Positions 1 to 58,705 of a stretch of DNA of 58,705 nt are shown here, piece after piece. The notes below the pieces were generated by a model, which did not search any database, was not told where the DNA came from, and saw nothing but the letters and a program-made list of their open reading frames with translations. The DNA comes from Ktedonobacteraceae bacterium. Lineage in GTDB: Bacteria; Chloroflexota; Ktedonobacteria; Ktedonobacterales; Ktedonobacteraceae. Every line of letters starts with the position of its first letter. Position 1 is the stretch's first letter. Where the stretch lies: positions 1 to 58,705 of the forward strand of contig DASRDB010000020.1 in the NCBI GenBank assembly GCA_035652815.1, read 5' to 3'. Both the position numbers and the translations under genes were made by a program.

Positions 1-1
1 G

Positions 2-868
2 CTGGAACATGGAGGAGAAGGGCTGGGCGGAGCATGCAGCTTTACCTCTGCCACGCTGGTGGCAACTGCCCGTGGAGAGCAAGCCATTGGTTCGCTACAT
101 GTCGGTGAAAAAGTCTGGGCCTACAATCCCAAGACGCACCGGATGGAACTTGAACCCATCCTGCACGTCTGGATCAACCACGACAATGACCTGGTTGATC
201 TGACCTTGACCACCACGAAGACCGACGCGCACAGCAAGCATACCAGCAAGACCAGTGAGCTGATCCACACCAACAAAAAGCATCCCTTCCTGACGAAGGA
301 AAAAGGCTTCCTGCCGGTTGGGCAGATCAAACTGGGCATGCATGTGCTGGAGGCAAATGGGCAGTATGGCGTGGTAACGGGCTGGAAGGTGGTTCCCGGC
401 ACGAAGGTGATGTATAATCTGGAAGTGGCCCACGACCACACCTTTGTGGTGGGGGTAGAGCAGTGGGTGGTGCATAATTGCAATTTTGCTCCTGGAGCAG
501 AGCAACACATTTTTGAAGGCGAGATAAACAAAAGAGGTCTCGCTACTGGCTACCACTGGGAAGGTACCCCTGGAACTCCAGGGGAAGTAATACCGGGAAC
601 GGAAACTCCTCCTGATGCTCGCGGGGTATATCAAGCACAGGTACGGGTAAGTGGGGTTACTAAACGTGGTTTTTCCAGCTTTTTCCCAAAATCTATGACG
701 AGACAGGAAGTCCTAGATAGCATTGAGGAGGCTTACAACAACAGGTTACATATAACCGGAAATACCTATTTGGGGGAAACCTCATCAGGTATGGTTGTAC
801 AAATGTTTTTGAATACTGCTGATCAGATTATATCAGCATTTCCACTCTATGAGCCTGGTTTTCCGTAA
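2..868 (+). CDS. 5'-truncated gene: C-terminal part of a polymorphic toxin/RHS-like protein. A HINT (intein-like) domain ends in ...VVHN|C and is followed by a ~130-aa C-terminal toxin-like domain
   Basis: The reading frame is open from base 2 with no start codon in the window. 'YNLEVAHDHTFVVG...WVVHNC' matches the C-terminal Hint/intein block (HN followed by Cys). The downstream tail has a 'GYHWEG' segment loosely reminiscent of the Y-H-E-Y catalytic-Glu motif of T1/Sa-type RNases (weak). Confidence 0.5.
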   Translation: MEHGGEGLGGACSFTSATLVATARGEQAIGSLHVGEKVWAYNPKTHRMELEPILHVWINHDNDLVDLTLTTTKTDAHSKHTSKTSELIHTNKKHPFLTKEKGFLPVGQIKLGMHVLEANGQYGVVTGWKVVPGTKVMYNLEVAHDHTFVVGVEQWVVHNCNFAPGAEQHIFEGEINKRGLATGYHWEGTPGTPGEVIPGTETPPDARGVYQAQVRVSGVTKRGFSSFFPKSMTRQEVLDSIEEAYNNRLHITGNTYLGETSSGMVVQMFLNTADQIISAFPLYEPGFP

Positions 869-959
869 GCCGTAGTTTCATGACAAGGACATTCAAGAAG
901 ACTCTTCTTGGAGTCCTTGTCATGAAAGCAACAAACTCTTTCTGAAGGAGGAGTGTGAA

Positions 960-1415
960 ATGATAACTACGTTGACAAGAGAAACACTTTGTTCATTGCT
1001 TGCCCAAGTCAGAGCCACCCCCCTGCCCCCATTTTCTTGTAACATCTTCCAAAAACACGATCTCTCTTCGGAAGAAACTATTCGCTTTCAGCGTGGGGCA
1101 ACATCCTCTTTTCAAAACGCAGCACACTTTTGGATCAGTGTATTACTGGATGAAGCAAGTACGATGGCTCCTCCACAAGCAGAACGCTTTTTAGAGACGG
1201 TAGTAAGCGAACGCTATACCACCTGTCAGCCAATTTCCCTTGAGGAGTTTCTTCATATCGTGAAGCATTACGATTTTGTGGAAGACATCCATGATTTTGC
1301 TCCACATGGACCATTTCAGCAAGGTTGGCTCATCTATGATGTGGGAACCGAAATAGCTGTTTTGGCCGAGACGACAACCGAGTTTGTGGCCTTTTCCTGG
1401 GAACTCGTTGACTGA
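960..1415 (+). CDS. hypothetical protein; candidate immunity protein for the upstream toxin tail
   Basis: A 151-aa ORF lies 92 bp downstream of the toxin C-terminus on the same strand. No recognisable motif; the call is positional only. Confidence 0.35.
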   Translation: MITTLTRETLCSLLAQVRATPLPPFSCNIFQKHDLSSEETIRFQRGATSSFQNAAHFWISVLLDEASTMAPPQAERFLETVVSERYTTCQPISLEEFLHIVKHYDFVEDIHDFAPHGPFQQGWLIYDVGTEIAVLAETTTEFVAFSWELVD

Positions 1416-1470
1416 AAGAGAGGAGTTCACCAGGAAAAGTTAACAGTGTGAAAAAAAGGCAGGTAGAAAC

Positions 1471-2358
1471 ATGCCATCATTTTCCAAATCCATTCTCCTG
1501 CTCCAAAGATGGAATCAATTAAGTATCGCTGAATGTGAAGAGATGGCGCGTGAATTGGAGCGTCATCTACCAGAGCGATTTCGTTTTCATAAAGTCAGTC
1601 CCAGCATGTTAGGCGATCAAAAACATCTAGTAGCTTTTTTTGAATGGGACGGGCCACCGGAGGGGTATGACCACTCATTCTTTGCCCTTATTCCTGGTGG
1701 GGAAGCGCAACTAGGCTATGATCGAGAGCATCCTTTTGAACCTGATGAACAGCAGCGGGCGAGTTGGGAGCAAGAATCTCTGCCCATGATTCATAAAACC
1801 CTGGATGAGTACCTGGATATGGTGCTAACACCATTACGACAGGTGTTTATTGAGCCGTTTCTATTGGAGGTCGTGGCCCACCCGCTTGCTCCTGCACCTG
1901 TGTTTAATGAGCGGTTAGGACCAAAGCGAGGGTGGGAACGCTCAATGGTTCCGATATCCCGTGAGGCGGTAGCTCAGCGTATTGCGCGCTGGGATGAGTT
2001 TCGTTTCCCAACTTCAGATGAATGGGAGTATGCTTGTGCGGCGGGGGCGCGAACACTTTTTCGTTGGGGGAACGATATTCCTGCACTGCCTATTCCTCGT
2101 ATGGGCAGGCCAGCAGGTCGTCTATGGAATAAACATCTGCAACAAAATGCCTTTGGCCTGTTCATTGCGTGCAATCCCTATCATTGGGAATTTTGCCAGG
2201 AGCCACGTATTATGCGTGGGGGAGATGGTGGAACTGCGGAACACGCGGGCGCGGGAACTTTTGCAGCATGGACAACGCTTGCCTCTGCTTTTTACCAACA
2301 GTTTGATGGGCCTGTTTATGGGGCGTATCTCAGACGGGCTTATGGGCTTGCCCTATGA
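1471..2358 (+). CDS. FGE-sulfatase (SUMF1/formylglycine-generating enzyme-like) domain protein
   Basis: 'RFPTSDEWEYACAAGARTLFRWGN' matches the conserved (L)PTEAEWEYAARGG...WGN block of the FGE-sulfatase domain. A GAGG-like ribosome-binding site precedes the ATG. Confidence 0.55.
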   Translation: MPSFSKSILLLQRWNQLSIAECEEMARELERHLPERFRFHKVSPSMLGDQKHLVAFFEWDGPPEGYDHSFFALIPGGEAQLGYDREHPFEPDEQQRASWEQESLPMIHKTLDEYLDMVLTPLRQVFIEPFLLEVVAHPLAPAPVFNERLGPKRGWERSMVPISREAVAQRIARWDEFRFPTSDEWEYACAAGARTLFRWGNDIPALPIPRMGRPAGRLWNKHLQQNAFGLFIACNPYHWEFCQEPRIMRGGDGGTAEHAGAGTFAAWTTLASAFYQQFDGPVYGAYLRRAYGLAL

Positions 2359-2537
2359 TGCTTATGGGAACCACCCTCACGCTTGACTCATGTGAGACAA
2401 TAACCATTGTAGAGGCCCGATATATCGCATCCTTCTCCTTTGTCCAGAGACTGGCATCCCAGGAAAAGTTTCGGAATGCGCTGCGCCGGGCCTCTACAAC
2501 CCAGATTCTATTGAAGCCAGTTATTGATTGAAGTTGC

Positions 2538-3716
2538 ATGTCGTCATTCACGTTTACAATTGATGCTGAGTGTTCGCAGACGTGGGCGCGTGCCGGGACG
2601 ATTACGACCCCGCATGGCGCGATCTCCACGCCCATTTTTATGCCCGTTGGGACGCAGGCGACCGTAAAAAGTGTCTCTCCAGAGGAATTGCGCTCGGCGG
2701 GCGCGCAGATTATCCTTGCCAATACCTACCATCTCATGCTGCGCCCCGGCTCCAGACTGATTGCCGATTTCGGCGGGCTGCACTCCTTTATGCATTGGGA
2801 TGGCCCAATCCTCACCGATAGCGGCGGGTTCCAGGTGTTTAGCCTGGGGCATTTGCGCAAGCTGAGCGAAGAGGGCGCGGCCTTCAAATCGCATCTCGAT
2901 GGTTCTCCCCATGTGCTGACGCCCGAGAGCGTGATGCAGATCGAGGCTGAACTGGGAGCAGACATTATTCTCCCGCTTGATATTTGCGCCGCTTATCCCT
3001 GTACGCCCCGTGAGGCGAAAGAGGCGATGGAGCGCACGCACCGCTGGGCGGAACGGGCTTTGGTGGCGAAGGAACGCTATCGACCGGAGCAGACCCTGTT
3101 TGGCATTGTGCAGGGCGCGTTCGAGCCGGAATTACGCCAGCAGAGCGCGCGTTTTATTGGCAATATGCCCTTTCCTGGCCTCTCGATTGGTGGCCTTTCA
3201 GTGGGTGAACCAAAGGCTATGATGTGGGAGTTGCTGAGCTATACCACGCCGGAACTGCCGCGAGACAAGCCGCGCCACCTGCTCGGCGTTGGCTCGCCGG
3301 AAGACCTGGTGATTGGCGTCGGCCTCGGTATGGATATGTTTGATTGCGTGCTGCCCACGCGAGTAGCGCGACACGGTGGCCTGTTCACCCGATCTGGGCG
3401 CGTCAATATCAAATCATCTCGTTTTCGCGAGCAGCGCGGCCCGGTTGAAGAGAACTGCGATTGCTATACCTGTCGTAATTATAGTGCGGGCTATTTGCAT
3501 CACCTGCTGCGCGCCGAGGAGCAATTGTACTACCGGCTGGGCAGCATTCACAATATTCGCTTTATGCTGCGATTGGCGGGTGACTTGCGCAAGTCCATTT
3601 TCGATGGCACCTATCCAGCCTTCCGCGACGAGTTTCTGGCGCGTTACATTCCGGCCTCGGAACAGGTGCGAGACGCGCAGCGCGAAAAGTGGAAAGCGGC
3701 GCGGCTCAAGGCGTAA
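2538..3716 (+). CDS. tgt: queuine tRNA-ribosyltransferase
   Basis: The N-terminus 'TPHGAISTPIFMPVGTQATVK', 'ILANTYHLMLRPG', 'DSGGFQV' and the zinc site 'CDCYTCRNYSAGYLHHL' are classic Tgt blocks; 392 aa. Confidence 0.9.
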   Translation: MSSFTFTIDAECSQTWARAGTITTPHGAISTPIFMPVGTQATVKSVSPEELRSAGAQIILANTYHLMLRPGSRLIADFGGLHSFMHWDGPILTDSGGFQVFSLGHLRKLSEEGAAFKSHLDGSPHVLTPESVMQIEAELGADIILPLDICAAYPCTPREAKEAMERTHRWAERALVAKERYRPEQTLFGIVQGAFEPELRQQSARFIGNMPFPGLSIGGLSVGEPKAMMWELLSYTTPELPRDKPRHLLGVGSPEDLVIGVGLGMDMFDCVLPTRVARHGGLFTRSGRVNIKSSRFREQRGPVEENCDCYTCRNYSAGYLHHLLRAEEQLYYRLGSIHNIRFMLRLAGDLRKSIFDGTYPAFRDEFLARYIPASEQVRDAQREKWKAARLKA

Positions 3717-3748
3717 GTTTTATGGTTACAGGCAAAGGATCAAAGGCG

Positions 3749-4570
3749 ATGACCTATCGTTTTCTCAATACGCAGGTGCAGGACGCGGCCACGAATATGG
3801 CGATTGATGAGGCGGTATTGTTGCATCATTTGCGCGGTGAGGCTCCGCCGACATTGCGTGTCTTTCGCTGGTCGCAGCCCTCGATTTCGCTGGGGCGTTT
3901 TCAGAGCATTGAACGCGAAATTCTCAGCGATTACTGCGAACAGCAGGGTGTGGCGCTGGTGCGGCGTCCGACGGGTGGACGCGCCGTGTATCACCGCGAT
4001 GAGTTCACCTACAGCCTCGTGATTGGCAAGCGCTATGGCGTTCCCTCCGGTATCGTGGCCTCTTACGCTTATCTGGCGCAGGGATTGATGGCCGCGCTGG
4101 CTTTGCTTGGCGTGCATGCTGAATTGAGCGACGAACGAGTGAGTAAAAACCCCTCGGCTGCCTGTTTCGCCTCCTCGACGCAGGCGGATTTGACCAGCGG
4201 CGGCTACAAGTTGATCGGCAGCGCGCAGGTCTGGAAGGATGATGCGCTGCTCCAACAGGGATCACTGCCGCTCGATGACCGCTCCGCAGAATTTTTTGCG
4301 ATGTTGCGTTTTCCCAGCGAAGAGGCCCGTCAGGAAGCCCTCGCCCAATATCGCCAGAAGACCACGCCCCTGCATTCTTTCGTGCCGGATGTCACCTGGA
4401 ATGATGTAGCGCAGGCTTTTCGTGAGGGTTTCAGCAGCGCATTGCAGGTCGAATTTGTTCCAGGAGAATTGACGGCCTCTGAATGGGAACTGACCCGGCG
4501 TCTGGTTGAGGAGAAATACCGGAAACTGGATTGGCGCAAGGAACGGATCAGTTTTATCGGTGCCTCGTAG
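3749..4570 (+). CDS. lipoate-protein ligase A / octanoyltransferase family protein (BPL/LPL catalytic domain)
   Basis: 'MAIDEAVL...PTLRVFRWSQPSISLGRFQ' and 'RRPTGGRAVYH' are LplA/LipB-family motifs. The ORF opens at 3689, overlapping the tgt end; the ATGs at 3722 or 3749 are more plausible starts. Confidence 0.7.
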   Translation: MTYRFLNTQVQDAATNMAIDEAVLLHHLRGEAPPTLRVFRWSQPSISLGRFQSIEREILSDYCEQQGVALVRRPTGGRAVYHRDEFTYSLVIGKRYGVPSGIVASYAYLAQGLMAALALLGVHAELSDERVSKNPSAACFASSTQADLTSGGYKLIGSAQVWKDDALLQQGSLPLDDRSAEFFAMLRFPSEEARQEALAQYRQKTTPLHSFVPDVTWNDVAQAFREGFSSALQVEFVPGELTASEWELTRRLVEEKYRKLDWRKERISFIGAS

Positions 4571-4576
4571 CATGCC

Positions 4577-4692
4577 ATGACAAAGACCCTTTCGCCTGTC
4601 ATCCTGAGCGCAGCGAAGGATCTCCGGCCTCGATGCACGGTCTCGCTGGGCAACCGAGATCCTGAGCGCAGCGAAGGATGACAGGTGTGTAA
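4577..4692. repeat. MITE/REP-like hairpin element, copy 1 (variant with an internally inverted 13-bp core), flanked by 9-bp direct repeats 'tagcatgcc' at 4568-4576 and 4693-4701
   Basis: The conserved arms cctgtcatcctgagcgcagcgaaggatct ... gagatcc(tgagcgcagcgaa)ggatgacagg read directly from the sequence. Intergenic. Confidence 0.8.
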
Positions 4693-4795
4693 TAGCATGC
4701 CTCTTGTGAGTGGGTACACAATGGGTTATACTTGCAGCAATATATAAAAGAATTCGTGGGCGGTTTCATTGTGATCCGTCAAAAAGGAGTTGTCC

Positions 4796-5482
4796 GTGAG
4801 CATAACCATAGAGGTGGCGCGCCGCATTCTTGAAGCGTGCAAGCAGCGCGCCAATGAATTACGGAGTCCAGTAAGTATCGCGATAGTAGATTCGGGAGGG
4901 CATCTGGTCCTCTTTGAGCGCATGATGGCCCCCTATGGCTGGGCCACTGGCAACATCAGCCTGGCAAAGGCCGCGACAGCCGTGATGTTCAACCAGTCAA
5001 CCGATTCGGTGGCCCGTTGGGGATCAGAGATTCCAGGCTTTGCCTCCAGTATGGCGTCGATGACCAATGGCCGCTTTATCATGGCCGCCGGTGGCTGGCC
5101 CATCCGTGTTAATGGCGCGACGGTCGGGGGAATTGGTGTAAGCGGTGGTAATGCGCCTGGACGCGATGATGATATTGCGCGTGCTGGACTGGCAGCAGTA
5201 GAAGGTTCGGGTGTACCCATGCAGCCTCCGCCGCAAACCTCTTATTCGCCTGTGCAACCCGCGATGCAGCCTTCCGGCGCGAATTATATGTCACAGCCGC
5301 CTGCCCGGCCTATTCAGCAGTCGGCTCAGTCATATCCGCCGGTTTATTCACAGCCGTTGTCGCCGCAGCCGCCTCCCCAGTCCTCACCGGGTTTATCATC
5401 GGGTACCGACCAGGAACAGGGGCGCAGTGATGAGCAGATTCCATACGATGATTACAATGACCCACGTGGAGGACAACAATGA
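4796..5482 (+). CDS. GlcG/HbpS-like heme-binding (DUF336) protein with a Pro/Gln/Ser-rich low-complexity C-terminal tail
   Basis: 'SIAIVDSGGHLVLFERM...G..ISLAKAATAV' and 'GGIGVSGG' are DUF336/GlcG blocks. AAGGAG lies 6 nt upstream of the GTG at 4796. The last ~90 aa are PQS-rich. Confidence 0.65.
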   Translation: MSITIEVARRILEACKQRANELRSPVSIAIVDSGGHLVLFERMMAPYGWATGNISLAKAATAVMFNQSTDSVARWGSEIPGFASSMASMTNGRFIMAAGGWPIRVNGATVGGIGVSGGNAPGRDDDIARAGLAAVEGSGVPMQPPPQTSYSPVQPAMQPSGANYMSQPPARPIQQSAQSYPPVYSQPLSPQPPPQSSPGLSSGTDQEQGRSDEQIPYDDYNDPRGGQQ

Positions 5483-6273
5483 CCCAGGGCACAAACGCGG
5501 GTGGAAGACCTGCCTATAAGCGTAACAAAGCGCGCCACCGACCCGTACTCGTAACCAGTAAAGATGAAATGGCTCCCGTTTCTGACGAGCCTGTGAAAGA
5601 CGACCTGGCAACAACAACTGAACCAGTTTCAGAGCAGCCCCCGGTGCAGGCTCGTGCCCGGCGTGGTTTGCCAAAGTTCTTTTCTACCGTTGGGAAGAAG
5701 GAAGAGACCAGCACCGACAGTACCGTTGATCCTGCCGCCGCTCGTATAGCTCGCGCCACACGGAATAAAGCGCCGCAGGCGAAAGAGGTCAAAGAGAGCA
5801 AAGAGGCAAAGAAAGCCGAGGCCAGACCCGCGCCGAAAGGCACGCCTGTTCGCCCTCCGGCACGCTCCGGCTTCAAGACGCGCTACATCTTTGGCATGGT
5901 TCTTTATCTGATTATTGCTGACTTTGTTGGCCTGTTTGAGCGGAGCTGGCTGCTGAGCGCTAAAGCCGATCGCCTGCTATTCGCCATTGGCCCCGTCCAG
6001 GTCTATACCTCGACGCTGCTTTTCCTGGCGACTCTGGTGGTCATTCTCATCGTCCTGGCGCGCTTCGATCTCATTCCGCGCAGCCTGGGAGCGATGTCCG
6101 GTTCCAGTTCAGCCCGGTCAAACAACAAAACCTCGACCTCGCAGAGCAATGCGGGCGCTGCAAAAGCATCACCTCCCGTTATGAAACAGGGCGTGAAGGG
6201 CGCGGACGATGATCTGTACCAGGAATATCGCGAAACCCGGCGCTATCTCCAACGCCGCGAACGCAAAAAGTAA
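5479..6273 (+). CDS. hypothetical membrane protein with a highly charged, disordered N-terminus
   Basis: The ATG overlaps the upstream stop (ATGA coupling). Two or three hydrophobic helices ('IFGMVLYLIIADFVGLF', 'LLFLATLVVILIVLARF'). Confidence 0.45.
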   Translation: MTQGTNAGGRPAYKRNKARHRPVLVTSKDEMAPVSDEPVKDDLATTTEPVSEQPPVQARARRGLPKFFSTVGKKEETSTDSTVDPAAARIARATRNKAPQAKEVKESKEAKKAEARPAPKGTPVRPPARSGFKTRYIFGMVLYLIIADFVGLFERSWLLSAKADRLLFAIGPVQVYTSTLLFLATLVVILIVLARFDLIPRSLGAMSGSSSARSNNKTSTSQSNAGAAKASPPVMKQGVKGADDDLYQEYRETRRYLQRRERKK

Positions 6274-6308
6274 GCCCAAATTTTTTGTTGTCGGCAACAG
6301 GAAAACAT

Positions 6309-6393
6309 GGGGCAGCCGGAAGACACCCGCAAGGACTCTACAAGCCAATTCAAATTGTAGAGGCACCCCTTGCGGGTGTCTTCCGGCTGCCCC
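6309..6393 (+). terminator. long near-perfect hairpin (26-bp stem plus a nested 8-bp stem); putative terminator or structured RNA
   Basis: ggggcagccggaagacacccgcaagg ... ccttgcgggtgtcttccggctgcccc with an inner ctctacaa/ttgtagag pair. It lies 36 bp after the stop at 6273 and is not followed by a T-run. Confidence 0.3.
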
Positions 6394-6591
6394 ACGCTGC
6401 TAATGTTGGAAAGAATATAACAATCTGGCTTCTCTCCTATGTTCAATAACTCCCAGTTTATGGTATACTTTTCTTGTTAAGTATGCAGGTATTATCTTTT
6501 CCTGTTCAGCAGGCATTCGCTTGCAAAGCGTCTTCACGCGATGTTGAGAGAAGCTAATTGGCACTTATTGAGAGTTAAAGGATAACGCGCT

Positions 6592-7164
6592 ATGCCAACA
6601 CGAATTATTATTGCAGATGATGAAGCCATTCAACGAATGGATTTGAAAGATGTGCTGACCAAGCAGGGGTACCTGGTGGTGGGTGAGGCGGGCGATGGCG
6701 TCAGCGCGGTCAATCTGGCCCGCGAGCTGCGCCCCGACCTGGTGATTATGGATATTCGCATGCCGGATATGGACGGTATAGCCGCCGCCGAAACCCTGAC
6801 GCAGGAGAAAATTGCTCCCGTTTTGTTGCTCACCGCATTTGGCGATCAGCCGTTAGTGGAGCGTGCCAAAGAGGCCGGGGTGGTCAACTATATTGTCAAG
6901 CCGCTACGGGAGAGCGAGGTGACGCCTGCTATCGAAGTGGCTCTGGCCCGCTATAGCGAGTTTCGCGCTATGGAGGAGAAAGCGCGCACGCTGACCGAGC
7001 AGCTTGAAACGCGCAAGGTGGTGGAACGCGCCAAAGGTCTGCTGATGGAGAAACAGGGGCTGACCGAGCAGGAGGCCTTCCGCAAGATACAGAAGGCCAG
7101 CATGAATAACCGCAAGTCGATGCGCGAGGTAGCAGAGGCAATCCTGTTGGCAAATGAAATGTAG
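6592..7164 (+). CDS. response regulator with ANTAR RNA-binding antitermination output domain
   Basis: REC domain (DD...D...K pattern 'IIIADDE', 'MDIRMPDMDG', 'KP') plus a C-terminal ANTAR block 'ERAKGLLMEKQGLTEQEAFRKIQKASMNNRKSMREVAEAIL'. Confidence 0.85.
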   Translation: MPTRIIIADDEAIQRMDLKDVLTKQGYLVVGEAGDGVSAVNLARELRPDLVIMDIRMPDMDGIAAAETLTQEKIAPVLLLTAFGDQPLVERAKEAGVVNYIVKPLRESEVTPAIEVALARYSEFRAMEEKARTLTEQLETRKVVERAKGLLMEKQGLTEQEAFRKIQKASMNNRKSMREVAEAILLANEM

Positions 7165-7194
7165 GAGAGCATTTCTCCTTTCACTAGCAAGGAT

Positions 7195-8199
7195 TTGAGC
7201 AGCATGGCTCAAGCGACGACCGTAGACAGTGTAGTGACAATTGTCGGAATTCGTTTTCGTCCCGCAGGACGCATTTATTACTTCGATCCACAGGGAGCGA
7301 CCTATTCGACGGGGCAGTTTGTGATTGTTGAAACGGTGCGCGGCGTTGAAGCCGGGCGCGTGGTCATTGCCAATAAGAAGTTGCCGGAAAACGCTTTGAG
7401 CGACCCGCTCAAGCCGGTGTTGCGCCTGGCGAGCGAAGATGAGCTGCGCATGATGCTCTCCTTCAAAAGCAAGGAGAAGGACGCGCTGGTGCAGTGCGCT
7501 CGCCACGTGGCTCAGCACAAGCTGCCTATGAAACTGGTCGAGGCCGAGTATACCTTTGATGGCAGCCGGTTAACGTTCTACTTCACGGCGGACGAGCGTG
7601 TCGATTTCCGCGCCCTGGTGCGCGATCTGGCCGCGACGTTCCGCACGCGCATAGAACTGCGCCAGATCGGCGCGCGCGATCAGGCCAAACTGCAAGGTGG
7701 AGTCGGCATCTGCGGGAAAACCCTCTGTTGCAGTTCCTGGATCACCGATTTCGGTGTGGTCTCGATCAAGATGGCGAAGGAGCAGGATTTGCCGCTCAAT
7801 CCCGCCAAAATCTCGGGTGTATGCGGTCGCCTGCTCTGCTGTCTTTCCTATGAGAACGAAAATTACATTCAGGCCAAACAGCACATGCCGCAGATTGGTA
7901 CGATGCTGGATACGCCAAGCGGTCCGGGCAGGGTCGTTTCCATCAACGTGCCAAAGTCATCGGTTGAGGTGATGCTTGAAAGCGGTGTGACTATTCAGGT
8001 TCCTGTAGAGCAGGCCGAGTCTCCACGCAAGGGATCTCGTTGCTGCGGTTCTGGTGGGGCTTGTGGCTGCGGTAATAATGGAAGTAGTGGTACCGCTTGT
8101 AGTTGTGGTTCCGGCGGCTGTGCCACTGGAGCAAAGGCTGGAGGAGGATGTGGTTCGTGCGGTGTAAAGCGCAAAACAACTCCTCAAACAATGTCTTGA
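7195..8199 (+). CDS. PSP1-domain protein RicT/YaaT-like with an unusual Cys/Gly-rich C-terminal tail
   Basis: 'CGKTLCCSSWITDFGVVSIKMAKEQDLPLNPAKISGVCGRLLCCLSYE' is the PSP1 C-terminal cysteine block. The tail 'CCGSGGACGCGNNGSSGTACSCGSGGCATG...GGGCGSCG' is atypical. Confidence 0.7.
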   Translation: MSSMAQATTVDSVVTIVGIRFRPAGRIYYFDPQGATYSTGQFVIVETVRGVEAGRVVIANKKLPENALSDPLKPVLRLASEDELRMMLSFKSKEKDALVQCARHVAQHKLPMKLVEAEYTFDGSRLTFYFTADERVDFRALVRDLAATFRTRIELRQIGARDQAKLQGGVGICGKTLCCSSWITDFGVVSIKMAKEQDLPLNPAKISGVCGRLLCCLSYENENYIQAKQHMPQIGTMLDTPSGPGRVVSINVPKSSVEVMLESGVTIQVPVEQAESPRKGSRCCGSGGACGCGNNGSSGTACSCGSGGCATGAKAGGGCGSCGVKRKTTPQTMS

Positions 8200-8257
8200 T
8201 ATAGATAAGATATGGACGGAGCCAATCCACTACTGACGGTGGATGAGAGGAGCGCAT

Positions 8258-9787
8258 ATGAAGATGGATAATCAGCATACCGGCCCGGACTGGCAAAATG
8301 CCAAAACCGGAGGCTGGAATGCTCCACCTGACATGGCTGACATGGATGACCTGTTTGACACCTCGGACCCGTTTTTGGTACCTGACCAGCAGCCAGATGC
8401 TGATCCCGAGACTTCGGAGGATGAAGCTGCTGAGGACTGGGCTGCTCCCCCGTTTTTCAGCAAGGAAAGCCTGGGACGGTTGGGCCGTCAGTTTTCTCCC
8501 GTACTCATTCCGATACCTTTTGCCCTGCTGATCTTTCTTTTTACGCTGCCCGCCCTGCTTCATAACTTTTCTCATCTGCCCTTGATTCCGCTGGTCAGCG
8601 CTCTGCTGGTGGTGGTGGTTCTCCAGGGAGTGGCCTTGTATTATGCCGGGGCGGACGATGGACGCTGGATGCTGTCCGTTGTTTCTGGCTATGCCCTTTT
8701 CCTGTTGATCTGGGCTTTTGCTCTCGGTGGGCTGCTCGGCAGCCTGCTGATGCTGGCCTTTCTGCTGATTATTGGCGGGGTTATAGGACGGCGCGCCATT
8801 CATGTCGTCTCAGAGGGGGCGGCGGATATCGTACTCAGCTTTGGTAAATATTCCCGTACCTTATTTCCTGGCCTCAATTTTCTGCTCCCCTGGGAGAAAG
8901 TGGCAACTCGTGTCAACACGCGAGAAATTACCTGGACGAGCAATGAGATTTCTATGCAGATCAGCCGCGACCAGGAGGCACGCATTGTGGTGGTCGTGAC
9001 GTATCAGGTATTGCCCGAAGACGCGCATCTCGTGGCGCTTCAGATGCAGGATTGGGAAGAGAGCCTGCACAAGCATTTTATCGCTATCATCAAGAGTGTT
9101 CTCAGCGAGTTGTCTCCCTCGGATTTTGTCGCCTGGGCGCATCATTTCCTTTCGCAAAACGATGCTGCGGATATCACCAATCCCAATATCGAGACGCGCT
9201 GGGATCGCATCAACGATGCGCTTACTATTCGTTTGCAGGATGAGGTGGCAGCGAAAGGCATTGCTATCCATATGGTGCATGTGCAGGATATTACGGTACC
9301 GCCCAGCCTTGCTCCGATAACCGGCCTGCACCCTGTTATGTCGCAAAGAGGAGTCGATACAACTATGCCTCGCGCTGCTGCTCAGGCCGCTCCGCAACCT
9401 CAGCCCGCACAGCAGCCTGCGCCTAAACCGGCGGCGGATAGGCCTGCGCCTTCGCCGCCATCTCCTATCATGCCCACGCCTGTTCCTGTACCCAGTCCTT
9501 CGATGTATGATTCCCTGATAGAGACCTATAAGTCGGTGCGGGCTGGAGTACTCACCAATCCTGATCTGATTGAGCAACTGGCCAATCGTTTTTACGCGAT
9601 TGCCAATGACGCGGAAGCCAGATCAACCTTTCCATATGACGCGCTGCGAGCGGCCAATGCTCTTTATCAACGCGCTCACGTGTTGCGCACCAGTCCGCCG
9701 CCAGCGCAGGGCGTACCGGTCCCGGCACGCGCCGAAAAAACCAGCCGGCCACCGGTGCCAAACGATAATCTCGCCGCAGGGGGATGA
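8258..9787 (+). CDS. membrane protein with SPFH/band-7-like domain and a Pro-rich C-terminal region
   Basis: N-terminal TM helices are followed by 'FLLPWEKVATRVNTREITWTS..ISMQISRDQEARIVVVVTYQV' (stomatin/HflK-like core). AGAGGAG RBS precedes the ATG at 8258. Confidence 0.5.
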   Translation: MKMDNQHTGPDWQNAKTGGWNAPPDMADMDDLFDTSDPFLVPDQQPDADPETSEDEAAEDWAAPPFFSKESLGRLGRQFSPVLIPIPFALLIFLFTLPALLHNFSHLPLIPLVSALLVVVVLQGVALYYAGADDGRWMLSVVSGYALFLLIWAFALGGLLGSLLMLAFLLIIGGVIGRRAIHVVSEGAADIVLSFGKYSRTLFPGLNFLLPWEKVATRVNTREITWTSNEISMQISRDQEARIVVVVTYQVLPEDAHLVALQMQDWEESLHKHFIAIIKSVLSELSPSDFVAWAHHFLSQNDAADITNPNIETRWDRINDALTIRLQDEVAAKGIAIHMVHVQDITVPPSLAPITGLHPVMSQRGVDTTMPRAAAQAAPQPQPAQQPAPKPAADRPAPSPPSPIMPTPVPVPSPSMYDSLIETYKSVRAGVLTNPDLIEQLANRFYAIANDAEARSTFPYDALRAANALYQRAHVLRTSPPPAQGVPVPARAEKTSRPPVPNDNLAAGG

Positions 9788-9868
9788 TCCATCCCCCTTT
9801 TGCAATACATCGGCTTCCCGGCGCGTCTTTATACTAAGCGCATTATAGGAAAAGAAGAGGGAAGAGTT

Positions 9869-12844
9869 ATGGCTCACGCTCTCGGCGTAGCGCGACGTGG
9901 TAGCGGTTGGTCTTTGACGATGGCGGTCTTTACCCTGGCTTCGCAGCATGTTCGTCAGGCCTGGGGATTGCTTTTGTTGATCGCGCTGGGTATTTTGTCC
10001 GCTATAACATTGGTCTGCGCCATTCCACTGTATGCAGAGGTAGCCATGAGCGCCGGATTGCGCGGCACCCTCGCCAGTTACGCGCAAAATGGCGATATAG
10101 TCGTCAGCAGCGTCTCGAAAGCGGTTTCGCTTGCTGCTACCGTACAGGCAACCAGGCATCTCGACCAGGAATTTTCACGCAACCTGGGGCCATATCTCAG
10201 CGGCACAGCCGAGTTCGCGGTCGAGTCGCAGACACTTAGTATCGCATCAACCCATGATAGTGACAAAATCAATCTCACCGGCTTTCCCATGCAGGATGCG
10301 CTCCCACATGCCCATCTCTTGCAAGGACGTTTACCCCTGGCAAATAGCAGCGCATTGGAGATTGCCTTGCGACCTGAAGAGGCGAAGGGTCTCGGCGTCT
10401 CAGTTGGTTCGACCCTCCTGGTCGATGCGAACATGCTGGATAACGCCGCAGGTCTTGTAAAAGTACCTCTTCCCTTGTCCGTTGTTGGCATTTTCAACCT
10501 CGCCTCTCCCGATGATCCGTTCTGGCATGGCAACGATTTTCTCGGCTCCTCACCCGATAACAATACGGCCTATTATGGCGCGCTGGCCTCTACCTCGACG
10601 CTGCTCTCCTATCTCTACAAGCTATCAAGCCCTACGCCCTCGGTGGTTCGCCTGTATTATAGCGGTTTCCCCAATCTGCTCTGGTATTTTCATCTCGATA
10701 TCTCACGCATTACCATTCATGATTTAAACAGCATTACGCGTGGCATTCACAACGTCGAAGTTGACGCGACGAATGATATTGCCATGTACCAGCAGCCTTT
10801 TGTGCTTCAGCCTCAGGTATTTCTGGGGTCTGACGTGTTGCAGGCATACAGTGATCGTATCTCTATTGCTCAGATGCCGATTGCCAGCTTTTTGCTACTC
10901 GTTTTCCTGCTCATCCTCTTTTTTATTGCCCTGATGGTCTCGTTGCTGGTTGAACGACATGCCGAGACGATTGCCTTACTGCGCAGTCGAGGAGCGAGTC
11001 GCAAGCAAATTTTTGGCGCGCTGAGTATGCAAGGTGTGTTGCTCTGCCTGCTGGCCCTGGCAATCGGGCCATTCCTGGCTGTTCCCCTCACTACCCTGCT
11101 GGTGCAGCAAACGCTTCCCGCGAGCGATTCGGGATCGCTAAATTTGCTTGCTGGAAGCCCCTGGAGTATTGCCCTGGGAGTGTCTGGTTATGCGCTGGCA
11201 GCGGCGCTGGTGGTTCTGGTCGCCTTTAGTCTGGCTGTTTTGAGCGCGACTCGCCAGGATACGCTGGCTTTAAAACGCGAGACGGCTCGTCCTACAGTGC
11301 GCCCGCTCTGGCAGCGCCTGAACCTGGATCTGGGAATTGCGCTGCTTGCCCTGGTTGGCTTTGCCTGTATCGTGTATCTGGAAAGCGGCGTTATTCAGGA
11401 TACGCGCCAGCGCCTGTTGCTGCTTTCGCCGCTCTCCCTGTTGCAGGCGGTATGCCTATTGCTGGCGGTGACGCTGCTGTTATTGCGTATCCTGCCCCGG
11501 CTGTTGAGGGGTGGCGCGTGGTTGGCGGCGCGAAGGCGAGGCGCGACATCTCTGCTGGCGCTGGCGCAAATCTCCCGCACTCCCAGGCACGCGAGTCGCA
11601 TTACGCTCCTGCTTGCCCTGAGCATCGCCCTGGCGATCTTCACGCTCGTCTTCAACGCCTCGCAGTTCCAGCGCGTCTTCGATATCGCGGACTACCAGGC
11701 GGGAGCGGATTTCAGCGGCGAGATTCCATCAAGCATCTACACGCCGCAGCAGTTGGGGGCCGTTACAGCCAGCTACCGCCGCATTCCTGGCGTAACAGGA
11801 GCTTCGCTTGGCTTTACGCGCCAGGTTGTGACGGGCGGCTCGAATCTGAGTGTGAAGGTTGATTTTCGGGCCGTTGATAGCAACACCTTTACCTCGGCAA
11901 CGCTCTGGCCTCAGGAAGATGGCGTCCCGAATGCTTTATTTAAGCAGCTTGCCAGCAGCCATTCCCCGGCGGTGAATAGTGGTGCGCTGCCTGCCATTGT
12001 TGATGCCAATACCTGGAATGCCCTGCACCTCGCGGGCGGCGCGCATTTCTCGCTCAGCTTCTCGCGGGTCGATCCGAACCTGGACGTGGTGAACTTTGTG
12101 GCGATTGCTCAGGTGCCGGATATTCCGACGCCGGGCGATACCAGTATGCCGGTGGTCATCGCCGATTATTTGTCCTTTGCCCGGGTCTACACGCACAACT
12201 TCACTACTGCGAGTGGCTACGATGTCCCCTTGAACTACGTCTGGCTGCGCTCTAACAGCGATGAACTTGCCCTTGCCAGCGTGCGCTCGGCACTACAGAG
12301 GGGAGCATTGCGTCTCTCGCCGCTCTACGACCGGCGAGCCATCGCCGCAACCCTCTCCTACGAGCCGCTGAATCTGGCCCTGTTTGGGACGCTGGCCTCT
12401 GGGGTCGCGGTCGCGCTGCTGCTGGCCTTGATCGGCGACCTGGTTGCCTCGTGGCAGAGCGTGCGCAATCGCCTCGCACAATTTGCCCTGCTGCGCGCTC
12501 TGGGAGCGACACCCAGGCAGTTAGTGGCTGTTCTCGCCTGGGAACAGGGGATTATTTATGGTGCGGCTCTGCTCCTGGGCGTCTTATTTGGCATAGTACT
12601 GTCTCTGACCGTGTTGCCCTCGCTGGTCTTCTCTACCGTCCTGCCGAACCAGTTGACGGGCGGTGTGGGTACAGGCGACTTTTATGCCATCCAGAGCGTA
12701 CCACCCATTCGCGTAATTATTCCAACAACGCTTTTCCCTGGCTTCGCGCTGCTGGTCGGCGTGTGCGGAATTGCGCTGGGCATGATGATTTTCGTTGTTG
12801 CGCGCCCTTCGCCCGCGCAGGTAATGCGACAGGATGAAGAATAA
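9869..12844 (+). CDS. ABC transporter permease, duplicated FtsX/MacB-like family (~990 aa)
   Basis: Two halves each contain TM1, a large extracytoplasmic domain and 3 TMs, with the FtsX-type block 'LLVERHAETIALLRSRGASRKQIF'. The ATG at 9869 follows a GAGGG RBS. It is a paralog of 13827..16811. Confidence 0.75.
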   Translation: MAHALGVARRGSGWSLTMAVFTLASQHVRQAWGLLLLIALGILSAITLVCAIPLYAEVAMSAGLRGTLASYAQNGDIVVSSVSKAVSLAATVQATRHLDQEFSRNLGPYLSGTAEFAVESQTLSIASTHDSDKINLTGFPMQDALPHAHLLQGRLPLANSSALEIALRPEEAKGLGVSVGSTLLVDANMLDNAAGLVKVPLPLSVVGIFNLASPDDPFWHGNDFLGSSPDNNTAYYGALASTSTLLSYLYKLSSPTPSVVRLYYSGFPNLLWYFHLDISRITIHDLNSITRGIHNVEVDATNDIAMYQQPFVLQPQVFLGSDVLQAYSDRISIAQMPIASFLLLVFLLILFFIALMVSLLVERHAETIALLRSRGASRKQIFGALSMQGVLLCLLALAIGPFLAVPLTTLLVQQTLPASDSGSLNLLAGSPWSIALGVSGYALAAALVVLVAFSLAVLSATRQDTLALKRETARPTVRPLWQRLNLDLGIALLALVGFACIVYLESGVIQDTRQRLLLLSPLSLLQAVCLLLAVTLLLLRILPRLLRGGAWLAARRRGATSLLALAQISRTPRHASRITLLLALSIALAIFTLVFNASQFQRVFDIADYQAGADFSGEIPSSIYTPQQLGAVTASYRRIPGVTGASLGFTRQVVTGGSNLSVKVDFRAVDSNTFTSATLWPQEDGVPNALFKQLASSHSPAVNSGALPAIVDANTWNALHLAGGAHFSLSFSRVDPNLDVVNFVAIAQVPDIPTPGDTSMPVVIADYLSFARVYTHNFTTASGYDVPLNYVWLRSNSDELALASVRSALQRGALRLSPLYDRRAIAATLSYEPLNLALFGTLASGVAVALLLALIGDLVASWQSVRNRLAQFALLRALGATPRQLVAVLAWEQGIIYGAALLLGVLFGIVLSLTVLPSLVFSTVLPNQLTGGVGTGDFYAIQSVPPIRVIIPTTLFPGFALLVGVCGIALGMMIFVVARPSPAQVMRQDEE

Positions 12845-12863
12845 GCTTGTAAAGAGGTTAGAT

Positions 12864-13826
12864 ATGCCGGAACCGCTCATTATTTGTGATAACCTGGTAA
12901 AGATTTATAAAGTGGCCGACCTTGAGGTTGTGGCGCTGCAGGGGCTTGATTTAGAGGTTATGCCTGGGGAGATGATGGCGCTGGTGGGCGCGTCCGGCTC
13001 CGGCAAAAGCACGCTGCTCAATATTCTGGGCGGGTTGGATACGCCCAGCGCCGGAAAATGCATCGTTGATGGAAACGACCTGACGCGGCTGAACGAGGCG
13101 CAGCGCATTCGCTATCGCCGCTTTGTGGTGGGGCATGTCTGGCAGCAGAGCGGGCGCAACCTGCTGCCGGATTTAAGTATCGCCGCCAATATCGAGGAAC
13201 CCATGATGCTGAGCGGCGTAGGTTTGGGACGGCGCAGGCAGCGCGCCTACGAGTTGCTTGAACTGCTTGGTTTGAAGGGCATGGAGAAGAAAAAACCGGA
13301 CCAGCTTTCAGGTGGCGAGCAACAGCGTGTGGCCATCGGGGTTGCCCTGGCGAACGAGCCGCGCCTGCTGCTGGCAGATGAGCCAACTGGCGAACTGGAC
13401 TCGGCGACCGCCCATGATATCCTGCAATTGCTGCGCGACCTCAACCGCCAGCTTGGCCTGACCATCATCATCGTCACGCATGACCAGGCCATTGCCGCCG
13501 AAGTTGATCGCACTATTGCCATTCGCGATGGGCGCACCAGCACCGAAACAGTACGCCGCGAGAAGCCATTGGAGGCCGTTGAGCAGGATATGACAGCGGC
13601 CAGCGCCATCATCGGACTCCCCGGCGAGACGCATCGCGAGTCGATTCTCATCGACCGCGCCGGACGCCTGCAACTGCCGAAGCAGGCCATCGAGCTGTAT
13701 CCATTTAATGGTCGCGCCGAGGTACGCTACGCCGCCGATCACGTCGAGTTGTGGCCGCTTGAGGGAAAGATGAATGGGGCCGGGCAGGAAACAGGCAATC
13801 TCGCCGTTCAAGAGGAGAGCAGGTAA
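12864..13826 (+). CDS. ABC transporter ATP-binding protein (MacB/LolD-like NBD with a ~90-aa C-terminal extension)
   Basis: Walker A 'GASGSGKST', signature 'LSGGEQQRV', Walker B 'LLLADEPTGELD', H-loop 'IIVTHD'. AAAGAGG RBS precedes the ATG. Confidence 0.85.
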   Translation: MPEPLIICDNLVKIYKVADLEVVALQGLDLEVMPGEMMALVGASGSGKSTLLNILGGLDTPSAGKCIVDGNDLTRLNEAQRIRYRRFVVGHVWQQSGRNLLPDLSIAANIEEPMMLSGVGLGRRRQRAYELLELLGLKGMEKKKPDQLSGGEQQRVAIGVALANEPRLLLADEPTGELDSATAHDILQLLRDLNRQLGLTIIIVTHDQAIAAEVDRTIAIRDGRTSTETVRREKPLEAVEQDMTAASAIIGLPGETHRESILIDRAGRLQLPKQAIELYPFNGRAEVRYAADHVELWPLEGKMNGAGQETGNLAVQEESR

Positions 13827-16811
13827 ATGGCTGCAACCACTTCTGCCCCCGCTCTTTCTCCCCGCGCATCGCGGGCGCTTGTCCCGCCAACTATTACGCT
13901 GGCCTTTCAGCGTTTGCGCGAGGTCTGGGGCCTGTTGCTGGTGACCGGGCTTGGTATGCTCTCGGCAGTGGTGCTGGTCTGCGCCGTTCCGCTCTACTCG
14001 CAGGTTGCCATGACCGCCGGAATGCGCAGCGTCCTGGCCTCTTTCTCGCAGAACGATGATATCGTAGTGCGCACGCGCCCCAGCCTGGTCTCCACCCAGG
14101 TGATCGATGCCACCACACAGCAGCTCGCTCAAGAAATGCGCCGCAACCTGGGAACGTTCCTCGCGCCCCCGCAAATCTCCATTCAGACGCAGCTTTTGAA
14201 TATCCTGAGAAATAGCTCAACTGGCGGCTTGCAGCCCTTTGGCGGACAGATAGCGCTGATAAGTTCATCGATGGATGAAGCGCCCGCTCACGCGCAGGTG
14301 CTGGCGGGTCGGCTTCCACAGACGCTGGGCCAGAACATCGAGATTGCCATCACGCCAGATACAGCCATACATTTAGGCGTCTCGGTAGGAACAATACTCC
14401 CGGTAAGCCTGCTGCTGATTACCGGTTCAGGGCATGAAAGCCAGGTGGTGTTGAACCTGCATATTGTGGGCATTTTTACTCCTAACCAGAACGATCCTTT
14501 CTGGCATGGCAATGATTTCTCTGTCGCGTATAATTTTTATGCCCTGGTCTCGACACAGACAATTTTGAACGCGCTGAATACCATCTCAAACCAGGCTTCG
14601 CAGCATTTGCAGGCCTTTGAGGAATCGCCCGACCTGCTGTGGTATTATTCCCTGGATACTTCGCGCATCAGCGTCAATGACCTGGATACGATAATCGCCG
14701 GGCTGCAAAACGTGCAGATTGACAATGCCAACAGCTCGCAGCTACAGCAGCCGCCCTTTCTCCAGGAGACCACAACTTCGACGCTTTCGCTGCCCGTTCT
14801 GCAAAGCTTTCACAGTCGGCTCTCCATCGCACAGTTGCCGGTGAGCGCCCTTTCGGTGTTGATGCTGGCGCTGGTGTTGTTATTCGTCAGCATGATGGCA
14901 ACCCTGCTGGTCGAACGGCAGGGTGAGACGATTGCAGTTTTGCGCAGCCGGGGAGCGAGCCGCCGCCAGGTCTTTGGCTCAGTGCTGGCGCAGAGTATTG
15001 GCCTGGGAATACTGGCCCTGCTTGTAGGGCCAGTATTAGCCATTCTGATCGTTTACTGGCTCGCTCAAGTATTGCTGTCCAGCGCAAATGCCAGCGCATT
15101 CAACATCATCACCGGGAATATGCCTGCTGTCCTGGCGCTCATCGTTCCATTTGCGCTGCTTACTATAGGTATTGCGTTGCTCGCGGTGGTCTTTGCCGTA
15201 TTTAGCGCGACACAGAGAGATGTGCTGGCTATCCGGCGCGAAGCGGCACGTTCGACCCGCCGTCCTCTGTGGCAGCGTCTAAACCTGGATCTGCTGGCTG
15301 TCGTGCTTGCCCTGGTCGCTGCCGGGGTCTCGATCTATCTTACACGCTCGGGCGTGCTTGACCAACATTTGCGCCTGCTCCTGCTCTCGCCGCTTACGTT
15401 AGCCGAAGCGCTCTGTATCTTGCTGGCGGGTTTATTGCTTTTGCTGCGCGGCTTCCCCCGGTTGTTGGGCCTGGGAGCATGGCTGGCGAATCGGCGGCGC
15501 GGCGCGTCCTCTATGCTGGCCCTTGCCCAGGTGTCACGCGCTCCACAACAGGCCACGCGCATGACTTTGCTGCTGGCCCTGGCGAGTGCCTTCGCCATCT
15601 TTACCCTGATCTTCAGCGCCTCACAGACGCAGCGCGTGCAGGATGTCTCGCGTTATCAGGCCGGGGCGGATTTCAGCGGCCCCATCCCTGTCACCGTCTA
15701 CTCCTCACAGGAGATAGACCGCGTCACTCGCCTCTATAAGCGGATTCCAGGCGTCACCTCAGCAACGCTCGGCAACGTAGTGCAGGCCGAAGCTGGCAGT
15801 GCCTCGGCTCCTATCAATATCAATGTGCAGTCGGTGGACGCCAATACCTTTGCCGGTACAGGTCTCTGGACATCTCAAGATGCCTCGCAATCGCTCTCCT
15901 CGTTGATGGCGCAATTGCGCAACTTGCGTTCTGAGGCTATCACAAGTAGCGTGGTGCCTGCTATTGTGGATGCCAATACCTGGGACACGCTGCATCTTTC
16001 CGCCGGAACCGGCTTCACCCTTAAATTTCCCTCGATTGACTATTCTGCGGTGATGCATTTTATCGCGGTGGCAGAAGTGCAGCATATTCCAACACCCGGG
16101 GATAGCAGCGAACCGGAAATATTGACGGACTATCGCACCTTCGCCGAGACCTTTTCCAGCTTCTTGAGCAGCGGCGCGCTGTCGTTACCCATCAACTATG
16201 TCTGGCTGCGCACCCGCGATGATGCTCGCTCCCTGGCGAGTGTGCGCAAAGTCCTGAGCGATGGCGCGCTGCGTCTTTCCCCGCTCTATGACCGGCGCGC
16301 GATTGCCGAAACACTCTATTCCGAGCCGCTTTATCTCACGCTGATCGGCATTCTCGAACTTGGCGCGCTGGTGGCCTTGCTACTGGCCTTGATAGGCAAT
16401 CTCGTCTCTTCGTGGCTCAGTGCCCGCGCCCGCCTGACCAGCTTCGCCATCCTGCGCGCTCTAGGAGCCACTCCGTGTCAGATTGCCAGCGTCCTCACCT
16501 GGGAGCAGGGCATGATTTATGCCGCCGCGCTTCTCCTGGGCGTAATATCTGGATTCCTGCTCGCATTCCTTGCCTTGCCCGGACTGATTTTCTCAAGCGT
16601 GCTGCCCAACCAGTTCGCGGGCGATGTCTCGACCACCAGCGCGGATTTCTACGCCGCGCAGAACACGCCGCCCATCCAGATCATCACCCCGCCCTCTCTC
16701 TGGATTGCCCTGGGCGTGCTGGTTGTCATTTGTGTTATCGCGCTTGCGCTAATGATGTTCGTCGTGTCGCGGCCTACGCTCAGTCAAGCTTTGAGGCTTA
16801 ATGAGGATTGA
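13827..16811 (+). CDS. ABC transporter permease, duplicated FtsX/MacB-like family (paralog of 9869..12844)
   Basis: Shares 'NDPFWHGNDF', 'LVERQGETIAVLRSRGASRRQVF' and 'RPLWQRLNLDL' with the first permease. Its start codon directly abuts the ATPase stop. Confidence 0.75.
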   Translation: MAATTSAPALSPRASRALVPPTITLAFQRLREVWGLLLVTGLGMLSAVVLVCAVPLYSQVAMTAGMRSVLASFSQNDDIVVRTRPSLVSTQVIDATTQQLAQEMRRNLGTFLAPPQISIQTQLLNILRNSSTGGLQPFGGQIALISSSMDEAPAHAQVLAGRLPQTLGQNIEIAITPDTAIHLGVSVGTILPVSLLLITGSGHESQVVLNLHIVGIFTPNQNDPFWHGNDFSVAYNFYALVSTQTILNALNTISNQASQHLQAFEESPDLLWYYSLDTSRISVNDLDTIIAGLQNVQIDNANSSQLQQPPFLQETTTSTLSLPVLQSFHSRLSIAQLPVSALSVLMLALVLLFVSMMATLLVERQGETIAVLRSRGASRRQVFGSVLAQSIGLGILALLVGPVLAILIVYWLAQVLLSSANASAFNIITGNMPAVLALIVPFALLTIGIALLAVVFAVFSATQRDVLAIRREAARSTRRPLWQRLNLDLLAVVLALVAAGVSIYLTRSGVLDQHLRLLLLSPLTLAEALCILLAGLLLLLRGFPRLLGLGAWLANRRRGASSMLALAQVSRAPQQATRMTLLLALASAFAIFTLIFSASQTQRVQDVSRYQAGADFSGPIPVTVYSSQEIDRVTRLYKRIPGVTSATLGNVVQAEAGSASAPININVQSVDANTFAGTGLWTSQDASQSLSSLMAQLRNLRSEAITSSVVPAIVDANTWDTLHLSAGTGFTLKFPSIDYSAVMHFIAVAEVQHIPTPGDSSEPEILTDYRTFAETFSSFLSSGALSLPINYVWLRTRDDARSLASVRKVLSDGALRLSPLYDRRAIAETLYSEPLYLTLIGILELGALVALLLALIGNLVSSWLSARARLTSFAILRALGATPCQIASVLTWEQGMIYAAALLLGVISGFLLAFLALPGLIFSSVLPNQFAGDVSTTSADFYAAQNTPPIQIITPPSLWIALGVLVVICVIALALMMFVVSRPTLSQALRLNED

Positions 16812-17232
16812 TGGTTTCGATAATGCGTTGATGGAGCGTTTCCCAAGGGTGAGCAGGAAGTACAGGAACATTGTGCGCCTGTGCTTCTCGTTGCAGCCAT
16901 TGCCCATAGAGATGACTTGCCTTTTTGAGCGCGGAAGAAACGACTTTCGCTACTCCAATCCAGCCCTCACATAGTTCCTCGGGCGTTCTTTGCCATATTG
17001 CCGGGTCGGTCATAAAAAAATACAAATCCAGCTGCTGCGCTGATGTTGTTACTTGCAACGCCATACGTATATCATCGGCGAGCAAGACAGAGACACCCCA
17101 TTGGTGAGCAAGCGCCCTTGATACTCTTGTCTTGCCGACGCCTGCGTTGCCGCCGAGCAATAGGACGCGCCAGGGAGGTTGGATTGGTGATTGCATATTT
17201 TTATGAATTTTCTTCTTCGACTTCTTCAACAA
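16798..17232 (-). CDS. small P-loop NTPase (kinase/AAA-like), possibly truncated
   Basis: Walker A 'LLGGNAGVGKT' and a Walker B-like 'VLLADD'. Overlaps neighbouring genes at both ends. Start uncertain (17232 or 17196). Confidence 0.35.
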   Translation of the reverse strand: MLKKSKKKIHKNMQSPIQPPWRVLLLGGNAGVGKTRVSRALAHQWGVSVLLADDIRMALQVTTSAQQLDLYFFMTDPAIWQRTPEELCEGWIGVAKVVSSALKKASHLYGQWLQREAQAHNVPVLPAHPWETLHQRIIETINPH

Positions 17233-17794
17233 GCGCGGGAATAGTTAAACGCCGGTATAGCTGACTGACCTCAATTGAAATGTCCAGGCTTTTCAGGAAA
17301 AAGCTTTGCCCTGCTCCATATTGTTGATAGAGCCAGTCCGTTGCAGCGCGTGAGAAGACTTCGACACGCTGAACTGTCTGGCTGATAAAGATAATTTCCT
17401 GGATGCTTTCTTTTGCCTGATATAGCCCCAGCTTTATGAAGCGGTTGGCCATCTCCGTTGACCGTGAAAGAACCTCGACAACCAGGATTGGTGAATCGAT
17501 GATTTGCGACTCCCCATGATCTGCTATGTCGCAGGAAACGACGACATCAGGAATCAATATCTTTGACGGGGCTACACGCACCAGCTTATCAGCGACATAG
17601 GGACGACGGACAGCGTCATCTCCCAATGCCTGGTCAAGCGCGATCGCACAATTGAGGGCAATCGTGGCGTGATTTGACGTTCCGCCTGCCATAAGGCGTG
17701 CTTCGCCGTCGTAGTATTCGTAGCGCCGTTCGGAATTTCTGACAAGGAGCAGATACTGCTCAAGCGTTATGCCTTGCTGCCCTGGTTGCATTGC
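17201..17794 (-). CDS. Uma2-family (DUF820) putative restriction-like endonuclease
   Basis: 'ITLEQYLLL...RYEYYDGE', 'PDVVV', 'ILVVEVLS' (PD-(D/E)xK-like) and 'EIIFI' are typical Uma2 blocks. A GAGGGG RBS precedes the internal ATG at 17794. Confidence 0.7.
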   Translation of the reverse strand, partial: AMQPGQQGITLEQYLLLVRNSERRYEYYDGEARLMAGGTSNHATIALNCAIALDQALGDDAVRRPYVADKLVRVAPSKILIPDVVVSCDIADHGESQIIDSPILVVEVLSRSTEMANRFIKLGLYQAKESIQEIIFISQTVQRVEVFSRAATDWLYQQYGAGQSFFLKSLDISIEVSQLYRRLTIPALVEEVEEENS

Positions 17795-17910
17795 CATAAA
17801 ACCCCTCATATATCCACATGTGAGTGAGACCACCACTATTATATGCAGACGAGGGTGTTTTGGCAACAAAGTCTGCAATTCAATAGCCTTTTTCCATCGC
17901 TCCTGCCTTT

Positions 17911-19725
17911 CTAAGAGTTGGGGTGTGATCCTTGTGCGAGGAAGAGCGACCAGAACTCTCGCGTATGGCTCGCCAGTTCCTCGTGCGTGCCAATCTCGGC
18001 TACGCGGCCATCTACCAGCACCATAATGGTATCGGCCTTGCGGATGGTATCGTAGCGATGAGTAGTGAACAGAATGATCTTCTCTTTGGCAAAGGTAGTC
18101 AGCAAATTGAAGATTTGCCGCTCACCAACCGGGTCCAGGCTTGCCGTTGGTTCATCCAGAATGATCAGCGGCGCATCGTGATAGAGCATCCGGGCAAGTG
18201 CCAGCCTCTGCCATTGTCCGCCGGACAGGTCAGACACGCCGCCGAAGCCCGCCCCCACCACAGTATCGATCCCATCGGGCAGACTTTCCACCACCTCCCA
18301 AAGGCCAGCCAGCCGCAATACCTCAGTAATCCTCTTTTCCTCTCCCGGTGTGCGCTCGCTCTGCATCGTCACGTTCTGCCGGATGCTAAAGTGGAAGTGC
18401 GAAGGGTCCTGGAAGAGGACAGCTTTTGTGCAGGCCGAGAGAGGAACTTCCTCGCCGCTTGCAAGTACTGCGTACAACGTCCCTGCTGTCGGCGGAACGA
18501 GTCCGGTGAGCAATTTGACTATGGTACTTTTGCCCGCTCCATTGGTTCCCACTATGGCAGTGAGGCCGGGCGCGAAGTCGCATGAAACATCAACTAACGC
18601 CATCTTCTGGTTTTCTGGATAGGTATAGCTGACATCACGCAGGCGAATGGACGAGATGCGCTGTCTAGCCGTTACCTGTATAGCTGGCAACAGATTGGCT
18701 ATCTGCTCCTCAAAGGGCTGTGCCAGAAAATCGAAGAGGGTAGCCGCATAATTGAGCGACTCGATCAAGGACCTCGTGGAATAGATCAGTGACTGGATCA
18801 TGCCGGAAAGCATGGCCAATCCAGGGATGATGATGGCGAGGCTGGGCAGGCTGATCTGTCCGCGACTGATGATCGCGAAGAGGGCGGTCAGCGTCAATGC
18901 GATGCCCAGGCCCTGCACCAGGGCGGCTAATGTGCGCAGCCCGGCGAAGCGTGCTGTCAATTGCTTCAGGTTCGCGAGGTAGGTTTCGGCGAGCGAGGCA
19001 TGTTCGCGAGGAATGATATCGCTTTGATAGACCCGCACGTCACGCTGCCAGGTTGCATCGACTTGCATGTTGGTGAGGACTTCCATACGCAGTTGATTGG
19101 GCGCGTTATGTTCCTGTAACTCGTACATGGCACGGCTAAAGCGGCGTTCGACGAGCGAGGCGGGAATGGAAATTGCCAGCATTGCCAGCACCAACAGGGG
19201 TGCAAGAGCAAAGAGCGTCAAAGCCAGCCCGAGTAGCCCCAGAAAGATGGGAGCGGTAGAGAGCAGCGAGTCTACCAGGGTAATTGAGTGTTCCGACGCT
19301 TCGCGAATCACCAGGCCATAGCGAGCCTGAAAGGCATTATTCTCGAAGAGCGGATAGGGTATGGCTGGCAATTTCTGCATAATGCGCTTGCTGATTACCA
19401 CCCATGCCTGCTGGCGTAGGATGGTAGAGGAGCTATCGCGCAGGATGATACTCAGCCGTTGCACCAGAATGAGGATAACCAGGCCAATTCCGATGAACGC
19501 GGTTGCTGGCGTGAAATGCACAGTGCCGCTCGATCCGATGATCTCTTGCAGGAGCTGATGCAAGAGCAGGAGCAAAGCTGGATAAAAGAGCGGCTCGAAG
19601 AGCGAAGCGACGCTGCTTGTCACAAAGGCGCGGGGATTGCAACTGTAGAGCAGACGCACAGTGGCCCGCAGTGTCGCCAGGCGAGCTGGACGGGGAAGCC
19701 GGAAACGTGTTTTCAAAGAAAGCAT
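17911..19725 (-). CDS. ABC exporter, fused transmembrane and ATP-binding domains (MsbA/MdlB-like)
   Basis: Six-TM N-terminal half. NBD with Walker A 'GTNGAGKST', signature 'LSGGQWQRL', Walker B 'LIILDEPTASLD'. AGGAG RBS precedes the ATG at 19725. Confidence 0.85.
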   Translation of the reverse strand: MLSLKTRFRLPRPARLATLRATVRLLYSCNPRAFVTSSVASLFEPLFYPALLLLLHQLLQEIIGSSGTVHFTPATAFIGIGLVILILVQRLSIILRDSSSTILRQQAWVVISKRIMQKLPAIPYPLFENNAFQARYGLVIREASEHSITLVDSLLSTAPIFLGLLGLALTLFALAPLLVLAMLAISIPASLVERRFSRAMYELQEHNAPNQLRMEVLTNMQVDATWQRDVRVYQSDIIPREHASLAETYLANLKQLTARFAGLRTLAALVQGLGIALTLTALFAIISRGQISLPSLAIIIPGLAMLSGMIQSLIYSTRSLIESLNYAATLFDFLAQPFEEQIANLLPAIQVTARQRISSIRLRDVSYTYPENQKMALVDVSCDFAPGLTAIVGTNGAGKSTIVKLLTGLVPPTAGTLYAVLASGEEVPLSACTKAVLFQDPSHFHFSIRQNVTMQSERTPGEEKRITEVLRLAGLWEVVESLPDGIDTVVGAGFGGVSDLSGGQWQRLALARMLYHDAPLIILDEPTASLDPVGERQIFNLLTTFAKEKIILFTTHRYDTIRKADTIMVLVDGRVAEIGTHEELASHTREFWSLFLAQGSHPNS

Positions 19726-20135
19726 GTAGTTTTCTCCTCTTGATGTGACAACAAACCCGTAGAGGGGCAGGAAACTGTCCAGCATTTTAGAAGTCAGGGG
19801 ATAGGGTTGCGAACACATGGAGGGGCGCGAGCAGCACCATATACGCCAGTGGGAACTGGCGTTCGGAGAGTTTCACCACCTCTATGAGATGTCCACCCGA
19901 CGCAAGGGAGGATGGTGCTGCAGGCGTTTTAAACCAGTCACAAGTGACCGTACATGCGCGTTCCTTTGTGATATTGATGTGGTGTCTGTATGGAAGATTA
20001 TTCCACTTATAGAAACTATGCCATATGTTATGCCTGCTGTCAAGGAAAATGACGAGAGGATAATGCCTATGCTGAACGGATATGGTATCATGGCACAAGG
20101 ATCCTGATGCTATTTTCAACCATGGAGAGGTATCT

Positions 20136-21602
20136 ATGCCCTATCAGATGTGGATCAATGGCGAATACACGTTGGGAACATCCGGGAAAGTGATTGAGGT
20201 GCGCAACCCTGCCACCGAGGAGATAATTGATACCGCGCCAGCCGCAAACGCCGCAGATGTGGAGGCGGCAGTGTTTGCAGCGCAGACGGCTTTTCCGGCC
20301 TGGAAAAGATTGCCAGCAGGCCAGAAGGCGGAGATGCTGCATGAGGTCGCTCAGAAACTGACGGAGCGCGCCGACGAATTCGCGCGCCTGCTCACGCTCG
20401 AGGGAGGCAAGCCTTTTGTCGAGAACCGCGATGAGATGGGCTGGTCTGCTGCTTGCTTCCGGTACTATGCAGAAATTGGGAGAAGCAGTCGTGGGCGTGT
20501 GATACCGTCCATTGAAGAGAGCCAGCTTGCGATGGTGTTGAAGGAGCCGTATGGCGTGGTGGCGGCCATCGTACCCTGGAATTATCCCATTTTGCTGATG
20601 GCCTGGAAAGTGGCTCCGGCGCTGGCGGCGGGCAATACCGTTGTGCTGAAGCCATCAGAGATGACGCCCCTCACCACTCTGCTGTTTGCCGAACTGTTCG
20701 CGCACCTGCCCTCTGGTGTAATCAATATCGTGAGCGGCTATGGGCAGGAGTGCGGCGAACCCCTGGTGCTTGACCCTCGCGTGCGCGTCATCGCCTTTAC
20801 GGGTTCGCTTGCTACCGGTCAGCGCATCGCGCAACTGGTCGCGCCGCAGATGAAGAAGCTGCACCTTGAACTGGGCGGCAAAGATGCTTTTATTGTAGCC
20901 GAGGATGCTGATCTGGATGTTGCCGTGCCGGGCGTGGCCTGGGCCGCGCTGCTCAATAGCGGACAGGTCTGCACTTCGACCGAACGTGTCTATGTTCAGG
21001 AGTCCATTGCTCCCAAATTTATCGAACGGATTACGGAATATGCGCGCAGCCTGCGCCTTGGGCCGGGCCTTGAGCCTGAAACGGATATGGGGCCGCTGAT
21101 CGGCGACCGCTATCGGGCCAAAGTCGAAGGGCAGGTCGAGGAGGCAAAGGCTCGCGGCGCGCAGGTGCTGGCGGGCGGCAGGCGTCCGCCTCAATTTGAA
21201 CGCGGCTACTTCTATGAGCCGACGGTGCTGACCAATGTCGATCACTCCTTTACCATCATGCGCGAGGAGACTTTTGGCCCGGTCATTCCCATCATGACCT
21301 ATAGCAACTTCGACGAGGCGATTGCTCTTGCCAACGATAGCCCCTATGGCCTGGGAGCCAATCTCTACACGCACGACCCACTCAAGGCCAAGCGTTTCTT
21401 TGAGGAGGTCGAGGCGGGAACGCTCTGGATCAACGACCCTCTGACGGACAACGACGCTGGCCCATTTGGCGGTTTCAAGATGTCTGGTATGGGAAGAGAG
21501 CTTGGCGAGGAGGGCCTGGACGAGTTCCGCGAAACCAAGCATGTTCACTGGGATTTCGAGGGCGGCATAAAGCCCTGGTGGTATCCTTACGGCAAACAAT
21601 AA
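20136..21602 (+). CDS. NAD(P)+-dependent aldehyde dehydrogenase
   Basis: 'VAAIVPWNYP', 'KPSE.TPLT', 'ELGGK', 'QVCTSTERVYV' (catalytic Cys) and 'GPFGG.K.SG.GRE' are ALDH-family blocks. GGAGAGG RBS. Confidence 0.9.
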   Translation: MPYQMWINGEYTLGTSGKVIEVRNPATEEIIDTAPAANAADVEAAVFAAQTAFPAWKRLPAGQKAEMLHEVAQKLTERADEFARLLTLEGGKPFVENRDEMGWSAACFRYYAEIGRSSRGRVIPSIEESQLAMVLKEPYGVVAAIVPWNYPILLMAWKVAPALAAGNTVVLKPSEMTPLTTLLFAELFAHLPSGVINIVSGYGQECGEPLVLDPRVRVIAFTGSLATGQRIAQLVAPQMKKLHLELGGKDAFIVAEDADLDVAVPGVAWAALLNSGQVCTSTERVYVQESIAPKFIERITEYARSLRLGPGLEPETDMGPLIGDRYRAKVEGQVEEAKARGAQVLAGGRRPPQFERGYFYEPTVLTNVDHSFTIMREETFGPVIPIMTYSNFDEAIALANDSPYGLGANLYTHDPLKAKRFFEEVEAGTLWINDPLTDNDAGPFGGFKMSGMGRELGEEGLDEFRETKHVHWDFEGGIKPWWYPYGKQ

Positions 21603-21636
21603 TTCACAATGAATAAGGGCAGGACTCTGACCCGTC

Positions 21637-21757
21637 ATGAAAAAGACCCGCTCGCCTGTCATCCTGAGCGCAGCGAAGGATCTGCGTTCCCCGGCGATTC
21701 GTGCGCAGACGCCTGAGATCCTTCGCTGCGCTCAGGATGACATCTGGAGACAGGTTT
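21637..21757. repeat. MITE/REP-like hairpin element, copy 2 (canonical inverted-repeat form)
   Basis: atgaaaaagacccgctcgcctgtcatcctgagcgcagcgaaggatct ... agatccttcgctgcgctcaggatgacatctggagacaggttt. Confidence 0.85.
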
Positions 21758-21768
21758 GGAATGGGATA

Positions 21769-22269
21769 TTAATCATGAGTGGTCAGGGAGTTCAGCGCCT
21801 CTTTTAGCTGGCGATAGACATTATCCAGATGCTCTGGCATGACCTTGATATCGGCGATGACCGGCATAAAATTGGTGTCGCCCTGCCAGCGCGGCACGAT
21901 ATGAAAATGCATGTGTTCGTCGAAACCCGCGCCCGCCACCTTGCCTTCGTTGATGCCCATATTGAAGCCATCGGGATTCATGGCTTTGCGTATGGCGCGT
22001 AGGGCAAGCTGGGCCTGCGCCATCAATTCATCCAGCGTGGCGGCGTCGAGTTGTGTGATGCTGCCGACGTGCTGGTAGGGCGCGATCATCAAGTGTCCAT
22101 TATTGTACGGATAGAGGTTTAACATCATGTAGCAGCGCTCGCCACGATAGAGAATGTGATACTTTTCGTCTTCATGCGCGGCTGGCTGCGTGCAAAAAAT
22201 GCACTCCTTTGGTTGAGGAGTCTTTGGCGCGATGAAGGTCATGCGCCAGGGTGCCCATAAATTATCCAT
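21769..22269 (-). CDS. HIT-family (histidine triad) nucleotide hydrolase/transferase
   Basis: 'HMHFHIVPR' is the histidine triad. 166 aa. Confidence 0.85.
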   Translation of the reverse strand: MDNLWAPWRMTFIAPKTPQPKECIFCTQPAAHEDEKYHILYRGERCYMMLNLYPYNNGHLMIAPYQHVGSITQLDAATLDELMAQAQLALRAIRKAMNPDGFNMGINEGKVAGAGFDEHMHFHIVPRWQGDTNFMPVIADIKVMPEHLDNVYRQLKEALNSLTTHD

Positions 22270-22296
22270 GCGGTTACAGCACTATCCTACCAAACA

Positions 22297-22665
22297 TTAG
22301 CATTCTTCATTGGAGACTTCGGGCAGCGTTACCCATTTCTCGGCCCACGTATGAATGGCGGCGAGAACGGGTTGAAGCGCGATGCCTTTTTCCGTCAGGC
22401 GATACTCTACGCGGACAGGAATTTGTGGATACACCACACGCTCAATGATGTTTTCAGTCTCCAGTTCGCGCAGGCGGTCGCTCAAGACGCGATCAGACAG
22501 TCCTGGCACAGCTTCTGTTAACTCACAAAAGCGCCTGGGACCGTCTATCAGGGAATCGAGAATAAGCCCGGTCCAGCGTTTGCCTAGAATCGATATAGCA
22601 TGTTCGTAACGGGGACACAAACGATATGCAGTTGTTGGAATTGTCTCGGTTGGCTTCGTTGCCAT
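22297..22665 (-). CDS. HxlR-family winged-helix transcriptional regulator
   Basis: 'CP...ISILGKRWTGLIL..L..GPRRFCEL......LSDRVLSDRLRELE..IIER' is the HxlR/DUF24 signature. Confidence 0.85.
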   Translation of the reverse strand: MATKPTETIPTTAYRLCPRYEHAISILGKRWTGLILDSLIDGPRRFCELTEAVPGLSDRVLSDRLRELETENIIERVVYPQIPVRVEYRLTEKGIALQPVLAAIHTWAEKWVTLPEVSNEEC

Positions 22666-22914
22666 TGTTCCTTCCCTGGCCTTTCTGGTCTCTAGCAGAC
22701 CAGTTTGCCGCGATGGCTGAGGAGGCCATCATTAAACTTTACCATAAGTTTATATAGTATACCACGTTTTCTTGTCTTTGGCTATACCTGTACGTTACTT
22801 TTAAAATGTTAGTAAAAATCGCGTTGTATTTTCTCCCTCTTTCTGCGTTTAAATCCCTTGACAAACAGGCAGTTCTGATGCTATCTTCTGTATAGCAATC
22901 AGTTATAGCTCGTC

Positions 22915-23035
22915 ATGAAAAAGACTCTCTCGCCTGTCATCCTGAGCGCAGCGAAGGTTCTAAGGCGACCGGTGGCTCGACACGACCAGCTGGAAATCCT
23001 TCGCTGCGCTCAGGATGACATCTGGCGACAGGTTT
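22915..23035. repeat. MITE/REP-like hairpin element, copy 3, flanked by 13-bp direct repeats 'gttatagctcgtc' at 22902-22914 and 23036-23048
   Basis: Read directly: ...gttatagctcgtc|atgaaaaagactctctcgcctgtcatcc...ggatgacatctggcgacaggttt|gttatagctcgtc... Confidence 0.85.
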
Positions 23036-23077
23036 GTTATAGCTCGTCGAAAACACTAAAATTTAGATAAGAGGAAT

Positions 23078-23941
23078 GTGATGTCATTTAATCAGGAATC
23101 TAGCACTCCCCCTATGCAGGCGAGTACCATGCAGCCTGCCAGTCCTGTTATGCCATTCACCACTACAACAAGTACACAGGCGGCGATAGCTACACGAGAT
23201 CTCATGCGCGCTTTTGGGCAAAAAATAGCGGTAAACTATCTCAATTTGAACGTCCGGCGCGGTGAATTTTATGGCTTTCTGGGTCCAAACGGCGCTGGCA
23301 AATCAACGACCATCAAAATGCTGACCGGCCAGCTTCGCCCGACCGCCGGAACCGCAATGGTGGCCGATGTCGATGTCTGGCAAGACCCTTTGCAGGCGCG
23401 CAGCCTCATGGGCGTGCTGCCAGAATACCTCAATCTCTACGAGCGTCTGACGGGCCGTGAATTTGTCAACTTCGCCGGGCATATGTACGGCGTCCCCGAG
23501 GCCGAAATTCCGCGCCGCACCGAAGAACTGTTGCAGGTCATGACTCTGACTGATGATGCCGATAAGCTGATCGTCGATTACTCGGTTGGCATGCGCAAGA
23601 AAGTAGCTCTGGCCGCCGCGCTCATTCATCGTCCGCAGGTTCTTTTCCTCGACGAGCCATTCGAGGGCATCGACCCGGTCAGTTCGCGCACCATTCGCGA
23701 TATCCTGCGCGAACTCACGCAACACGGCACAACCATCTTCTTCTCCTCGCATATCATGGAAGTTGTCGAACGCCTCTGCACCCGCGTTGGCATCATTAAC
23801 CAGGGTGTCCTGGTGGCAGAAGGCACGCTGCAAGAACTGCGCGACCGCGCCAGTGGCGGAAGGGATGCTACACTCGAAGACATCTTCCTGCAGGTTGTGG
23901 GGGCGCGGGATGAGAATCATAATCTGAGCTGGCTTGAGTAA
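23078..23941 (+). CDS. ABC transporter ATP-binding protein (ABC-2/CcmA-like; no adjacent permease)
   Basis: Walker A 'GPNGAGKST', signature 'YSVGMRKKVALA', Walker B 'VLFLDEPFEGID'. AGAGG RBS. Confidence 0.85.
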   Translation: MMSFNQESSTPPMQASTMQPASPVMPFTTTTSTQAAIATRDLMRAFGQKIAVNYLNLNVRRGEFYGFLGPNGAGKSTTIKMLTGQLRPTAGTAMVADVDVWQDPLQARSLMGVLPEYLNLYERLTGREFVNFAGHMYGVPEAEIPRRTEELLQVMTLTDDADKLIVDYSVGMRKKVALAAALIHRPQVLFLDEPFEGIDPVSSRTIRDILRELTQHGTTIFFSSHIMEVVERLCTRVGIINQGVLVAEGTLQELRDRASGGRDATLEDIFLQVVGARDENHNLSWLE

Positions 23942-23944
23942 CCC

Positions 23945-25366
23945 TTACCCCTGCTCTTTCTTAGGCTGAGGCCCCGATTGGCCCGAGTCTCCACTCGGCT
24001 GCGGATTATACCAGCCGCCGTCGGGCGCGATGAGCTTATCAGCCTCGGATGGACCCCAGGTGCCTTTGGCATACTGGTAGACGGGGGTAACGTTCCCGAG
24101 TATGGGATCGACGATGCGCCATTCCTCTTCGACTGAGTCCTCGCGCACGAAAAGCGCCTCGTCGCCCCGCATGGCGCTACTGAGTAGTCGCTCGTATGGT
24201 GCCATCTCGTCAGGAGACTGGTGTACAGCGACAAGCTCGACCTCTTCCCCTCGCATCTGCTCCCCCGCAATCTTGGCCTTTGCGCCAAGCGAGATCTTCA
24301 CGACCGGACTGATGCGGAAGCGGTAGTAATTTGTAAGAGCAGCCTCGTTTCCTGAGAACACGGCAAGGGGTGGTTTTTTCAGATCAACCTGTATCTCCGT
24401 AGCGCGCACAGGCAGGTACTTACCGGCTCGAATGTAGAACGGCACACCGGCCCAGCGCCAGTTGTCGATAAAGAGTTTGACTGCCGCGAATGTCTCTACC
24501 TGCGAGTTGGGGTCCACGCCATTCTCCTGCCGGTAGCCCTCATATTGACCGCGCACGACGTTCGAGGGATCGAGTGGGCGCACTGCTTTGAGGAGCTGCG
24601 CCTTCTCATCGCGCACCGAGTCTGAGTTTTCATCGGTGGGAGCGTTCATAGCGAGGATAGAAACCAGTTGCAGCAGGTGATTCTGCACCACATCGCGGAT
24701 TGCACCGGCCTCTTCGTAAAATTTTCCCCGGCCTGCCACACCAAAATCCTCGGCCATCGTAATCTGCACGCTTTCGATATAATTGCGGTTCCAGATTGGC
24801 TCGAGAAACGAGTTCGCGAAGCGGAAGTAGAGTATATTCTGCACCGGTTCCTTGCCGAGGTAATGATCGATACGAAAGATAGCTGACTCGGGAAAGACGG
24901 TATGCAGTATCTGGTTCAATTCCTGGGCGGAAGCCAGGTCACGCCCAAAGGGCTTCTCAAGGATCACGCGGGCGTTTTTGGCGATGCCCGCGCTTTCCAG
25001 CCCTTCAACAACAGGCCCAAACATACTGGGTGGAATTGCCAGATAATACAGTGGATGCTGGGAATCTCCAAGCGCCTCTCGCAATTTTTTGTACGTCTCG
25101 GCGTTGTTGTAGTCGCCGGAGACATACTGGAGTAGCGAGCAGAGCTTCTCAAACGCCGCCGTATCCACCTTCCCATGCTCTGCAAGGCTCTGATGCACAT
25201 GATCGCGCAGTTGTTCTATTTTCCACGGTCTTCCCGCAACCCCGATAACTGGCATATCCAGTTCACTGCGCTCGATCATCGCCTGCAGGGCGGGAAAAAT
25301 CTGCTTGTACGCGAGATCACCTGTGATCCCGAAGAAGACAAGCGCATCTGAATGAATGTTTGTCAT
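23945..25366 (-). CDS. zwf: glucose-6-phosphate 1-dehydrogenase
   Basis: '[10 protein letters not shown]' NADP site, active-site signature 'RIDHYLGKE', 'EKPFG.DL'. ATG at 25366 (the track's 25384 start is a TTG). Confidence 0.9.
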
Positions 25367-25447
25367 GATCCACGTCTTTCTCAAATAAAGGCAAACGTCT
25401 CTCTGAGAAAATCACGTTTCTCGGGGCGAAGCTGTTTCATGGCATGC

Positions 25448-25573
25448 CATGAAACAGACCCGCTTGCCTGTCATCCTGAGCGCAGCGAAGGATCTGCGTC
25501 GCCGGGCAGCATTGCATGCTCGCACCGGAGATCCTTCGCTGCGCTCAGGATGACATCTGGTGGCAGGTTGATA
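25448..25573. repeat. MITE/REP-like hairpin element, copy 4, flanked by 'atggcatgc' at 25439-25447 and 25574-25582
   Basis: atgaaacagacccgcttgcctgtcatcctgagcgcagcgaaggatct ... agatccttcgctgcgctcaggatgacatctggtggcagg. Confidence 0.8.
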
Positions 25574-25686
25574 ATGGCATGCATGCTATTAATCAACAGG
25601 AAAAGAGATCAACTTCACAAAACAGAGGCTGCCACTCCTTTCGGAGCGGCAGCCTCTATCAGCAATTTAAAAACGCAATAACAATT

Positions 25687-27213
25687 TTAGTAGGCGGTGG
25701 CAGGCGCGGTCTGGCCCCTATTCTTCGTGACGTTACCTGCGCCGGTATCAATCGCGGCGTTACTGCCTCCCACTATCTTCAGCAGGTCTTCAGGGGTTGT
25801 ATAGGTGGCCTGGTGGCATCCCTGTCCTGGAGCGCCTGTGGTAAGGTTGGAACAGCTTGGTGGCGGTGTTGGCGCGAAAGCCACCATGAACACCGGCTGA
25901 GCATCGTCGTCACCCGGCACGATAGCGGTCGCGAAGTAGTCGCCGACCATGAATCCCTGGGTTGTGAGCGGCAGCCAGGGCAGTTGCATCGGCCCTGCCA
26001 GTTGCTCCGGCGCACTCCAACTGTTCCCTCCGTTTGTAGAGGAGATGAAGCCGACATTGAGCAGGCAGTTGGAAGTACAGGTCGAGTCAGGATAGTAGTA
26101 GTAGACAAGCCCGAGGTGAGCAGAACCGCCTGATGTACTCCTATCGACTCCTAACCCGGTCAGGAAGAAATCGGCTCCGCTGCCAACCGGAGCGGTGGGG
26201 ATACGTTTTGGCAATGTCCAGTGGACGCCGTCGGAAGAAGTGGTCAGCAGGAGATCGTTCGTTCCGATAGGAGCGCTGCACGCGCTCTCGAAGCGGCAAT
26301 CGGACCAGACGACGTATACTCTACCCGACTTGTCGATTTGTGCGCTGGGCAGGTCAGGAGAACGAAGATTGCCCGGATTCCCGTCGTTGAAGATTTGCGC
26401 GGCGAGTACGGGCTTCTGCAAGGTCTGACCGCCATTAGTGGAGATAATCGAGAAAATCGCCGTTTCAAAGCAATCATCGATGGGCATGATGAGCGTTCCA
26501 TTGGGTTGTACGAGCGGCTGTCCGCCGATGACGCAGGTATGGTCAGGGGTTGTCCTGGGCGCGCTCCACGACACACCGCCGTTGGTAGAGACGCTGATCT
26601 GAACGCGGTTGAGATTGCTCGCGACATCGAACTCTGTGTAGCAGTGGCCATAGAAGGGGCTGGTAGCCGTGTCGTCGCAAGTCGTCCAGTTCTTGTCGTT
26701 GAATTGACCGGTAGCATTAACTTTGACTGGCGCGCTCCATGTCAATCCGCCATCGGTCGAGCGGCTGACGTCCACATCGACAGGGCCTGCGGGGTTTATA
26801 ATACCGAGCCAGGAGATCAGCCAGACTTTATGCCGGGCGTCGTAGGCTACCGAGGGGTCGCTGGCGCGGGCATAAGGCCCTGCCGGTGTTGCATAGACAG
26901 TGCTGGCGGGCAAGAAGCCATGTGTCCAGGTCTCGCCGCCATTAGTAGATGTCGCGAAACCAATGTTGGAAGCGCCGCCATCGAAAAAGCGGCCAGACTG
27001 GAAAGCCGAAACAATGGTGTTGCCAAAGGCAAAGGCATCAGGCTCGACCTGGGTCTTGTGATTACTTGTGGGATTGGTGTAAGGATCACTGCTGATTTGG
27101 GTGAGCTGTTCCGCCGCTAAGACCAGTGCGCTCGAGCCGAGCGCCAGCAGCAGCGAACACATGAGAGCCAGAATTACAGGCACTCTGGCTCTGGACCCCC
27201 AGATAAAAGACAT
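25687..27213 (-). CDS. secreted BNR/Asp-box repeat protein (sialidase-like beta-propeller fold)
   Basis: Signal peptide 'MSFIWGSRARVPVILALMCSLLLALGSSALVLAA'. Repeated S-x-D/N-G-G-x-T/S-W motifs ('STNGGETWT', 'STDGGLTWS', 'STNGGVSWS', 'STNGGNSWS'). AAGGAGGA RBS precedes the ATG at 27213. Confidence 0.7.
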   Translation of the reverse strand: MSFIWGSRARVPVILALMCSLLLALGSSALVLAAEQLTQISSDPYTNPTSNHKTQVEPDAFAFGNTIVSAFQSGRFFDGGASNIGFATSTNGGETWTHGFLPASTVYATPAGPYARASDPSVAYDARHKVWLISWLGIINPAGPVDVDVSRSTDGGLTWSAPVKVNATGQFNDKNWTTCDDTATSPFYGHCYTEFDVASNLNRVQISVSTNGGVSWSAPRTTPDHTCVIGGQPLVQPNGTLIMPIDDCFETAIFSIISTNGGQTLQKPVLAAQIFNDGNPGNLRSPDLPSAQIDKSGRVYVVWSDCRFESACSAPIGTNDLLLTTSSDGVHWTLPKRIPTAPVGSGADFFLTGLGVDRSTSGGSAHLGLVYYYYPDSTCTSNCLLNVGFISSTNGGNSWSAPEQLAGPMQLPWLPLTTQGFMVGDYFATAIVPGDDDAQPVFMVAFAPTPPPSCSNLTTGAPGQGCHQATYTTPEDLLKIVGGSNAAIDTGAGNVTKNRGQTAPATAY

Positions 27214-27668
27214 GGCCTTCCTCCTTGAAGCAATACAGACGATCAATGTGCTGAACGTTTTCAAATGCTGACAATGCTACAAACACGATCAAGCAACGGG
27301 AGTTATGCAGTATCTCCTCGAAACTCATCCGACCAGGAAGCGCGGCCCTGGTTCCTGGTAGTGATGAGAAAGGATTCTCTTCATGACATGAGCAAGCAAA
27401 CCTGCATCACAGGCTTCTTCACTTCATGCCAGAATTTCAGGCCACATGTTTTTTAGGGTAGATGCGCGGAAAAGGACGCCAGAGATGAAAAAACTTCCCC
27501 AGATGGTTGTAGAACAATCAAGCTGTATATGAATACTTCACCCAGAAAGAGTATACTCAATATTATTTAAAAAATCCAGCGCTTTTGGCTGAAAAATAGA
27601 AAGTTCATTACTTTTATTTGCGTACATTTCTTACCAAAGCTTCGACATTATGTGGCAAGCCATTACAA

Positions 27669-27772
27669 TCCTGCCTCCAGATGTCATCCTGAGCGCCGCG
27701 AAGGATCTCGCGCGTGCCGGGTCGAGCCGGTGGAGGCCTGAGATCCTTCGCGGCGCTCAGGATGACAGGCGA
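27669..27772. repeat. MITE/REP-like hairpin element, copy 5 (gccgcg core subvariant)
   Basis: cctgcctccagatgtcatcctgagcgccgcgaaggatctc ... gagatccttcgcggcgctcaggatgacagg. Confidence 0.8.
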
Positions 27773-27957
27773 GAGGGGCTTTTTCGTGGCAGGCCAAAAG
27801 CAAATGCGAGAAAAAATCCATTCTGCCCAAACAAAAATTTGACCGTTTGCTTCTTAGAGCGTTTAATGTGTATAGCGGGAAAACATGGCATACTTTAGCA
27901 ATGAAGCGCGAAATGGTGCTTTAAATACACTGTTTGAAATAATGGAGGATCACCCTT

Positions 27958-29625
27958 ATGGTTGTCCATGCCGATAAAGTACGCTGGCTTTTCTGGGCGC
28001 GCTGGAAGATGTTCATGCGAGGATTTGCGCGTAACAAGGCCAGCCTGGTTGGATTTATTATTGGCCTGATCTTCGTGCTGGGATTCGCAGGCTTCGCGGC
28101 CTTTGGCACGTTCATGGCCTATCGCTCGCTTTCCGCTCCGGCCAATTCCGAGGTACTCTACCTCGTGTTAACAGCGCTGCTGCTGATCTGGATCGTCCTG
28201 CCTCTGATGGAGTACGCGGGCAATGAAGGGCTGGACCTTTCCAAGCTTTCCCTGTTTCCCCTCACTCGCGGCGAGATGATGCTCAGCCTGCTTTTCTCCT
28301 CGCTGCTCGACGTGCCGACGCTCGGCCTGATACTCATGATCGGCGCGGTGATTGCCGGGTGGGCCGTCTCTCTGCCGGTTGCCATCCTGACGTTTGTCAC
28401 CATGCTGATTTTCTACGTGCTGCTGGTTGGAGTGAGCCAGCTTATCCTGGCGCTGTTCATGCGAACGTTGCAGAGCCGCCGTTTTCGCGACTTGAGCATT
28501 ATCATCATCGCTGTCTTCTCGTCGTCCTGCTACCTTATCCAGCAGTTTGCGCTTGGCGGCACGCGCGTGCTGCATTTCTATGAAAACCTCAAAGCTGGTA
28601 ACTTTTCGCCTTACCTGCAATGGTTGCCATCTGGCTATGCCGCTCGCGCTATTCAGCAGGCCGCTCTGGGCAACTGGGGAAGCAGCCTGCTCTTTTTGGG
28701 TTTGCTGCTCGTCGCCAGCATCATAGCGCTCTACCTGTGGCAGCTTGTACTCGAGCGCAGCCTGACAGCCTCGGAAGTGGGTGGTTCAGCGCGGGCGCGA
28801 CAACGCAAGCAGCAGGTTCGCCATGTCACGTATAGCCCACCTGTTGCGACGAATACCTGGAGCAGGCTGATTTCCCCCCAGGTTCGCGCCATCACGACAA
28901 AGGATTTGAAGTACTTCTGGCGTGACCCTCAGTTGAAGGCTGTGCTTTTCCAGTCGGTAGTCTATGTTGCCATTTTTATCATTGGGCCGTTGCTCAATCC
29001 CGATACCAGCCGCCTGGGGGGAAACGACTACATCTTGTTCGTCTCGCCTCTGGTGGTGCTGCTCTTCCTGGCTACGCTCTCGCTCAACCAGCTTGGCCTG
29101 GAGAGGCAGAGTCTAACCATGACTTTCCTGTTTCCGATTGAGCCGCGCCGCCTGCTGCTGGGAAAAAATCTTGCCATCTTCCTTGTCGGGCTGGGAGAAC
29201 TGGTTTTGCTCACGGCGGTTGGCGCATTTGTCTCCCACGCCTGGGAATACGTTTTGCCTGTCGTGGTGATCGGGCTGGCCGGAATGGGCATTATGCTGGG
29301 CTGCTGCAACTTCACCTCGGTCTTCTTTCCGCAGTATGTGCGTCCCATGCAGCGCGGTTTTCGCACCACCGGCACCACCTCGCAGGCGGGTTGTCTGCGC
29401 GCCATCATGTCCCTGCTGATGATGGTTGTGGCCGCCCTGCTGGTCGCACCCGTGTTCTTTGCCATTTTTCTGCCGATGGCCAATCATGCGCAGTGGATCT
29501 GGGCCATTACCATGCCGCTCTCGCTCATCTACGGCATCGTCTTCCACCAGATTGTCACGCGCATGGTTGCGCCCCGCATCCTCGATCAGGCCCCGGAGAT
29601 TCTGGCGATTACCACACGGGAATAG
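27958..29625 (+). CDS. polytopic membrane protein (putative ABC-2-type exporter permease, ~12 TM)
   Basis: GGAGG RBS. The whole 555-aa protein is a series of hydrophobic helices; no catalytic motif. Family assignment is an inference. Confidence 0.45.
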   Translation: MVVHADKVRWLFWARWKMFMRGFARNKASLVGFIIGLIFVLGFAGFAAFGTFMAYRSLSAPANSEVLYLVLTALLLIWIVLPLMEYAGNEGLDLSKLSLFPLTRGEMMLSLLFSSLLDVPTLGLILMIGAVIAGWAVSLPVAILTFVTMLIFYVLLVGVSQLILALFMRTLQSRRFRDLSIIIIAVFSSSCYLIQQFALGGTRVLHFYENLKAGNFSPYLQWLPSGYAARAIQQAALGNWGSSLLFLGLLLVASIIALYLWQLVLERSLTASEVGGSARARQRKQQVRHVTYSPPVATNTWSRLISPQVRAITTKDLKYFWRDPQLKAVLFQSVVYVAIFIIGPLLNPDTSRLGGNDYILFVSPLVVLLFLATLSLNQLGLERQSLTMTFLFPIEPRRLLLGKNLAIFLVGLGELVLLTAVGAFVSHAWEYVLPVVVIGLAGMGIMLGCCNFTSVFFPQYVRPMQRGFRTTGTTSQAGCLRAIMSLLMMVVAALLVAPVFFAIFLPMANHAQWIWAITMPLSLIYGIVFHQIVTRMVAPRILDQAPEILAITTRE

Positions 29626-29642
29626 AAAAACATTTTTAATGC

Positions 29643-30842
29643 TCATCCTTTCTTTTTGCCAGAACCAACTGGCGGTTTTTCAGAAGTAGCAGGCGGCTTC
29701 GCTGTAGCTGTATTGGCTCGCATTCGTCTGGCGAGGAAGATCAGTGGCACGATCAACAGCACGGCTACCAGTATATAGGCCGCGATGTTGAAGACCGTTA
29801 CCCAGATCGAGACCTGCTGGGGAGTTGTGCCGAAGACCGGCGGGTAGAGGCCGGTAATGATAAAGCGGGGCGTGCCGCCGACATAGATGGTGTTGATGAT
29901 CTGCCGCCCCGGTATGTCCAGCATGGCTACGTTCCCGCCTTGTAGCGCGATAAAGCCTAGCTGCCCATCGCTGGTAATTGCCACCGAGATCGGCTCAACT
30001 CCCAGGTGGATGATGTGGTCCGGCTCGTGTGGATAGGGCGGCGCGATGGAAACAACGGGAGCCAGCACGTCTACCTGCTTATGCAATATATCCGGCACGT
30101 ACACCTGGTCGGAATAGGCATCATAATCCATTGGGCCGAACTGGCCTCCTGTGACCAGTGGTGGCAGCACTTTATGAGAACTCAGGTCTATCGCGTAGAT
30201 ACTACCCTGCCTGGTCGTGACGTAGACCATCGTGCCGGGGGGAATGGTGACATACTGCGGCCCGCCAGGAATCGTCAATTTGTCGAGCAGGCTGCTCGAA
30301 GTAAAGATGCTTAGCGAGTTAGCGGTTGTCACCCAGAGCTGGTTGCTGCTGGTGCTGGAGCCAATATTTGCGACTGCCATGCCATAGACCGGCCCATCCG
30401 TTTGCAGCGTTTGCTTGACGGCGCAGTTATTCGGGTCGAACTCCGTTATGCTGCTTGCGCCATTTCCGGCGGCGTAGAGCATGTTGCTGCCCGGGTCATA
30501 GGCCAGCAGCGATGGCTGGCCCGGCACGTTTACCGTACAGACCACCTGTCCCGTTTTGGCCGCCAGCATGGTGACGCGATTCAGAGAGGGCTGGGTGACG
30601 TAGAGAAAGCGCCCATCCAGGCTGAGGTAGATGGTATGCGGGTCGCCATCCAATGTAAACGAGTTCGTCACCTTTTGCTGCTGAATATCGATCACACTGA
30701 CCCCTTTACCTGCTCCCGCGATATATGCCAGATTGGGTGCGCCACCATCGGCATGCGCGGCTGGCGTTATCGCGAACAGATATGCCAGCGCGAATATACT
30801 GCCAATGCACAGCCGCCAGAGCGCGTTCTTTGAACGATACAT
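29643..30842 (-). CDS. YVTN/YncE-like beta-propeller repeat protein with N-terminal signal peptide and C-terminal TM anchor
   Basis: Repeats such as 'PHTIYLSLDGRFLYVTQPSLNRVTMLAAKTGQVV' and 'PSLLAYDPGSNMLYAAGNGASSITEFD'. The C-terminus 'AAYILVAVLLIVPLIFLARR' is hydrophobic. Confidence 0.55.
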   Translation of the reverse strand: MYRSKNALWRLCIGSIFALAYLFAITPAAHADGGAPNLAYIAGAGKGVSVIDIQQQKVTNSFTLDGDPHTIYLSLDGRFLYVTQPSLNRVTMLAAKTGQVVCTVNVPGQPSLLAYDPGSNMLYAAGNGASSITEFDPNNCAVKQTLQTDGPVYGMAVANIGSSTSSNQLWVTTANSLSIFTSSSLLDKLTIPGGPQYVTIPPGTMVYVTTRQGSIYAIDLSSHKVLPPLVTGGQFGPMDYDAYSDQVYVPDILHKQVDVLAPVVSIAPPYPHEPDHIIHLGVEPISVAITSDGQLGFIALQGGNVAMLDIPGRQIINTIYVGGTPRFIITGLYPPVFGTTPQQVSIWVTVFNIAAYILVAVLLIVPLIFLARRMRANTATAKPPATSEKPPVGSGKKKG

Positions 30843-30862
30843 TGCCTTTCATCCTTCAATTT

Positions 30863-31927
30863 CTATGCTGGGGGCGTGATCGATGTCCAATTCTTGCCAT
30901 CCTGGCTTAATCGGTATACCTCAGTTGGATAGGAGAGCGAGAGGTAGACCACTGATGGGTTGTTGAGATCAACGGCGAGGTTGCCCAGGTTGCCCTGAAT
31001 ATGTGGAAGCGATTGCCAGCTATGTCCACCGTCGGTGCTGCGATAAATGGCGGTTCCTGTTTTGCCATATATCACCTGCGGCTGTTGTGGCGAAACTGTC
31101 AGCGAAAAGTACGCGGATTGCGAATAGACCTGCTTGAAGCTTGCCCCGCTATCCTGTGAGACATAAACCCCGGCGTCTCCAGAGGCATAAATGGGGCTAT
31201 GCGGTCCCGCCGTCACCACATCCTCGATGCCCCCTTGAATGTTCTTATAGACCTGCCAGTGTATGCCGCCATCGGTGCTGCTCGCCAGACCCTGGCTGCT
31301 ATAAATAAGCAGGTGTCCGGGAGCGCCGGGGATTGCCAATATGCCAAAGATGGTATCGAATGGCAATTGCCCCGTACTTGAAAAGTGCTGTCCATCATCC
31401 AGGCTGCGCCGCAGACCCAGCGACCCCAACTCTGAGAGGTAGATATACACTTCGTCTGGCGTGTCGTTACCGGCTGCTGCCGTAAAGATCGAGCTTGCTG
31501 AGACACTCGAAGCTGCAATCGCCATTTTCCATGTGCGCCCCTGGTCCGCGCTGGTATACAGTCCAACTACGCCCTTATGATTGGCCAGGGCGGGCAGCGT
31601 CAGGACATACAAACGCTGTGGATTCACCGGACTGACTGAAAGGGCGTAGGTCATCAGGCCATCCATCAACTGCCCAGGTCCCGCCGCTACCTCCTGCCAG
31701 CTTGCGCCATCGTCTTGCGAGCGAAACAGGCCGTAGTGAGTTGCCAGCACCAGCACTTGAGGCGGCAGCATGAGCATCGCATGAACATGGTTGGCTGCTG
31801 TGCCGAAGCCATTTACCTTTACAGGCGTTGGTGTGGCATTGCCCTGATTCCCTCCTGTATCACTACTGCATGACGCAATTACCATTGCCAGCATGGCGAG
31901 TATTATCACCAATTTGAAGTGTTTCAT
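30863..31927 (-). CDS. lipoprotein with BNR/Asp-box repeats (Ycf48/glycosyl-hydrolase-like beta-propeller)
   Basis: Lipobox 'VIASCSS'. Repeats 'SQDDGASWQ', 'SADQGRTWK', 'STDGGIHWQ', 'SQDSGASFK', 'STDGGHSWQ'. Confidence 0.6.
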   Translation of the reverse strand: MKHFKLVIILAMLAMVIASCSSDTGGNQGNATPTPVKVNGFGTAANHVHAMLMLPPQVLVLATHYGLFRSQDDGASWQEVAAGPGQLMDGLMTYALSVSPVNPQRLYVLTLPALANHKGVVGLYTSADQGRTWKMAIAASSVSASSIFTAAAGNDTPDEVYIYLSELGSLGLRRSLDDGQHFSSTGQLPFDTIFGILAIPGAPGHLLIYSSQGLASSTDGGIHWQVYKNIQGGIEDVVTAGPHSPIYASGDAGVYVSQDSGASFKQVYSQSAYFSLTVSPQQPQVIYGKTGTAIYRSTDGGHSWQSLPHIQGNLGNLAVDLNNPSVVYLSLSYPTEVYRLSQDGKNWTSITPPA

Positions 31928-32007
31928 CGTTATTCACCTGAGTTAAAAGTCCTCGCTATGATACCATAACCTTCTAGAACTGGCATCATCGTATTTTTCA
32001 TTCTCTT

Positions 32008-32278
32008 GTAGGGACGCGATTCATCGCGTCCAACCCCGCCTGTGGTGCATGCCGATACGCCGAGGTGGACGCGATTCATCGCGTCCAACCCCGCCTGTGG
32101 TGCATGCCGATACGCCGAGGTGGACGCGATGAATCGCGTCCCTACAGAAAAACCCGATTCTTTGGTCAAAATGCATACGCCTGTAGTGCGTGCCGATACG
32201 CCGAGGTGGACGCGATGAATCGCGTCCCTACAGAAAAACCCGATTCTTTGGTCAAAATGCATAATCGCGTCCCTACAG
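32008..32278. repeat. tandem array (units of ~55 bp x2 and ~85 bp x2), each unit starting with the palindrome ggacgcgat(t/g)(c/a)atcgcgtcc; member of a GTAGGGACGCG-palindrome family
   Basis: Read directly. Units AA then BB'. Lies between the lipoprotein start and the copCD 3' end. Confidence 0.8.
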
Positions 32279-32321
32279 CAATAGCCCCTAACATTGTCAA
32301 AGTTCATTAGAGGACAACCTT

Positions 32322-32363
32322 GTAGAGGGCGGCTTCATCGCACGATGAAGCCGCCCTCTCTAC
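32322..32363. terminator. near-perfect palindrome (17-bp stem, 3-nt loop) immediately 3' of the copC-copD stop
   Basis: agagggcggcttcatcg cac cgatgaagccgccctct. Same GTAG(A/G)GG..CG..TTCATCG theme as the repeat family above. Confidence 0.45.
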
Positions 32364-32374
32364 CATCAACCAGT

Positions 32375-34390
32375 TTAAAACGGGACGACCAGCTTGACAG
32401 TCGCTTCATGCAGCGTGTTGTCTGGAGTGCGTATCTGGATGCGAACCTGCCAGTCACCACCCATACTGAAATCGTCTGTGCCGGTGAAATGCCCTTTTCC
32501 ATCCGGCTGCAGGTTGACGTTGCTTGTACCCATGTCCATATCCAGCATGGTGTCGTACAGCGCGACGCCGACATTGGTTGTCTGTTTGCCGGTGCTGTTG
32601 TCCACTACCGTCACCGTGAAGACATTGGTGCCGAAGCGGTCTGGATTGACGTTGAGCGTAACGGTAAATTTGCCATCGGTTGTGCGCACTGTCGTCACGT
32701 AGGGCTGGTTTTTGTTGCCTTTCTGCTGCTGTTGTTGCGCCGCCGCTCCGATAGGTGTGAGCGTGCCGCCGAAGGCATTCAGCAGGCCCACGCAGACCAG
32801 CACCGCGACGCCTAACAACGGCTCCCAGCGCAGCACTCGTTCCAGGCGGCGCGTTTTCCCCGCCAACCGGTTCTCGCGCAGTTTGACTTGCTGGCTAAGC
32901 CGCCGCGTCTTGCGGTTTGTTTCAATGGTGGTCGTTGTTCCCTGCTGGCTGGCAAGGGTTGCCTGGCCTGTTACGCTGCCCTCTTCTACCTCGGCCTCCT
33001 CGACTGTCTGTAAGCGAGCCACCGCGTAGGCATATTTCTTATATTCTTTTTTCACACGCGGGCGCAGGATGCCGACGTGATACGCGCTCGTCACCAGCAG
33101 CGCGCCGACCAGCAGGATTTTTACTGCCAGCGTGCGCCCGTAGGCAGTGTCAATGAACTGGCTCCAGGAAGTCATGTGGAAGGTGGCGCTGAACGGCCCG
33201 GTAATAGCCATGATTATCACACCTGCAATTGCCAGGGGAGAAAAGTATGGCAGGACGGTTGCCAGCGAACGCGCTCGTTCTCCTAGCGAATGCTTGCCCA
33301 ATACCGGCAGGTAGGTGGTGGCGATATAGAACATGCCGCCAACCCAGAGCGCCGCCGCCATCAGGTGCAGCCAGTTCACAATGATCGCGAACGCCAGAAT
33401 ATTGCTGCTGACCGCCGCCGCGTGGCTTGACATCGTGATGGCAATGAACAGCAGGCAGCCGAGTAGCAAATTTACAAGCGGCAAAGCTGAATTAACCGCG
33501 ACTGGCCGTCGCTTGCTAAAGAGCATGTAGAGCGTGATGGCAATGGCCAGCAAAACGATTATTTCACGCGCCATCCAGTAGAAGCCGAAGCGCCCGCTCG
33601 TTGCCAATCCTATGAGTGTGTTGGGTGCGAATGCCGAAGAGACATCCCCGCCTGTCAGGTTCAGTGCCTGCCCGAAGATGACGCCGATGTTTGCCAGCAG
33701 GATCACAAGCAGCGTGGGGAGCGAGAATTTGCGCTCGAAGCGGCGCTGTACTTCCTCGTTGATCGAGCGTTCCTCCTGGTGCTTCTCAGAAGAGAGCGCG
33801 AGAACGAAGTTGAGCCAGAGCTGCGCGCCCATCCAGAAGACTGCGCCCAGCTCGACCAGCGTTACCATAATCAGGTTGACCAGTGTTGGCCCGTCGATCT
33901 GGCCCGTGTATAATCCGGTCAGGTTGCCGCCACCGAGGACATTCGCGCCTGGATTGGAGCCAGGATTGAGCGTTGGCACTGTGCCATCAGGATTTTTGAC
34001 GTAAAAGATAAAGGAGCCGCGCAGCACGTGTCCATCCACAGCCGAGTCGGTGCGATAAATCACTATGTAAACCGCAGGCGGCAGATTGGGCGACAGACTG
34101 ACATCCATTTCGGTGTTATCGCTGGCAGAAACATGCGCGTCGCGTTTATCCACGCGCACATTATTCGCGTTAATCACCACCGCCGTGCTGAAAGCAGGAT
34201 TTAAAGCCTCGCTGAACCACATTCTCACCTGTTTGGGTGGCGTTGATAATTGCGCGTCCTTCTCCGGGTCAGAACGCAACAAAATAGCGTGCGCGCTGGC
34301 AAGCGTCGGAAAGAGCAACATCAGCAGAAAAGCCAGCGGAACCGCCAGTTTCATCAGTTTGCCTATACGCCTTGTAAAAATGGATGCCAT
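32375..34390 (-). CDS. copper resistance CopC-CopD fusion protein (YcnJ-like) with an additional C-terminal domain
   Basis: Signal peptide, then the CopC block 'HAILLRSDPEKDAQLSTPPKQVRMWFSE'. Eight hydrophobic helices (CopD-like) follow, then a soluble C-terminal domain. Start at the ATG at 34390 (the ORF opens at 34417). Confidence 0.7.
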   Translation of the reverse strand: MASIFTRRIGKLMKLAVPLAFLLMLLFPTLASAHAILLRSDPEKDAQLSTPPKQVRMWFSEALNPAFSTAVVINANNVRVDKRDAHVSASDNTEMDVSLSPNLPPAVYIVIYRTDSAVDGHVLRGSFIFYVKNPDGTVPTLNPGSNPGANVLGGGNLTGLYTGQIDGPTLVNLIMVTLVELGAVFWMGAQLWLNFVLALSSEKHQEERSINEEVQRRFERKFSLPTLLVILLANIGVIFGQALNLTGGDVSSAFAPNTLIGLATSGRFGFYWMAREIIVLLAIAITLYMLFSKRRPVAVNSALPLVNLLLGCLLFIAITMSSHAAAVSSNILAFAIIVNWLHLMAAALWVGGMFYIATTYLPVLGKHSLGERARSLATVLPYFSPLAIAGVIIMAITGPFSATFHMTSWSQFIDTAYGRTLAVKILLVGALLVTSAYHVGILRPRVKKEYKKYAYAVARLQTVEEAEVEEGSVTGQATLASQQGTTTTIETNRKTRRLSQQVKLRENRLAGKTRRLERVLRWEPLLGVAVLVCVGLLNAFGGTLTPIGAAAQQQQQKGNKNQPYVTTVRTTDGKFTVTLNVNPDRFGTNVFTVTVVDNSTGKQTTNVGVALYDTMLDMDMGTSNVNLQPDGKGHFTGTDDFSMGGDWQVRIQIRTPDNTLHEATVKLVVPF

Positions 34391-34446
34391 CGTGTGTTTC
34401 CTATCTATCTCATCCATCTGTAGGGAAGCAATAATGCACTTTGATT

Positions 34447-34567
34447 ATGAAAGAGAGAATATGCAGGCCTGTCATCCTGAGCGCCGCGAAGGAGCTCCGT
34501 TCCCCGACGATTCGCACACCGACGCCAGAGATCCTTCGCGGCGCTCAGGATGACATTGCTGGGTAGA
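34447..34567. repeat. MITE/REP-like hairpin element, copy 6 (gccgcg core subvariant)
   Basis: atgaaagagagaatatgcaggcctgtcatcctgagcgccgcgaaggagctc ... gagatccttcgcggcgctcaggatgacattgctggg. Confidence 0.8.
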
Positions 34568-34639
34568 CCCTCTTTTTTTGTCAACATGCATCATCGCGTC
34601 CCTACAGAGTTCCATAGTTCAGTCAACAATCATCTACCT

Positions 34640-34669
34640 CTATATATTGTTACGCTATATATTGTTACG
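34640..34669. promoter_or_regulatory. perfect 15-bp tandem direct repeat (ctatatattgttacg x2) in the region upstream of copC-copD and downstream of the two-component system; candidate regulator binding site
   Basis: Read directly. Its position relative to the adjacent NarL-type regulator suggests a binding site, which is an inference. Confidence 0.3.
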
Positions 34670-34766
34670 CAAAAAAGATACCACGATTTCATCATCATTC
34701 GTTGCCAATAACCGAATCATATTGTCTGCCAATCCCTTTAGCGCGTCAAGCTTGGGCCTGAAAAGG

Positions 34767-35459
34767 CTAGTCAGGCGGGATCAGGCCGTAGCGGATGGCG
34801 AAACGCACCAGTTGCGTGATATCTTGCAGTCCCAGTTTCGTCATGATGTTTGCTCGATGCGCCTGAACCGTTTTGATGCTCAGCACCAGACGGTCCGCGA
34901 TCTCCTGGTTGGTATATCCTTCCGCGACGAGCTTCAACACCTCCAACTCGCGTGGAGTCAGGGCATCCAGTTCCGGCACGCTTTCCTGCCGGGACTGGCT
35001 GGTGGCCTTTTCTCCTTCGACAAATGTGCGTACCAGCGCCTTTGCCAGCCCTGGATAAAGAAAAGCGCCGCCGTGTGCCACCGCCAGAATCGCCATATGT
35101 AGTTCTGTAGGCGCGGCCTTTTTGACCAGGTAGCCAGCCGCGCCAGCCCGCAAAGCCGAGAGGAAATACTCTTCGCTTTCGTGCATGGTCAGAATCAGTA
35201 CCTGTGTCTCGGGATGCTCATGCCGGATAAGTTTGCAGGCTTCCAGGCCATCAATATCGGGCATGGTAATGTCCATGACTACCACGTCTGGCGAAAGATC
35301 GCGCGTTTTATGAATTGCCTCGCGCCCGGTACGAGCCTCGCCAATGACCTCGACATCTTCCTGCAAGCCGAGCAGCATCTTCAATCCCTGGCGCAGGATA
35401 TCGTGGTCATCCGCTAAAAGAATGCGCACTCCCTGTTTTTCAGCCGACATGGGTGACAT
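34767..35459 (-). CDS. two-component response regulator, NarL/FixJ (LuxR-type HTH) family
   Basis: REC 'ILLADDH', 'VVVMDITMPDIDG'. C-terminal HTH 'LTPRELEVLKLVAEGYTNQEIADRLVLSIKTVQAHRANIMTKLG'. Confidence 0.85.
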   Translation of the reverse strand: MSPMSAEKQGVRILLADDHDILRQGLKMLLGLQEDVEVIGEARTGREAIHKTRDLSPDVVVMDITMPDIDGLEACKLIRHEHPETQVLILTMHESEEYFLSALRAGAAGYLVKKAAPTELHMAILAVAHGGAFLYPGLAKALVRTFVEGEKATSQSRQESVPELDALTPRELEVLKLVAEGYTNQEIADRLVLSIKTVQAHRANIMTKLGLQDITQLVRFAIRYGLIPPD

Positions 35460-36513
35460 CTTTCACGTTTGCCAGGGGAAGTATGGCCTCGACAATTGTC
35501 CCACGCCCCTGCTCAGATGAGATGGACACTTTGCCGCCCAGCAGCGCCGCCCGTTCGCGCATGCCTGCGATACCCAGCCCGGTTTGCGTTGTATCCTTAT
35601 CATATCCCTGTCCGTTGTCCTGCACGCACAATAGAATGGAATCTGCCTGTTGTTTCAGCGAGACGGTGACATGTGTGGCCTGAGCGTGCCTCGCGGCGTT
35701 GGTCAGGCATTCTTGCGCAATGCGAAAGAGTGTCGTCTCGTAGAGTGACGCATTGTCCTGCTTGCTCAAGGTTGGCTCGATGTTATCGAGTTCGAGTTTG
35801 ACCGGCAACTTCAGGCGTTGCTGGCAGTCCTCGGCAAGCCAGCGAAATGCGGCCTGTAAGCCAAGATCATCGAGAACGCCGGGACGTAGTTGTAATGCCA
35901 GCGTGCGCACATTTTCAAGTGTGTTTTGCGCCAATTGCTCCAGGTGTTGCAGACCCCCTTGCAGGTTATCCCGCGCCCTTTGTTGGATGGCCGTCGGTGG
36001 CAGCTGTTGCAGCGTCTGGCGCAATATCTCTATGTGTACCAGCAGGGCCGTGAGGTTCTGGCTACTCTCATCGTGTAGTTCGCGGGCCAGTCTGCGCCGT
36101 TCCTCCTCCTGCGCCTGCAAAATGAGCATGGCCTGCTGCCGTCTCATAGCTTCCAGTTGATCGAGCATGGTGTTGAACGCCTGCGCCAGTTCGCCAATCT
36201 CCGAATCAGTGGGAATAATCGAAGCGCGTTTGTCGGTCTGCCCGGTACTGATGGCACGCATGGTGCGGATCAGGCTGAAGAGGGGCGAAAAGCTGGCGCG
36301 CAGCAGCACAAAGTTGATAGCGAGGGTAAATAGCGTGGTGGCGACGATAAAGGCGGTGTCGATGAGGTAGTGATGGGCCTCCAGGTTGTGGCTGGTAATC
36401 CAGAGTCCGGCCAGCGCTTCTCCCACTAAAATCAGGGTATTCACCAGGATAAGCTTCTCGAATAACGAAAGCTGCCGCTGCGTGCCGGTAGCCAGAGATG
36501 CTGTTTTAGCCAT
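35440..36513 (-). CDS. sensor histidine kinase (HisKA_3/NarX-DegS type)
   Basis: Two N-terminal TMs. H-box 'ELHDESSQNLTALLVHIE'. HATPase 'VQDNGQGYD...GLGIAGMRERAALLGGKVSISS'. Overlaps the regulator by 20 bp. Confidence 0.85.
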   Translation of the reverse strand: MAKTASLATGTQRQLSLFEKLILVNTLILVGEALAGLWITSHNLEAHHYLIDTAFIVATTLFTLAINFVLLRASFSPLFSLIRTMRAISTGQTDKRASIIPTDSEIGELAQAFNTMLDQLEAMRRQQAMLILQAQEEERRRLARELHDESSQNLTALLVHIEILRQTLQQLPPTAIQQRARDNLQGGLQHLEQLAQNTLENVRTLALQLRPGVLDDLGLQAAFRWLAEDCQQRLKLPVKLELDNIEPTLSKQDNASLYETTLFRIAQECLTNAARHAQATHVTVSLKQQADSILLCVQDNGQGYDKDTTQTGLGIAGMRERAALLGGKVSISSEQGRGTIVEAILPLANVKDVTHVG

Positions 36514-36553
36514 ATCGTTCGCTCACTTCCTCATCAACCGTTCCTTAAGTATG

Positions 36554-36665
36554 CTATGACCAAGCTGCCTCCAGATGTCATCCTGAGCGCAGCGAAGAAT
36601 CTCGGTCGCCAGGCAGGAGCGTCCCCCGCATCGGAGATTCTTCGCTGCGCTCAGGATGACATGTA
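36554..36665. repeat. MITE/REP-like hairpin element, copy 7
   Basis: ctgcctccagatgtcatcctgagcgcagcgaagaatctc ... gagattcttcgctgcgctcaggatgacatg. Confidence 0.8.
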
Positions 36666-36690
36666 AAGGTAGGGTTGTCATAGCGTGCTA

Positions 36691-37077
36691 TTATTCCACG
36701 TGTACGTATAGCGTTTCTTGCAGGTCATTAAATCCGCTGGCTCGCGCTATGATGGAAATTTCCCAGGGGCCAGCCATATCCAGTTGCATGCTGACCACAT
36801 AGTTTCCCTGGCCCATCTCTTTGACCGAGATGTGCCCGGTCGTCATCTGCATATTGGTCATCCAGGCGTCTGGAATGACTTTTGCCTGTTCGATGGGCAG
36901 TCCTTGCGGGTCGGTTAAATGCAATTCTACGGTTGTTGGCGCATTCGCCTGAAGGAATGACTGATCTATCCGTACCTGCATGGTGGCGGGTACGGATAGA
37001 TGGATGTTTGCCGCGAAGAGCAAGACACTGGCACAGGTCAGGACAAGCAAGCCCCAGAATATCGGTCGAACGCGCAT
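36691..37077 (-). CDS. small secreted/membrane-anchored protein, YtkA/FixH-like (copper-associated) domain
   Basis: Signal-anchor 'IFWGLLVLTCASVLLFAA'. Single beta-rich domain with a Met-rich stretch ('MTNMQMTTGH', 'MQLDM'). AAGGAG RBS precedes the ATG at 37077. Confidence 0.4.
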   Translation of the reverse strand: MRVRPIFWGLLVLTCASVLLFAANIHLSVPATMQVRIDQSFLQANAPTTVELHLTDPQGLPIEQAKVIPDAWMTNMQMTTGHISVKEMGQGNYVVSMQLDMAGPWEISIIARASGFNDLQETLYVHVE

Positions 37078-37143
37078 GTTGCTCCTTCTCAAAAAGAGGG
37101 AAGGCACCCGCAAGGGGATGCCTCTACAATTTGCAGTTTTGCG

Positions 37144-37818
37144 TTATGGACGCTCGGCGGGTTGTTCGTCAGCCTCCGATTGCTCAATAGCCCTGCGCAT
37201 GGAGCTAATGGTTGATGCGGTTGTGGGCCTACTGCGTCCGAGGGCAAGGCCGCCACCGAGGCCAACCAGCAGTGCCACAATGCCGACCAGGATGGGTACC
37301 CATACCGGCGTTCCGCCCGCTCCGCTAGAAGTCGTATTGGACGGCGTTGTGCTATTGCTCGTCGCTGTAGCGGTCGCAGATGGATTCCCAGCTTTCGTGT
37401 TCACAATGAAAGCAAACGCGCCTGCGTCAGGGTCTCCATCCTCTGCTGAAACCGTTATCCATTGTACAACGTAGATGCCATTCAGGCTGTTCGCCTCGGG
37501 CTTGATAGGAATCGACATCTCGCGCGGGTTGTTCAATGCCACAGTAGCATTACCCTGGCTAATCAGGTCGCCGCTCGGCCCGTACACGAACAGGTTACTC
37601 TTTTTGGGGTCAGGGTTAATGTTCTCTAATGTGAATACCGTCACCGAAGTAGGGGCCGAATTCACCGTAGAGCCAATGGCCGGTATCGCCTTGTAGACTT
37701 TGGCATGGGCAGGTATGACAGTGTGCGCGGAAGCAGTACCCACTCCCGCCAGCGCAAACAGCATAGCCATGCCCAATGCCATCAGGCGCGCGGTGCGCAA
37801 TCGAAACTTGTTGAACAT
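37144..37818 (-). CDS. CopC-like periplasmic copper-binding protein with Ser/Thr-rich linker and C-terminal TM anchor
   Basis: Signal peptide, then the CopC-type block 'HTVIPAHAKVYKAIPAIGSTVNSAPTSVTVFTLE'. The C-terminus 'VWVPILVGIVALLVGLGGGLAL' is hydrophobic. Confidence 0.55.
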   Translation of the reverse strand: MFNKFRLRTARLMALGMAMLFALAGVGTASAHTVIPAHAKVYKAIPAIGSTVNSAPTSVTVFTLENINPDPKKSNLFVYGPSGDLISQGNATVALNNPREMSIPIKPEANSLNGIYVVQWITVSAEDGDPDAGAFAFIVNTKAGNPSATATATSNSTTPSNTTSSGAGGTPVWVPILVGIVALLVGLGGGLALGRSRPTTASTISSMRRAIEQSEADEQPAERP

Positions 37819-38060
37819 CACATCAACGCTCACTTTTCTATAAAATAGCAGCCTACTATATGATTTAGCAGGGCAACTGTGCATCCAGTATAAGCCAACT
37901 TTTTCCCTTTGCCTATTAGGAGATATCCCTAAAACACCACCTTAAGGTGCTATTTGCGCCTTGCGGGTGGTTGGAACTACTTGTTACCGATACGCCGTTC
38001 TCTAGTAGTATGAATGGCAAATTCGACACCTGATTATTTCCTAAGATATAATAATCGTGT

Positions 38061-38771
38061 ATGGAGACGGAGGATAAGTTAGCTGAATTAGAGACACTGC
38101 TGCAGGTACAGTTTCATGACCGCTCGATTTTGCGGCGGGCGATCACGCATCATTCCTGTTGCCCGGAGACGGCTATTCGCGATTCCTACGATACGCTGGA
38201 ATTTCTGGGAGACGCGATACTTGGAGCGCATGTAGTCGAGTATATTTTTCGCAGCTTCCCGGAAGCCTCTGAAGGCGAGATGACGACGCTGAAGTCGGAG
38301 GCCGTAAGCCGCCGTGTGCTTGCGAAAATTGGCCAGGACCTCGGTCTCTTCCCCTATATTCGTGTCGATATCGCCAATCTGCGCACCTTCAACGAACGCT
38401 CCCGCGACTCGCTCTGCGCCGATGTGCTTGAGGCCATAGTAGGCGCAATCCAGATTGACCAGGGACCTGAAGCCGCCCGCGATTTTGTCGCTCGCGTTAT
38501 TTTTCCGGTGGTCGCTGAACTGAGTTTGCAGGCGCTCGATACCAATCCGAAGGGACGGTTGCAGAAAATTGTGTTGCAGCGCGCCGGATGCCTGCCGCGC
38601 TATCGCGTCCTGGAACAGAGCGGGCGCAACAATGACCGTATCTTCACGGTTGGCGTGTTTGAACACGAATTTCTGCTTGGTCTGGGCCAGGCTTCCAGCA
38701 TCAAGGAGGCCGGTCGTCTTGCGGCTCGCGAGGCGCTTGAAATCTTGCGCGAACAGGAAGACCTGATGTAG
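38061..38771 (+). CDS. rnc: ribonuclease III
   Basis: Signature 'YDTLEFLGDAILG' (ERLEFLGDA box) and a C-terminal dsRBD. Confidence 0.85.
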   Translation: METEDKLAELETLLQVQFHDRSILRRAITHHSCCPETAIRDSYDTLEFLGDAILGAHVVEYIFRSFPEASEGEMTTLKSEAVSRRVLAKIGQDLGLFPYIRVDIANLRTFNERSRDSLCADVLEAIVGAIQIDQGPEAARDFVARVIFPVVAELSLQALDTNPKGRLQKIVLQRAGCLPRYRVLEQSGRNNDRIFTVGVFEHEFLLGLGQASSIKEAGRLAAREALEILREQEDLM

Positions 38772-38774
38772 CCT

Positions 38775-40418
38775 ATGCAGATAGAAGTGATAGCGGACGA
38801 GCAGGTCAACTGGTACGAGACCAGCCTGCCCTTGAACGAGCGCAAACAGCGTGGTCACTTCTCGACGCCGCCTCAACTGGTTTCATACATCCTGGATGCC
38901 TGCGGGTATATTCCGGCTGCGGACCTTGCCGCTCTGCGCGTCCTTGATCCCGCCTGTGGGAGCGGCAACTTTTTAGCGGGTGCTGCAGGGCGACTTGCGG
39001 CTTTTGCTCAACGCGCTGGCCTTTCCTCATATGAAACAGAGACCCTGGTTGCGCGTAACATCTGGGGCTTTGATCCCGACCCCATCTCCTGTTTTCTCGC
39101 TGAGATGCAGGTGCGCGGCGTACTTAATAGCCCTCAAGAATATCTGAATCTGCACATTCACCAGGCCGATAGCCTTACGCTATCCTGGGAGCCATGCGTC
39201 GATCTCTTCCTGGCGAATCCGCCCTACCTTGCCGCTAAAAATAACGACTTGAGCGGCTATCGTTCGGCGCTGCAACGCGGGCAGGTCGATAGTTACCTGT
39301 TGTTTCTCGCGCTGGCGCTGCAGGTGGTGCGTCCCGGCGGCTGGATGGGACTGGTTCTGCCCGATCCTGTACTTGCCCGCGCCAACGCCACACGCGAACG
39401 AGAACAGTTGCTCGCTTCCTGCACCATTCAGCACCTCTGGCATCTCTCCGGCGTCTTTTCCGCCGAAGTTGGCGCGGTAGTGCTGATCGCTCAGAAGTCT
39501 CCCGCGCCCAGGCAGCATCTCGTATCCTGGTCGCGCGAACGCTGGCGTAATACCTTGCCTTCAGAGCAACAACAGGTCAAGCAGGAACTTTTCCAGCAGC
39601 AGCCCGGCTCCGAATTGCGCTACCTTTTGAGTAGCGAGCGCGGCGCGTACATAGAGCGTCTGCGAGTCTGCCTTGCTTCTCCGCCGGAGGGCAAGCGGCG
39701 TCTTGCTCCGCTTGGCGCATTCCTAACAATTTCACGTGGGGAAGAACTTGGCAGGGAAAGTAGTTTGCTTGTGGCGGAAAGTACCAGGGCGGGGCAAGCC
39801 CACGCCCCTACCATACGCGACTATGGTAGGGGCGTGGGCTTGCCCCGCCCTGGTAACACTACCGGCCCTGAAGAATATACCCATTATCATCCCGTCCTGC
39901 GCGGCGGCCTTGATATTCGCCCCTACTGCCAGCCACAGGCGCGCTGGTATATCGCATGTGAAGCTATAAAAAAGCCATTGGAGCGCTACCTTGCTCCCAA
40001 ACTGCTGGTTGTGAAAAGCACAGATAGGTTGCAGGCGACTTTGGATTTAAGGGGGCATGTGACATTGCAGGCGCTCTACTTGCTGCACTTACGCGATGCC
40101 AGTGAGCCGGTGGAAACGCTCTATTTTTATCTGGCCCTGCTCAATTCGCGTTTGTTACGTGATTATGTCTATTTTTTGCACACCGCTTATAAGTGGGTGC
40201 AGCCGCAGATTGAGCAGCGCGTGCTGGCGAATCTGCCAGTTCCTCTAGTCGATCAAAAAGAGCGGGAGAAGGTCATTGAGCTTGCGTCGGCTTGCAGCGA
40301 GGCAAGGGCCGTTGTAGAATTGAAACAGGATATTCCCCGCTTGCAAGAGGCGTTGGAACAGGCCATTTGCAGGCTCTATGACGGGATTATTGGAGACAAC
40401 GGAGTCGTAAACATATGA
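38775..40418 (+). CDS. N6-adenine DNA methyltransferase (gamma-class, TaqI/Eco57I-like)
   Basis: SAM motif I '[12 protein letters not shown]' and catalytic motif IV 'LANPPY', preceded by 'HFSTPP'. No restriction-enzyme gene is recognisable next to it. Confidence 0.7.
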
Positions 40419-40837
40419 GTGAAACTCGCCCCATTCGTGTACTTGTTGCCAAGCCAGGGTTGGATGGGCATGATCGCGGAGCTAAAGTGATTGCGCGTGC
40501 CCTGCGTGATGCTGGCATGGAGGTTATTTATACAGGCATTCGCCAGACACCTGAAATGATCGTTGAGGCGGCCATTCAGGAAGACGTGGATGCTATTCTG
40601 ATGAGCATTCTTTCCGGCGCGCACATGGCGATTTTCCCGCGTGTGATGGAATTGCTTCAGCAGAACGGCGTAGATGATGTGCTGGTCGCGGCGGGCGGCA
40701 TTCTACCGGACGAGGATATTCCGGCCATCAAGGCAATGGGCATCAAGGGCTGCTTCGGCCCTGGCACGTCCACCGAGGAGATCATCGAGTTCGTGCGCAG
40801 CAATATTTATCCTGATCGCCTGAAGGCGGAGGTATAG
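40415..40837 (+). CDS. cobalamin (B12)-binding domain protein, methylmalonyl-CoA mutase small subunit-like
   Basis: '[27 protein letters not shown]' contains the DxHxxG B12-binding motif. 140 aa. Confidence 0.85.
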
Positions 40838-41806
40838 GTGCAAAATCTGGCTGAACGTCTTTTGAATGGTGATCGGCGCGCCCTCGCTCGTATGGTCACG
40901 TTGATTGAAAACGAGTCTCCCCAGGCCCGCCGTTATCTTGCTGAGCTGCACCGCCATGCCGGTAAGGCGCATATCATCGGCGTGACGGGAGCGCCCGGGG
41001 CCGGAAAAAGCACGCTGGTGACACATCTGGTGCGCGAGTTGCGCCGCCGCGAGCGCAAAGTCGGCGTGGTGGCCGTTGACCCGAGCAGCCCATTTACGGG
41101 CGGGGCCATCCTGGGCGACCGTATTCGTATGATGGAACTGGCGGGCGATCCCAACGTCTTCATTCGCAGTATGGCGAGCCGGGGCAGCGTGGGTGGCCTC
41201 TCTGCCTCGACCCGCGACGTAGTGCGCGCTATGGACGCCGCCGGGTACGACCCCATTATCATCGAAACCGTCGGCACCGGGCAGGCGGAGGTCGAGGTGA
41301 TGCGCGCCGCTCAGACGGTGCTGGTAGTAATCGCGCCCGGCATGGGCGACGAGGTGCAGGCTATCAAGGCCGGAATCCTGGAAATCGCCGATATTTTCGT
41401 GGTGAGCAAGGCCGACCGCCCTGGGGCCGAACAAACGGTAGCCGAACTGGCGATGCTGCTCAGCCTTGATCCCCAGCGCCGCCTGCACGATAAATCGAAA
41501 CCCTACTGGCGCATTCCCATCGTCAAAACCTCGGCGCTCAAAGACCAGGGCATTTCGCAACTGGTGGACGCCATCGAGCAGCACCGCGCCTACCTTGACG
41601 AGAGCGGCATGCTTACGCAGCGTTCGCATCGCCAGGTCAGCAGCGAAGTGGAGGCGCTGGTGATTTCCTCGGTGTTGAGCGCGCTGCGCAATGCCGTTTC
41701 AAAGGAGGAATGGCAACAACTGCTGGAAGATATCACTTCGCGGCAGCGCGACCCCTACAGCGTGGCAAGCGAGTTGCAGGAGAAGATTGGCCTGTCGGAA
41801 AAATAA
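40838..41806 (+). CDS. meaB: methylmalonyl-CoA mutase-associated GTPase MeaB (ArgK)
   Basis: P-loop 'GVTGAPGAGKST', 'VAVDPSSPFTGGAILGDRIRM', 'IIETVGTGQ', 'VSKAD'. GTG start after a GGAGG RBS. Confidence 0.9.
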   Translation: MQNLAERLLNGDRRALARMVTLIENESPQARRYLAELHRHAGKAHIIGVTGAPGAGKSTLVTHLVRELRRRERKVGVVAVDPSSPFTGGAILGDRIRMMELAGDPNVFIRSMASRGSVGGLSASTRDVVRAMDAAGYDPIIIETVGTGQAEVEVMRAAQTVLVVIAPGMGDEVQAIKAGILEIADIFVVSKADRPGAEQTVAELAMLLSLDPQRRLHDKSKPYWRIPIVKTSALKDQGISQLVDAIEQHRAYLDESGMLTQRSHRQVSSEVEALVISSVLSALRNAVSKEEWQQLLEDITSRQRDPYSVASELQEKIGLSEK

Positions 41807-41809
41807 AAA

Positions 41810-41843
41810 AGGCCGGGCTTCGTGAACCGCCACGAAGCCCGGT
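41810..41843. terminator. bidirectional intrinsic terminator between convergent meaB and the TPR gene
   Basis: aaaaaa ggccgggcttcgtg aaccgc cacgaagcccggt: a 12-bp perfect GC-rich stem with a 5' A-run. Confidence 0.6.
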
Positions 41844-41850
41844 GTCTGTG

Positions 41851-42981
41851 CTACATTTCTCGTTGAGGCACCACGTTACACGCTAATTTCCAGTAGGCGA
41901 GGGCTTCCTTTGAGTTACCCAGCGCTTCGTTGATTTGCGCGAGATGACCGTACAGTTCGGAGCTATGCATTCCTGCCTGGGTCTGCTTCAATTTCTGCTC
42001 GGCCTGGAGAAATTCGTTCAGCGCTTCGCGCAGCAATCTTGTGCGCTCTTCGCCTTCCGCTCGCTCGGCCTCGGTCAGCGAAATTTTGCCGCAGGCGATA
42101 TGCATCATGCCGAACAGGTGGTGATCGTCGCGCATCTGTCTGGCCACTTCCTCTGCCCGGCTGCAGAAGCTGCGCGCCTCTTCAAGACGCCCCTCATCCC
42201 TGCGCAGTTCCGCCAGCGCCACAAAGTTAATAAATTGCATGGAGGGCATATTCAGCAGCACAGCCAGCGAGATCGACTCCATATAATGATCGGTCGCTTG
42301 CTGATGTTCTCCCTGTAAGAAAGCAACACGTCCGAGGAGATTTTGTATGCGGCACTCCTGTTCGCGATCAAGCCGTTCTTTATAGAGGGCGAGCGCCTTC
42401 TGCCCGTAGTCATAGGCCTGCTCGAATTTTCCCGCCTGCCGGTAGGCGTCACAGAGTCCATAATAAATATCTGGGAGGTCTTCCAGGAGATTTTCTTTGT
42501 GGCACACCCGTAGAGCTTCTGTATCATGCTGAATAGCGACGGTGAACAGGCCATTCATAATGCAGGTCATGCCCAGGCCATACAGCGCCTTGATGCGCAG
42601 GCGAGGTAAATGGACGCGGCGCATATTCAAAATCTTGAGACAGTGTGTATAATGACGAGCTGCGTCATTATAGAGCGAGAGATTGACGGCGGCCTGGCCA
42701 AGCCAGAGGAGGTAGTAGGCCCGGCGCTCTCGCTCCGAATGATCTTTGTCATCCCACTCCTTATCTACCTCCTCGGATGGGCAAATATCCGCGAGAAATT
42801 GGATGGCTTCATCCCAACGCCTCATCTGGATGAGATACCACGCGCGTAAATATTGAAGTTCCTTTTGCTCCTCTGGGGTGGCTGGCTCCAGGGCCTCTAA
42901 GTCTGCCAGCGCCTCGTCATATTGTTCTTCCTCAATTTTCAGCCGGACGCGCAACACCTGGCGCTTAAAATCAGATGTCAT
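41851..42981 (-). CDS. TPR-repeat protein
   Basis: Multiple 34-aa TPR-like units (e.g. 'YYGLCDAYRQAGKFEQAYDYGQKALALY', 'LLGRVAFLQGEHQQATDHYMESI'). Confidence 0.5.
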   Translation of the reverse strand: MTSDFKRQVLRVRLKIEEEQYDEALADLEALEPATPEEQKELQYLRAWYLIQMRRWDEAIQFLADICPSEEVDKEWDDKDHSERERRAYYLLWLGQAAVNLSLYNDAARHYTHCLKILNMRRVHLPRLRIKALYGLGMTCIMNGLFTVAIQHDTEALRVCHKENLLEDLPDIYYGLCDAYRQAGKFEQAYDYGQKALALYKERLDREQECRIQNLLGRVAFLQGEHQQATDHYMESISLAVLLNMPSMQFINFVALAELRRDEGRLEEARSFCSRAEEVARQMRDDHHLFGMMHIACGKISLTEAERAEGEERTRLLREALNEFLQAEQKLKQTQAGMHSSELYGHLAQINEALGNSKEALAYWKLACNVVPQREM

Positions 42982-43265
42982 GGACGTATTACCTCCCTTG
43001 CAATGTTAACTCATGCAAGTATAACACATCCTATCCTTAAAATGTAGAATATATTCGCAGAATAAGGCAAATTGGGGAAAAAATCGAGTGACAAAAGATG
43101 TTCCACGAAAAGACAACGGGATATCATCATCTTCGTCACCGCGCCCACAGAGTGATGAAGCGATTCCCGTTAGTAGGAAGTATACCATATTCTCTTGTGT
43201 TACAACAGTGCTTTTACAACGAGTTTGCAGCATAGCGTCAAAAACGGTTTTTGGGGCAGATACTT

Positions 43266-44087
43266 TTACATTTCTTCGATCCTTGTCTGCCCCATGCCCA
43301 TTGTTGTCTTATAGCCAACGCCTGCATACTGCGCGAACGCTGCCAGCGTGGCAAGTTGTGGGGCGTAGCCGTTGGTAGTTTTCACCTGATAGCTACAGGT
43401 GCCTAGAAAACCTTTCTGTAGGGCATGAGGAAAATGCAGGCAGGAAGTATGGAGTTCGTAGTCGCTGATTGCTACCTGCTGGCTCACAAAGTCGCGCAGT
43501 CCCTGTTTATTAATGCGCAGTATTTCGGGCGCGTAGCGATTCCAGGTGCGCATCAGACTATCCCAGACCAGAGAGGGTTCAGGAAAGAGCGCGAATTGCC
43601 GATTGCCCATGCTAAATGCGCATGGGCTGGCGAAACGCAGTGTAATAGTACGTTGCGCAGGTATAGCAGCCAGTGTTTGCCAGGAAGTGTGTCCCGCCCA
43701 ACCTGTAGGGTCGGTTTCGGCGGAAGAATACACCCGCGCCAGTTGAAATTCGGCCTGCCCCATCCTGAGCGTAATTGGAGAAGTCTCAAGAAAATAGCTG
43801 CTCAGGCACTGCCAGAGCGCGCCGCCATCAAGCAAGGTGATTCGGAGGCGATAGGGTTGCCCCGCCCGCAGTTGTAGCTGCCCATCGCGCACCAGCGCCC
43901 CATTCAACATGGACACGGTAAACGGTCGATAATCCGGTTCGTCATGCAAACGGGCAGCCAGGTCGGGCTGTACCTGCCGCACAAGATCAAGAAAGAGCGC
44001 GTGTGCCTGGTGGCCCGTTGTGGCTGGTATGTTTGTGCTTTCCAGGGCGTGAAGTTCGAGGGTGATAGAGTAGAGGAGGTTGGTCAT
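43266..44087 (-). CDS. cas6: CRISPR-associated endoribonuclease Cas6
   Basis: The C-terminal glycine-rich loop 'GVGYKTTMGMGQ' is typical of Cas6. 273 aa. Last gene of the cas effector operon. Confidence 0.7.
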   Translation of the reverse strand: MTNLLYSITLELHALESTNIPATTGHQAHALFLDLVRQVQPDLAARLHDEPDYRPFTVSMLNGALVRDGQLQLRAGQPYRLRITLLDGGALWQCLSSYFLETSPITLRMGQAEFQLARVYSSAETDPTGWAGHTSWQTLAAIPAQRTITLRFASPCAFSMGNRQFALFPEPSLVWDSLMRTWNRYAPEILRINKQGLRDFVSQQVAISDYELHTSCLHFPHALQKGFLGTCSYQVKTTNGYAPQLATLAAFAQYAGVGYKTTMGMGQTRIEEM

Positions 44088-46516
44088 TAATCGTCATCCC
44101 AATCAAAAATATGACTATCTGCTCTCCGGCCAACGAATTTTGCTCTGATAATATTGCTTTCATATGAGACGAGCAATGCTGCTGAACCTAACACGATAGT
44201 ATAGGTATGTTCACCTTCATTAGCGAAATCGACTCTCAGAGTGTTTGTGAATAATGAGGTTGTCTTTTGTAACCGTGCTAATGCGAGTGCTTCTGAGCCA
44301 ACGGCAGGCACAGCATAAAACGTAATATAGTTCTGTTCGAATAGGTTATTCAGTTCCGGCGGTATAAGTCCAGAGTCAGACTGTAGTCTAAAGCCGTTCC
44401 TGGCAGCTAGTTTACTGCAATATCGTGCTTCCCATTTTGCTTTTGTAGATGGTGAACCATTAAGGTAGAAATGTATGTTTAAAGGCTGCTCACGTAGCTG
44501 TTTGATTTTGCAAAAGAGTTTTATTTGCTTATCAAGAGCTATTCCTGATCGTTCTGTAAGTTTATCTAATTGCTGTTGGTCAACATTAAGCCAATCAGCA
44601 ATATAATTTTGCACAATATGCAATGCAGAATAAACAGTATACTCTGACGTAGCTAAAAATCCGGACGGATCATGGGCCAATGCTGATGGTGGCTGAAAAT
44701 TGTCACGAAAATTAAATCGGACATCAGCAGTATAAAACTCTTCTAACTCAGCCCATCGTTTTTTTTCTGCATCCACCGTTTTATGGCTTTTTAGCAAGGC
44801 CAGCTCTACTTTTTTCGACTGATTATGATCAATAGTATTTAGTGTATCCAGATCAATGTCCCGTTGTTCATCGAGCGTGCGCATAATGACGCTCGCAGGA
44901 CCAAATGTGAATTTCTCAGAATTTTTTTCGTGAAGGAGTTCAGGCAGGTGAGATTTTATGATTAAATAACGCTGCGTATTGGAAAGAAGATTTCTAAAGC
45001 TCGCTGTTTTTTTTGTTCCATAAGCCTGTACAATTGCTTGATACAATTTTTCTGCTTGATCTTTTTGCCCAGTTGGAAGTGCTTTCCATATGTTAAAAAT
45101 AGGTAGGAATGCCTCCGCAATTGCCCCGCTATTAATGTAAGCAAAGATGCCATTTTTTTGTGGAAGTATACTATTAATAAGTTTGTTCAGGTGCCTTCTT
45201 TCAATGCGTTGATTCGCAATCTCGTTTAATTCTGTTAACAATTGGTCAGGAACTACTGCCCAAACATCGCTTGGAAAGTAATACTCTTCCTTGCCTAATA
45301 CTCTTCCAGCTCTGCCCAACCGTTGAATAGATTCATCTGAACTACGAGCATCGAATACGAGAAAATCAATACTTTGTCGTTTTATCCCTGGCCGCGAAAA
45401 GTTATAGCCAATATCGACTGTTGGAGTAGCTAATAGCAAACGAGCAAGTTTATGTTGTTCTCGCCAGATTGCTGATTCTGCTCCGGTAAGCCGCCCTAAG
45501 TGGGTATTGTTTTTCCCTCCATATTCTTGATAGATCTGATTGATACGCCACAGAGCGCTACTAATACATGCACCATTTCGATTTTGATGAAGCCATTCTT
45601 CTATAGTAGCTTTAACTTGAGATGCCAAACTCACAAGCCCGTTTTCGAGGACTTCTGTACTATACAGTCGTAGATGGACTGGAGCAAGAGCAGGTGTAGT
45701 TTGTAAGCCACCTGGAATATTCTCTGGCTCGATGTAAGCAATATCAAGGTCTAGTTGTTTGAGATAATGCCTCACTTGTTCTGATGGGGTTGCAGTGAGT
45801 AAACAGACCCGTCGCCCTTGCTTGAAAAATCCCCATTCACGTGAAAGCATGAGGAAAAAGAGAAAATTGGCCAACTGTTTTGCATTATAATAATGAAATT
45901 CGTCCACTACTATATAGCTGAAATTTAAGATAAAGTCCCGAAAAAGAACTCTTTGATCGTGAGGGTTTCCTAAACTATAAAGTGCGTAGTAAAAGATATC
46001 AGGGTTAATTACTAAGATATAAGGATGATGGCCTTGTATGTGGTATCCCTCGCTATCTGTCAGAACAACCCGTGGATCTTGTAACATTTGATGAAGACGG
46101 TCTCCCTGGCGTATAAATTTTTCACTTAAATGCTGCTGCGCTAAAGAGCGGATGGTGGCAGCATCAAGACGAAGGACAATATACGATAAATTATTTTGTT
46201 TGATAAAAGTCTGTATATCCTCCTCGTGTTGACGGAGCAATTCATTGGTAGGTGCGATAAATAGCACATTGGCATTAGTAGTATATCTATCTTTTTTATA
46301 AGTCTCATCCAGGTCTAAAAGACGAAGTAAAGCTGCTTTTGTTTTACCTGTGCCTGTGTTAAAACTGTTGACAACAATGTGTGCGGTTTTGTTCTGGTAG
46401 GTAAGCCACTGGTGATAGAGCGGCGGTGAGCCTAATGCGTCCGCTAATTTCGTGTAATTTTCGGCAAAAGGGTTGGCTAATGGCTCGTAGTGAGGTGCAA
46501 GCTCAAGTTGTATCAT
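44087..46516 (-). CDS. cas3: CRISPR-associated helicase Cas3' (SF2 DExH helicase with no HD nuclease domain)
   Basis: Walker A 'NTGTGKTKAAL', DExH 'VVDEFHYY', motif III 'LLTATP', motif VI 'QRLGRAGR'. No H...HD motif is present. Confidence 0.85.
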   Translation of the reverse strand: MIQLELAPHYEPLANPFAENYTKLADALGSPPLYHQWLTYQNKTAHIVVNSFNTGTGKTKAALLRLLDLDETYKKDRYTTNANVLFIAPTNELLRQHEEDIQTFIKQNNLSYIVLRLDAATIRSLAQQHLSEKFIRQGDRLHQMLQDPRVVLTDSEGYHIQGHHPYILVINPDIFYYALYSLGNPHDQRVLFRDFILNFSYIVVDEFHYYNAKQLANFLFFLMLSREWGFFKQGRRVCLLTATPSEQVRHYLKQLDLDIAYIEPENIPGGLQTTPALAPVHLRLYSTEVLENGLVSLASQVKATIEEWLHQNRNGACISSALWRINQIYQEYGGKNNTHLGRLTGAESAIWREQHKLARLLLATPTVDIGYNFSRPGIKRQSIDFLVFDARSSDESIQRLGRAGRVLGKEEYYFPSDVWAVVPDQLLTELNEIANQRIERRHLNKLINSILPQKNGIFAYINSGAIAEAFLPIFNIWKALPTGQKDQAEKLYQAIVQAYGTKKTASFRNLLSNTQRYLIIKSHLPELLHEKNSEKFTFGPASVIMRTLDEQRDIDLDTLNTIDHNQSKKVELALLKSHKTVDAEKKRWAELEEFYTADVRFNFRDNFQPPSALAHDPSGFLATSEYTVYSALHIVQNYIADWLNVDQQQLDKLTERSGIALDKQIKLFCKIKQLREQPLNIHFYLNGSPSTKAKWEARYCSKLAARNGFRLQSDSGLIPPELNNLFEQNYITFYAVPAVGSEALALARLQKTTSLFTNTLRVDFANEGEHTYTIVLGSAALLVSYESNIIRAKFVGRRADSHIFDWDDD

Positions 46517-47226
46517 AGTTTTTCCACTCCGTAGCGCATATCTGCGGGTAAGTAGGTATTCTGATCAATCTGCCAGAATTGTCCTCGCATCTGTACATCC
46601 CGTAGTATCGGTGCTGGATGGATATTGTAAGAGGAATAAACAAGCAAATTGTTTGTGTCAGCTAAATCAGTCGCATTCAGTAAGCTGTTGACTTTTACTT
46701 GCTCACGTTGGACTAACTGAGCCACCATTTTTGTCTGCCAGTCTATTTTTGCTTTGCTCATAAATTTTCCTAATCTGATGTAAGGCAAGAGTCGAGGACC
46801 CTTGCCTTCCTCAATCAGATGGTCACGGTCAAGCAAGTAAAAAGATGCCTTGCTTCCTAAACCCAGCATGCGAATACGACCGCCCTGTGGGTAATTCATT
46901 GCCCTGATTTTTTCAAGGGTAGTAGCAATGGCATTTTGAGCAAAACGAAAGTAGTAACTATCCGTTTGTCCGTTAAACCTTGTGATAACCATGCGCAAAC
47001 TACTAAAATCAGCAGGTGTAATATAGAGACCCTGCTCATTGAGTGGTGTAAGGTCTTCCTTGTAGCGCGGACCACCTCGCCCACGATAGGGAGAGTTACA
47101 TAGCCCAAGAGCATAGGTAAGGGCATAGTTCCCAATGAGCGGTTCGCTGGCATAAAGCGGGTCAATTTCACGACTAGCAAAGAATGTATGCTCACAGAGA
47201 GTCAGATTGGCAGGGTAAATGTGCAT
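46513..47226 (-). CDS. cas5: Cas5-family (Csc1-like) effector-complex subunit
   Basis: Size, position between the Cas7 and Cas3' genes, and a Gly-rich RAMP-like segment 'GLGSKASFYL'. Its stop overlaps the cas3' start (ATGA). Confidence 0.5.
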   Translation of the reverse strand: MHIYPANLTLCEHTFFASREIDPLYASEPLIGNYALTYALGLCNSPYRGRGGPRYKEDLTPLNEQGLYITPADFSSLRMVITRFNGQTDSYYFRFAQNAIATTLEKIRAMNYPQGGRIRMLGLGSKASFYLLDRDHLIEEGKGPRLLPYIRLGKFMSKAKIDWQTKMVAQLVQREQVKVNSLLNATDLADTNNLLVYSSYNIHPAPILRDVQMRGQFWQIDQNTYLPADMRYGVEKL

Positions 47227-47235
47227 GACTGCCTC

Positions 47236-48210
47236 CTATGATCTCCTGTAACTTGCCGTAAGGTTTTTCAGAGCCTCAACGAAGCCCATCTGCTCATAGT
47301 AAAGCTGACCAACTCCATGAAGCTCTGCTTCCAATTTTTCTCCCGTTAAAAGAACAGGTTTTTGGCTGAATATGCCTTTGAGTAGCGAATCGGTAGCGGA
47401 GAGCATCGCTCTCTCAACTTCCTGATCGTTAAGCGGAAATGGTAGTTCATCCTTGTTCTCTGGCTTGAGAATATCATGGACAGCCTGAGTAAGTTCCAGG
47501 TTGCTGAACAACTCACAATCACTAAAGGCTACGGCCACAATTTTGTTTTTGACTTTACCAAGTCTGCTTGAAATGGCTCCATAACGTTCGCTGCGGATGA
47601 TATTGCCGATGACATACTGTAATTCAACCAGCGTAACATCCTTAAGGGTTTCGATATCGAGGAAATGTGCTTGTGGACGCACATACTCATCTTTGTTAAT
47701 GCTCCTGCTTGCCTCGCCAGTTTCGGGATTACGCATCGTCCCATTATCAAATGTAGCATTAAATGTGCGGCGTCCAGCTACTTGAGCGCTAGCTCCAAGC
47801 GAATAGGCATCATCAGTAAATACTCGACTTTTTTGCGCCCCGTTGCCACCTGCTGCAAATCCGTAAAGGTAGCAATCTATGCACTTTTCGCAAGGAGCGT
47901 TAGTGTTGAGCATACAAATTTTGCCATCTTTGTTTTGCAGTAATAACCCATGCCGATTTAAAAATTCGCGTCCTTTTCGGCGTTCCACTGCAGTTTGTTT
48001 GCGCTTACTGATGACCACTCGCCTGATTGGCGTGGTATCAACAAGGCCAGCGCTCACTGTCTCTTTCACCAACTCCTCGCCGCTTCCCTCGGTACGAAAA
48101 ATGGTTTCTGATTCGGTCTTCCGAAGAATAAAGAGGCTGACATAATAGCCTTTGGGCATGTTGCTGTATTTTTCCAGCAGGTATTCTTTATAGTCTTCAA
48201 ACGCGGCCAT
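47236..48210 (-). CDS. cas7: Cas7-family (Csc2-like) backbone subunit
   Basis: 324 aa. Contains a C-x2-C-x2-C cluster 'CEKCIDCYLYGF' and a Gly-rich segment, as in type I-D Csc2. Operon position. Confidence 0.5.
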   Translation of the reverse strand: MAAFEDYKEYLLEKYSNMPKGYYVSLFILRKTESETIFRTEGSGEELVKETVSAGLVDTTPIRRVVISKRKQTAVERRKGREFLNRHGLLLQNKDGKICMLNTNAPCEKCIDCYLYGFAAGGNGAQKSRVFTDDAYSLGASAQVAGRRTFNATFDNGTMRNPETGEASRSINKDEYVRPQAHFLDIETLKDVTLVELQYVIGNIIRSERYGAISSRLGKVKNKIVAVAFSDCELFSNLELTQAVHDILKPENKDELPFPLNDQEVERAMLSATDSLLKGIFSQKPVLLTGEKLEAELHGVGQLYYEQMGFVEALKNLTASYRRS

Positions 48211-48247
48211 TTCTGAATATTCCTTTCTTGTGTGTACCTTTTAAGAG

Positions 48248-48700
48248 CTATTCATCTACATCCATTGACAATTGCTTTACCTCTTCTGCCTGCTCTGCAT
48301 CGACTTCTTCCTTTTCTCCCTCAGTTAAGGCATCCCGGTAGTAGGTGAGATAAGCGCTACGTATGAGTTTGTTCCGTGTGAGTAATCGATTAACATCACC
48401 TCCATTTGCCTTGTTTAGCACACCATCGAAGAATAAATCGACGTACTCACGGATGATGTCCTGCTTCCGCTCTCGTTTCTCTCTCCCTGGTTTGTACTTT
48501 GGCTCAGTTATAGCGTCAATGTGATCGAAAATTTGCCGTTCTGAAGCCCTCCGTACCAGGTCACGAACATCTTCTTTTGGCTCCCGCTCAAGATTCTCCA
48601 GGATGATATCTAGAGGCTTGAGGATGGAGTTGCGTTTGTTTGAGCGTCCTTTGATGCGCTCCCCAGCCGCAACGGTTGCCATTTGTTTTAATGGTTCCAT
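48248..48700 (-). CDS. small alpha-helical protein; candidate standalone Cas11 (small subunit)
   Basis: 150 aa, charged and helical. Starts 6 bp after the large-subunit stop, with an AAGGAG RBS inside the upstream gene's 3' end. Confidence 0.4.
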   Translation of the reverse strand: MEPLKQMATVAAGERIKGRSNKRNSILKPLDIILENLEREPKEDVRDLVRRASERQIFDHIDAITEPKYKPGREKRERKQDIIREYVDLFFDGVLNKANGGDVNRLLTRNKLIRSAYLTYYRDALTEGEKEEVDAEQAEEVKQLSMDVDE

Positions 48701-48706
48701 GGTCGT

Positions 48707-51385
48707 TTACTCCTTTACAATTTCAGCCAATAATGGGGCTACACGCTTGCTCAGGTAAAAAGCCAGGTTTTCGGAAGAAACTGGTTTACCTGCAATTTGG
48801 TTTTGTTGAACAGGATTCTTATTGGTTGTTTTATGTGCCGACTTCGCTTCCTGTGCCTTTTTTTCAATTGTGAGATCAACGATGTGATACACCGAGAGAG
48901 GATCATCGAGCAAAGACTCAGCCACCTCCACCACAAATTTGTCACGGTCTTCTATGTTCAAATTCAAGAGTTGAGATAGCTGTAATAATGCGGAAAGGCG
49001 CCTGACAATATTCTCATAAGCTGCATAACCCTGATCATCTAGCCGCTCGTTGTACCAATGATCTTTGCGTTTGATGTATTCCGCGCCGCCATCTCGTTGT
49101 TTCCCATCCCGGTATACTTCGACACTACGGTATGCGTCTGCTGGCAATAACCATCGCAAGTTGAGTGGCACACCATCGACAAAGAAGGCGAGCTTTTGCT
49201 CAACCATATATTCGTCAGTAAGTAGAGGGATGGGAGTACGTGACATCGCCACACGACAACCAAAGAAATCAGCAATCATTAGTGCTTGAGTAAGCGCAAA
49301 TAGAAATTGCTCTGTATAATTTTCTCCTGGTGCATTGAGAGGCAATGTTGGAGTATTACATATAGCTTCACTGAAATCCGGTACATTCAAGCCATTTACT
49401 TTTGTGGAATAACCGGTAAATGGTTGTGTGGAGTTATCAATGATTTGCTCGGCTCTTTTGACCGCCTCAGAACCGAGGTTGCGTTGAAGTTGAACTTCCC
49501 ACTGCTTGAAGTAGTTTTCCCTCTTTAAGAAGAAAGACGTATTATCTTCATGGCAAACTCTTTTTAAAGTGGAATAAAATGCATCCAGGTACGGCGCTGT
49601 GAAAAAGGAATAGGGGTAAAAGTGGAGATAGAAACTGGTATACAGTTCCCGTAACTTTTTTTCCCCTCTTTTTTGTTTCCTATTGTAGGTAACACATGTC
49701 AGTTTTTCAAGAAGGAATAGAATTCGGCATATTGGACAAACATTCCTTTTGGGGTCTCTGGCTCCTCCTCTCAAACGATTGCTAAATACCTGTACCCCTA
49801 TACTTGCTGGCACTTCTGATTCCATTAACTCTACAGTTTTTAAGGATGAGCTACAAGTACAACATTGTTTGTACTGATCTTTAGAATACCGGCGTAAATG
49901 CAATGCAAAATCTCGTACTATTCCGGTACCTCCGATCTCAAGATTGTTAGTGAGATAGTTCAGGTACTCATCGCTTTGGACTGCTGAAACTTGCTCTCCT
50001 GTCAAAGCAGATAAATCTGCTAGCATTCGCTCAAAAAGAACTTCTATATCATAAGTGCTGTCACGTGCAATGAAGTAGCCGCGTCGAAAGCTATCCACCT
50101 GATTGTAGAGAGCATAATGATCTGCTGGTAGGTTGAGTAAACCATACACGTGAGTCCAGGGATCGCAATTATATTTCTTTTTTAGTTCTTTCTTGAGGTG
50201 ATCTTGCAGTAAGTTACGATATGCTAGAGCAAGTTCTCCCCGTTTGAACAAACTTTGTTCAAGGGGAACTATTGGTTTTGAACTGTTAATTAGGGCATTA
50301 GCCTGCAATGCTATAACAGGATCAGGATTCCTGGCCGCATTTTCAATATCTGGGAGTAACCGCTGGTTATATTCTTCATGCCATTTTGTCTTCCAGCTTT
50401 TCTGCTCAACACGCTTACGCAGTACATATAATATGTCAATGTAACTGGCTCCACTTTCTATAGCAGAGTCAGGTACTTTGATTCCAGATGATTTTGCCTT
50501 GATTAATTGATAAAGGCCATTTCTCTGCTTATCAGCGATGATCTGCGCGAGTTGCTCTGCGACATGCAATGTATCGCTATGAGACCAGGTAAATGGCTCG
50601 CGTTCTGGTATCAAGTAGGCAACACCATCTGGATAGTAAAGTAAATCCGCGATAACTGTTTGATTATTGTGGGTATGCCTCTCCTTGAGATACTTAACCA
50701 CAGTATTGTGGATGAGGTTGCTAAGCAGCCCTCGATTTTCTCCTAGCCGGTGTGTTACCCAACGCCAGCGTCTTTCTGAGATAGCATTAACTTGTGCTAA
50801 AAAATTGTCTTTGTGGTGGTTTTCAGCCAATGTGTGGGAAAGATCAAGATTATCGACAGCATACATGAGTTTCCCAAGTTCAAGTAGCCTTTGATAGTTT
50901 AGTCGATAATTATGGTTCTTTTGATTGAGGTCGATTAATGGGGCGCTATCGTGTTGGTGAAGAATAGTAATGAGCCAGATATCTTCGAGATATTCTTGCC
51001 ATTCAGGAAAGAAACGCCGGAAGTCAATGCGCTCTAATTCGGTTTGAATATTTTCAGGAGTCGCAATATTTGTGTAGCTTAATTTTACATCCCTGCCCCC
51101 ATAAGGCGGAATTTTATTGATATCGTGGATAGTGAATGCTCCAAAAAGCACCTGTTCTTCAAGATCATTTATTTCGGCTACCCCTGCCAGCCGCAATTTG
51201 TGGAACGTATTAATGCCATCGAGTATATGTGTATAATAGTTTTGTCCCTGTTTATTGCCTCCCTGAACAATGCGTCGGTAGTCAGTCATAGGACCATTAG
51301 CTACCTCTTGATAATAGGCTGCAAGTAAGCCTACCTGTTCTGCTTCCTCGATATCTACTAACCAGGCTAGTTCAATTTCCGACAT
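48707..51385 (-). CDS. cas10d: Cas10d-like large subunit with N-terminal HD nuclease domain (Cas3''-Cas10d fusion)
   Basis: HD motif I 'YTHILDGI' and motif II 'FTIHDINK' (compare Cas3 'LHDIGK'). A Cys cluster 'CCTCSSS...CPICRI' (zinc-finger-like) lies in the C-terminal half. 892 aa. Confidence 0.65.
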   Translation of the reverse strand: MSEIELAWLVDIEEAEQVGLLAAYYQEVANGPMTDYRRIVQGGNKQGQNYYTHILDGINTFHKLRLAGVAEINDLEEQVLFGAFTIHDINKIPPYGGRDVKLSYTNIATPENIQTELERIDFRRFFPEWQEYLEDIWLITILHQHDSAPLIDLNQKNHNYRLNYQRLLELGKLMYAVDNLDLSHTLAENHHKDNFLAQVNAISERRWRWVTHRLGENRGLLSNLIHNTVVKYLKERHTHNNQTVIADLLYYPDGVAYLIPEREPFTWSHSDTLHVAEQLAQIIADKQRNGLYQLIKAKSSGIKVPDSAIESGASYIDILYVLRKRVEQKSWKTKWHEEYNQRLLPDIENAARNPDPVIALQANALINSSKPIVPLEQSLFKRGELALAYRNLLQDHLKKELKKKYNCDPWTHVYGLLNLPADHYALYNQVDSFRRGYFIARDSTYDIEVLFERMLADLSALTGEQVSAVQSDEYLNYLTNNLEIGGTGIVRDFALHLRRYSKDQYKQCCTCSSSLKTVELMESEVPASIGVQVFSNRLRGGARDPKRNVCPICRILFLLEKLTCVTYNRKQKRGEKKLRELYTSFYLHFYPYSFFTAPYLDAFYSTLKRVCHEDNTSFFLKRENYFKQWEVQLQRNLGSEAVKRAEQIIDNSTQPFTGYSTKVNGLNVPDFSEAICNTPTLPLNAPGENYTEQFLFALTQALMIADFFGCRVAMSRTPIPLLTDEYMVEQKLAFFVDGVPLNLRWLLPADAYRSVEVYRDGKQRDGGAEYIKRKDHWYNERLDDQGYAAYENIVRRLSALLQLSQLLNLNIEDRDKFVVEVAESLLDDPLSVYHIVDLTIEKKAQEAKSAHKTTNKNPVQQNQIAGKPVSSENLAFYLSKRVAPLLAEIVKE

Positions 51386-51462
51386 CTGTTATTGCGACCT
51401 TTCAAGAATAATTTTTCTTTCTCAATCCCCATTATACCCATCCCCAATAAGCGCAATTGCGC

Positions 51463-52455
51463 TCACTCCTTCGGAGTATGATACATGTTGTAGAGGTTGA
51501 GGCTGATGGCGCGGAAAATCTCTACAAGTTCGGGCGGTTCCAGTATCTCGCAGTGGTCGGCGTAACCGATCAGGATGCGGCGCGCTTCGAACAGGTCGGT
51601 GATGGTGGCGGTGATGGTGGCCGAACCATCTCCGGCATGCGTCACCTCCTGGTTTTCAAAGTGCTTGCTGACACTGTTGCGGGCGATGACCGCGTGCAGT
51701 TTGTATTTCAACCTGTATGCGACCGGTTTAGGTCGGCTGGTTGCGATTCTGGTTGGCAGCACTTCGGCGCTGCCGGGAACAATATAGTCCAGGCGAAATT
51801 GCAGGCGGCTCTCGCGCCGGAGACTCCAACCGTACAGGTAGACATGCCCATGCTCATATTTGAGCGGTTCCGGCTCGACCACATGATTCAGTTCTTTGCC
51901 ATGTTTGGGAGAACGGTAACGAAAGGCGAGTTGTTGTCTCTGGCGAATGGCGCGTTCGATTTTTTTAACCGTTTCCTGGTCCGCGTTGCGGTAATCGGTT
52001 GTCTCGTGCAGGTCGATGCTGAAAGGATTCCGCAGCGACTCCACCATTTTTTGCTGCTCGAGAGGCAGGCGGCTGACAAGGGAGGTGAGCAGGGCGCGAA
52101 TCTCATCCGCGTGCAGGATGGCGCTCTGGTCAAAGGTGTTGAACAGGGTTGCGAGCGCGGTAAGCTGTTCCTGGTTGAGCGAGAGGCCGAATGGAGAATT
52201 TTGCCAGGTATACTCTTTGCGCTGTTTATCAAATATGACCTGGCAACCCAGCGCTCGCAAAGCCTGGATATCACGGCGAAATTGATACAGCCTTTGCTTT
52301 TCATGGGCAGGTCCATCCTTTGCCTCGTCGCTGAAAAGTCGTTCTTTGTCCAGGATAGCGATGAGGTTATCAGTGGTGCGCGGGCCTGTATGGAGCAAAA
52401 CGAGCAGACGCAGACGCCGTCGCGCCGCCCGTTCGCTGGCTGTATCACTTTTCAT
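51463..52455 (-). CDS. WYL-domain transcriptional regulator (HTH-WYL-WCX type), cas-associated
   Basis: N-terminal winged helix 'RRLRLLVLLHTG.RTTDNLIAIL'. Central WYL-like block 'HVVEPEPLKYEHGHVYLYGWSLRRESRLQFRLDYI'. Lies 77 bp upstream of cas10d on the same strand. Confidence 0.65.
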   Translation of the reverse strand: MKSDTASERAARRRLRLLVLLHTGPRTTDNLIAILDKERLFSDEAKDGPAHEKQRLYQFRRDIQALRALGCQVIFDKQRKEYTWQNSPFGLSLNQEQLTALATLFNTFDQSAILHADEIRALLTSLVSRLPLEQQKMVESLRNPFSIDLHETTDYRNADQETVKKIERAIRQRQQLAFRYRSPKHGKELNHVVEPEPLKYEHGHVYLYGWSLRRESRLQFRLDYIVPGSAEVLPTRIATSRPKPVAYRLKYKLHAVIARNSVSKHFENQEVTHAGDGSATITATITDLFEARRILIGYADHCEILEPPELVEIFRAISLNLYNMYHTPKE

Positions 52456-52501
52456 GAAAAGCGCGCCTTCTAGCCTGTGAATATTCAAAATGATTCGGAA
52501 T

Positions 52502-52581
52502 GTTGTAGGGACGCGCTTCATGCGTTCACCGATCCTGAAGGCAGGTGACAGGCAGGACGCGATGAAGCGCGTCCCTACAAC
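52502..52581. promoter_or_regulatory. 20-bp perfect inverted repeat (gttgtagggacgcgcttcat ...40 bp... atgaagcgcgtccctacaac) in the divergent intergenic region between the WYL regulator and cas4
   Basis: Read directly. Same GTAGGGACGCG palindrome family as 32008-32278. Candidate operator or divergent-promoter element. Confidence 0.4.
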
Positions 52582-52652
52582 GTTACGCTATCGTAGTACG
52601 GTCGCGTTTATTTGTCAACAAACAAGCGTAAAACGAGTAGGAAAGGAATGAA

Positions 52653-53348
52653 ATGAAACGTGGAGAGATGAGCGGAGAAGCATCAAGACAGGAGCGTGAA
52701 TGGCTGCCGATTTCTTTGCTCAATGCCTATGCCTATTGCCCGCGTCGATTTTACTATGAATTTACGATGGCGGAGATGGTAGTGAATGAGCATGTGCTTG
52801 AGGGACAGATGCTGCACGAGCGCGTTGATCTGCCGGGAAATACGTGGCGTGACGAGAAGGTGCAACTGCGGCATATCTATCTTTGCGCCCCTGCTCTGGG
52901 CATTGTGGGGTACTGCGATCTGCTCGAGCGAGAGGGAACGGGGCATGATCTCGCCGCGCTGGCAATGCAAAATCGGCTCTATCCTGTCGAGTACAAGAAG
53001 GGCAAAATGGGGAAGTGGCTCTCCGATCATACCCAGCTGTGCGCGCAGGCGCTGGCACTGGAAGAAGTGTTGCAGATTCCAGCCTGGAGTATACGACGTG
53101 GCTACGTGTTTTATGTTGGCTCCGCTCGCCGCGATGAAGTAAGCATCGATGCCGCGTTGCGAGAAGGCACGCTGGCGACCATTGAGGAAGCGCGTGCGCT
53201 TGCCCTGCGCGATACGCCGCCCTTGCCCATCACGAACTGGCGCAAGTGCCGCGATTGCTCGCTTGAGCCAATTTGCCTTCCCCGCGAAGTCCTGGCATTA
53301 CAATCACATAAAGTAGGAGCAGAGCATGGCGATAGTGTATCTGACTGA
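52653..53348 (+). CDS. cas4: CRISPR-associated exonuclease Cas4 (RecB-like nuclease with 4-Cys Fe-S cluster)
   Basis: N-terminal Cys 'YAYCPRRFYYE' and the C-terminal 'CRDCSLEPIC' triad give the Cas4 C-x(n)-C-x2-C-x5-C pattern. RecB motif 'DLL..E......VEYK'. Confidence 0.85.
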   Translation: MKRGEMSGEASRQEREWLPISLLNAYAYCPRRFYYEFTMAEMVVNEHVLEGQMLHERVDLPGNTWRDEKVQLRHIYLCAPALGIVGYCDLLEREGTGHDLAALAMQNRLYPVEYKKGKMGKWLSDHTQLCAQALALEEVLQIPAWSIRRGYVFYVGSARRDEVSIDAALREGTLATIEEARALALRDTPPLPITNWRKCRDCSLEPICLPREVLALQSHKVGAEHGDSVSD

Positions 53349-54435
53349 ACAGCAATCCTGGGTAAACCGCGAGGGAGACTGCCTGATTGTGCATATTCCG
53401 GTGCGCGATGAAAATGGAAAGGCCTCTGGCAAGCGAGAACGAAAAAAGACCATTCCGCTTTTCAAAGTAGAAGAGGTCATTGTCATGGGCGATATCACCA
53501 TCAGCACGCCAGCGCTTGCCAGCCTCTTACAAGCGAAGGTGCAGATCACCTACTTGAGCAAATGGGGAGACTATCGCGGGACACTGAGTCCTGCTCTGAC
53601 ACGCAATAGCCTGCTGCGTATTGCTCAGCACAAAGCCTATGCCAATGGCGCGATGCGGCATCAGATCGCGCGCCGCTTTGTGATTGGCAAACTGCGTAAT
53701 ATGCGCACCATGTTAATGCGCTACCAGCGCCAGTATCCTGATCCGGTGATTGGAGAACAGGTGGATTGCCTGAAACGCTGTATTCTTGCCGCTCAGCAGA
53801 CCGCCTATCACGAGGAGGGTATAGCGACCAGCGAACTTGATGCTGAGATGGATGGCAGGAGCGAGCCTGATAGAATGCATGGTCTCGGTTCGCTGATTGG
53901 ATGCGAGGGTGCGGGTAGTGCTGCCTATTTTAGCGTCTTTGACAGGCTTATCAAATGTGATTGGCAGCATGGCTTTACTAAGCGCTCTCGCCGCCCGCCG
54001 ACTGATCCGGTGAACGCGCTCTTAAGTTACGGCTATGTGGTGCTGGCCTCGCAAGTTGCCAGCATGCTTGCGCTGGTTGGCTTTGATCCCTATGTAGGCT
54101 ACCTGCATGCCTCGCGCTACGGCAAGCCCGCCCTTGCGCTTGACCTGATGGAAGAATTTCGTCCTTTAATTGTTGACTCGGTCGTACTCAGCCTGCTCAA
54201 TAATCGCCAGCTTGAGGCGAAAGATTTTGAGTTTGAACTGAACAGTTATCGTATGACCGATGGCACAAAGCGACTGTTTCTGGAGAAATTTGAGGAGCGT
54301 ATGCAGGAAGTTATTATTCATCCTGTGTTTGGAAACAAAGCCACATATCGCCATTGTATTGAAACGCAAGGCAGACTGCTTGCCAAATATTTAACAGGTG
54401 AAATTGAGCAGTACATGCCCTTTACCGTTCGTTAA
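53326..54435 (+). CDS. cas1: CRISPR-associated integrase Cas1
   Basis: 369 aa. Overlaps the cas4 end by 23 bp and precedes cas2. Cas1-like N-terminus 'VYLTEQQSWVNREGDCLIV' and a conserved His/Glu-rich C-terminal half. Confidence 0.85.
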   Translation: MAIVYLTEQQSWVNREGDCLIVHIPVRDENGKASGKRERKKTIPLFKVEEVIVMGDITISTPALASLLQAKVQITYLSKWGDYRGTLSPALTRNSLLRIAQHKAYANGAMRHQIARRFVIGKLRNMRTMLMRYQRQYPDPVIGEQVDCLKRCILAAQQTAYHEEGIATSELDAEMDGRSEPDRMHGLGSLIGCEGAGSAAYFSVFDRLIKCDWQHGFTKRSRRPPTDPVNALLSYGYVVLASQVASMLALVGFDPYVGYLHASRYGKPALALDLMEEFRPLIVDSVVLSLLNNRQLEAKDFEFELNSYRMTDGTKRLFLEKFEERMQEVIIHPVFGNKATYRHCIETQGRLLAKYLTGEIEQYMPFTVR

Positions 54436-54445
54436 GGAGAGAAAG

Positions 54446-54763
54446 ATGGGTCAGGGAAACGGGGGACACGCGCGGGGAGTCAGGCAAAGCAGCTTTTACG
54501 TCGTTGCCTATGATATCCCTGATGACAAAAGGCGCACACAGGTACATAAAATCTTAAAAGGCTTCGGCACCTGGACCGAATTCTCGTTGTTTGAATGTTT
54601 TCTCACAAAAAAAGAGGTGCTGCAAATGAAAGCCAAACTCGCCAAACACCTTGATCCCAGCGAGGACCGCGTGCGCATCTACACGCTCTGCGAAACCTGC
54701 CTGGACAAAATAGAAACCGCAGGCATCCCCGAACCAGTTGAAGAAACCAGCTATCTTGTCTAA
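54446..54763 (+). CDS. cas2: CRISPR-associated endoribonuclease Cas2
   Basis: 'FYVVAYDIPDDKRRTQVHKILKGFGTWTEFSLFEC' is the canonical Cas2 N-terminal block. AGGAG RBS. The ATG at 54446 lies 10 bp after the cas1 stop. Confidence 0.85.
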   Translation: MGQGNGGHARGVRQSSFYVVAYDIPDDKRRTQVHKILKGFGTWTEFSLFECFLTKKEVLQMKAKLAKHLDPSEDRVRIYTLCETCLDKIETAGIPEPVEETSYLV

Positions 54764-54871
54764 GAAAAGCAAAGACATTCATGTCCCATCATTTTGCGAG
54801 AGGCGGAGCTGTAGTACTTTTGAGCGTAGCCTCTCGCAACGCTGCCCCCGCTCAGGAGGCTCATTCAGGGG

Positions 54872-54901
54872 TTGCCTATTTTCAACCCCATGTGTTATAA
54901 T
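54872..54901 (+). promoter_or_regulatory. putative sigma70-type leader promoter for the CRISPR array (TTGCCT-18 bp-TATAAT)
   Basis: ttgcct at 54872-54877 and tataat at 54896-54901, about 70 bp upstream of the first repeat. Confidence 0.35.
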
Positions 54902-54971
54902 ACTTTTCAGGGCCACCCTCTCGCAAAACGTCCCTTCAAGAGGCTCAAGTACTCGCCTCACAAGGTCGGCG

Positions 54972-57900
54972 GTTGGAAAGAGGTTTGACGCGATTGGGCG
55001 ATTGAAACTAAGGATGTATAGTGATTTTCGTCAAAGGAGAGTTGTTGGAAAGAGGTTTGACGCGATTGGGCGATTGAAACTGGCTAGTGATGTTGTGGAA
55101 TTGCCACAAGAAACACAAGGTTGGAAAGAGGTTTGACGCGATTGGGCGATTGAAACTTTTTGGAGGATTCCGCCGGAGCGTTCCGTAAAATCGATGGTTG
55201 GAAAGAGGTTTGACGCGATTGGGCGATTGAAACAGCGCAAATAGCAAAGTTGGAGATGATCTTAAGGGAGTTGGAAAGAGGTTTGACGCGATTGGGCGAT
55301 TGAAACTGCCACTCTTCAATGTGTGCTAGTTCACGGTTTGAGGTTGGAAAGAGGTTTGACGCGATTGGGCGATTGAAACGCGGATTATGGGAGTGGTTGG
55401 AAGTGAATGAAGAAATGTTGGAAAGAGGTTTGACGCGATTGGGCGATTGAAACCTATCGCGCATTCCTCAGAGGGCAAGACCCGCTTGATAGTTGGAAAG
55501 AGGTTTGACGCGATTGGGCGATTGAAACGAGATGTGTAAAGGAAAGCCATTGGGCGTAGAGTCTATTGGTTGGAAAGAGGTTTGACGCGATTGGGCGATT
55601 GAAACAAAGTCAACATCTACCAGTTTGAAGAGACCTACGACACCGTTGGAAAGAGGTTTGACGCGATTGGGCGATTGAAACGAAGTTGGCTTGTGTGACG
55701 TGTGCCTCAGAGCCATTCAGTTGGAAAGAGGTTTGACGCGATTGGGCGATTGAAACAACAGACTACACCAACGAAAGAAACAGATTCTCGCGTCGTTGGA
55801 AAGAGGTTTGACGCGATTGGGCGATTGAAACATCGTTGTCGAAATCGGGCCGATTCCGAACGTATCGTTGGAAAGAGGTTTGACGCGATTGGGCGATTGA
55901 AACTACATCGATTCGCTGTTTTATATAAGCGATGAGCCGGAGTTGGAAAGAGGTTTGACGCGATTGGGCGATTGAAACCGCTCCTTTATCGAGGATGGCG
56001 GCGTGTGCGTTGTTGGCATGTTGGAAAGAGGTTTGACGCGATTGGGCGATTGAAACACGGAAGCGGCGAGTGACTTCATCTATTTTTTCTTGGTTGGAAA
56101 GAGGTTTGACGCGATTGGGCGATTGAAACCGCATGTTCTGAATGTGGCTGTCCAGTTCGCTCGCTTCGAGTTGGAAAGAGGTTTGACGCGATTGGGCGAT
56201 TGAAACCGAGGAGATCTTCATTTACGAGTTTGTCAGGACCTATATGTTGGAAAGAGGTTTGACGCGATTGGGCGATTGAAACCCCCCTCCGATCTCCGGG
56301 TTGCTTATCTCAAGCTGCGGTTGGAAAGAGGTTTGACGCGATTGGGCGATTGAAACCGCAATAAGTCGCTCGATTCACCCCCCTCAATTTCCAGCGTTGG
56401 AAAGAGGTTTGACGCGATTGGGCGATTGAAACGTTATAGGGAATGGGCAGCCGCTTGAAACGGCGCGTGTTGGAAAGAGGTTTGACGCGATTGGGCGATT
56501 GAAACTCCGATTTGCGCGCCGAGGCCTCAGCAGACCGACCAGGTTGGAAAGAGGTTTGACGCGATTGGGCGATTGAAACAATTTCAACGTGAGCTTAGTC
56601 GAGCCAACAGTGGGAAGTTGGAAAGAGGTTTGACGCGATTGGGCGATTGAAACCTTTTCAACAGCAATTCCTTATTCCTACCTACGGCTTTTGTTGGAAA
56701 GAGGTTTGACGCGATTGGGCGATTGAAACCCGTTGGCTATTGGACTTCTCAGATTTTCAGTCTGAGCGGTTGGAAAGAGGTTTGACGCGATTGGGCGATT
56801 GAAACACAGTTACAGGCACCGTCAGCGTAGATATGATCTACGGTTGGAAAGAGGTTTGACGCGATTGGGCGATTGAAACAAGCAACAACACCGCAGGATG
56901 CGCCTGCGGTGTTTACGTTGGAAAGAGGTTTGACGCGATTGGGCGATTGAAACTCATTCACATCGAATGGCACCCCCGTGTCAAAATTCGTTGGAAAGAG
57001 GTTTGACGCGATTGGGCGATTGAAACTAGGCTGTAAAGGCTTTCCAGTTCTGGTAGGCCACTTTGGGTTGGAAAGAGGTTTGACGCGATTGGGCGATTGA
57101 AACTCTTCGCCGTTTTCTTTGAGGAAAGGTTGCAATTCCGTTGGAAAGAGGTTTGACGCGATTGGGCGATTGAAACATTGCCAGCACTGCGGAAAGCAGA
57201 TTCCGCCTGAAAGTTGGAAAGAGGTTTGACGCGATTGGGCGATTGAAACCTTTCTCCTCCTACTAGCCAACGGCGGGCGCGTTGCGTTGGAAAGAGGTTT
57301 GACGCGATTGGGCGATTGAAACGTACGCAGCTTGCGTGTATTCGCTTCTACGAGCGTATCGTTGGAAAGAGGTTTGACGCGATTGGGCGATTGAAACACG
57401 ACTCCCTACGGCTAAAGCCGAGGGCTTCTCAGGGTTGGAAAGAGGTTTGACGCGATTGGGCGATTGAAACCTGCTCCAAATCACACCGGATGGCAACGCT
57501 CTTTTGGAGGTTGGAAAGAGGTTTGACGCGATTGGGCGATTGAAACATGGCAGATACGGACATCACGAGCCGAGCCACAAGGGAGTTGGAAAGAGGTTTG
57601 ACGCGATTGGGCGATTGAAACAAAATCAATAATAAACCAGACTGGAAAAATATTGCTGTTGGAAAGAGGTTTGACGCGATTGGGCGATTGAAACATCATA
57701 GGAGCTATCCGACCAGGGCATCTGCCCAAGTTGGAAAGAGGTTTGACGCGATTGGGCGATTGAAACTCTGATGTCTAATACACCTGGAATTTTAGATAAG
57801 GGCGTTGGAAAGAGGTTTGACGCGATTGGGCGATTGAAACTTCAATGGATTGTTGATACAGGGTATTTGCGGCCCGGTTGGAAAGAGGTTTGACGCGATT

Positions 57901-58705
57901 GGGCGATTGAAACCTGGCTGGCTTATTTACTTACGTATACCCGCCTGAGAGGTTGGAAAGAGGTTTGACGCGATTGGGCGATTGAAACTTTCTTCGACAT
58001 GGATACAAACCCTTTCCTCACGCCTCGTTGGAAAGAGGTTTGACGCGATTGGGCGATTGAAACCTGGCACCGGACTGGCAACAGGTCAAATCGAGGCCGG
58101 TTGGAAAGAGGTTTGACGCGATTGGGCGATTGAAACCTGCGCTGCTGCGCAGACGCAGGCCTCTCCCACGCGCAGTTGGAAAGAGGTTTGACGCGATTGG
58201 GCGATTGAAACGTAGCGCGATTTCCCGCTCTGGAGGTTCAGCACGCCTAGTTGGAAAGAGGTTTGACGCGATTGGGCGATTGAAACGTCTTTGTCGATAT
58301 CGATCCGCACACCCTGAATGTGGTTGGAAAGAGGTTTGACGCGATTGGGCGATTGAAACACAAGGGCAAGGGGAGGCCTTGCCGGTTGAAGTACAGGGTT
58401 GGAAAGAGGTTTGACGCGATTGGGCGATTGAAACATATGGTACTCCATAATGGAGTTGTACAGCCAGCACGTTGGAAAGAGGTTTGACGCGATTGGGCGA
58501 TTGAAACCTCCTATTGTTATTAAGTACTCCATTAAATCGGTTTGCACGTTGGAAAGAGGTTTGACGCGATTGGGCGATTGAAACCTGGAAGGGTCGGGCG
58601 CTGCAATGCCCCTGTCTGGCGTTGGAAAGAGGTTTGACGCGATTGGGCGATTGAAACCGTGATATGAGTGGAAGACAGCCAACACGTGTACTACGTTGGA
58701 AAGAG
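54972..58705 (+). CRISPR. CRISPR array with 50 complete 37-bp repeats plus a truncated 51st at the window edge. Repeat GTTGGAAAGAGGTTTGACGCGATTGGGCGATTGAAAC; spacers ~35-39 bp
   Basis: Repeats were counted by eye from 54972, 55044, 55119 ... 58621, with a partial repeat at 58695. Period 72-77 bp. The repeat ends in ATTGAAAC (the typical 8-nt crRNA 5'-handle source), consistent with plus-strand transcription from the cas2-proximal leader. Confidence 0.95.

Follow-up and report, generated by a model that had tools for sequence, protein, structure and literature searches.

The window, a stretch of 58,705 nucleotides (58.7 kb) from a Ktedonobacteraceae MAG, contains seven copies of a palindromic repeat (c1 to c7), all of them intergenic with respect to the called genes (Table 1). 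The repeat is recognised by a 29-nt arm, which matches the window at 13 places with three mismatches or fewer, in seven convergent pairs; counting the rearranged right arm of c1, the seven copies contain 14 arms, while none is expected by chance (100 shuffles of the window). Even a looser scan that allowed up to seven mismatches revealed no further copies in the window. These numbers bear out the earlier note on this DNA, which had described seven intergenic hairpin copies with long inverted arms, and the two sub-variants that it distinguished, with cagcg and ccgcg cores, are real. Its dimensions have to be revised: the centre between the arms, given as 30–45 bp, measures 31–33 nt in all seven copies, and the element, given as about 120 bp, forms a repeated unit of approximately 134–147 bp once the conserved outer ends are included (192 bp in c6, with its different outer module).

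Table 1. Position and surroundings of the seven copies in the window (coordinates in nt; arms and centre as defined in the text).
Copy	Unit	Strand	Arms	Centre	Context and remarks
c1	4568..4701	+	left 4595-4623, right 4656-4685	31 nt	after the stop of a lipoate-ligase-like gene; B-type right end shortened
c2	21627..21771	+	21655-21683, 21716-21744	32 nt	between convergent aldehyde dehydrogenase and HIT genes; outer limits approximate, because the terminal boxes are degenerate
c3	22902..23048	+	22933-22961, 22994-23022		between divergent HxlR and ABC-ATPase genes; GTTATAGCTCGTC directly repeated at both tips
c4	25439..25582	+	25467-25495, 25529-25557		between G6PD and sialidase-like genes
c5	27655..27797	-	27680-27708, 27741-27769		element inverted, with its B-end at left; flanked by divergent genes; ccgcg core
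c6	34417..34608	.	34468-34496, 34529-34557		same arm type; ccgcg core
c7	36549..36692	.	36574-36602, 36635-36663		between YtkA/FixH-like and histidine-kinase genes; GAAT variant

The copies vary around a common plan. In the right arm of c1 the inner 13 nt (TGAGCGCAGCGAA) are inverted, so this arm departs from a true inverted copy of its left counterpart, and c5 lies in the opposite orientation to c1–c4. The arms of c6 are placed inside a different outer inverted repeat, ending CTGTAGGGA.../...TCCCTACAG, and its centre is approximately 89% identical to that of c2, while c7 has two B-like outer ends. The left tip of c4 falls within a perfect 26-nt palindrome, CTGTTTCATGGCATGCCATGAAACAG. A promoter-like hexamer pair (23034–23062) overlaps the right end of c3.

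Each arm appears to be in itself a self-contained, TGTC-tagged REP hairpin, and the near-invariant core of the element is a pair of such arms that converge, with their tags pointing outward. As a single strand, the arm reads 5'-GTC, followed by ATCCT-GA-GC-(GCA)-GC-GA-AGGAT and a final C-3', that is, a 5' GTC tag, then a stem of 5 bp, the tandem G.A/A.G, a further stem of 2 bp, a 3-nt loop and a 3' C; all 13 canonical arms have the form (C/A)TGTC-ATCCT...AGGAT-CT or close variants of it. Covariation speaks for this proposed hairpin: among 48 distinct arms it is 95.5% paired, and five of its seven pairs have changed on both sides, with 25 doubly changed cells versus 6.3 ± 2.0 after shuffling, where none of 500 shuffles reached the observed value. 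Under nearest-neighbour DNA parameters, which have no term for the tandem sheared G.A, a single arm folds at −4.4 kcal/mol (z 0.0) without forming the proposed hairpin, whereas the Neisseria NTS does fold under the same parameters (−9.0 kcal/mol, z −4.5). The structure that is strongly predicted is the long hairpin between the two arms, with a 27-bp stem (DNA folds of −32.5 kcal/mol, z −3.95, for c1; −42.5 kcal/mol, z −7.7, for c2; and −51.5 kcal/mol, z −11.1, for c7).

Outside the arms, the ends of the composite are also conserved (GCATGCCATGAAAAAG... / ...TTTGTAATGGCATGC); the outer approximately 15 nt of both ends are inverted repeats of each other, GCATGCCAT(G/T)A(A/C)AAA, as are the 27-nt arms. 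The outermost positions are occupied by semi-conserved boxes of the form T(A/G)GCATGCC, with a column identity of about 0.6 versus about 0.38 in the true flanks. It was here that target-site duplications had been proposed, based on short direct repeats that are indeed exact: GTTATAGCTCGTC at 22902/23036, TAGCATGCC at 4568/4693 and ATGGCATGC at 25439/25574. Part of the direct repetition is due to the palindromic core GGCATGCC, and the comparison with relatives does not sustain the proposal. The c7 unit (36549–36692) is missing from two related loci, L253 and L254, whose flanks are 90–95% identical; what these loci lack takes in both terminal boxes, and a duplication of 3 nt or more is not apparent in the flanks. 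Similarly, c4 is absent at the orthologous site of L246 and L247, and the empty allele lacks the GCATGC box. The apparent target-site duplications are, then, the element's own GCATGC-cored tips and not duplicated target.

The empty site of c7 fixes the limits of this copy, with a span of 144 nt, and places the ends of the unit that is gained or lost approximately 25–30 nt past each arm. The whole composite is thus gained or lost between close relatives, and the arms are absent from six relatives' loci of 8–21 kb. Not all the sites are equally clean: at the c2 site, L248 and L249 have an unrelated, ordinary GC-rich hairpin between the convergent genes, and at both the c4 and the c2 sites the sequence has been replaced rather than cleanly inserted. 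Smaller rearrangements occur within the element. In L251, a strain with 99% identity, conversion over a tract of approximately 24 nt has made one arm of c5 (27741–27769) a direct copy of its partner's sequence, and a repeat cassette has been swapped; such tracts, and core flips, are found repeatedly within arms, in c1 and at L152, L237, L222 and L251. Locus L222 carries a tandem copy, and the 28-nt apparent repeat found there is the right end of the adjacent copy. The family also extends beyond the window, with approximately 20 further unique copies of the same A-to-B composite in metagenome contigs of apparently related organisms. The earlier note's view of a REP/MITE-like family is supported, the elements being palindromic, intergenic and non-coding.

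The arm itself is distributed far more widely. The exact 26-mer GTCATCCTGAGCGCMGCGAAGGATCT occurs in at least 118 stretches from at least 12 phyla, including isolates such as Hymenobacter glaciei, Pedobacter sp. AK013 and Legionella massiliensis. When 1.98 Mb of loci selected for the arm were searched with an HMM, eight small GIY-YIG ORFs emerged. Six of them, encoding 92–100 aa, lie between a forward arm on the upstream side and a reverse arm on the downstream side; at one of these six the two arms co-vary (GTCATTCCGAGCGTAGCGAGGAATC / GATTCCTCGCTACGCTCGGAATGAC). PF01541 is the single domain in all four ORFs scanned against Pfam (93–96 aa), and the catalytic residues Y6, Y17, R27, H31, E66 and N85 are invariant. 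The Ssn proteins, a family of GIY-YIG endonucleases of approximately 94 aa, act on single-stranded DNA and have as their targets the Ssn-related motifs (SRM; NTS/dRS3 in Neisseria), which flank 42% of ssn homologues on both sides; an NTS-ssnA-NTS architecture was described as well (Chenal et al., Nat Commun 2025, PMC11893778). The invariant Y6, Y17 and E66, among others, fit the mutants Y6A, Y17A and E64A studied in the 94-aa SsnA (PMC11893778). The Ssn-like protein is 70–76% identical among Chloroflexia, Planctomycetota, Acidobacteria, cyanobacteria and Verrucomicrobia, which fits a joint horizontal spread of protein and site. The same HMM search found no GIY-YIG ORF in the window or in the loci with the same composite, and the copies of the window look like a gene-less counterpart of the arm-bracketed Ssn-like gene, with a spacer of 31–33 nt in its place.

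Considering all of the above, the seven elements are probably copies of a palindromic mosaic element of approximately 144 bp, built around a convergent pair of TGTC-tagged REP hairpins. Judging from experiments with Neisseria, Wolbachia and related systems (PMC11893778), an Ssn-type nuclease would probably bind the arm hairpin in a strand-specific manner when the DNA becomes single-stranded during replication, repair or uptake, and would nick it a few nucleotides 5' of the hairpin; a convergent pair would consequently be cut once on each strand, outside the pair. A cognate Ssn is presumed to be encoded by this genome; by analogy, it may act on the present stem variant, and it may be this enzyme, rather than recombination or another enzyme, that spreads the elements. 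Since the unit extends approximately 25–30 nt past the arms and SsnA cuts only a few nucleotides upstream of its motif (PMC11893778), Ssn cleavage alone leaves the boundaries of the composite unexplained. How such an element moves, if it does, can also be viewed in other ways. One of them takes it for a classical MITE, a deletion derivative of a DDE-type insertion sequence that is mobilised in trans through its TIRs, generates target-site duplications of 9–13 bp and carries the arms as internal cargo. A short, non-coding element with terminal inverted repeats, present or absent between relatives, answers to this description, and so do the inverted outer 15 nt and an empty c7 site without the whole unit, ends included. 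The left and right boxes of one copy are also more alike, in direct orientation, than boxes of different copies (mean 5.43/9 versus 4.74 ± 0.21, p = 0.0014), and those of c3 match at 13 of 13 positions. However, at both empty sites (c4 and c7) no copy of the box is present, which indicates that the boxes come with the element, and c7 has no duplicated flank of 3 nt or more; the length of the apparent repeat is inconstant (9, 13 or 28 nt); across 2 Mb of loci an arm, and not a transposase gene, comes after the outer-end motifs, the exceptions being chance matches or copies with flipped or truncated arms; and identical arms are found across many phyla with quite different outer sequences. A classical MITE is, on this evidence, decidedly unlikely. 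The partner suggested in the earlier note, a RAYT, that is, an IS200/IS605-like (TnpA-REP-like) tyrosine transposase of the HUH type, shares with the present case a general outline, in which short palindromes with a tag are paired in inverted orientation across a 20–100-bp spacer, between genes (PMC3733652), and the authors of the Ssn study themselves drew the REPIN/RAYT analogy (PMC11893778). This suggestion is disfavoured and very improbable: the analysis revealed no connection to IS200/IS605, the tag is TGTC and not GTAG, in the loci examined the gene that the arms enclose encodes a small GIY-YIG nuclease, and Di Nocera, De Gregorio and Rocco (BMC Genomics 2013, PMC3733652) encountered neither a RAYT nor any other transposase with CGTC/TGTC repeats on its flanks.

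Another possibility is that the copies are not currently mobile and serve the host, either at the RNA level, as bidirectional terminators or mRNA-stabilising hairpins (much as the earlier note had suggested), or as recognition marks that let a host Ssn restrict incoming single-stranded DNA, as happens in Neisseria, with recombination and gene conversion as the main means of spread. The very stable 27-bp stem between the arms, the location of c1, c4, c6 and c7 downstream of genes, the substitution of c2 for an ordinary GC hairpin between convergent genes and the recurrent conversion tracts and core flips are all in its favour, as is the approximately 5-fold lower transformation observed in Neisseria with SsnA and NTS (PMC11893778). 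On the other hand, none of the seven copies is followed by a T-run and the whole window has no Rfam match at the gathering threshold, c3 and c5 are located between divergent genes, where termination is unneeded, and SsnA does not bind RNA (PMC11893778). Furthermore, the clean absence of 144 nt within flanks that are 90–95% identical requires insertion or precise deletion, which is beyond conversion, and a role of this kind without mobility is unlikely.

A more daring proposal, which we regard as possible though doubtful, is that the arm pair, with or without a gene, is itself a mobile element whose "transposase" is the single-stranded DNA nuclease of approximately 95 aa with the GIY-YIG fold, and that the gene-less composites of approximately 144 bp in Ktedonobacteraceae are non-autonomous, REPIN-like forms that still insert and excise. 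An IS-like architecture was put forward by the Ssn authors as a hypothesis only (PMC11893778). The GIY-YIG proposal is compatible with, though not proved by, the tandem copy, the empty sites and the identity of both site and protein across phyla. On this view, the terminal-box repeat borne by the element would be the trace of an unusual intermediate, for example a circle or a tandem junction. If the proposal were true, it would amount to a superfamily of prokaryotic transposons founded on a GIY-YIG enzyme.

In terms of its sequence features, the arm can be assigned, as a variant, to the motif class formed by the CGTC-tagged REPs (Di Nocera et al., 2013) and the Ssn-related motifs (Chenal et al., 2025). 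The SRM/NTS, like the arms described here, are oriented hairpin repeats in which a GTCAT tag, or more generally GTC(A/T)(C/T), precedes the palindrome on its 5' side and a C follows it immediately (the three nucleotides upstream and this C are critical for an SRM; PMC11893778), they are multi-copy, intergenic and spread over many phyla, and, like the arms in other genomes, they converge on both sides of single-domain GIY-YIG genes of approximately 94 aa. The difference lies in the stem, a perfect ATTCCCGC in the NTS versus ATCCT-GA-GC with tandem G.A and a 3-nt loop here. The published pattern, HGTCWYN(0-2)YYVSBRHN(0-5)WNVSBRGN(0-2)RNCYNB, has no match on either strand of the window and does match the Neisseria NTS used as a control; the stem of the arms is longer and contains G.A mismatches. 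Unlike the SRM/NTS, moreover, the pair in this lineage is embedded in a unit of approximately 144 bp with conserved outer ends and documented gain and loss.

The CGTC REPs have been characterised by a CGTC/TGTC tag, a stem of 8–9 positions that starts with A-T and then T-A, a loop of 4–5 nt, a CCA-like tail and a predominance of inverted dimers (PMC3733652). The arms share the CGTC or TGTC terminal tag, the stem of approximately nine positions with the same first pairs and the short unpaired tail, and the elements share the inverted dimers with 20–100-bp spacers and the lack of a known dedicated transposase; they differ in the loop (3 nt versus 4–5 nt), in the tail (CT(N) versus CCA) and in the two stem positions that are G.A mismatches, and Chloroflexota, the host phylum here, is not among the five phyla given for CGTC REPs (PMC3733652). 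The modular mosaics with other repeats, as in c6 and in the cassette swap of L251, resemble BIMEs and NIMEs. Finally, two tagged palindromes in inverted arrangement, without a gene between them, that reproduce what flanks a single-copy nuclease gene recall the REPIN/RAYT system, and, by analogy, the gene-less pair would be to the bracketed GIY-YIG gene what REPINs are to RAYT genes, with a different tag, an enzyme of the GIY-YIG instead of the HUH-Y1 fold, and a mobility through that enzyme that is putative. What is already known is therefore the class of REP hairpins with an Ssn nuclease, and what is new is an arm variant that falls outside the SRM pattern and is packaged in a unit of approximately 144 bp.

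Scanning the window with the 29-nt arm CCTGTCATCCTGAGCGCAGCGAAGGATCT at up to 3 mismatches gives 13 matches, against a chance expectation of 0 (100 dinucleotide-preserving shuffles), and these matches form seven pairs in which a + arm is followed by a − arm (c1 to c7 in the table). All seven are intergenic relative to the called genes. The hairpin copies that the earlier note had read from the sequence are real and non-random. A repeat finder independently recovers the same arm families, and a scan with up to 7 mismatches finds no further arm copy in the window. The centre between the arms is variable, as described before, but it measures 31–33 nt in every copy and not 30–45 bp. Copy c5 is inverted with respect to c1–c4, and c1 lacks a truly inverted right arm, since the inner 13 nt of that arm (TGAGCGCAGCGAA) are oriented as in the left arm. 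The window forms part of a Ktedonobacteraceae MAG contig (GCA_037025365.1), and its sequence recurs unchanged in several assemblies; a 19-nt difference at c5 in L122 was rejected as a polymorphism, being a scaffold gap of Ns.

Positions of the hairpin copies and of other features in the window
Feature	Positions	Arm pair (kb)	Remarks
c1	4568–4701	4.6	flank direct repeats at 4568/4693; right arm with flipped core at 4656–4685
c2	21627–21771	21.7	spurious 56-aa gene called across it
c3	22902–23048	22.9	flank direct repeats at 22902/23036
c4	25439–25582	25.5	flank direct repeats at 25439/25574
c5	27655–27797	27.7	
c6	34417–34608	34.5	
c7	36549–36692	36.6	
Palindrome at the left tip of c4	25428–25453		26 nt, perfect
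Sigma-70-like hexamer pairs	23034–23062; 27642–27669		
Second repeat family	32007–32307; 34590–34607; 52555–52579		
34-nt inverted repeat	39782–39855		inside ORF 38775–40418
Paralogous ORFs of ~1000 aa	9800–12844; 13827–16811		adjacent
Type I-D-like CRISPR-Cas locus	44087–58705		low GC (0.41–0.45)

The layout of the whole element, a composite of ~144 bp, was obtained by aligning the window copies and 23 unique composite copies (from the window and related metagenome contigs). It runs from a left terminal box, T(A/G)GCATGCC, through the A-end (ATGAAAAAGACCCnCTCGCC), a left arm of 27 nt, a centre of ~32 nt, a right arm of 27 nt and the B-end (TCTGGAGGCAGGTTTGTAA) to a right terminal box, T(G/A)GCATGC(C). 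Column identity is 0.98 in the arms, 0.89 in the A-end and 0.84 in the B-end, all three values being partly imposed by the pattern with which the copies were collected, and it falls to ~0.6 in the terminal boxes, 0.56 in the centre and 0.36–0.40 in the true flanks. The conserved unit reaches ~25–30 nt past each arm, which does not support the element size of ~120 bp first proposed. The outermost ~15 nt of the A-end and B-end are mutually inverted repeats, while the 12 nt adjoining the arm on the A side are unlike those on the B side. Both outer ends of c7 are B-like, and c6 combines the usual arms with another outer inverted repeat, common to the tandem repeats at 32.0–32.3 kb. Folded as single-stranded DNA, complete elements have energies of −42.5 to −51.5 kcal/mol (z −7.5 to −11); c1, with its flipped arm, has only −32.5 kcal/mol. 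No parent insertion sequence with the outer ends of the composite was found among the loci examined. The two sigma-70-like hexamer pairs, one at the B-type end of c3 and one at that of c5, overlap these ends and point toward downstream ABC-transporter genes; element ends might supply promoter elements.

Other features of the window deserve a brief description. Tandem units of 55 and 86 bp around the palindrome GGACGCGATGAATCGCGTCCCTACA make up the second repeat family, whose outer part corresponds to the ends of c6. The perfect 34-nt inverted repeat (TACCAGGGCGGGGCAAGCCCACGCCCCTACCATA / its complement, with a 6-nt spacer) lies in an ORF with N6_Mtase, Eco57I and TaqI_C domains, and may represent a third REP-like family, inserted in a gene. 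The ~1000-aa paralogues, with an ABC-ATPase-like ORF between them, share ~70–76% DNA identity in several segments, which keep a constant offset of 3961–3967 nt. The CRISPR-Cas locus encodes a DEAD/ResIII helicase, Csc2, a WYL regulator, Cas4 and Cas1, and its array holds at least 50 copies of a 37-nt repeat (GTTGGAAAGAGGTTTGACGCGATTGGGCGATTGAAAC) and extends past the window end.

Sequence is also exchanged inside the arms. In L251, a 99.0%-identical strain that differs at c5, a tract of ~24 nt makes the arm at 27741–27769 repeat the other arm directly, and that other arm shows a GCGGC-to-GCTGC change. The 13-nt core flip of c1 recurs in the compared loci L152, L237 and L222 and at 8663–8688 of L251, and renders the two arms partly direct repeats; L154 presents a single collapsed hairpin (GTCATCC-TGAGCGCAGCGAA-GGATGAC), the deletion product expected from a normal and a flipped arm. 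Given this tract, the recurrent flips and the collapsed hairpin, the arms are conversion hot spots. At the place of window 32012–32373, L251 (4248–4417) has another arm pair, GTCATGCTGAGCGCAGCGAAGCATC / GATGCTTCGCTGCGCCCAGCATGAC, whose ATGC/GCAT stem is compensated.

Turnover of the gene-less composite is visible when close relatives are compared. Homologues of G6PD at 81–85% identity were useless for finding empty sites, as synteny is not kept, and these sites were reached through 90%-cluster members of the neighbouring genes. At c7, two relatives (L253/L254) lack window 36549–36692 between flanks 90–95% identical, and the aligned blocks are separated by 4 nt only; a terminal box stands at each end of the absent DNA, which reads (TA)GCACGCTATGAC ... 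GTCATAGCATAC in that orientation, and the empty/filled comparison reveals no flanking repeat of at least 3 nt. Copy c4 is absent from L246/L247 (G6PD protein 95% identical, DNA flanks ~90%), whose empty site has no GCATGC box and where ~100 nt net are replaced, without a clean insertion. In more distant relatives the convergent genes that border c2 have a GC-rich, unrelated hairpin between them, and no arms occur in six relatives' loci of 8–21 kb. Taken together, these comparisons imply that the composite is gained or lost whole and that the boxes are part of it.

The three flank direct repeats reported before exist at their positions, but their interpretation as target-site duplications is unsupported: the boxes belong to the element, c7 has no flanking repeat and the empty c4 site has no box. 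The 9-bp repeats at c1 and c4 are largely due to the palindromic GGCATGCC core. Compared in direct orientation, left and right boxes are nonetheless more alike within a copy (5.43/9) than between copies (4.74 ± 0.21; 23 copies from the window and L125–L232; p = 0.0014); those of c3 match at 13/13 positions, and those of c5 and L220 show the same departure from the consensus. In L222 (7405–7700) two tandem composites have one box in common, with an identical right end of 28 nt on each side, so that at least some of the 'duplications' are the tail end of an adjacent or an ancestral copy; tandem copies of this kind suggest a junction or tandem intermediate. The palindrome CTGTTTCATGGCATGCCATGAAACAG encloses the left tip of c4, and the outer half of this palindrome (TGTTTCAT) exists already in L246 at its empty site; TTTCAT is also found in the empty c7 site (L253); the target may share microhomology with the element's ATGAAA end, as judged from two sites only.

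The arm itself appears to be a conserved, oriented hairpin. Its stem, ATCCT-GA-GC-(GCA)-GC-GA-AGGAT, has 5 bp, tandem G.A/A.G, 2 bp and a 3-nt loop. Among 48 distinct arms, gathered by a pattern in which only GTCAT...ATC is fixed, 95.5% of hairpin cells are paired (slid controls, 23–51%), and five of the seven stem pairs are changed on both sides (C-G/U-A/G-C at one, G-C/A-U at another). Doubly changed cells number 25 against 6.3 ± 2.0 in shuffles, none of 500 reaching the observed value. The tandem G.A is retained in 31 of 38 fully paired variants, and the loop insertions of L133, L219, L227 and L236 lengthen the stem with complementary sequence and therefore also favour the hairpin. Counted against it is the nearest-neighbour folding of a single arm, which does not predict the hairpin (−4.4 kcal/mol, z 0), while the Neisseria repeat NTS folds at −9.0 kcal/mol (z −4.5). 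On the strength of the covariation, the retained G.A and the loop insertions, the arm is treated here as a variant of the Ssn-related motif (SRM).

The arm is spread far beyond this lineage. The exact 26-mer GTCATCCTGAGCGCMGCGAAGGATCT occurs in at least 118 stretches (scan of one genome per species) from at least 12 phyla, namely Patescibacteria, Acidobacteriota, Chloroflexota, Omnitrophota, Planctomycetota, Bacillota, Bacteroidota, alpha-/gamma-Proteobacteria, Gemmatimonadota, Nitrospirota, Verrucomicrobiota and Actinomycetota, with cultured isolates among the carriers and soil, freshwater, gut and rumen among their habitats. The arms mostly form convergent pairs spaced 12–87 nt apart, and four pairs stand at 207–346 nt. 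The exact 26-nt arm is also found, in part paired, in 26 stretches of predicted viral contigs (IMG/VR, L255–L280), which may be prophage or host DNA and in which no GIY-YIG ORF was found; blastn finds no match in PLSDB plasmids, and the literature full text yields only unrelated primers.

When every ORF in 1.98 Mb of loci selected for the arm was searched with a profile, eight small GIY-YIG ORFs were identified, six of which have a forward arm 37–167 nt upstream and a reverse arm 23–143 nt downstream, one of the six with a co-varying arm pair. All eight (92–100 aa) keep Y6, Y17, G19, R27, H31, E66 and N85 invariant, and Pfam shows the four that were scanned to be single-domain PF01541 proteins, 93–96 aa long; NCBIfam has no model for the GIY-YIG ORFs, and the PDB gives only a weak match (1zg2, UPF0213; E = 0.002). 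The same arm pair thus brackets Ssn-type genes in other genomes, and with protein identities of 70–76% across phyla both the site and the protein are nearly unchanged. In the loci examined, the gene between the arms is a small GIY-YIG nuclease, and the IS200/IS605 partner envisaged in the earlier note is unsupported.

The 94-aa GIY-YIG protein SsnA is known to bind the hairpin repeat NTS (CGTCATTCCCGCGMAVGCGGGAATCYRG) in single-stranded form only and on one strand, with a cut a few nt upstream; Y6A, Y17A and E64A abolish cleavage (PMC11893778). By extension, a cognate Ssn in this lineage would bind the arms on single-stranded DNA and nick 5' of each, so that a convergent pair would be nicked on each strand at a point outside the pair, and this activity could maintain or spread the elements. 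The simple version of this proposal has against it the boundaries, which lie ~25–30 nt outside the arms, and the finding that an ssn gene is seen neither in the window nor in loci with the same composite; none of the best 120 protein matches is named as coming from Ktedonobacteraceae. By analogy with Neisseria, in which SsnA reduces transformation with DNA that bears NTS (PMC11893778), a host-level role is possible, as is a side effect at the RNA level, against which it can be said that no copy has a T-run, that Rfam at gathering threshold matches no family in the window, and that c3 and c5 lie between divergent genes. A simple terminator scan flags no copy, its loop limit of 8 nt making it blind to a long hairpin, and a tRNA scan finds no tRNA.

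The 26-nt motif is probably among the commonest unannotated repeats of metagenome-assembled genomes and is a source of spurious ORFs, as at c2. Its link to Ssn widens the recognised targets of the family past the published search pattern and supplies a site, different by nature, for enzymes of a class proposed as single-stranded DNA tools. The empty/filled pairs are the first to suggest unit-wise turnover of such hairpin cassettes, and they make directly testable the question, posed since 2013, of what spreads CGTC-type REPs.

The repeats belong to an already described system. The CGTC/TGTC-tagged REP superfamily, under which the Ssn-related repeats were already catalogued in 2013, has stems that open A-T then T-A, forms mostly inverted dimers with spacers of 20–100 bp, and was considered 'apparently lacking a dedicated transposase' (PMC3733652). 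Among Ssn homologues, 42% have SRM on both sides, and the IS-like 'NTS-ssnA-NTS' layout was remarked by the authors of the Ssn study, published in 2025 (PMC11893778). What is new is the stem variant of the arm, apparently very widespread and missed by the published pattern, its packaging in a lineage-specific mosaic unit of ~144 bp, and the empty/filled site pairs and conversion tracts that document turnover. The likeness to the Ssn family (PMC11893778) resides in an arm pair bracketing a small GIY-YIG gene. The window arm also fits in its TGTC tag, its A-T/T-A stem opening and the C after its palindrome; the difference is that the degenerate SRM pattern (PMC11893778), which matches the NTS control, gives 0 matches to the window arm because of its stem.

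What the first reader, a model, noticed from the sequence alone, without database searches (positions are those of the whole stretch)
43266..58705. Complete type I-D-like CRISPR-Cas locus with non-canonical gene order
The signature combination is present: a helicase-only Cas3' with no HD motif, plus an HD nuclease domain carried on the N-terminus of a Cas10-like large subunit (H..D and HDINK motifs, Cys-rich zinc-finger region). That combination is the hallmark of subtype I-D. The effector operon order here is cas10d - small ORF - cas7 - cas5 - cas3' - cas6 on the minus strand. The canonical I-D order is cas3'-cas10d-csc2-csc1-cas6-cas4-cas1-cas2. Here cas4-cas1-cas2 and the array lie on the opposite strand, divergent from a WYL regulator. 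This looks like a rearranged or variant I-D module.
Basis: partly seen in the sequence, partly recalled or inferred. Interest (0 to 1): 0.75.

Follow-up and report, generated by a model that had tools for sequence, protein, structure and literature searches.

The report
Type I-D CRISPR with separate Cas11d
This is an intact, ordinary type I-D CRISPR-Cas immune locus of a Ktedonobacteraceae soil bacterium whose gene order is normal for its lineage, and its one unusual feature is that the small subunit Cas11d, normally made from inside the cas10d gene, is encoded here by its own gene.

Summary
All genes sit at the stated coordinates and pass type I-D-specific models: Cas3' helicase without an HD domain, Cas10d with an N-terminal HD domain and zinc finger, Cas7d/Csc2, Cas5d/Csc1, Cas6, Cas4, Cas1d and Cas2. 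There is a WYL regulator and an array of at least 50 identical 37-nt repeats that runs off the window.

The "rearranged" reading is not supported. The order cas10d-cas7d-cas5d-cas3'-cas6 occurs in all 79 related loci I fetched (Chloroflexota, Poribacteria, Herpetosiphon). It also occurs in a Nostoc plasmid, a Clostridium botulinum plasmid and haloarchaea. A 2023 review already notes that the order varies between lineages. NCBI already annotates these proteins as type I-D.

The split defines a monophyletic Ktedonobacteria/Chloroflexia clade nested among fused forms, with the junction in all three reading frames. [quoted passage not shown] A haloarchaeon split independently.

Papers I could search describe Cas11d only as an internal translation product. 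Verdict: a modest architectural variant of a known subtype.

The parts
43266..44087 (-). cas6d, the pre-crRNA endoribonuclease (273 aa)
   Evidence: Pfam CRISPR_Cas6 at 3e-19 and Cas6_N at 1e-12. PADLOC Cas6d at 5e-45. NCBIfam TIGR01877 scores 53.3 bits, just below its cut-off of 58.65.
44087..46516 (-). cas3', a helicase-only Cas3 (809 aa) with no HD domain
   Evidence: TIGR03158 (type I-D Cas3') scores 162 bits against a cut-off of 69. Pfam gives only DEAD and ResIII. GTGKT at residue 55 and DEFH at residue 205.
46513..47226 (-). cas5d / csc1 (237 aa)
   Evidence: TIGR03159 scores 150 bits against a cut-off of 41. PADLOC Cas5d at 3e-63.
47236..48210 (-). cas7d / csc2 (324 aa), the backbone subunit
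   Evidence: TIGR03157 scores 277 bits against a cut-off of 38. Pfam Csc2 at 5e-95.
48248..48700 (-). cas11d, a stand-alone small-subunit gene (150 aa). NCBI annotates it as a hypothetical protein (HZS79214.1).
48707..51385 (-). cas10d, the large subunit (892 aa), with an N-terminal HD (Cas3'') domain and a zinc finger but without the C-terminal Cas11 domain
   Evidence: TIGR03174 scores 97 bits against a cut-off of 60. It covers only positions 13-740 of the 859-position PADLOC profile. It has zero residues aligned to the 127-166-aa tail (127-156 in the lineage) present in all fused homologues. The AF2 model has pLDDT 82, and its top Foldseek hits are 7sba_I, 7sbb_I and 6thh_C. Invariant residues are H53, H87, D88, H143 and D178. 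There is no GGDD motif.
51463..52521 (-). WYL/WCX-domain transcription regulator, lying upstream of cas10d on the same strand. The longest ORF is 352 aa; NCBI's start gives 330 aa, ending near 52455.
   Evidence: Pfam WYL at 2e-12 and WCX at 9e-11. PADLOC WYL at 5e-22. NCBI length. A WYL gene sits in the same position in most related loci.
52522..52652 (.). Intergenic region between the divergent WYL gene and cas4. It holds one promoter-like site for the minus strand and one copy of a dispersed hairpin repeat.
   Evidence: TTGACA-17-TACGAT at 52618-52590 on the minus strand. This is a consensus match only: 23 sites were found in the region against 16.8 expected. The hairpin repeat lies at 52554-52575.
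52653..53348 (+). cas4 (231 aa)
   Evidence: TIGR00372 scores 110 bits against a cut-off of 65. Pfam Cas_Cas4.
53326..54435 (+). cas1d (369 aa)
   Evidence: TIGR04093 (type I-D Cas1d) scores 399 bits against a cut-off of 385.
54398..54763 (+). cas2 (longest ORF 121 aa; the true start may lie further downstream)
   Evidence: TIGR01573 scores 57 bits against a cut-off of 24.5, matching residues 33-118.
54764..54971 (+). CRISPR leader with a promoter-like site
   Evidence: TTGCCT-18-TATAAT with an upstream TG at 54872-54901. This is a consensus match only.
54972..58705 (+). CRISPR array: 50 identical repeats GTTGGAAAGAGGTTTGACGCGATTGGGCGATTGAAAC plus a partial 51st, and 50 unique spacers. It continues beyond the window.
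   Evidence: The repeat ends in ATTGAAAC, which resembles the ...ACTGAAAC end of the Synechocystis I-D repeat quoted in PMC9123187.

Best explanation

**Inferred from studied I-D systems, not shown here:**
- Cas6d cuts the array transcript and leaves an 8-nt ATTGAAAC 5' handle.
- Cas5d, several copies of Cas7d, Cas10d and Cas11d assemble on the crRNA into Cascade.
- Cas10d reads the PAM.
- After R-loop formation the Cas3' helicase is recruited, and the HD site of Cas10d cuts the DNA.
- Cas4-Cas1-Cas2 add spacers, and the WYL protein regulates expression.

**Shown here:** the small subunit Cas11d is made from its own gene, with its own ribosome-binding site. It is not made from an internal start codon inside cas10d, and Cas10d ends exactly where the Cas11 domain would begin.

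**Shown by comparison:** this state arose in an ancestor of a Ktedonobacteria/Chloroflexia clade. A stop codon appeared between the pre-existing internal ribosome-binding site and start codon of a fused cas10d.

**Inferred consequence:** the minor filament of this Cascade is built only from free Cas11d subunits, as in type III, I-A and I-E complexes, with no covalently attached first unit on the large subunit.
For: **Subtype.** All I-D-specific NCBIfam models pass their cut-offs, and Pfam and PADLOC agree. Predicted structures match solved Cas10d and Cas11d best.

**Clean split.**
- Cas10d maps to profile positions 13-740 and the small ORF to 738-856.
- Split proteins have 0-5 residues where fused ones have 127-166 (127-156 in the lineage).
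- The C-terminal 133 residues of Cas10d show no profile similarity to Cas11d (hhalign probability 0.35%).

**Not an artefact.**
- The split occurs in 20 of the 83 fetched loci, including the cultured Thermogemmatispora tikiterensis T81.
- The gap between the cas10d stop and the cas11d ATG is 4-21 nt in 15 of 18 resolved junctions (three calls were unreliable), and the junction occupies all three reading frames, mostly with AAGGAG in the last codons of cas10d.
- 79 protein clusters (90% identity) of 106-166 aa exist.
- There are 34 full-length stand-alone representatives at 50% identity, against 44 fused ones.
- Against the closest loci (L001, L005), Cas11d is better conserved than Cas10d (73-79% against 58-60% identity).

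**Derived state.**
- The split clade is monophyletic in 100 of 100 neighbour-joining bootstraps. It is nested among fused forms, with fused cyanobacterial and archaeal sequences outside it.
- All 55 fused relatives keep an in-frame start codon at or near the homologous position, and 44 of the 55 also have an AAAGGAGG-like ribosome-binding site.

**Integrity.** All ORFs are intact, the catalytic and helicase motifs are present, and all 50 repeats are identical.
Against: - No expression or activity data exist for this locus.
- No protospacer was found, so no PAM could be derived. The evidence for that is: no significant phage match (best E 0.3), three spacer scans of viral contigs, and no self-targets in the window.
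- The stoichiometry of the minor filament is pure inference.
- The tree is neighbour-joining on one protein with few outgroups, so the polarity (fission rather than an ancestral unfused state) is likely but not proven.
- In this window the stop codon of cas10d and the ATG of cas11d are in the same frame, 6 nt apart, so occasional read-through to a fused protein cannot be excluded for this genome. It is impossible in relatives whose junctions are in other frames.
- The low G+C of cas10d through cas3' (0.40-0.47, against 0.55 for the flanks) remains unexplained.
Confidence: 0.88

Rival explanations
1. The cas10d/cas11d split is a sequencing or assembly error, or a recent inactivating nonsense mutation. 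On this view the locus is a decaying I-D system.
For: In this window the two ORFs are in the same frame and separated by a single TAA plus two codons. Some related metagenome-assembled loci (L012, L064) are riddled with frameshifts.
Against: The same split occurs in 20 loci from different species, with junctions in all three frames and a conserved ribosome-binding site and ATG. There are dozens of stand-alone protein clusters. Against the closest loci (L001, L005), Cas11d is more conserved than Cas10d. Every other cas gene here is intact, and the 50 repeats are identical.
Confidence: 0.03
2. The separate cas11d gene is the ancestral, type III-like state of type I-D, retained in this clade. The fused cas10d-cas11d of other lineages would then be the derived state.
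For: [quoted passage not shown] My tree is neighbour-joining with limited outgroups.
Against: The split clade is nested inside fused Chloroflexota/Poribacteria sequences. Fused forms also lie outside it (C. botulinum, Nostoc, Synechocystis, Chlorohelix, Halorubrum), so an ancestral split would need several independent fusions at the same point. The split Halococcus protein has a fused close relative in Halorubrum, 47% identical over the Cas11 part.
Confidence: 0.07
3. The locus is a recent mosaic. On this view a foreign, low-G+C interference cassette (cas10d through cas3') replaced the resident one, between a resident cas6 and the WYL/adaptation module, and this swap would explain the unusual layout.
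For: G+C is 0.40-0.47 for cas10d, cas11d, cas7d, cas5d and cas3'. It is 0.55 for cas6d, WYL, cas4 and the rest of the window. Locus L020 shows the same contrast.
Against: Identity to related loci rises and falls in parallel across all ten genes, so no gene set has a different nearest relative. In all relatives cas6, WYL and cas4 are somewhat richer in G+C than cas3' and cas10d, so part of the contrast is a family trait. The layout itself is shared with the whole subclade.
Confidence: 0.15

Closest known systems
Synechocystis sp. PCC 6803 type I-D system (pSYSA CRISPR1; Cascade structures 7SBA/7SBB)
   Same: It has the same protein set: Cas3' without an HD domain, Cas10d with an HD domain, Cas7d, Cas5d, Cas6, Cas4, Cas1d, Cas2 and a WYL regulator. 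Its repeat is also 37 nt and ends in ...TGAAAC. The predicted folds of Cas10d and Cas11d here match its solved chains best.
   Different: In Synechocystis cas3' comes first and the WYL gene is divergent from it. Its Cas11d is translated from an internal start in cas10d, and the 975-aa Cas10d carries a Cas11 domain. Here cas3' follows cas5d, the WYL gene is on the same strand as cas10d, the adaptation module is inverted, and cas11d is a gene of its own. Sequence identity is low: only the HD region aligns by phmmer (E 7e-11).
Fused-Cas10d type I-D loci of Chloroflexota, Poribacteria and Herpetosiphon aurantiacus DSM 785
   Same: They have an identical effector order, (WYL)-cas10d-cas7d-cas5d-cas3'-cas6, and their Cas10d is 29-37% identical. 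An internal ribosome-binding site and start codon sit at the position where cas11d begins here.
   Different: Their Cas10d is about 920-990 aa and includes the Cas11 domain. They have no separate small gene. Their cas4-cas1-cas2 lies downstream of cas6 on the same strand, and cas4 and cas1 are often fused.
Halococcus dombrowskii plasmid type I-D locus (NZ_CP095009)
   Same: Its cas10d is also split, into an 833-aa gene and a 145-aa gene that corresponds to the Cas11 part.
   Different: It is archaeal, cas6 comes first, and the regulator is Csa3. The split arose independently, because its relative Halorubrum lacusprofundi has a fused 1034-aa Cas10d. NCBI labels both pieces as cas10d.
Type III, I-A and I-E effector complexes with a separately encoded Cas11 (Csm2/Cmr5, Csa5, Cse2)
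   Same: The small subunit is a separate gene product that forms the minor filament (PMC9881144).

Membership tests
CRISPR-Cas subtype I-D | Cas10d (Csc3) large subunit carrying an N-terminal HD (Cas3'') nuclease domain | tested here: met
   TIGR03174 scores 96.7 bits against a cut-off of 60. The HD region aligns to Synechocystis Cas10d, with HDINK opposite HDYDK. H53, H87, D88, H143 and D178 are invariant in 36 homologues. The model's best matches are the solved Cas10d structures.
CRISPR-Cas subtype I-D | Separate Cas3' helicase that lacks the HD domain | tested here: met
   TIGR03158 scores 162.3 bits against a cut-off of 69.1. Pfam gives only DEAD and ResIII at E <= 0.01. Helicase motif I starts at residue 55, which leaves no room for an N-terminal HD domain.
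CRISPR-Cas subtype I-D | Csc2 (Cas7d) and Csc1 (Cas5d) subunits | tested here: met
   TIGR03157 scores 276.9 against a cut-off of 38, and TIGR03159 scores 150.1 against 41.4. Pfam Csc2 at 5e-95.
CRISPR-Cas subtype I-D | Inactivated cyclase palm in Cas10d (no GGDD motif) | tested here: met
   No GG[DE][DE] motif occurs anywhere in the 892-aa protein. This is a motif check only; no activity was tested.
CRISPR-Cas subtype I-D | Cas1 of the I-D (CYANO) branch, together with cas4, cas2 and an adjacent array | tested here: met
   TIGR04093 scores 399.1 against a cut-off of 385. Cas4 and Cas2 pass their models. The array has 50 repeats.
CRISPR-Cas subtype I-D | Cas6 endoribonuclease | tested here: met
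   Pfam CRISPR_Cas6 scores 69.9 against a cut-off of 25. PADLOC Cas6d at 5e-45. The general NCBIfam Cas6 model falls just short, 53.3 against 58.65.
CRISPR-Cas subtype I-D as described in the literature (McBride et al. 2020; review PMC10212523) | Cas11d produced by internal translation from within cas10d, with Cas10d carrying a C-terminal Cas11 domain | tested here: not met
   Cas10d stops at profile position 740 of 859, and the remainder is a separate ORF. This is a described property of studied I-D systems, not a classification criterion. It therefore marks a variant and does not exclude membership.
CRISPR-Cas subtype I-D, reference operon layout | Order cas3'-cas10d-csc2-csc1-cas6-cas4-cas1-cas2 | tested here: not met
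   The order here is cas10d-cas11d-cas7d-cas5d-cas3'-cas6, with the adaptation genes inverted. Order is not defining: the same order is seen in 79 of 79 related loci and in Nostoc and C. botulinum, and with cas6 first in haloarchaea.
CRISPR-Cas subtype I-D | GTN PAM and DNA interference that depends on Cas3' and the Cas10d HD site | not testable with these tools
   No protospacer was found.

The most novel reading that the evidence does not exclude
A whole clade of type I-D systems in Ktedonobacteria and Chloroflexia, and independently at least one haloarchaeon, has turned the gene-within-a-gene cas11d back into a free-standing gene by placing a stop codon between the internal ribosome-binding site and the start codon. 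This yields a natural I-D Cascade whose large subunit has no Cas11 nucleation domain. It would be the first documented case of the fusion-to-two-genes reversion that McBride et al. proposed as one way the separate cas11 genes of other type I subtypes arose. It would also be a natural test of whether the tethered Cas11 domain is needed for assembly.
Probability: 0.55. Interest if true: 0.5.

Novelty: new variant of a known kind. Interest (0 to 1): 0.35.

Why it matters
As a type I-D locus this is routine, and NCBI already annotates it as such.

The stand-alone cas11d matters modestly for three reasons.

1. **Evolution.** It bears on a question the I-D literature leaves open: how separate and embedded cas11 genes are related in evolution. 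The review PMC10212523 says the lineage of Cas11 in type I systems is unknown. McBride et al. leave open reversion against repeated fusion. Here the fission point coincides with the internal translation start that fused relatives still carry.

2. **Mechanism.** It offers natural complexes in which the large subunit lacks the tethered Cas11 domain that was proposed to nucleate the minor filament. The role of that domain becomes testable.

3. **Annotation and engineering.** The gene is currently labelled "hypothetical" or treated as a Csc3 fragment. Eukaryotic use of type I-D editors needs Cas11d expressed separately, and these loci supply it ready-made.

Tried and rejected
- **Phage matches.** Searching the whole array against 50,697 phage records in distant mode gave only a chance-level 32-nt hit (E 0.3).
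- **Viral contig scans.** Three scans used spacers 1-3 with every sixth base left free. None found a match, so no PAM could be derived. I stopped there because the yield looked poor.
- **Spacers against local sequence.** Spacers compared with the rest of the window and with all fetched loci gave only 12-nt chance matches.
- **Rfam.** No CRISPR-DR or other RNA family matched in 42500-56000.
- **Repeat folding.** The repeat folds no better than shuffled sequence (z -0.47).
- **Direct sequence search.** phmmer of the small ORF against PDB sequences found nothing. Its identity came from profiles and fold comparison instead.
- **Cas11-like remnant in Cas10d.** I tested whether the C-terminal helices of Cas10d (residues 760-892) are a diverged Cas11 domain. 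hhalign gave a probability of 0.35%, so I rejected this.
- **Module swap.** I tested whether a swap explains the G+C contrast. Per-gene identities to relatives run in parallel, so this is not supported.
- **ORF at 43006-43233.** It has no family match and an implausible sequence, so I treat it as non-coding.
- **Cas8b match.** A marginal Cas8b match of Cas10d (E 0.006, residues 490-570) lies in the zinc-finger region. It does not challenge the Cas10d assignment.

Full report
**What is in the sequence**

- Minus strand: cas6 (43266-44087), a helicase of 809 aa (44087-46516), cas5d (46513-47226), cas7d (47236-48210), a 150-aa ORF (48248-48700), an 892-aa protein (48707-51385) and a WYL/WCX regulator (51463-52521).
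- Plus strand: cas4, cas1 and cas2 (52653-54763), a 208-nt leader, and a CRISPR array from 54972 to the end of the window.

The array has 50 identical 37-nt repeats (GTTGGAAAGAGGTTTGACGCGATTGGGCGATTGAAAC) and a partial 51st. Its spacers are unique and 35-41 nt long. Exact protein look-ups show that the window comes from a Ktedonobacteraceae metagenome-assembled genome. NCBI already names the Cas10d, Cas7d and Cas3' of that genome as type I-D, and labels the 150-aa product a hypothetical protein.

**Subtype**

Every type I-D-specific NCBIfam model passes its curated cut-off.

| Protein | Bits | Cut-off |
|---|---|---|
| Cas3' | 162 | 69 |
| Csc1 | 150 | 41 |
| Csc2 | 277 | 38 |
| Csc3/Cas10d | 97 | 60 |
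| Cas1d | 399 | 385 |

Pfam and PADLOC agree.
- **Helicase.** It has GTGKT and DEFH motifs and matches no HD family.
- **Cas10d HD site.** H87 and D88 are invariant across 36 homologues, with H53, H143 and D178.
- **Other Cas10d features.** It has a conserved four-cysteine cluster and no GGDD cyclase motif.
- **Fold.** Its AlphaFold model (pLDDT 82) finds the three solved Cas10d structures as its only significant Foldseek matches.

The I-D assignment stands.

**Gene order**

A scan of one genome per species with a Cas10d alignment returned 79 distinct loci, mostly from Chloroflexota and Poribacteria. Two cultured organisms are among them: Herpetosiphon aurantiacus DSM 785 and Thermogemmatispora tikiterensis T81.

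I called ORFs in all loci and labelled them with phmmer, using the ten window proteins as queries. Every locus that extends far enough has the order (WYL)-cas10d-cas7d-cas5d-cas3'-cas6.

Annotated plasmid records extend the comparison.
- The same order occurs in Nostoc sp. UHCC 0302 and Clostridium botulinum, and with cas6 placed first in two haloarchaea.
- The cas3'-first order occurs in Synechocystis pSYSA and Chlorohelix.
- A 2023 review states that the positions of cas3' and cas6 differ between I-D lineages (PMC10212523).

The order is therefore a lineage trait and not a rearrangement of this locus. The inverted cas4-cas1-cas2 module, divergent from the WYL gene, is narrower. It is seen in the window and in loci L001, L002, L005, L007, L008, L010, L011, L012 and L014. 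More distant split-type loci keep the adaptation genes downstream of cas6.

**The small ORF is a stand-alone Cas11d**

In studied I-D systems the small subunit Cas11d is translated from an internal start codon near the 3' end of cas10d. The C-terminal Cas11 domain of Cas10d and two free Cas11d subunits then form the minor filament (bioRxiv 10.1101/2020.04.18.045682; PMC9123187). Four lines of evidence show that the arrangement here is different.
- **Profile mapping.** The 892-aa Cas10d covers positions 13-740 of the 859-position PADLOC Cas10_Id profile. The 150-aa ORF covers positions 738-856.
- **Alignment to a fused relative.** BLASTP aligns Met1 of the ORF with internal Met813 of a fused 944-aa relative.
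- **Missing tail.** In an 83-sequence alignment, all fused proteins have 127-166 residues (127-156 in the lineage) beyond the point where the window's Cas10d ends. All split proteins have 0-5.

The remaining C-terminal helices of Cas10d show no profile similarity to Cas11d.

**The split is real and conserved**

- Twenty of the 83 fetched loci have it.
- In 15 of 18 resolved junctions the cas10d stop lies 4-21 nt before the cas11d ATG (three start calls were unreliable). The junction occupies all three relative reading frames, mostly with an AAGGAG ribosome-binding site in the last codons of cas10d.
- The protein database holds 79 clusters of such proteins, 106-166 aa long, labelled as hypothetical or as Csc3.
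- A profile search of 1.84 billion cluster representatives found 149 hits. Of these, 34 are full-length stand-alone proteins and 44 are fused proteins.
- Against the closest loci (L001, L005), Cas11d is 73-79% identical, against 58-60% for Cas10d.

**Direction of change**

A neighbour-joining tree of the shared Cas10d core recovers the bacterial split forms as one clade in 100 of 100 bootstraps. That clade is nested among fused Chloroflexota and Poribacteria sequences. Fused C. botulinum, Nostoc, Synechocystis, Chlorohelix and Halorubrum sequences lie outside it.

All 55 fused relatives keep an in-frame start codon at or near the position homologous to Met1 of Cas11d. In 44 of the 55 it is preceded by an AAAGGAGG-like site.

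The simplest reading is that a stop codon arose between the internal ribosome-binding site and the start codon. Halococcus dombrowskii shows an independent split. Its 145-aa product is 47% identical to residues 876-1016 of the fused Halorubrum Cas10d.

The polarity rests on a simple tree with few outgroups. I rate the alternative, an ancestral unfused state, at about 7%.

**How it most likely works**

By homology, the system should act as a standard type I-D interference and adaptation system. Cas6d would process the crRNA. A Cas5d-Cas7d-Cas10d-Cas11d Cascade would form. Cas10d would read the PAM, Cas3' would be recruited, and the HD site of Cas10d would cut. All of this is inferred from studied systems, not shown here.

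The specific prediction for this clade is a minor filament made only of free Cas11d, with no tethered first unit.

Promoter-like sites lie in the leader (54872-54901) and in the WYL-cas4 spacer (52618-52590). They are consensus matches only, barely above the shuffled expectation.

No protospacers were found, so the targets and the PAM are unknown.

**Novelty**

The papers I could search describe I-D Cas11d only as an internal translation product. [quoted passage not shown] The review says internal expression appeared widely conserved across all groups (PMC10212523). The 2025 classification update does not mention a split I-D variant in its text (PMC12669027).

I could not see the supplementary trees or the subscription literature, so prior notice cannot be excluded.

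The locus as a whole is ordinary. The stand-alone cas11d is a modest, clade-wide architectural variant with some evolutionary and practical interest.

Noticed in passing
window 32011-32228 and 52554-52575: A short palindromic element, GGACGCGAT(T/G)(C/A)A(T/G)CGCGTCC, occurs four times in a cluster at 32.0-32.2 kb and once in the intergenic region between the WYL gene and cas4. That is 5 matches against 0.01 expected. It looks like a dispersed REP- or MITE-like hairpin repeat.
   Followed up: partly
window 44087-51385 compared with its flanks: cas10d, cas11d, cas7d, cas5d and cas3' have G+C of 0.40-0.47. The adjacent cas6d (0.554), WYL gene (0.546), cas4 (0.557) and the rest of the window (0.554) are much higher. 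Locus L020 shows the same contrast. Per-gene identities to relatives give no sign of a module swap, so the cause is unexplained.
   Followed up: partly
L088 5051-7959 (Clostridium botulinum plasmid NZ_CP063961): In this I-D locus the HD (Cas3'') domain is a separate 188-aa gene upstream of a 765-aa cas10d. It matches residues 16-195 of the window's Cas10d. The large subunit can therefore also be split at its N-terminal end. In the same locus cas3' is annotated as two ORFs.
   Followed up: partly
L086 5994-8929 (Halococcus dombrowskii plasmid NZ_CP095009): This is an independent archaeal split of cas10d into genes of 833 and 145 aa that overlap by 4 nt. NCBI annotates both as cas10d. The related Halorubrum lacusprofundi has a fused 1034-aa gene.
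   Followed up: yes
L002 18664-22700 (Chloroflexia MAG JBPCPV010000037): A type III-B module (cmr2 with an mCpol domain, cmr3 and a RAMP gene) lies directly downstream of cas6d in a split-type I-D locus. This suggests the two systems share cas6 and the array.
   Followed up: no
L004 13968-15371: A Tn5-like transposase gene is inserted between cas7d and cas5d of a fused-type I-D locus in a 5.9-Mb genome.
   Followed up: no
window 38061-40418: An RNase III gene is followed directly by a 547-aa N6 DNA methyltransferase with a TaqI-like specificity domain. No obvious restriction partner appeared among the ORFs I scanned.
   Followed up: no
window 43006-43233: A 75-aa ORF lies just downstream of cas6d, with G+C of 0.395, no family match and an implausible sequence. 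It is probably non-coding spacer sequence rather than a gene.
   Followed up: partly

What the first reader, a model, noticed from the sequence alone, without database searches (positions are those of the whole stretch)
48248..48700. Standalone small-subunit gene (Cas11-like) directly downstream of cas10d
In described type I-D systems the small subunit Cas11d is produced by internal translation initiation within the 3' end of cas10d. Here a separate 150-aa charged, helical ORF starts 6 bp after the cas10d stop, with an AAGGAG RBS embedded in the cas10d 3' end. The sizes sum (892 + 150 = about 1040 aa) to approximately the length of a typical full-length Cas10d. This suggests a split large subunit in which Cas11 has become an independent gene.
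Basis: inference. Interest (0 to 1): 0.6.

Follow-up and report, generated by a model that had tools for sequence, protein, structure and literature searches.

The report
Stand-alone Cas11d gene, type I-D CRISPR

Summary
On the minus strand, cas10d (892 aa, 48707-51385) ends ...AAG GAG TAA. After 6 nt, a 150-aa ORF starts at ATG 48700 and ends at 48248.

The split is not an artefact:
- All 79 homologue clusters are stand-alone proteins.
- 22 of 26 related genome loci are split, including Ktedonobacter racemifer and three Thermogemmatispora.
- The cas10d-cas11d junction occurs in all three reading frames.
- The identical protein occurs on 15 contigs.

Fused relatives carry the same Shine-Dalgarno and start codon internally. 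The split therefore looks like gene fission at the pre-existing internal initiation site. One re-fused relative sits inside the clade, and independent splits occur in Sericytochromatia and Phormidium.

Literature describes internal translation of Cas11d as the rule. One review legend notes a separate cas11 gene in a Haloarcula I-D locus. I rate this a new variant of a known kind, of moderate-to-low interest.

The parts
48248..48700 (-). cas11d: stand-alone small-subunit gene, 150 aa. The core (residues 1-125) is basic (pI 9.65) and the C-terminal 25 aa are acidic (pI 4.05).
48710..48715 (-). Shine-Dalgarno AAGGAG for cas11d. It is formed by the last two sense codons (K-E) of cas10d and lies 9 nt upstream of the ATG.
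   Evidence: Sequence. The same AAGGAG/GGAGG element sits before cas11d in the split relatives, and lies internally in the fused relatives checked.
48707..48709 (-). TAA stop codon of cas10d. It is in frame with cas11d and followed by a 6-nt spacer (48701-48706).
   Evidence: The junction is identical on ENA scaffold L028.
48707..51385 (-). cas10d (Csc3): large subunit with an N-terminal HD nuclease domain, 892 aa. It lacks the C-terminal Cas11 domain and ends in four helices.
47236..48210 (-). cas7d (csc2), 324 aa
   Evidence: Pfam PF18320 E 5e-95. TIGR03157 E 2e-82.
46513..47226 (-). cas5d (csc1), 237 aa
   Evidence: TIGR03159 E 6e-44. PADLOC Cas5d E 3e-63.
44087..46516 (-). cas3' helicase (type I-D), 809 aa
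   Evidence: TIGR03158 E 2e-47. PADLOC Cas3d E 4e-83.
43266..44087 (-). cas6d, 273 aa
   Evidence: Pfam CRISPR_Cas6 and Cas6_N. PADLOC Cas6d E 5e-45.
51463..52521 (-). WYL/WCX-domain putative transcriptional regulator, immediately upstream of cas10d on the same strand
   Evidence: Pfam WYL E 2e-12 and WCX E 9e-11. PADLOC WYL.
52653..54763 (+). Adaptation module: cas4 (52653-53348), cas1 (53326-54435), cas2 (54398-54763), divergent from the effector operon
   Evidence: ORFs. Cas4 Pfam PF01930. Cas1 and Cas4 Pfam families are recorded on identical-length genes in L028. cas2 is assigned by position and size only.
54972..58657 (+). CRISPR array: 50 perfect 37-nt repeats GTTGGAAAGAGGTTTGACGCGATTGGGCGATTGAAAC, running to the end of the window
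   Evidence: 0 matches expected by chance.

Best explanation
The 150-aa ORF is cas11d, the small subunit of a type I-D Cascade, encoded here as its own cistron directly after a cas10d gene that stops exactly at the boundary of the Cas11 domain.

Shown:
- The ORF is homologous in sequence and in predicted structure to Cas11d and to the Cas11 domain at the C-terminus of fused Cas10d.
- The split is conserved and under purifying selection in a deep clade centred on Chloroflexota (Ktedonobacteria).
- Fused relatives carry the same Shine-Dalgarno plus start codon internally, at the homologous site.

Inferred:
- The gene arose by fission. A stop codon appeared in the 2-3 codon linker between the internal SD (K-G/E codons AAR GGA G) and the Cas11d start codon. 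This turned the internal initiation site described by McBride et al. into an ordinary intercistronic junction.
- Ribosomes initiate at AAGGAG-N9-ATG, either de novo or by re-initiation after terminating 6 nt upstream.
- Several free Cas11d copies line the belly of the Cas7d-crRNA filament as the minor filament and stabilise the R-loop, as in Synechocystis.
- All positions, probably three, must be filled by free subunits, because Cas10d supplies no covalently attached Cas11 domain. That is the arrangement seen in type III, I-A and I-E complexes.
For: Domain complementarity: Cas10d matches profile positions 13-740 and the small ORF matches 738-856 of the same 859-position profile. There is also a weak hit to the C-terminal end (positions 839-944 of 946) of TIGR03174.

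Pairwise alignment to C-termini of fused Cas10d, and to the fused close relative P0099, which reads ...IVKGENLMEALKQMAT where the window reads ...IVKE*TTMEPLKQMAT.

Conservation:
- All 79 homologue clusters are 106-166 aa, none fused.
- Cas10d homologues fall into two groups at about 35% identity to the query. Of the 44 closest (34% identity or more, fragments included), 43 lack the Cas11d domain and only P0099 carries it. Of the 72 more distant (35% or less), 71 carry it and the exception is a 713-aa fragment.
- 22 of 26 genome loci are split, including K. racemifer DSM 44963, Thermogemmatispora aurantia, T. tikiterensis and a Thermogemmatispora sp. MAG.
- Frame offsets at the junction are 8/7/5 for offsets 0/1/2. 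Gaps run from -8 to about +60 nt.
- pN is far below pS.

Internal SD plus start in fused loci L012, L016, L018, L026 and L027.

In broad NJ trees the split clade nests among fused lineages.

The system looks functional: a complete I-D gene set and 50 perfect repeats.

Functional role of Cas11d: stoichiometry Cas10d1:Cas7d7:Cas5d1:Cas11d2, with the Cas10d C-terminus plus two Cas11d forming the minor filament (PMC9123187). Complex lacking Cas11d showed no detectable dsDNA binding (bioRxiv 10.1101/2020.04.18.045682).
Against: Nothing here shows expression, stoichiometry or assembly; these are inferred by homology.

The window's own junction is in frame (TAA plus 2 codons), so a minor read-through fusion cannot be excluded for this particular genome.

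The trees are NJ without support values and are midpoint-rooted, so the number and polarity of fission and fusion events is only a parsimony argument.

Three fused lineages (P0208, P0209, P0229) branch near the base of, or inside, the split clade.

Some related loci come from MFD MAGs in which cas10d itself is broken into several frames (L007, L024). I did not verify the sequencing platform of these MAGs. A few junction frames could therefore be affected by indel errors.
Confidence: 0.9

Rival explanations
1. Artefact or pseudogene. A single continuous cas10d gene is interrupted by a sequencing error or a recent nonsense mutation at 48707-48709, and the 'small ORF' is just the tail of a broken gene.
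For: The two ORFs are in the same frame, separated by one TAA and two codons. A close relative, P0099, is continuous across this site.
Against: The identical junction is on ENA scaffold L028, and the identical protein is on 15 contigs from five sources. All 79 homologue clusters are stand-alone. Of 20 split loci, 12 have cas11d in a different frame from cas10d, or overlapping it, so no single-base repair restores one ORF there. Purifying selection acts on the small ORF. The array is intact with 50 repeats.
Confidence: 0.02
2. Programmed stop-codon read-through. In this genome the in-frame TAA is occasionally read through, giving a minority of full-length Cas10d-Cas11d fusion (about 1044 aa) that nucleates the minor filament, while most Cas11d is made separately. 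This would be the mirror image of internal initiation.
For: The arrangement is in frame with only 2 codons between the stop and the ATG in the window, L001, L004 and L009. The fused architecture is the norm elsewhere and has been proposed as a nucleation point for the filament.
Against: Frame offsets among 20 split loci are 8/7/5, indistinguishable from random. Close relatives (57-73% identical Cas11d) have 4-, 5- and 7-nt gaps, and K. racemifer has an ATGA overlap. Read-through therefore cannot be a conserved requirement. I did not look for a read-through-promoting context or structure.
Confidence: 0.05
3. The ORF is a different small helical protein (a type III Csm2/Cmr5-like Cas11, a regulator or an anti-CRISPR-like factor) that merely sits next to cas10d.
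For: It has no Pfam hit and no PDB hit by sequence. Small helical bundles readily give spurious fold matches.
Confidence: 0.01
4. The separate cas11d is ancestral, not derived. This clade would then retain the type III-like arrangement (Cas10 plus separate Cas11) from before the fusion that characterises other I-D systems.
For: When only close relatives are used, the midpoint root falls between the split and fused clades. The split Cas10d ends in a four-helix segment, as Makarova et al. describe for type III Cas10 (four helices, against eight in fused Cas10d) (PMC3150331).
Against: With broader sampling the split clade nests deep inside fused Cas10d diversity. The SD is built from the same K-G/E codons as in fused genes, which is more simply read as fission at an internal start. 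Other split lineages (Sericytochromatia, Phormidium) sit elsewhere in the tree.
Confidence: 0.05

Closest known systems
Cas11d of Synechocystis sp. PCC 6803 type I-D Cascade (PDB 7SBA chain J; McBride et al. 2020, Schwartz et al. 2022)
   Different: In Synechocystis, Cas11d is translated from an internal in-frame start (M830) inside cas10d, and Cas10d keeps a covalently attached copy of the domain. Here a stop codon ends Cas10d before the domain, so Cas11d is a separate gene and Cas10d has no Cas11 domain. Structure-based sequence identity is only about 16%. This clade adds an acidic C-terminal tail of about 20 aa.
Separate cas11 genes of type III (csm2, cmr5), I-A (csa5) and I-E (cse2) systems
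   Same: Same genetic logic: the large subunit and a small helical subunit are encoded as adjacent separate genes, and all minor-filament positions are filled by free subunits.
Haloarcula sp. [quoted passage not shown] Fig. S1 legend)
   Same: The only published mention I found of a type I-D locus with a separately encoded cas11.
   Different: It is an archaeal locus, mentioned in one sentence without analysis. I could not retrieve its sequence, so its relationship to this bacterial clade is untested.
Fused close relative P0099 (1013 aa; locus L027, GCA_009772695.1)
   Same: 58% identical Cas10d body and 71% identical Cas11d part. Same operon order. The SD and ATG are retained (GTA AAA GGA GAA AAC CTT ATG).
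   Different: It is one continuous ORF, the canonical internal-start architecture, nested inside the split clade. It is seen as five 1013-aa cluster members from several sources.

Membership tests
Cas11d (type I-D small subunit / C-terminal Cas11 domain of Cas10d) | Sequence homology to the C-terminal ~130 residues of Cas10d/Csc3 | tested here: met
   PADLOC Cas10_Id PDLC01588 positions 738-856/859, E 3e-20, plus three further Cas10d profiles. BLASTP to P0124 residues 819-944, E 2e-23. The family HMM hits the C-terminus of 71 fused Cas10d proteins.
Cas11d (type I-D small subunit / C-terminal Cas11 domain of Cas10d) | Compact alpha-helical bundle superimposable on solved Cas11d | tested here: met
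Cas11d (type I-D small subunit / C-terminal Cas11 domain of Cas10d) | Encoded at the 3' end of, or next to, cas10d in a type I-D effector operon, with its own translation-initiation signals | tested here: met
   AAGGAG-N9-ATG lies 6 nt after the cas10d stop, followed by csc2, csc1, cas3' and cas6.
Cas11d (type I-D small subunit / C-terminal Cas11 domain of Cas10d) | Produced as a separate polypeptide that assembles in multiple copies into Cascade and is needed for dsDNA binding | not testable with these tools
   Needs expression, purification and binding assays. Shown only for Synechocystis.
Canonical type I-D architecture (Cas11d by internal translation within cas10d) | Cas11d coding sequence lies inside the cas10d ORF, so Cas10d carries the Cas11 domain | tested here: not met
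   A TAA stop at 48707-48709 ends Cas10d before the domain. The 42 split relatives scored, including a 100%-identical copy of the window's Cas10d (P0080), lack a Cas11d-HMM hit, and the window's last 128 aa show no similarity to the family.
[quoted passage not shown] | Cas10d with HD domain, Csc2 (Cas7d), Csc1 (Cas5d), separate Cas3' helicase, Cas6, an adaptation module and an array | tested here: met
   TIGR03174, TIGR03157, TIGR03159 and TIGR03158 all score above their cutoffs. Pfam Csc2 and Cas6. The HD dipeptide H87-D88 is invariant in the Cas10d alignment. Cas4 by Pfam; cas1 by Pfam on the identical-length gene in L028; cas2 by position only. 50-repeat array.
NCBIfam TIGR03174 (Cas10d/Csc3 equivalog), applied to the 150-aa ORF | Whole-protein score at or above the curated cutoff (60 bits) | tested here: not met
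   16.5 bits, E 0.0017, aligned to model positions 839-944/946. This may explain why NCBI names the identical protein HZS79214.1 'hypothetical protein'.
Type III Cas11 (Csm2 / Cmr5) | Match to Csm2 or Cmr5 family models or structures | tested here: not met

The most novel reading that the evidence does not exclude
Because Cas10d here carries no covalently attached Cas11 domain, the fused domain would not be needed to nucleate the minor filament. The I-D large subunit with its HD nuclease could then be a detachable module, as in I-E or type III complexes, with three free Cas11d subunits completing the belly.

More generally, repeated fission (the Chloroflexota-centred clade, the Sericytochromatia/Phormidium group and, per the literature, Haloarcula) and at least one re-fusion at exactly the internal start site would make this junction a natural example of an internal translation-initiation site acting as a pre-formed gene boundary that toggles between one and two genes.
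Probability: 0.25. Interest if true: 0.5.

Novelty: new variant of a known kind. Interest (0 to 1): 0.35.

Why it matters
It gives a natural answer to a question left open by McBride et al. (2020): are large-small subunit fusions and separate cas11 genes interconvertible? Here the same Shine-Dalgarno and start codon serve as an internal start in fused genes and as an ordinary cistron start in split ones, and both states occur within one clade.

Three practical points follow:
- These proteins are annotated 'hypothetical protein' by NCBI and 'Csc3' by JGI, so CRISPR typing tools could add a stand-alone Cas11d model.
- Type I-D editing tools need Cas11d supplied separately in eukaryotes. Natural split systems from cultured Ktedonobacter and Thermogemmatispora provide ready-made two-gene versions.
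- These systems are also a natural test of whether the Cas10d-attached Cas11 domain is dispensable.

This is not a new system or mechanism, so the significance is modest.

Tried and rejected
Sequence searches that found nothing:
- Pfam scan of the 150-aa and 892-aa proteins: no hits.
- phmmer of the 150-aa protein against PDB sequences: no hit even at E 10. The relationship to solved Cas11d is visible only through profiles and fold comparison.

Junction signals:
- The promoter and terminator scan of 43000-52700 gave nothing above shuffle expectation, and nothing at the junction.
- Rfam scan of the whole window: 0 matches.

Cryptic second Cas11 domain: hhalign of the Cas11d family against the last 128 aa of the split Cas10d gave probability 0.08, so this was rejected.

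Conserved in-frame read-through: rejected because the frame distribution among 20 split loci is 8/7/5.

Scattered stand-alone hits in the representative library (36 apparent cases):
- Three of the six I checked (L029, L036, L037) are contig-edge gene-calling artefacts. The frame is open to the contig end, so the caller picked the internal start.
- These were discounted. Only L030-L035 were accepted as genuine independent splits.

Literature: searches for a description of split cas10d/cas11d in Chloroflexota or Ktedonobacter found nothing. The only precedent is the one-line Haloarcula note.

dN/dS proper could not be computed because synonymous sites are saturated.

Full report
**1. What is in the sequence**

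The feature lies on the minus strand within a complete type I-D CRISPR-Cas locus. The minus-strand genes, in order, are:
- a WYL/WCX regulator (51463-52521)
- cas10d/csc3 (48707-51385, 892 aa)
- the 150-aa ORF (48248-48700)
- csc2/cas7d (47236-48210)
- csc1/cas5d (46513-47226)
- cas3' (44087-46516)
- cas6 (43266-44087)

Divergently, on the plus strand, lie cas4, cas1 and cas2 (52653-54763), followed by an array of 50 perfect 37-nt repeats that runs to the window end.

The junction on the coding strand reads GTA AAG GAG TAA ACG ACC ATG GAA. Two details were not noted. The SD-to-ATG spacing is 9 nt. And the two ORFs share one reading frame, separated only by TAA and two codons.

**2. Identity of the ORF**

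Pfam gives nothing for the ORF, and phmmer against PDB sequences gives nothing.

Cas10d-specific profiles split cleanly between the two ORFs. For PADLOC PDLC01588 (859 positions), the 892-aa protein matches positions 13-740 (E 5e-112) and the 150-aa protein matches positions 738-856 (E 3e-20). Three more Cas10d profiles, and TIGR03174, also place the small ORF at their extreme C-terminus.

BLASTP aligns the ORF to the last ~125 residues of fused Cas10d relatives. Against P0124 it is 37% identical (E 2e-23). Against P0146 its M1 aligns with internal M813.

Foldseek agrees, with 7sba_J the top hit at TM 0.68.

The 892-aa protein is a Cas10d body:
- It scores 96.7 bits on TIGR03174, above the cutoff of 60.
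- It matches 7sba_I by sequence.
- Its AF2 model has pLDDT 82.8.
- It ends in four helices (residues 790-891), and its last 128 aa have no similarity to the Cas11d family.

The ORF is therefore Cas11d, and the Cas10d here lacks the Cas11 domain.

**3. Real gene or artefact?**

Several lines of evidence show a real gene.
- The identical protein is NCBI HZS79214.1, annotated 'hypothetical protein' in a Ktedonobacteraceae MAG. It occurs on 15 contigs from NCBI, JGI, Logan, ENA and SRC.
- An ENA metagenome scaffold (L028) has the identical junction. Whether it comes from the same sample as the window is unknown.
- All 79 homologue clusters of the ORF, down to 45% identity, are short proteins of 106-166 aa. 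None is fused.
- Cas10d homologues fall into two groups at about 35% identity to the query. Of the 44 closest (34% or more, fragments included), 43 lack a Cas11d-HMM match. Of the 72 more distant (35% or less), 71 carry it at residues ~800-850 onward, and the exception is a 713-aa fragment.
- In one-genome-per-species data, 22 of 26 loci are split. These include the cultured Ktedonobacter racemifer DSM 44963, Thermogemmatispora aurantia and T. tikiterensis, plus a Thermogemmatispora sp. MAG. The four fused loci are from Anaerolineae (two), Desulfuromonadales and Halanaerobacter.
- Across 20 split loci, the frame offset between cas10d and cas11d is 0, 1 or 2 in 8, 7 and 5 cases. Junctions range from an 8-nt overlap, through ATGA overlaps and 4-7-nt gaps, to ~60-nt spacers.
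- Nonsynonymous divergence (pN 0.15-0.39) is far below saturated synonymous divergence (pS 0.79-0.96).

A sequencing or nonsense artefact is excluded. Conserved in-frame read-through is also excluded as a requirement, although it cannot be ruled out as a minor event in this particular genome.

**4. How it arose and how it probably works**

Every split locus has an AAGGAG or GGAGG element 4-12 nt before the cas11d start. In the window's subclade this element is the terminal K-E codon pair of cas10d.

Fused relatives carry the same element internally. It is encoded by K-G-E/A/G codons, followed by 2-3 codons and then ATG or GTG. Examples are L012 atgAAAGGAGaagagacgATG and L018 ttgAAAGGAGcagaacgtATG. 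That is the internal initiation site described by McBride et al. (bioRxiv 10.1101/2020.04.18.045682).

The simplest reading is gene fission by stop-codon gain in the short linker between the SD and the start codon.

Trees support this reading, with limits. An NJ tree of Cas10d bodies groups the split forms, with the fused P0099 nested inside. With broader sampling, the split clade nests within fused diversity. P0099 retains the SD and ATG (GTA AAA GGA GAA AAC CTT ATG), and its cluster contains five 1013-aa members from several sources, so it is a real re-fusion. The trees are NJ, unsupported and midpoint-rooted, and three fused lineages branch near the base of the clade. Event counts are therefore provisional.

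Functionally I infer the role shown for Synechocystis Cas11d. There the Cas10d C-terminus plus two Cas11d form the minor filament, in a complex of Cas10d1:Cas7d7:Cas5d1:Cas11d2 (PMC9123187). A complex lacking Cas11d showed no detectable dsDNA binding.

In the window's system, free Cas11d must fill every minor-filament position, as in type III, I-A and I-E complexes. The core of the protein is basic (pI 9.65), which fits nucleic-acid contact. A clade-specific acidic tail of 25 aa (pI 4.05) remains unexplained.

**5. Breadth**

A profile search of 1.84 billion cluster representatives found 148 relatives. Apparent stand-alone proteins are scattered among fused ones.

I checked six of them.
- Three are contig-edge gene-calling artefacts (L029, L036, L037).
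- Three are genuine independent splits:
  - a Candidatus Sericytochromatia MAG (L030-L032; cas10d 797 aa, TAA, 12 nt, ATG)
  - a lineage whose protein cluster includes Phormidium tenue FACHB-1050 (L033/L034; ATGA overlap)
  - a short JGI contig (L035; 23-nt overlap)

In the Cas10d tree, the Sericytochromatia and Phormidium-lineage Cas10d bodies group together and away from the Chloroflexota-centred clade.

**6. Comparison with the literature**

The primary paper and a 2023 review state that Cas11d comes from internal translation and that this 'appeared widely conserved' across all Cas10d lineages.

McBride et al. speculated that fusions may have 'reverted to two separate genes' in some type I systems.

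The only precedent I found for I-D is one sentence in the review's supplementary legend: 'Haloarcula sp. [quoted passage not shown]

I found no description of the Chloroflexota clade, of the cyanobacterial cases, or of the homologous SD and start logic. The held library lacks most subscription-journal papers and their supplements, so this absence is not proof.

**7. Verdict**

The feature is a bona fide stand-alone cas11d in a type I-D operon. It is a little-documented architectural variant of a well-known system, not a new mechanism.

- Confidence in the identification: about 0.9.
- Interest: 0.35.

Noticed in passing
L027 926-3967 (GCA_009772695.1, protein P0099): A close relative (58% identical Cas10d) inside the split clade has cas10d and cas11d re-fused into one 1013-aa ORF, with the SD and ATG retained internally. 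Five 1013-aa cluster members come from several sources, so it is not a one-off error.
   Followed up: yes
L027 5694-9128: In the same re-fused locus, the gene called at the cas3' position is 1144 aa and carries an rve_3 (integrase core) Pfam hit in addition to DEAD/ResIII. This could be a transposase insertion or fusion in cas3'.
   Followed up: no
L030-L032 (Candidatus Sericytochromatia MAG, GC 23-25%); L033/L034 (lineage including Phormidium tenue FACHB-1050); L035: There are independent split cas10d/cas11d junctions outside Chloroflexota, including cyanobacterial lineages that the literature treats as uniformly using the internal start.
   Followed up: partly
L029 121-528; L036 25-438; L037 38-460: 'Stand-alone Cas11d' proteins in public protein sets that sit at contig starts have the frame open to the contig edge. 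These are probably truncated fused cas10d genes in which the gene caller chose the internal SD and ATG. Database counts of stand-alone Cas11d are therefore inflated.
   Followed up: yes
window 48248-48325 (Cas11d residues 126-150): There is a strongly acidic C-terminal tail (11 D/E in 25 aa, pI 4.05) on an otherwise basic protein. It is conserved in composition across the Chloroflexota clade. It is absent from fused relatives and from the other split lineages, which end near profile position 128-135. Its function is unknown.
   Followed up: partly
L024 3282-5996; L007 3248-6336: In two MFD MAG loci, cas10d is broken into two or three frames, and in L007 cas11d is truncated to 111 aa. These are either decaying loci or indel errors. 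I did not verify the sequencing platform of these MAGs.
   Followed up: partly
L010 (MAG labelled Acidobacteriaceae, contig of 130,796 nt): A split-type locus occurs in a MAG not assigned to Chloroflexota. This could reflect horizontal transfer or a binning or labelling problem.
   Followed up: no
window 54972-58657: The CRISPR array has at least 50 identical 37-nt repeats ending ...ATTGAAAC, with ~35-41-nt spacers, and is cut by the window end. Such uniformity suggests recent activity. Several long spurious ORFs (for example 55763-56221, 56749-57399 and 58086-58685, minus strand) are just translated repeats.
   Followed up: partly
window 51457-52473 (+) versus 51463-52521 (-): A 338-aa TTG-started ORF lies antisense to almost the whole WYL regulator gene. 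Only the minus-strand ORF was scanned, and it has family hits. The plus-strand ORF was not scanned and is presumed to be a mirror ORF.
   Followed up: partly
window 38061-40418: An RNase III-like ORF (38061-38771, assigned from its translation only, not scanned) is followed immediately by a 547-aa N6-adenine DNA methyltransferase with Eco57I-like and TaqI-C specificity domains. No adjacent restriction endonuclease was recognised.
   Followed up: no
NCBIfam TIGR03174 versus the window's Cas11d; NCBI HZS79214.1, MFN8673088.1, WP_190581578.1: Stand-alone Cas11d proteins score far below the Cas10d/Csc3 equivalog cutoff (16.5 vs 60 bits) and are named 'hypothetical protein' by NCBI. JGI calls some of them 'Csc3'. 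This is an annotation gap.
   Followed up: yes
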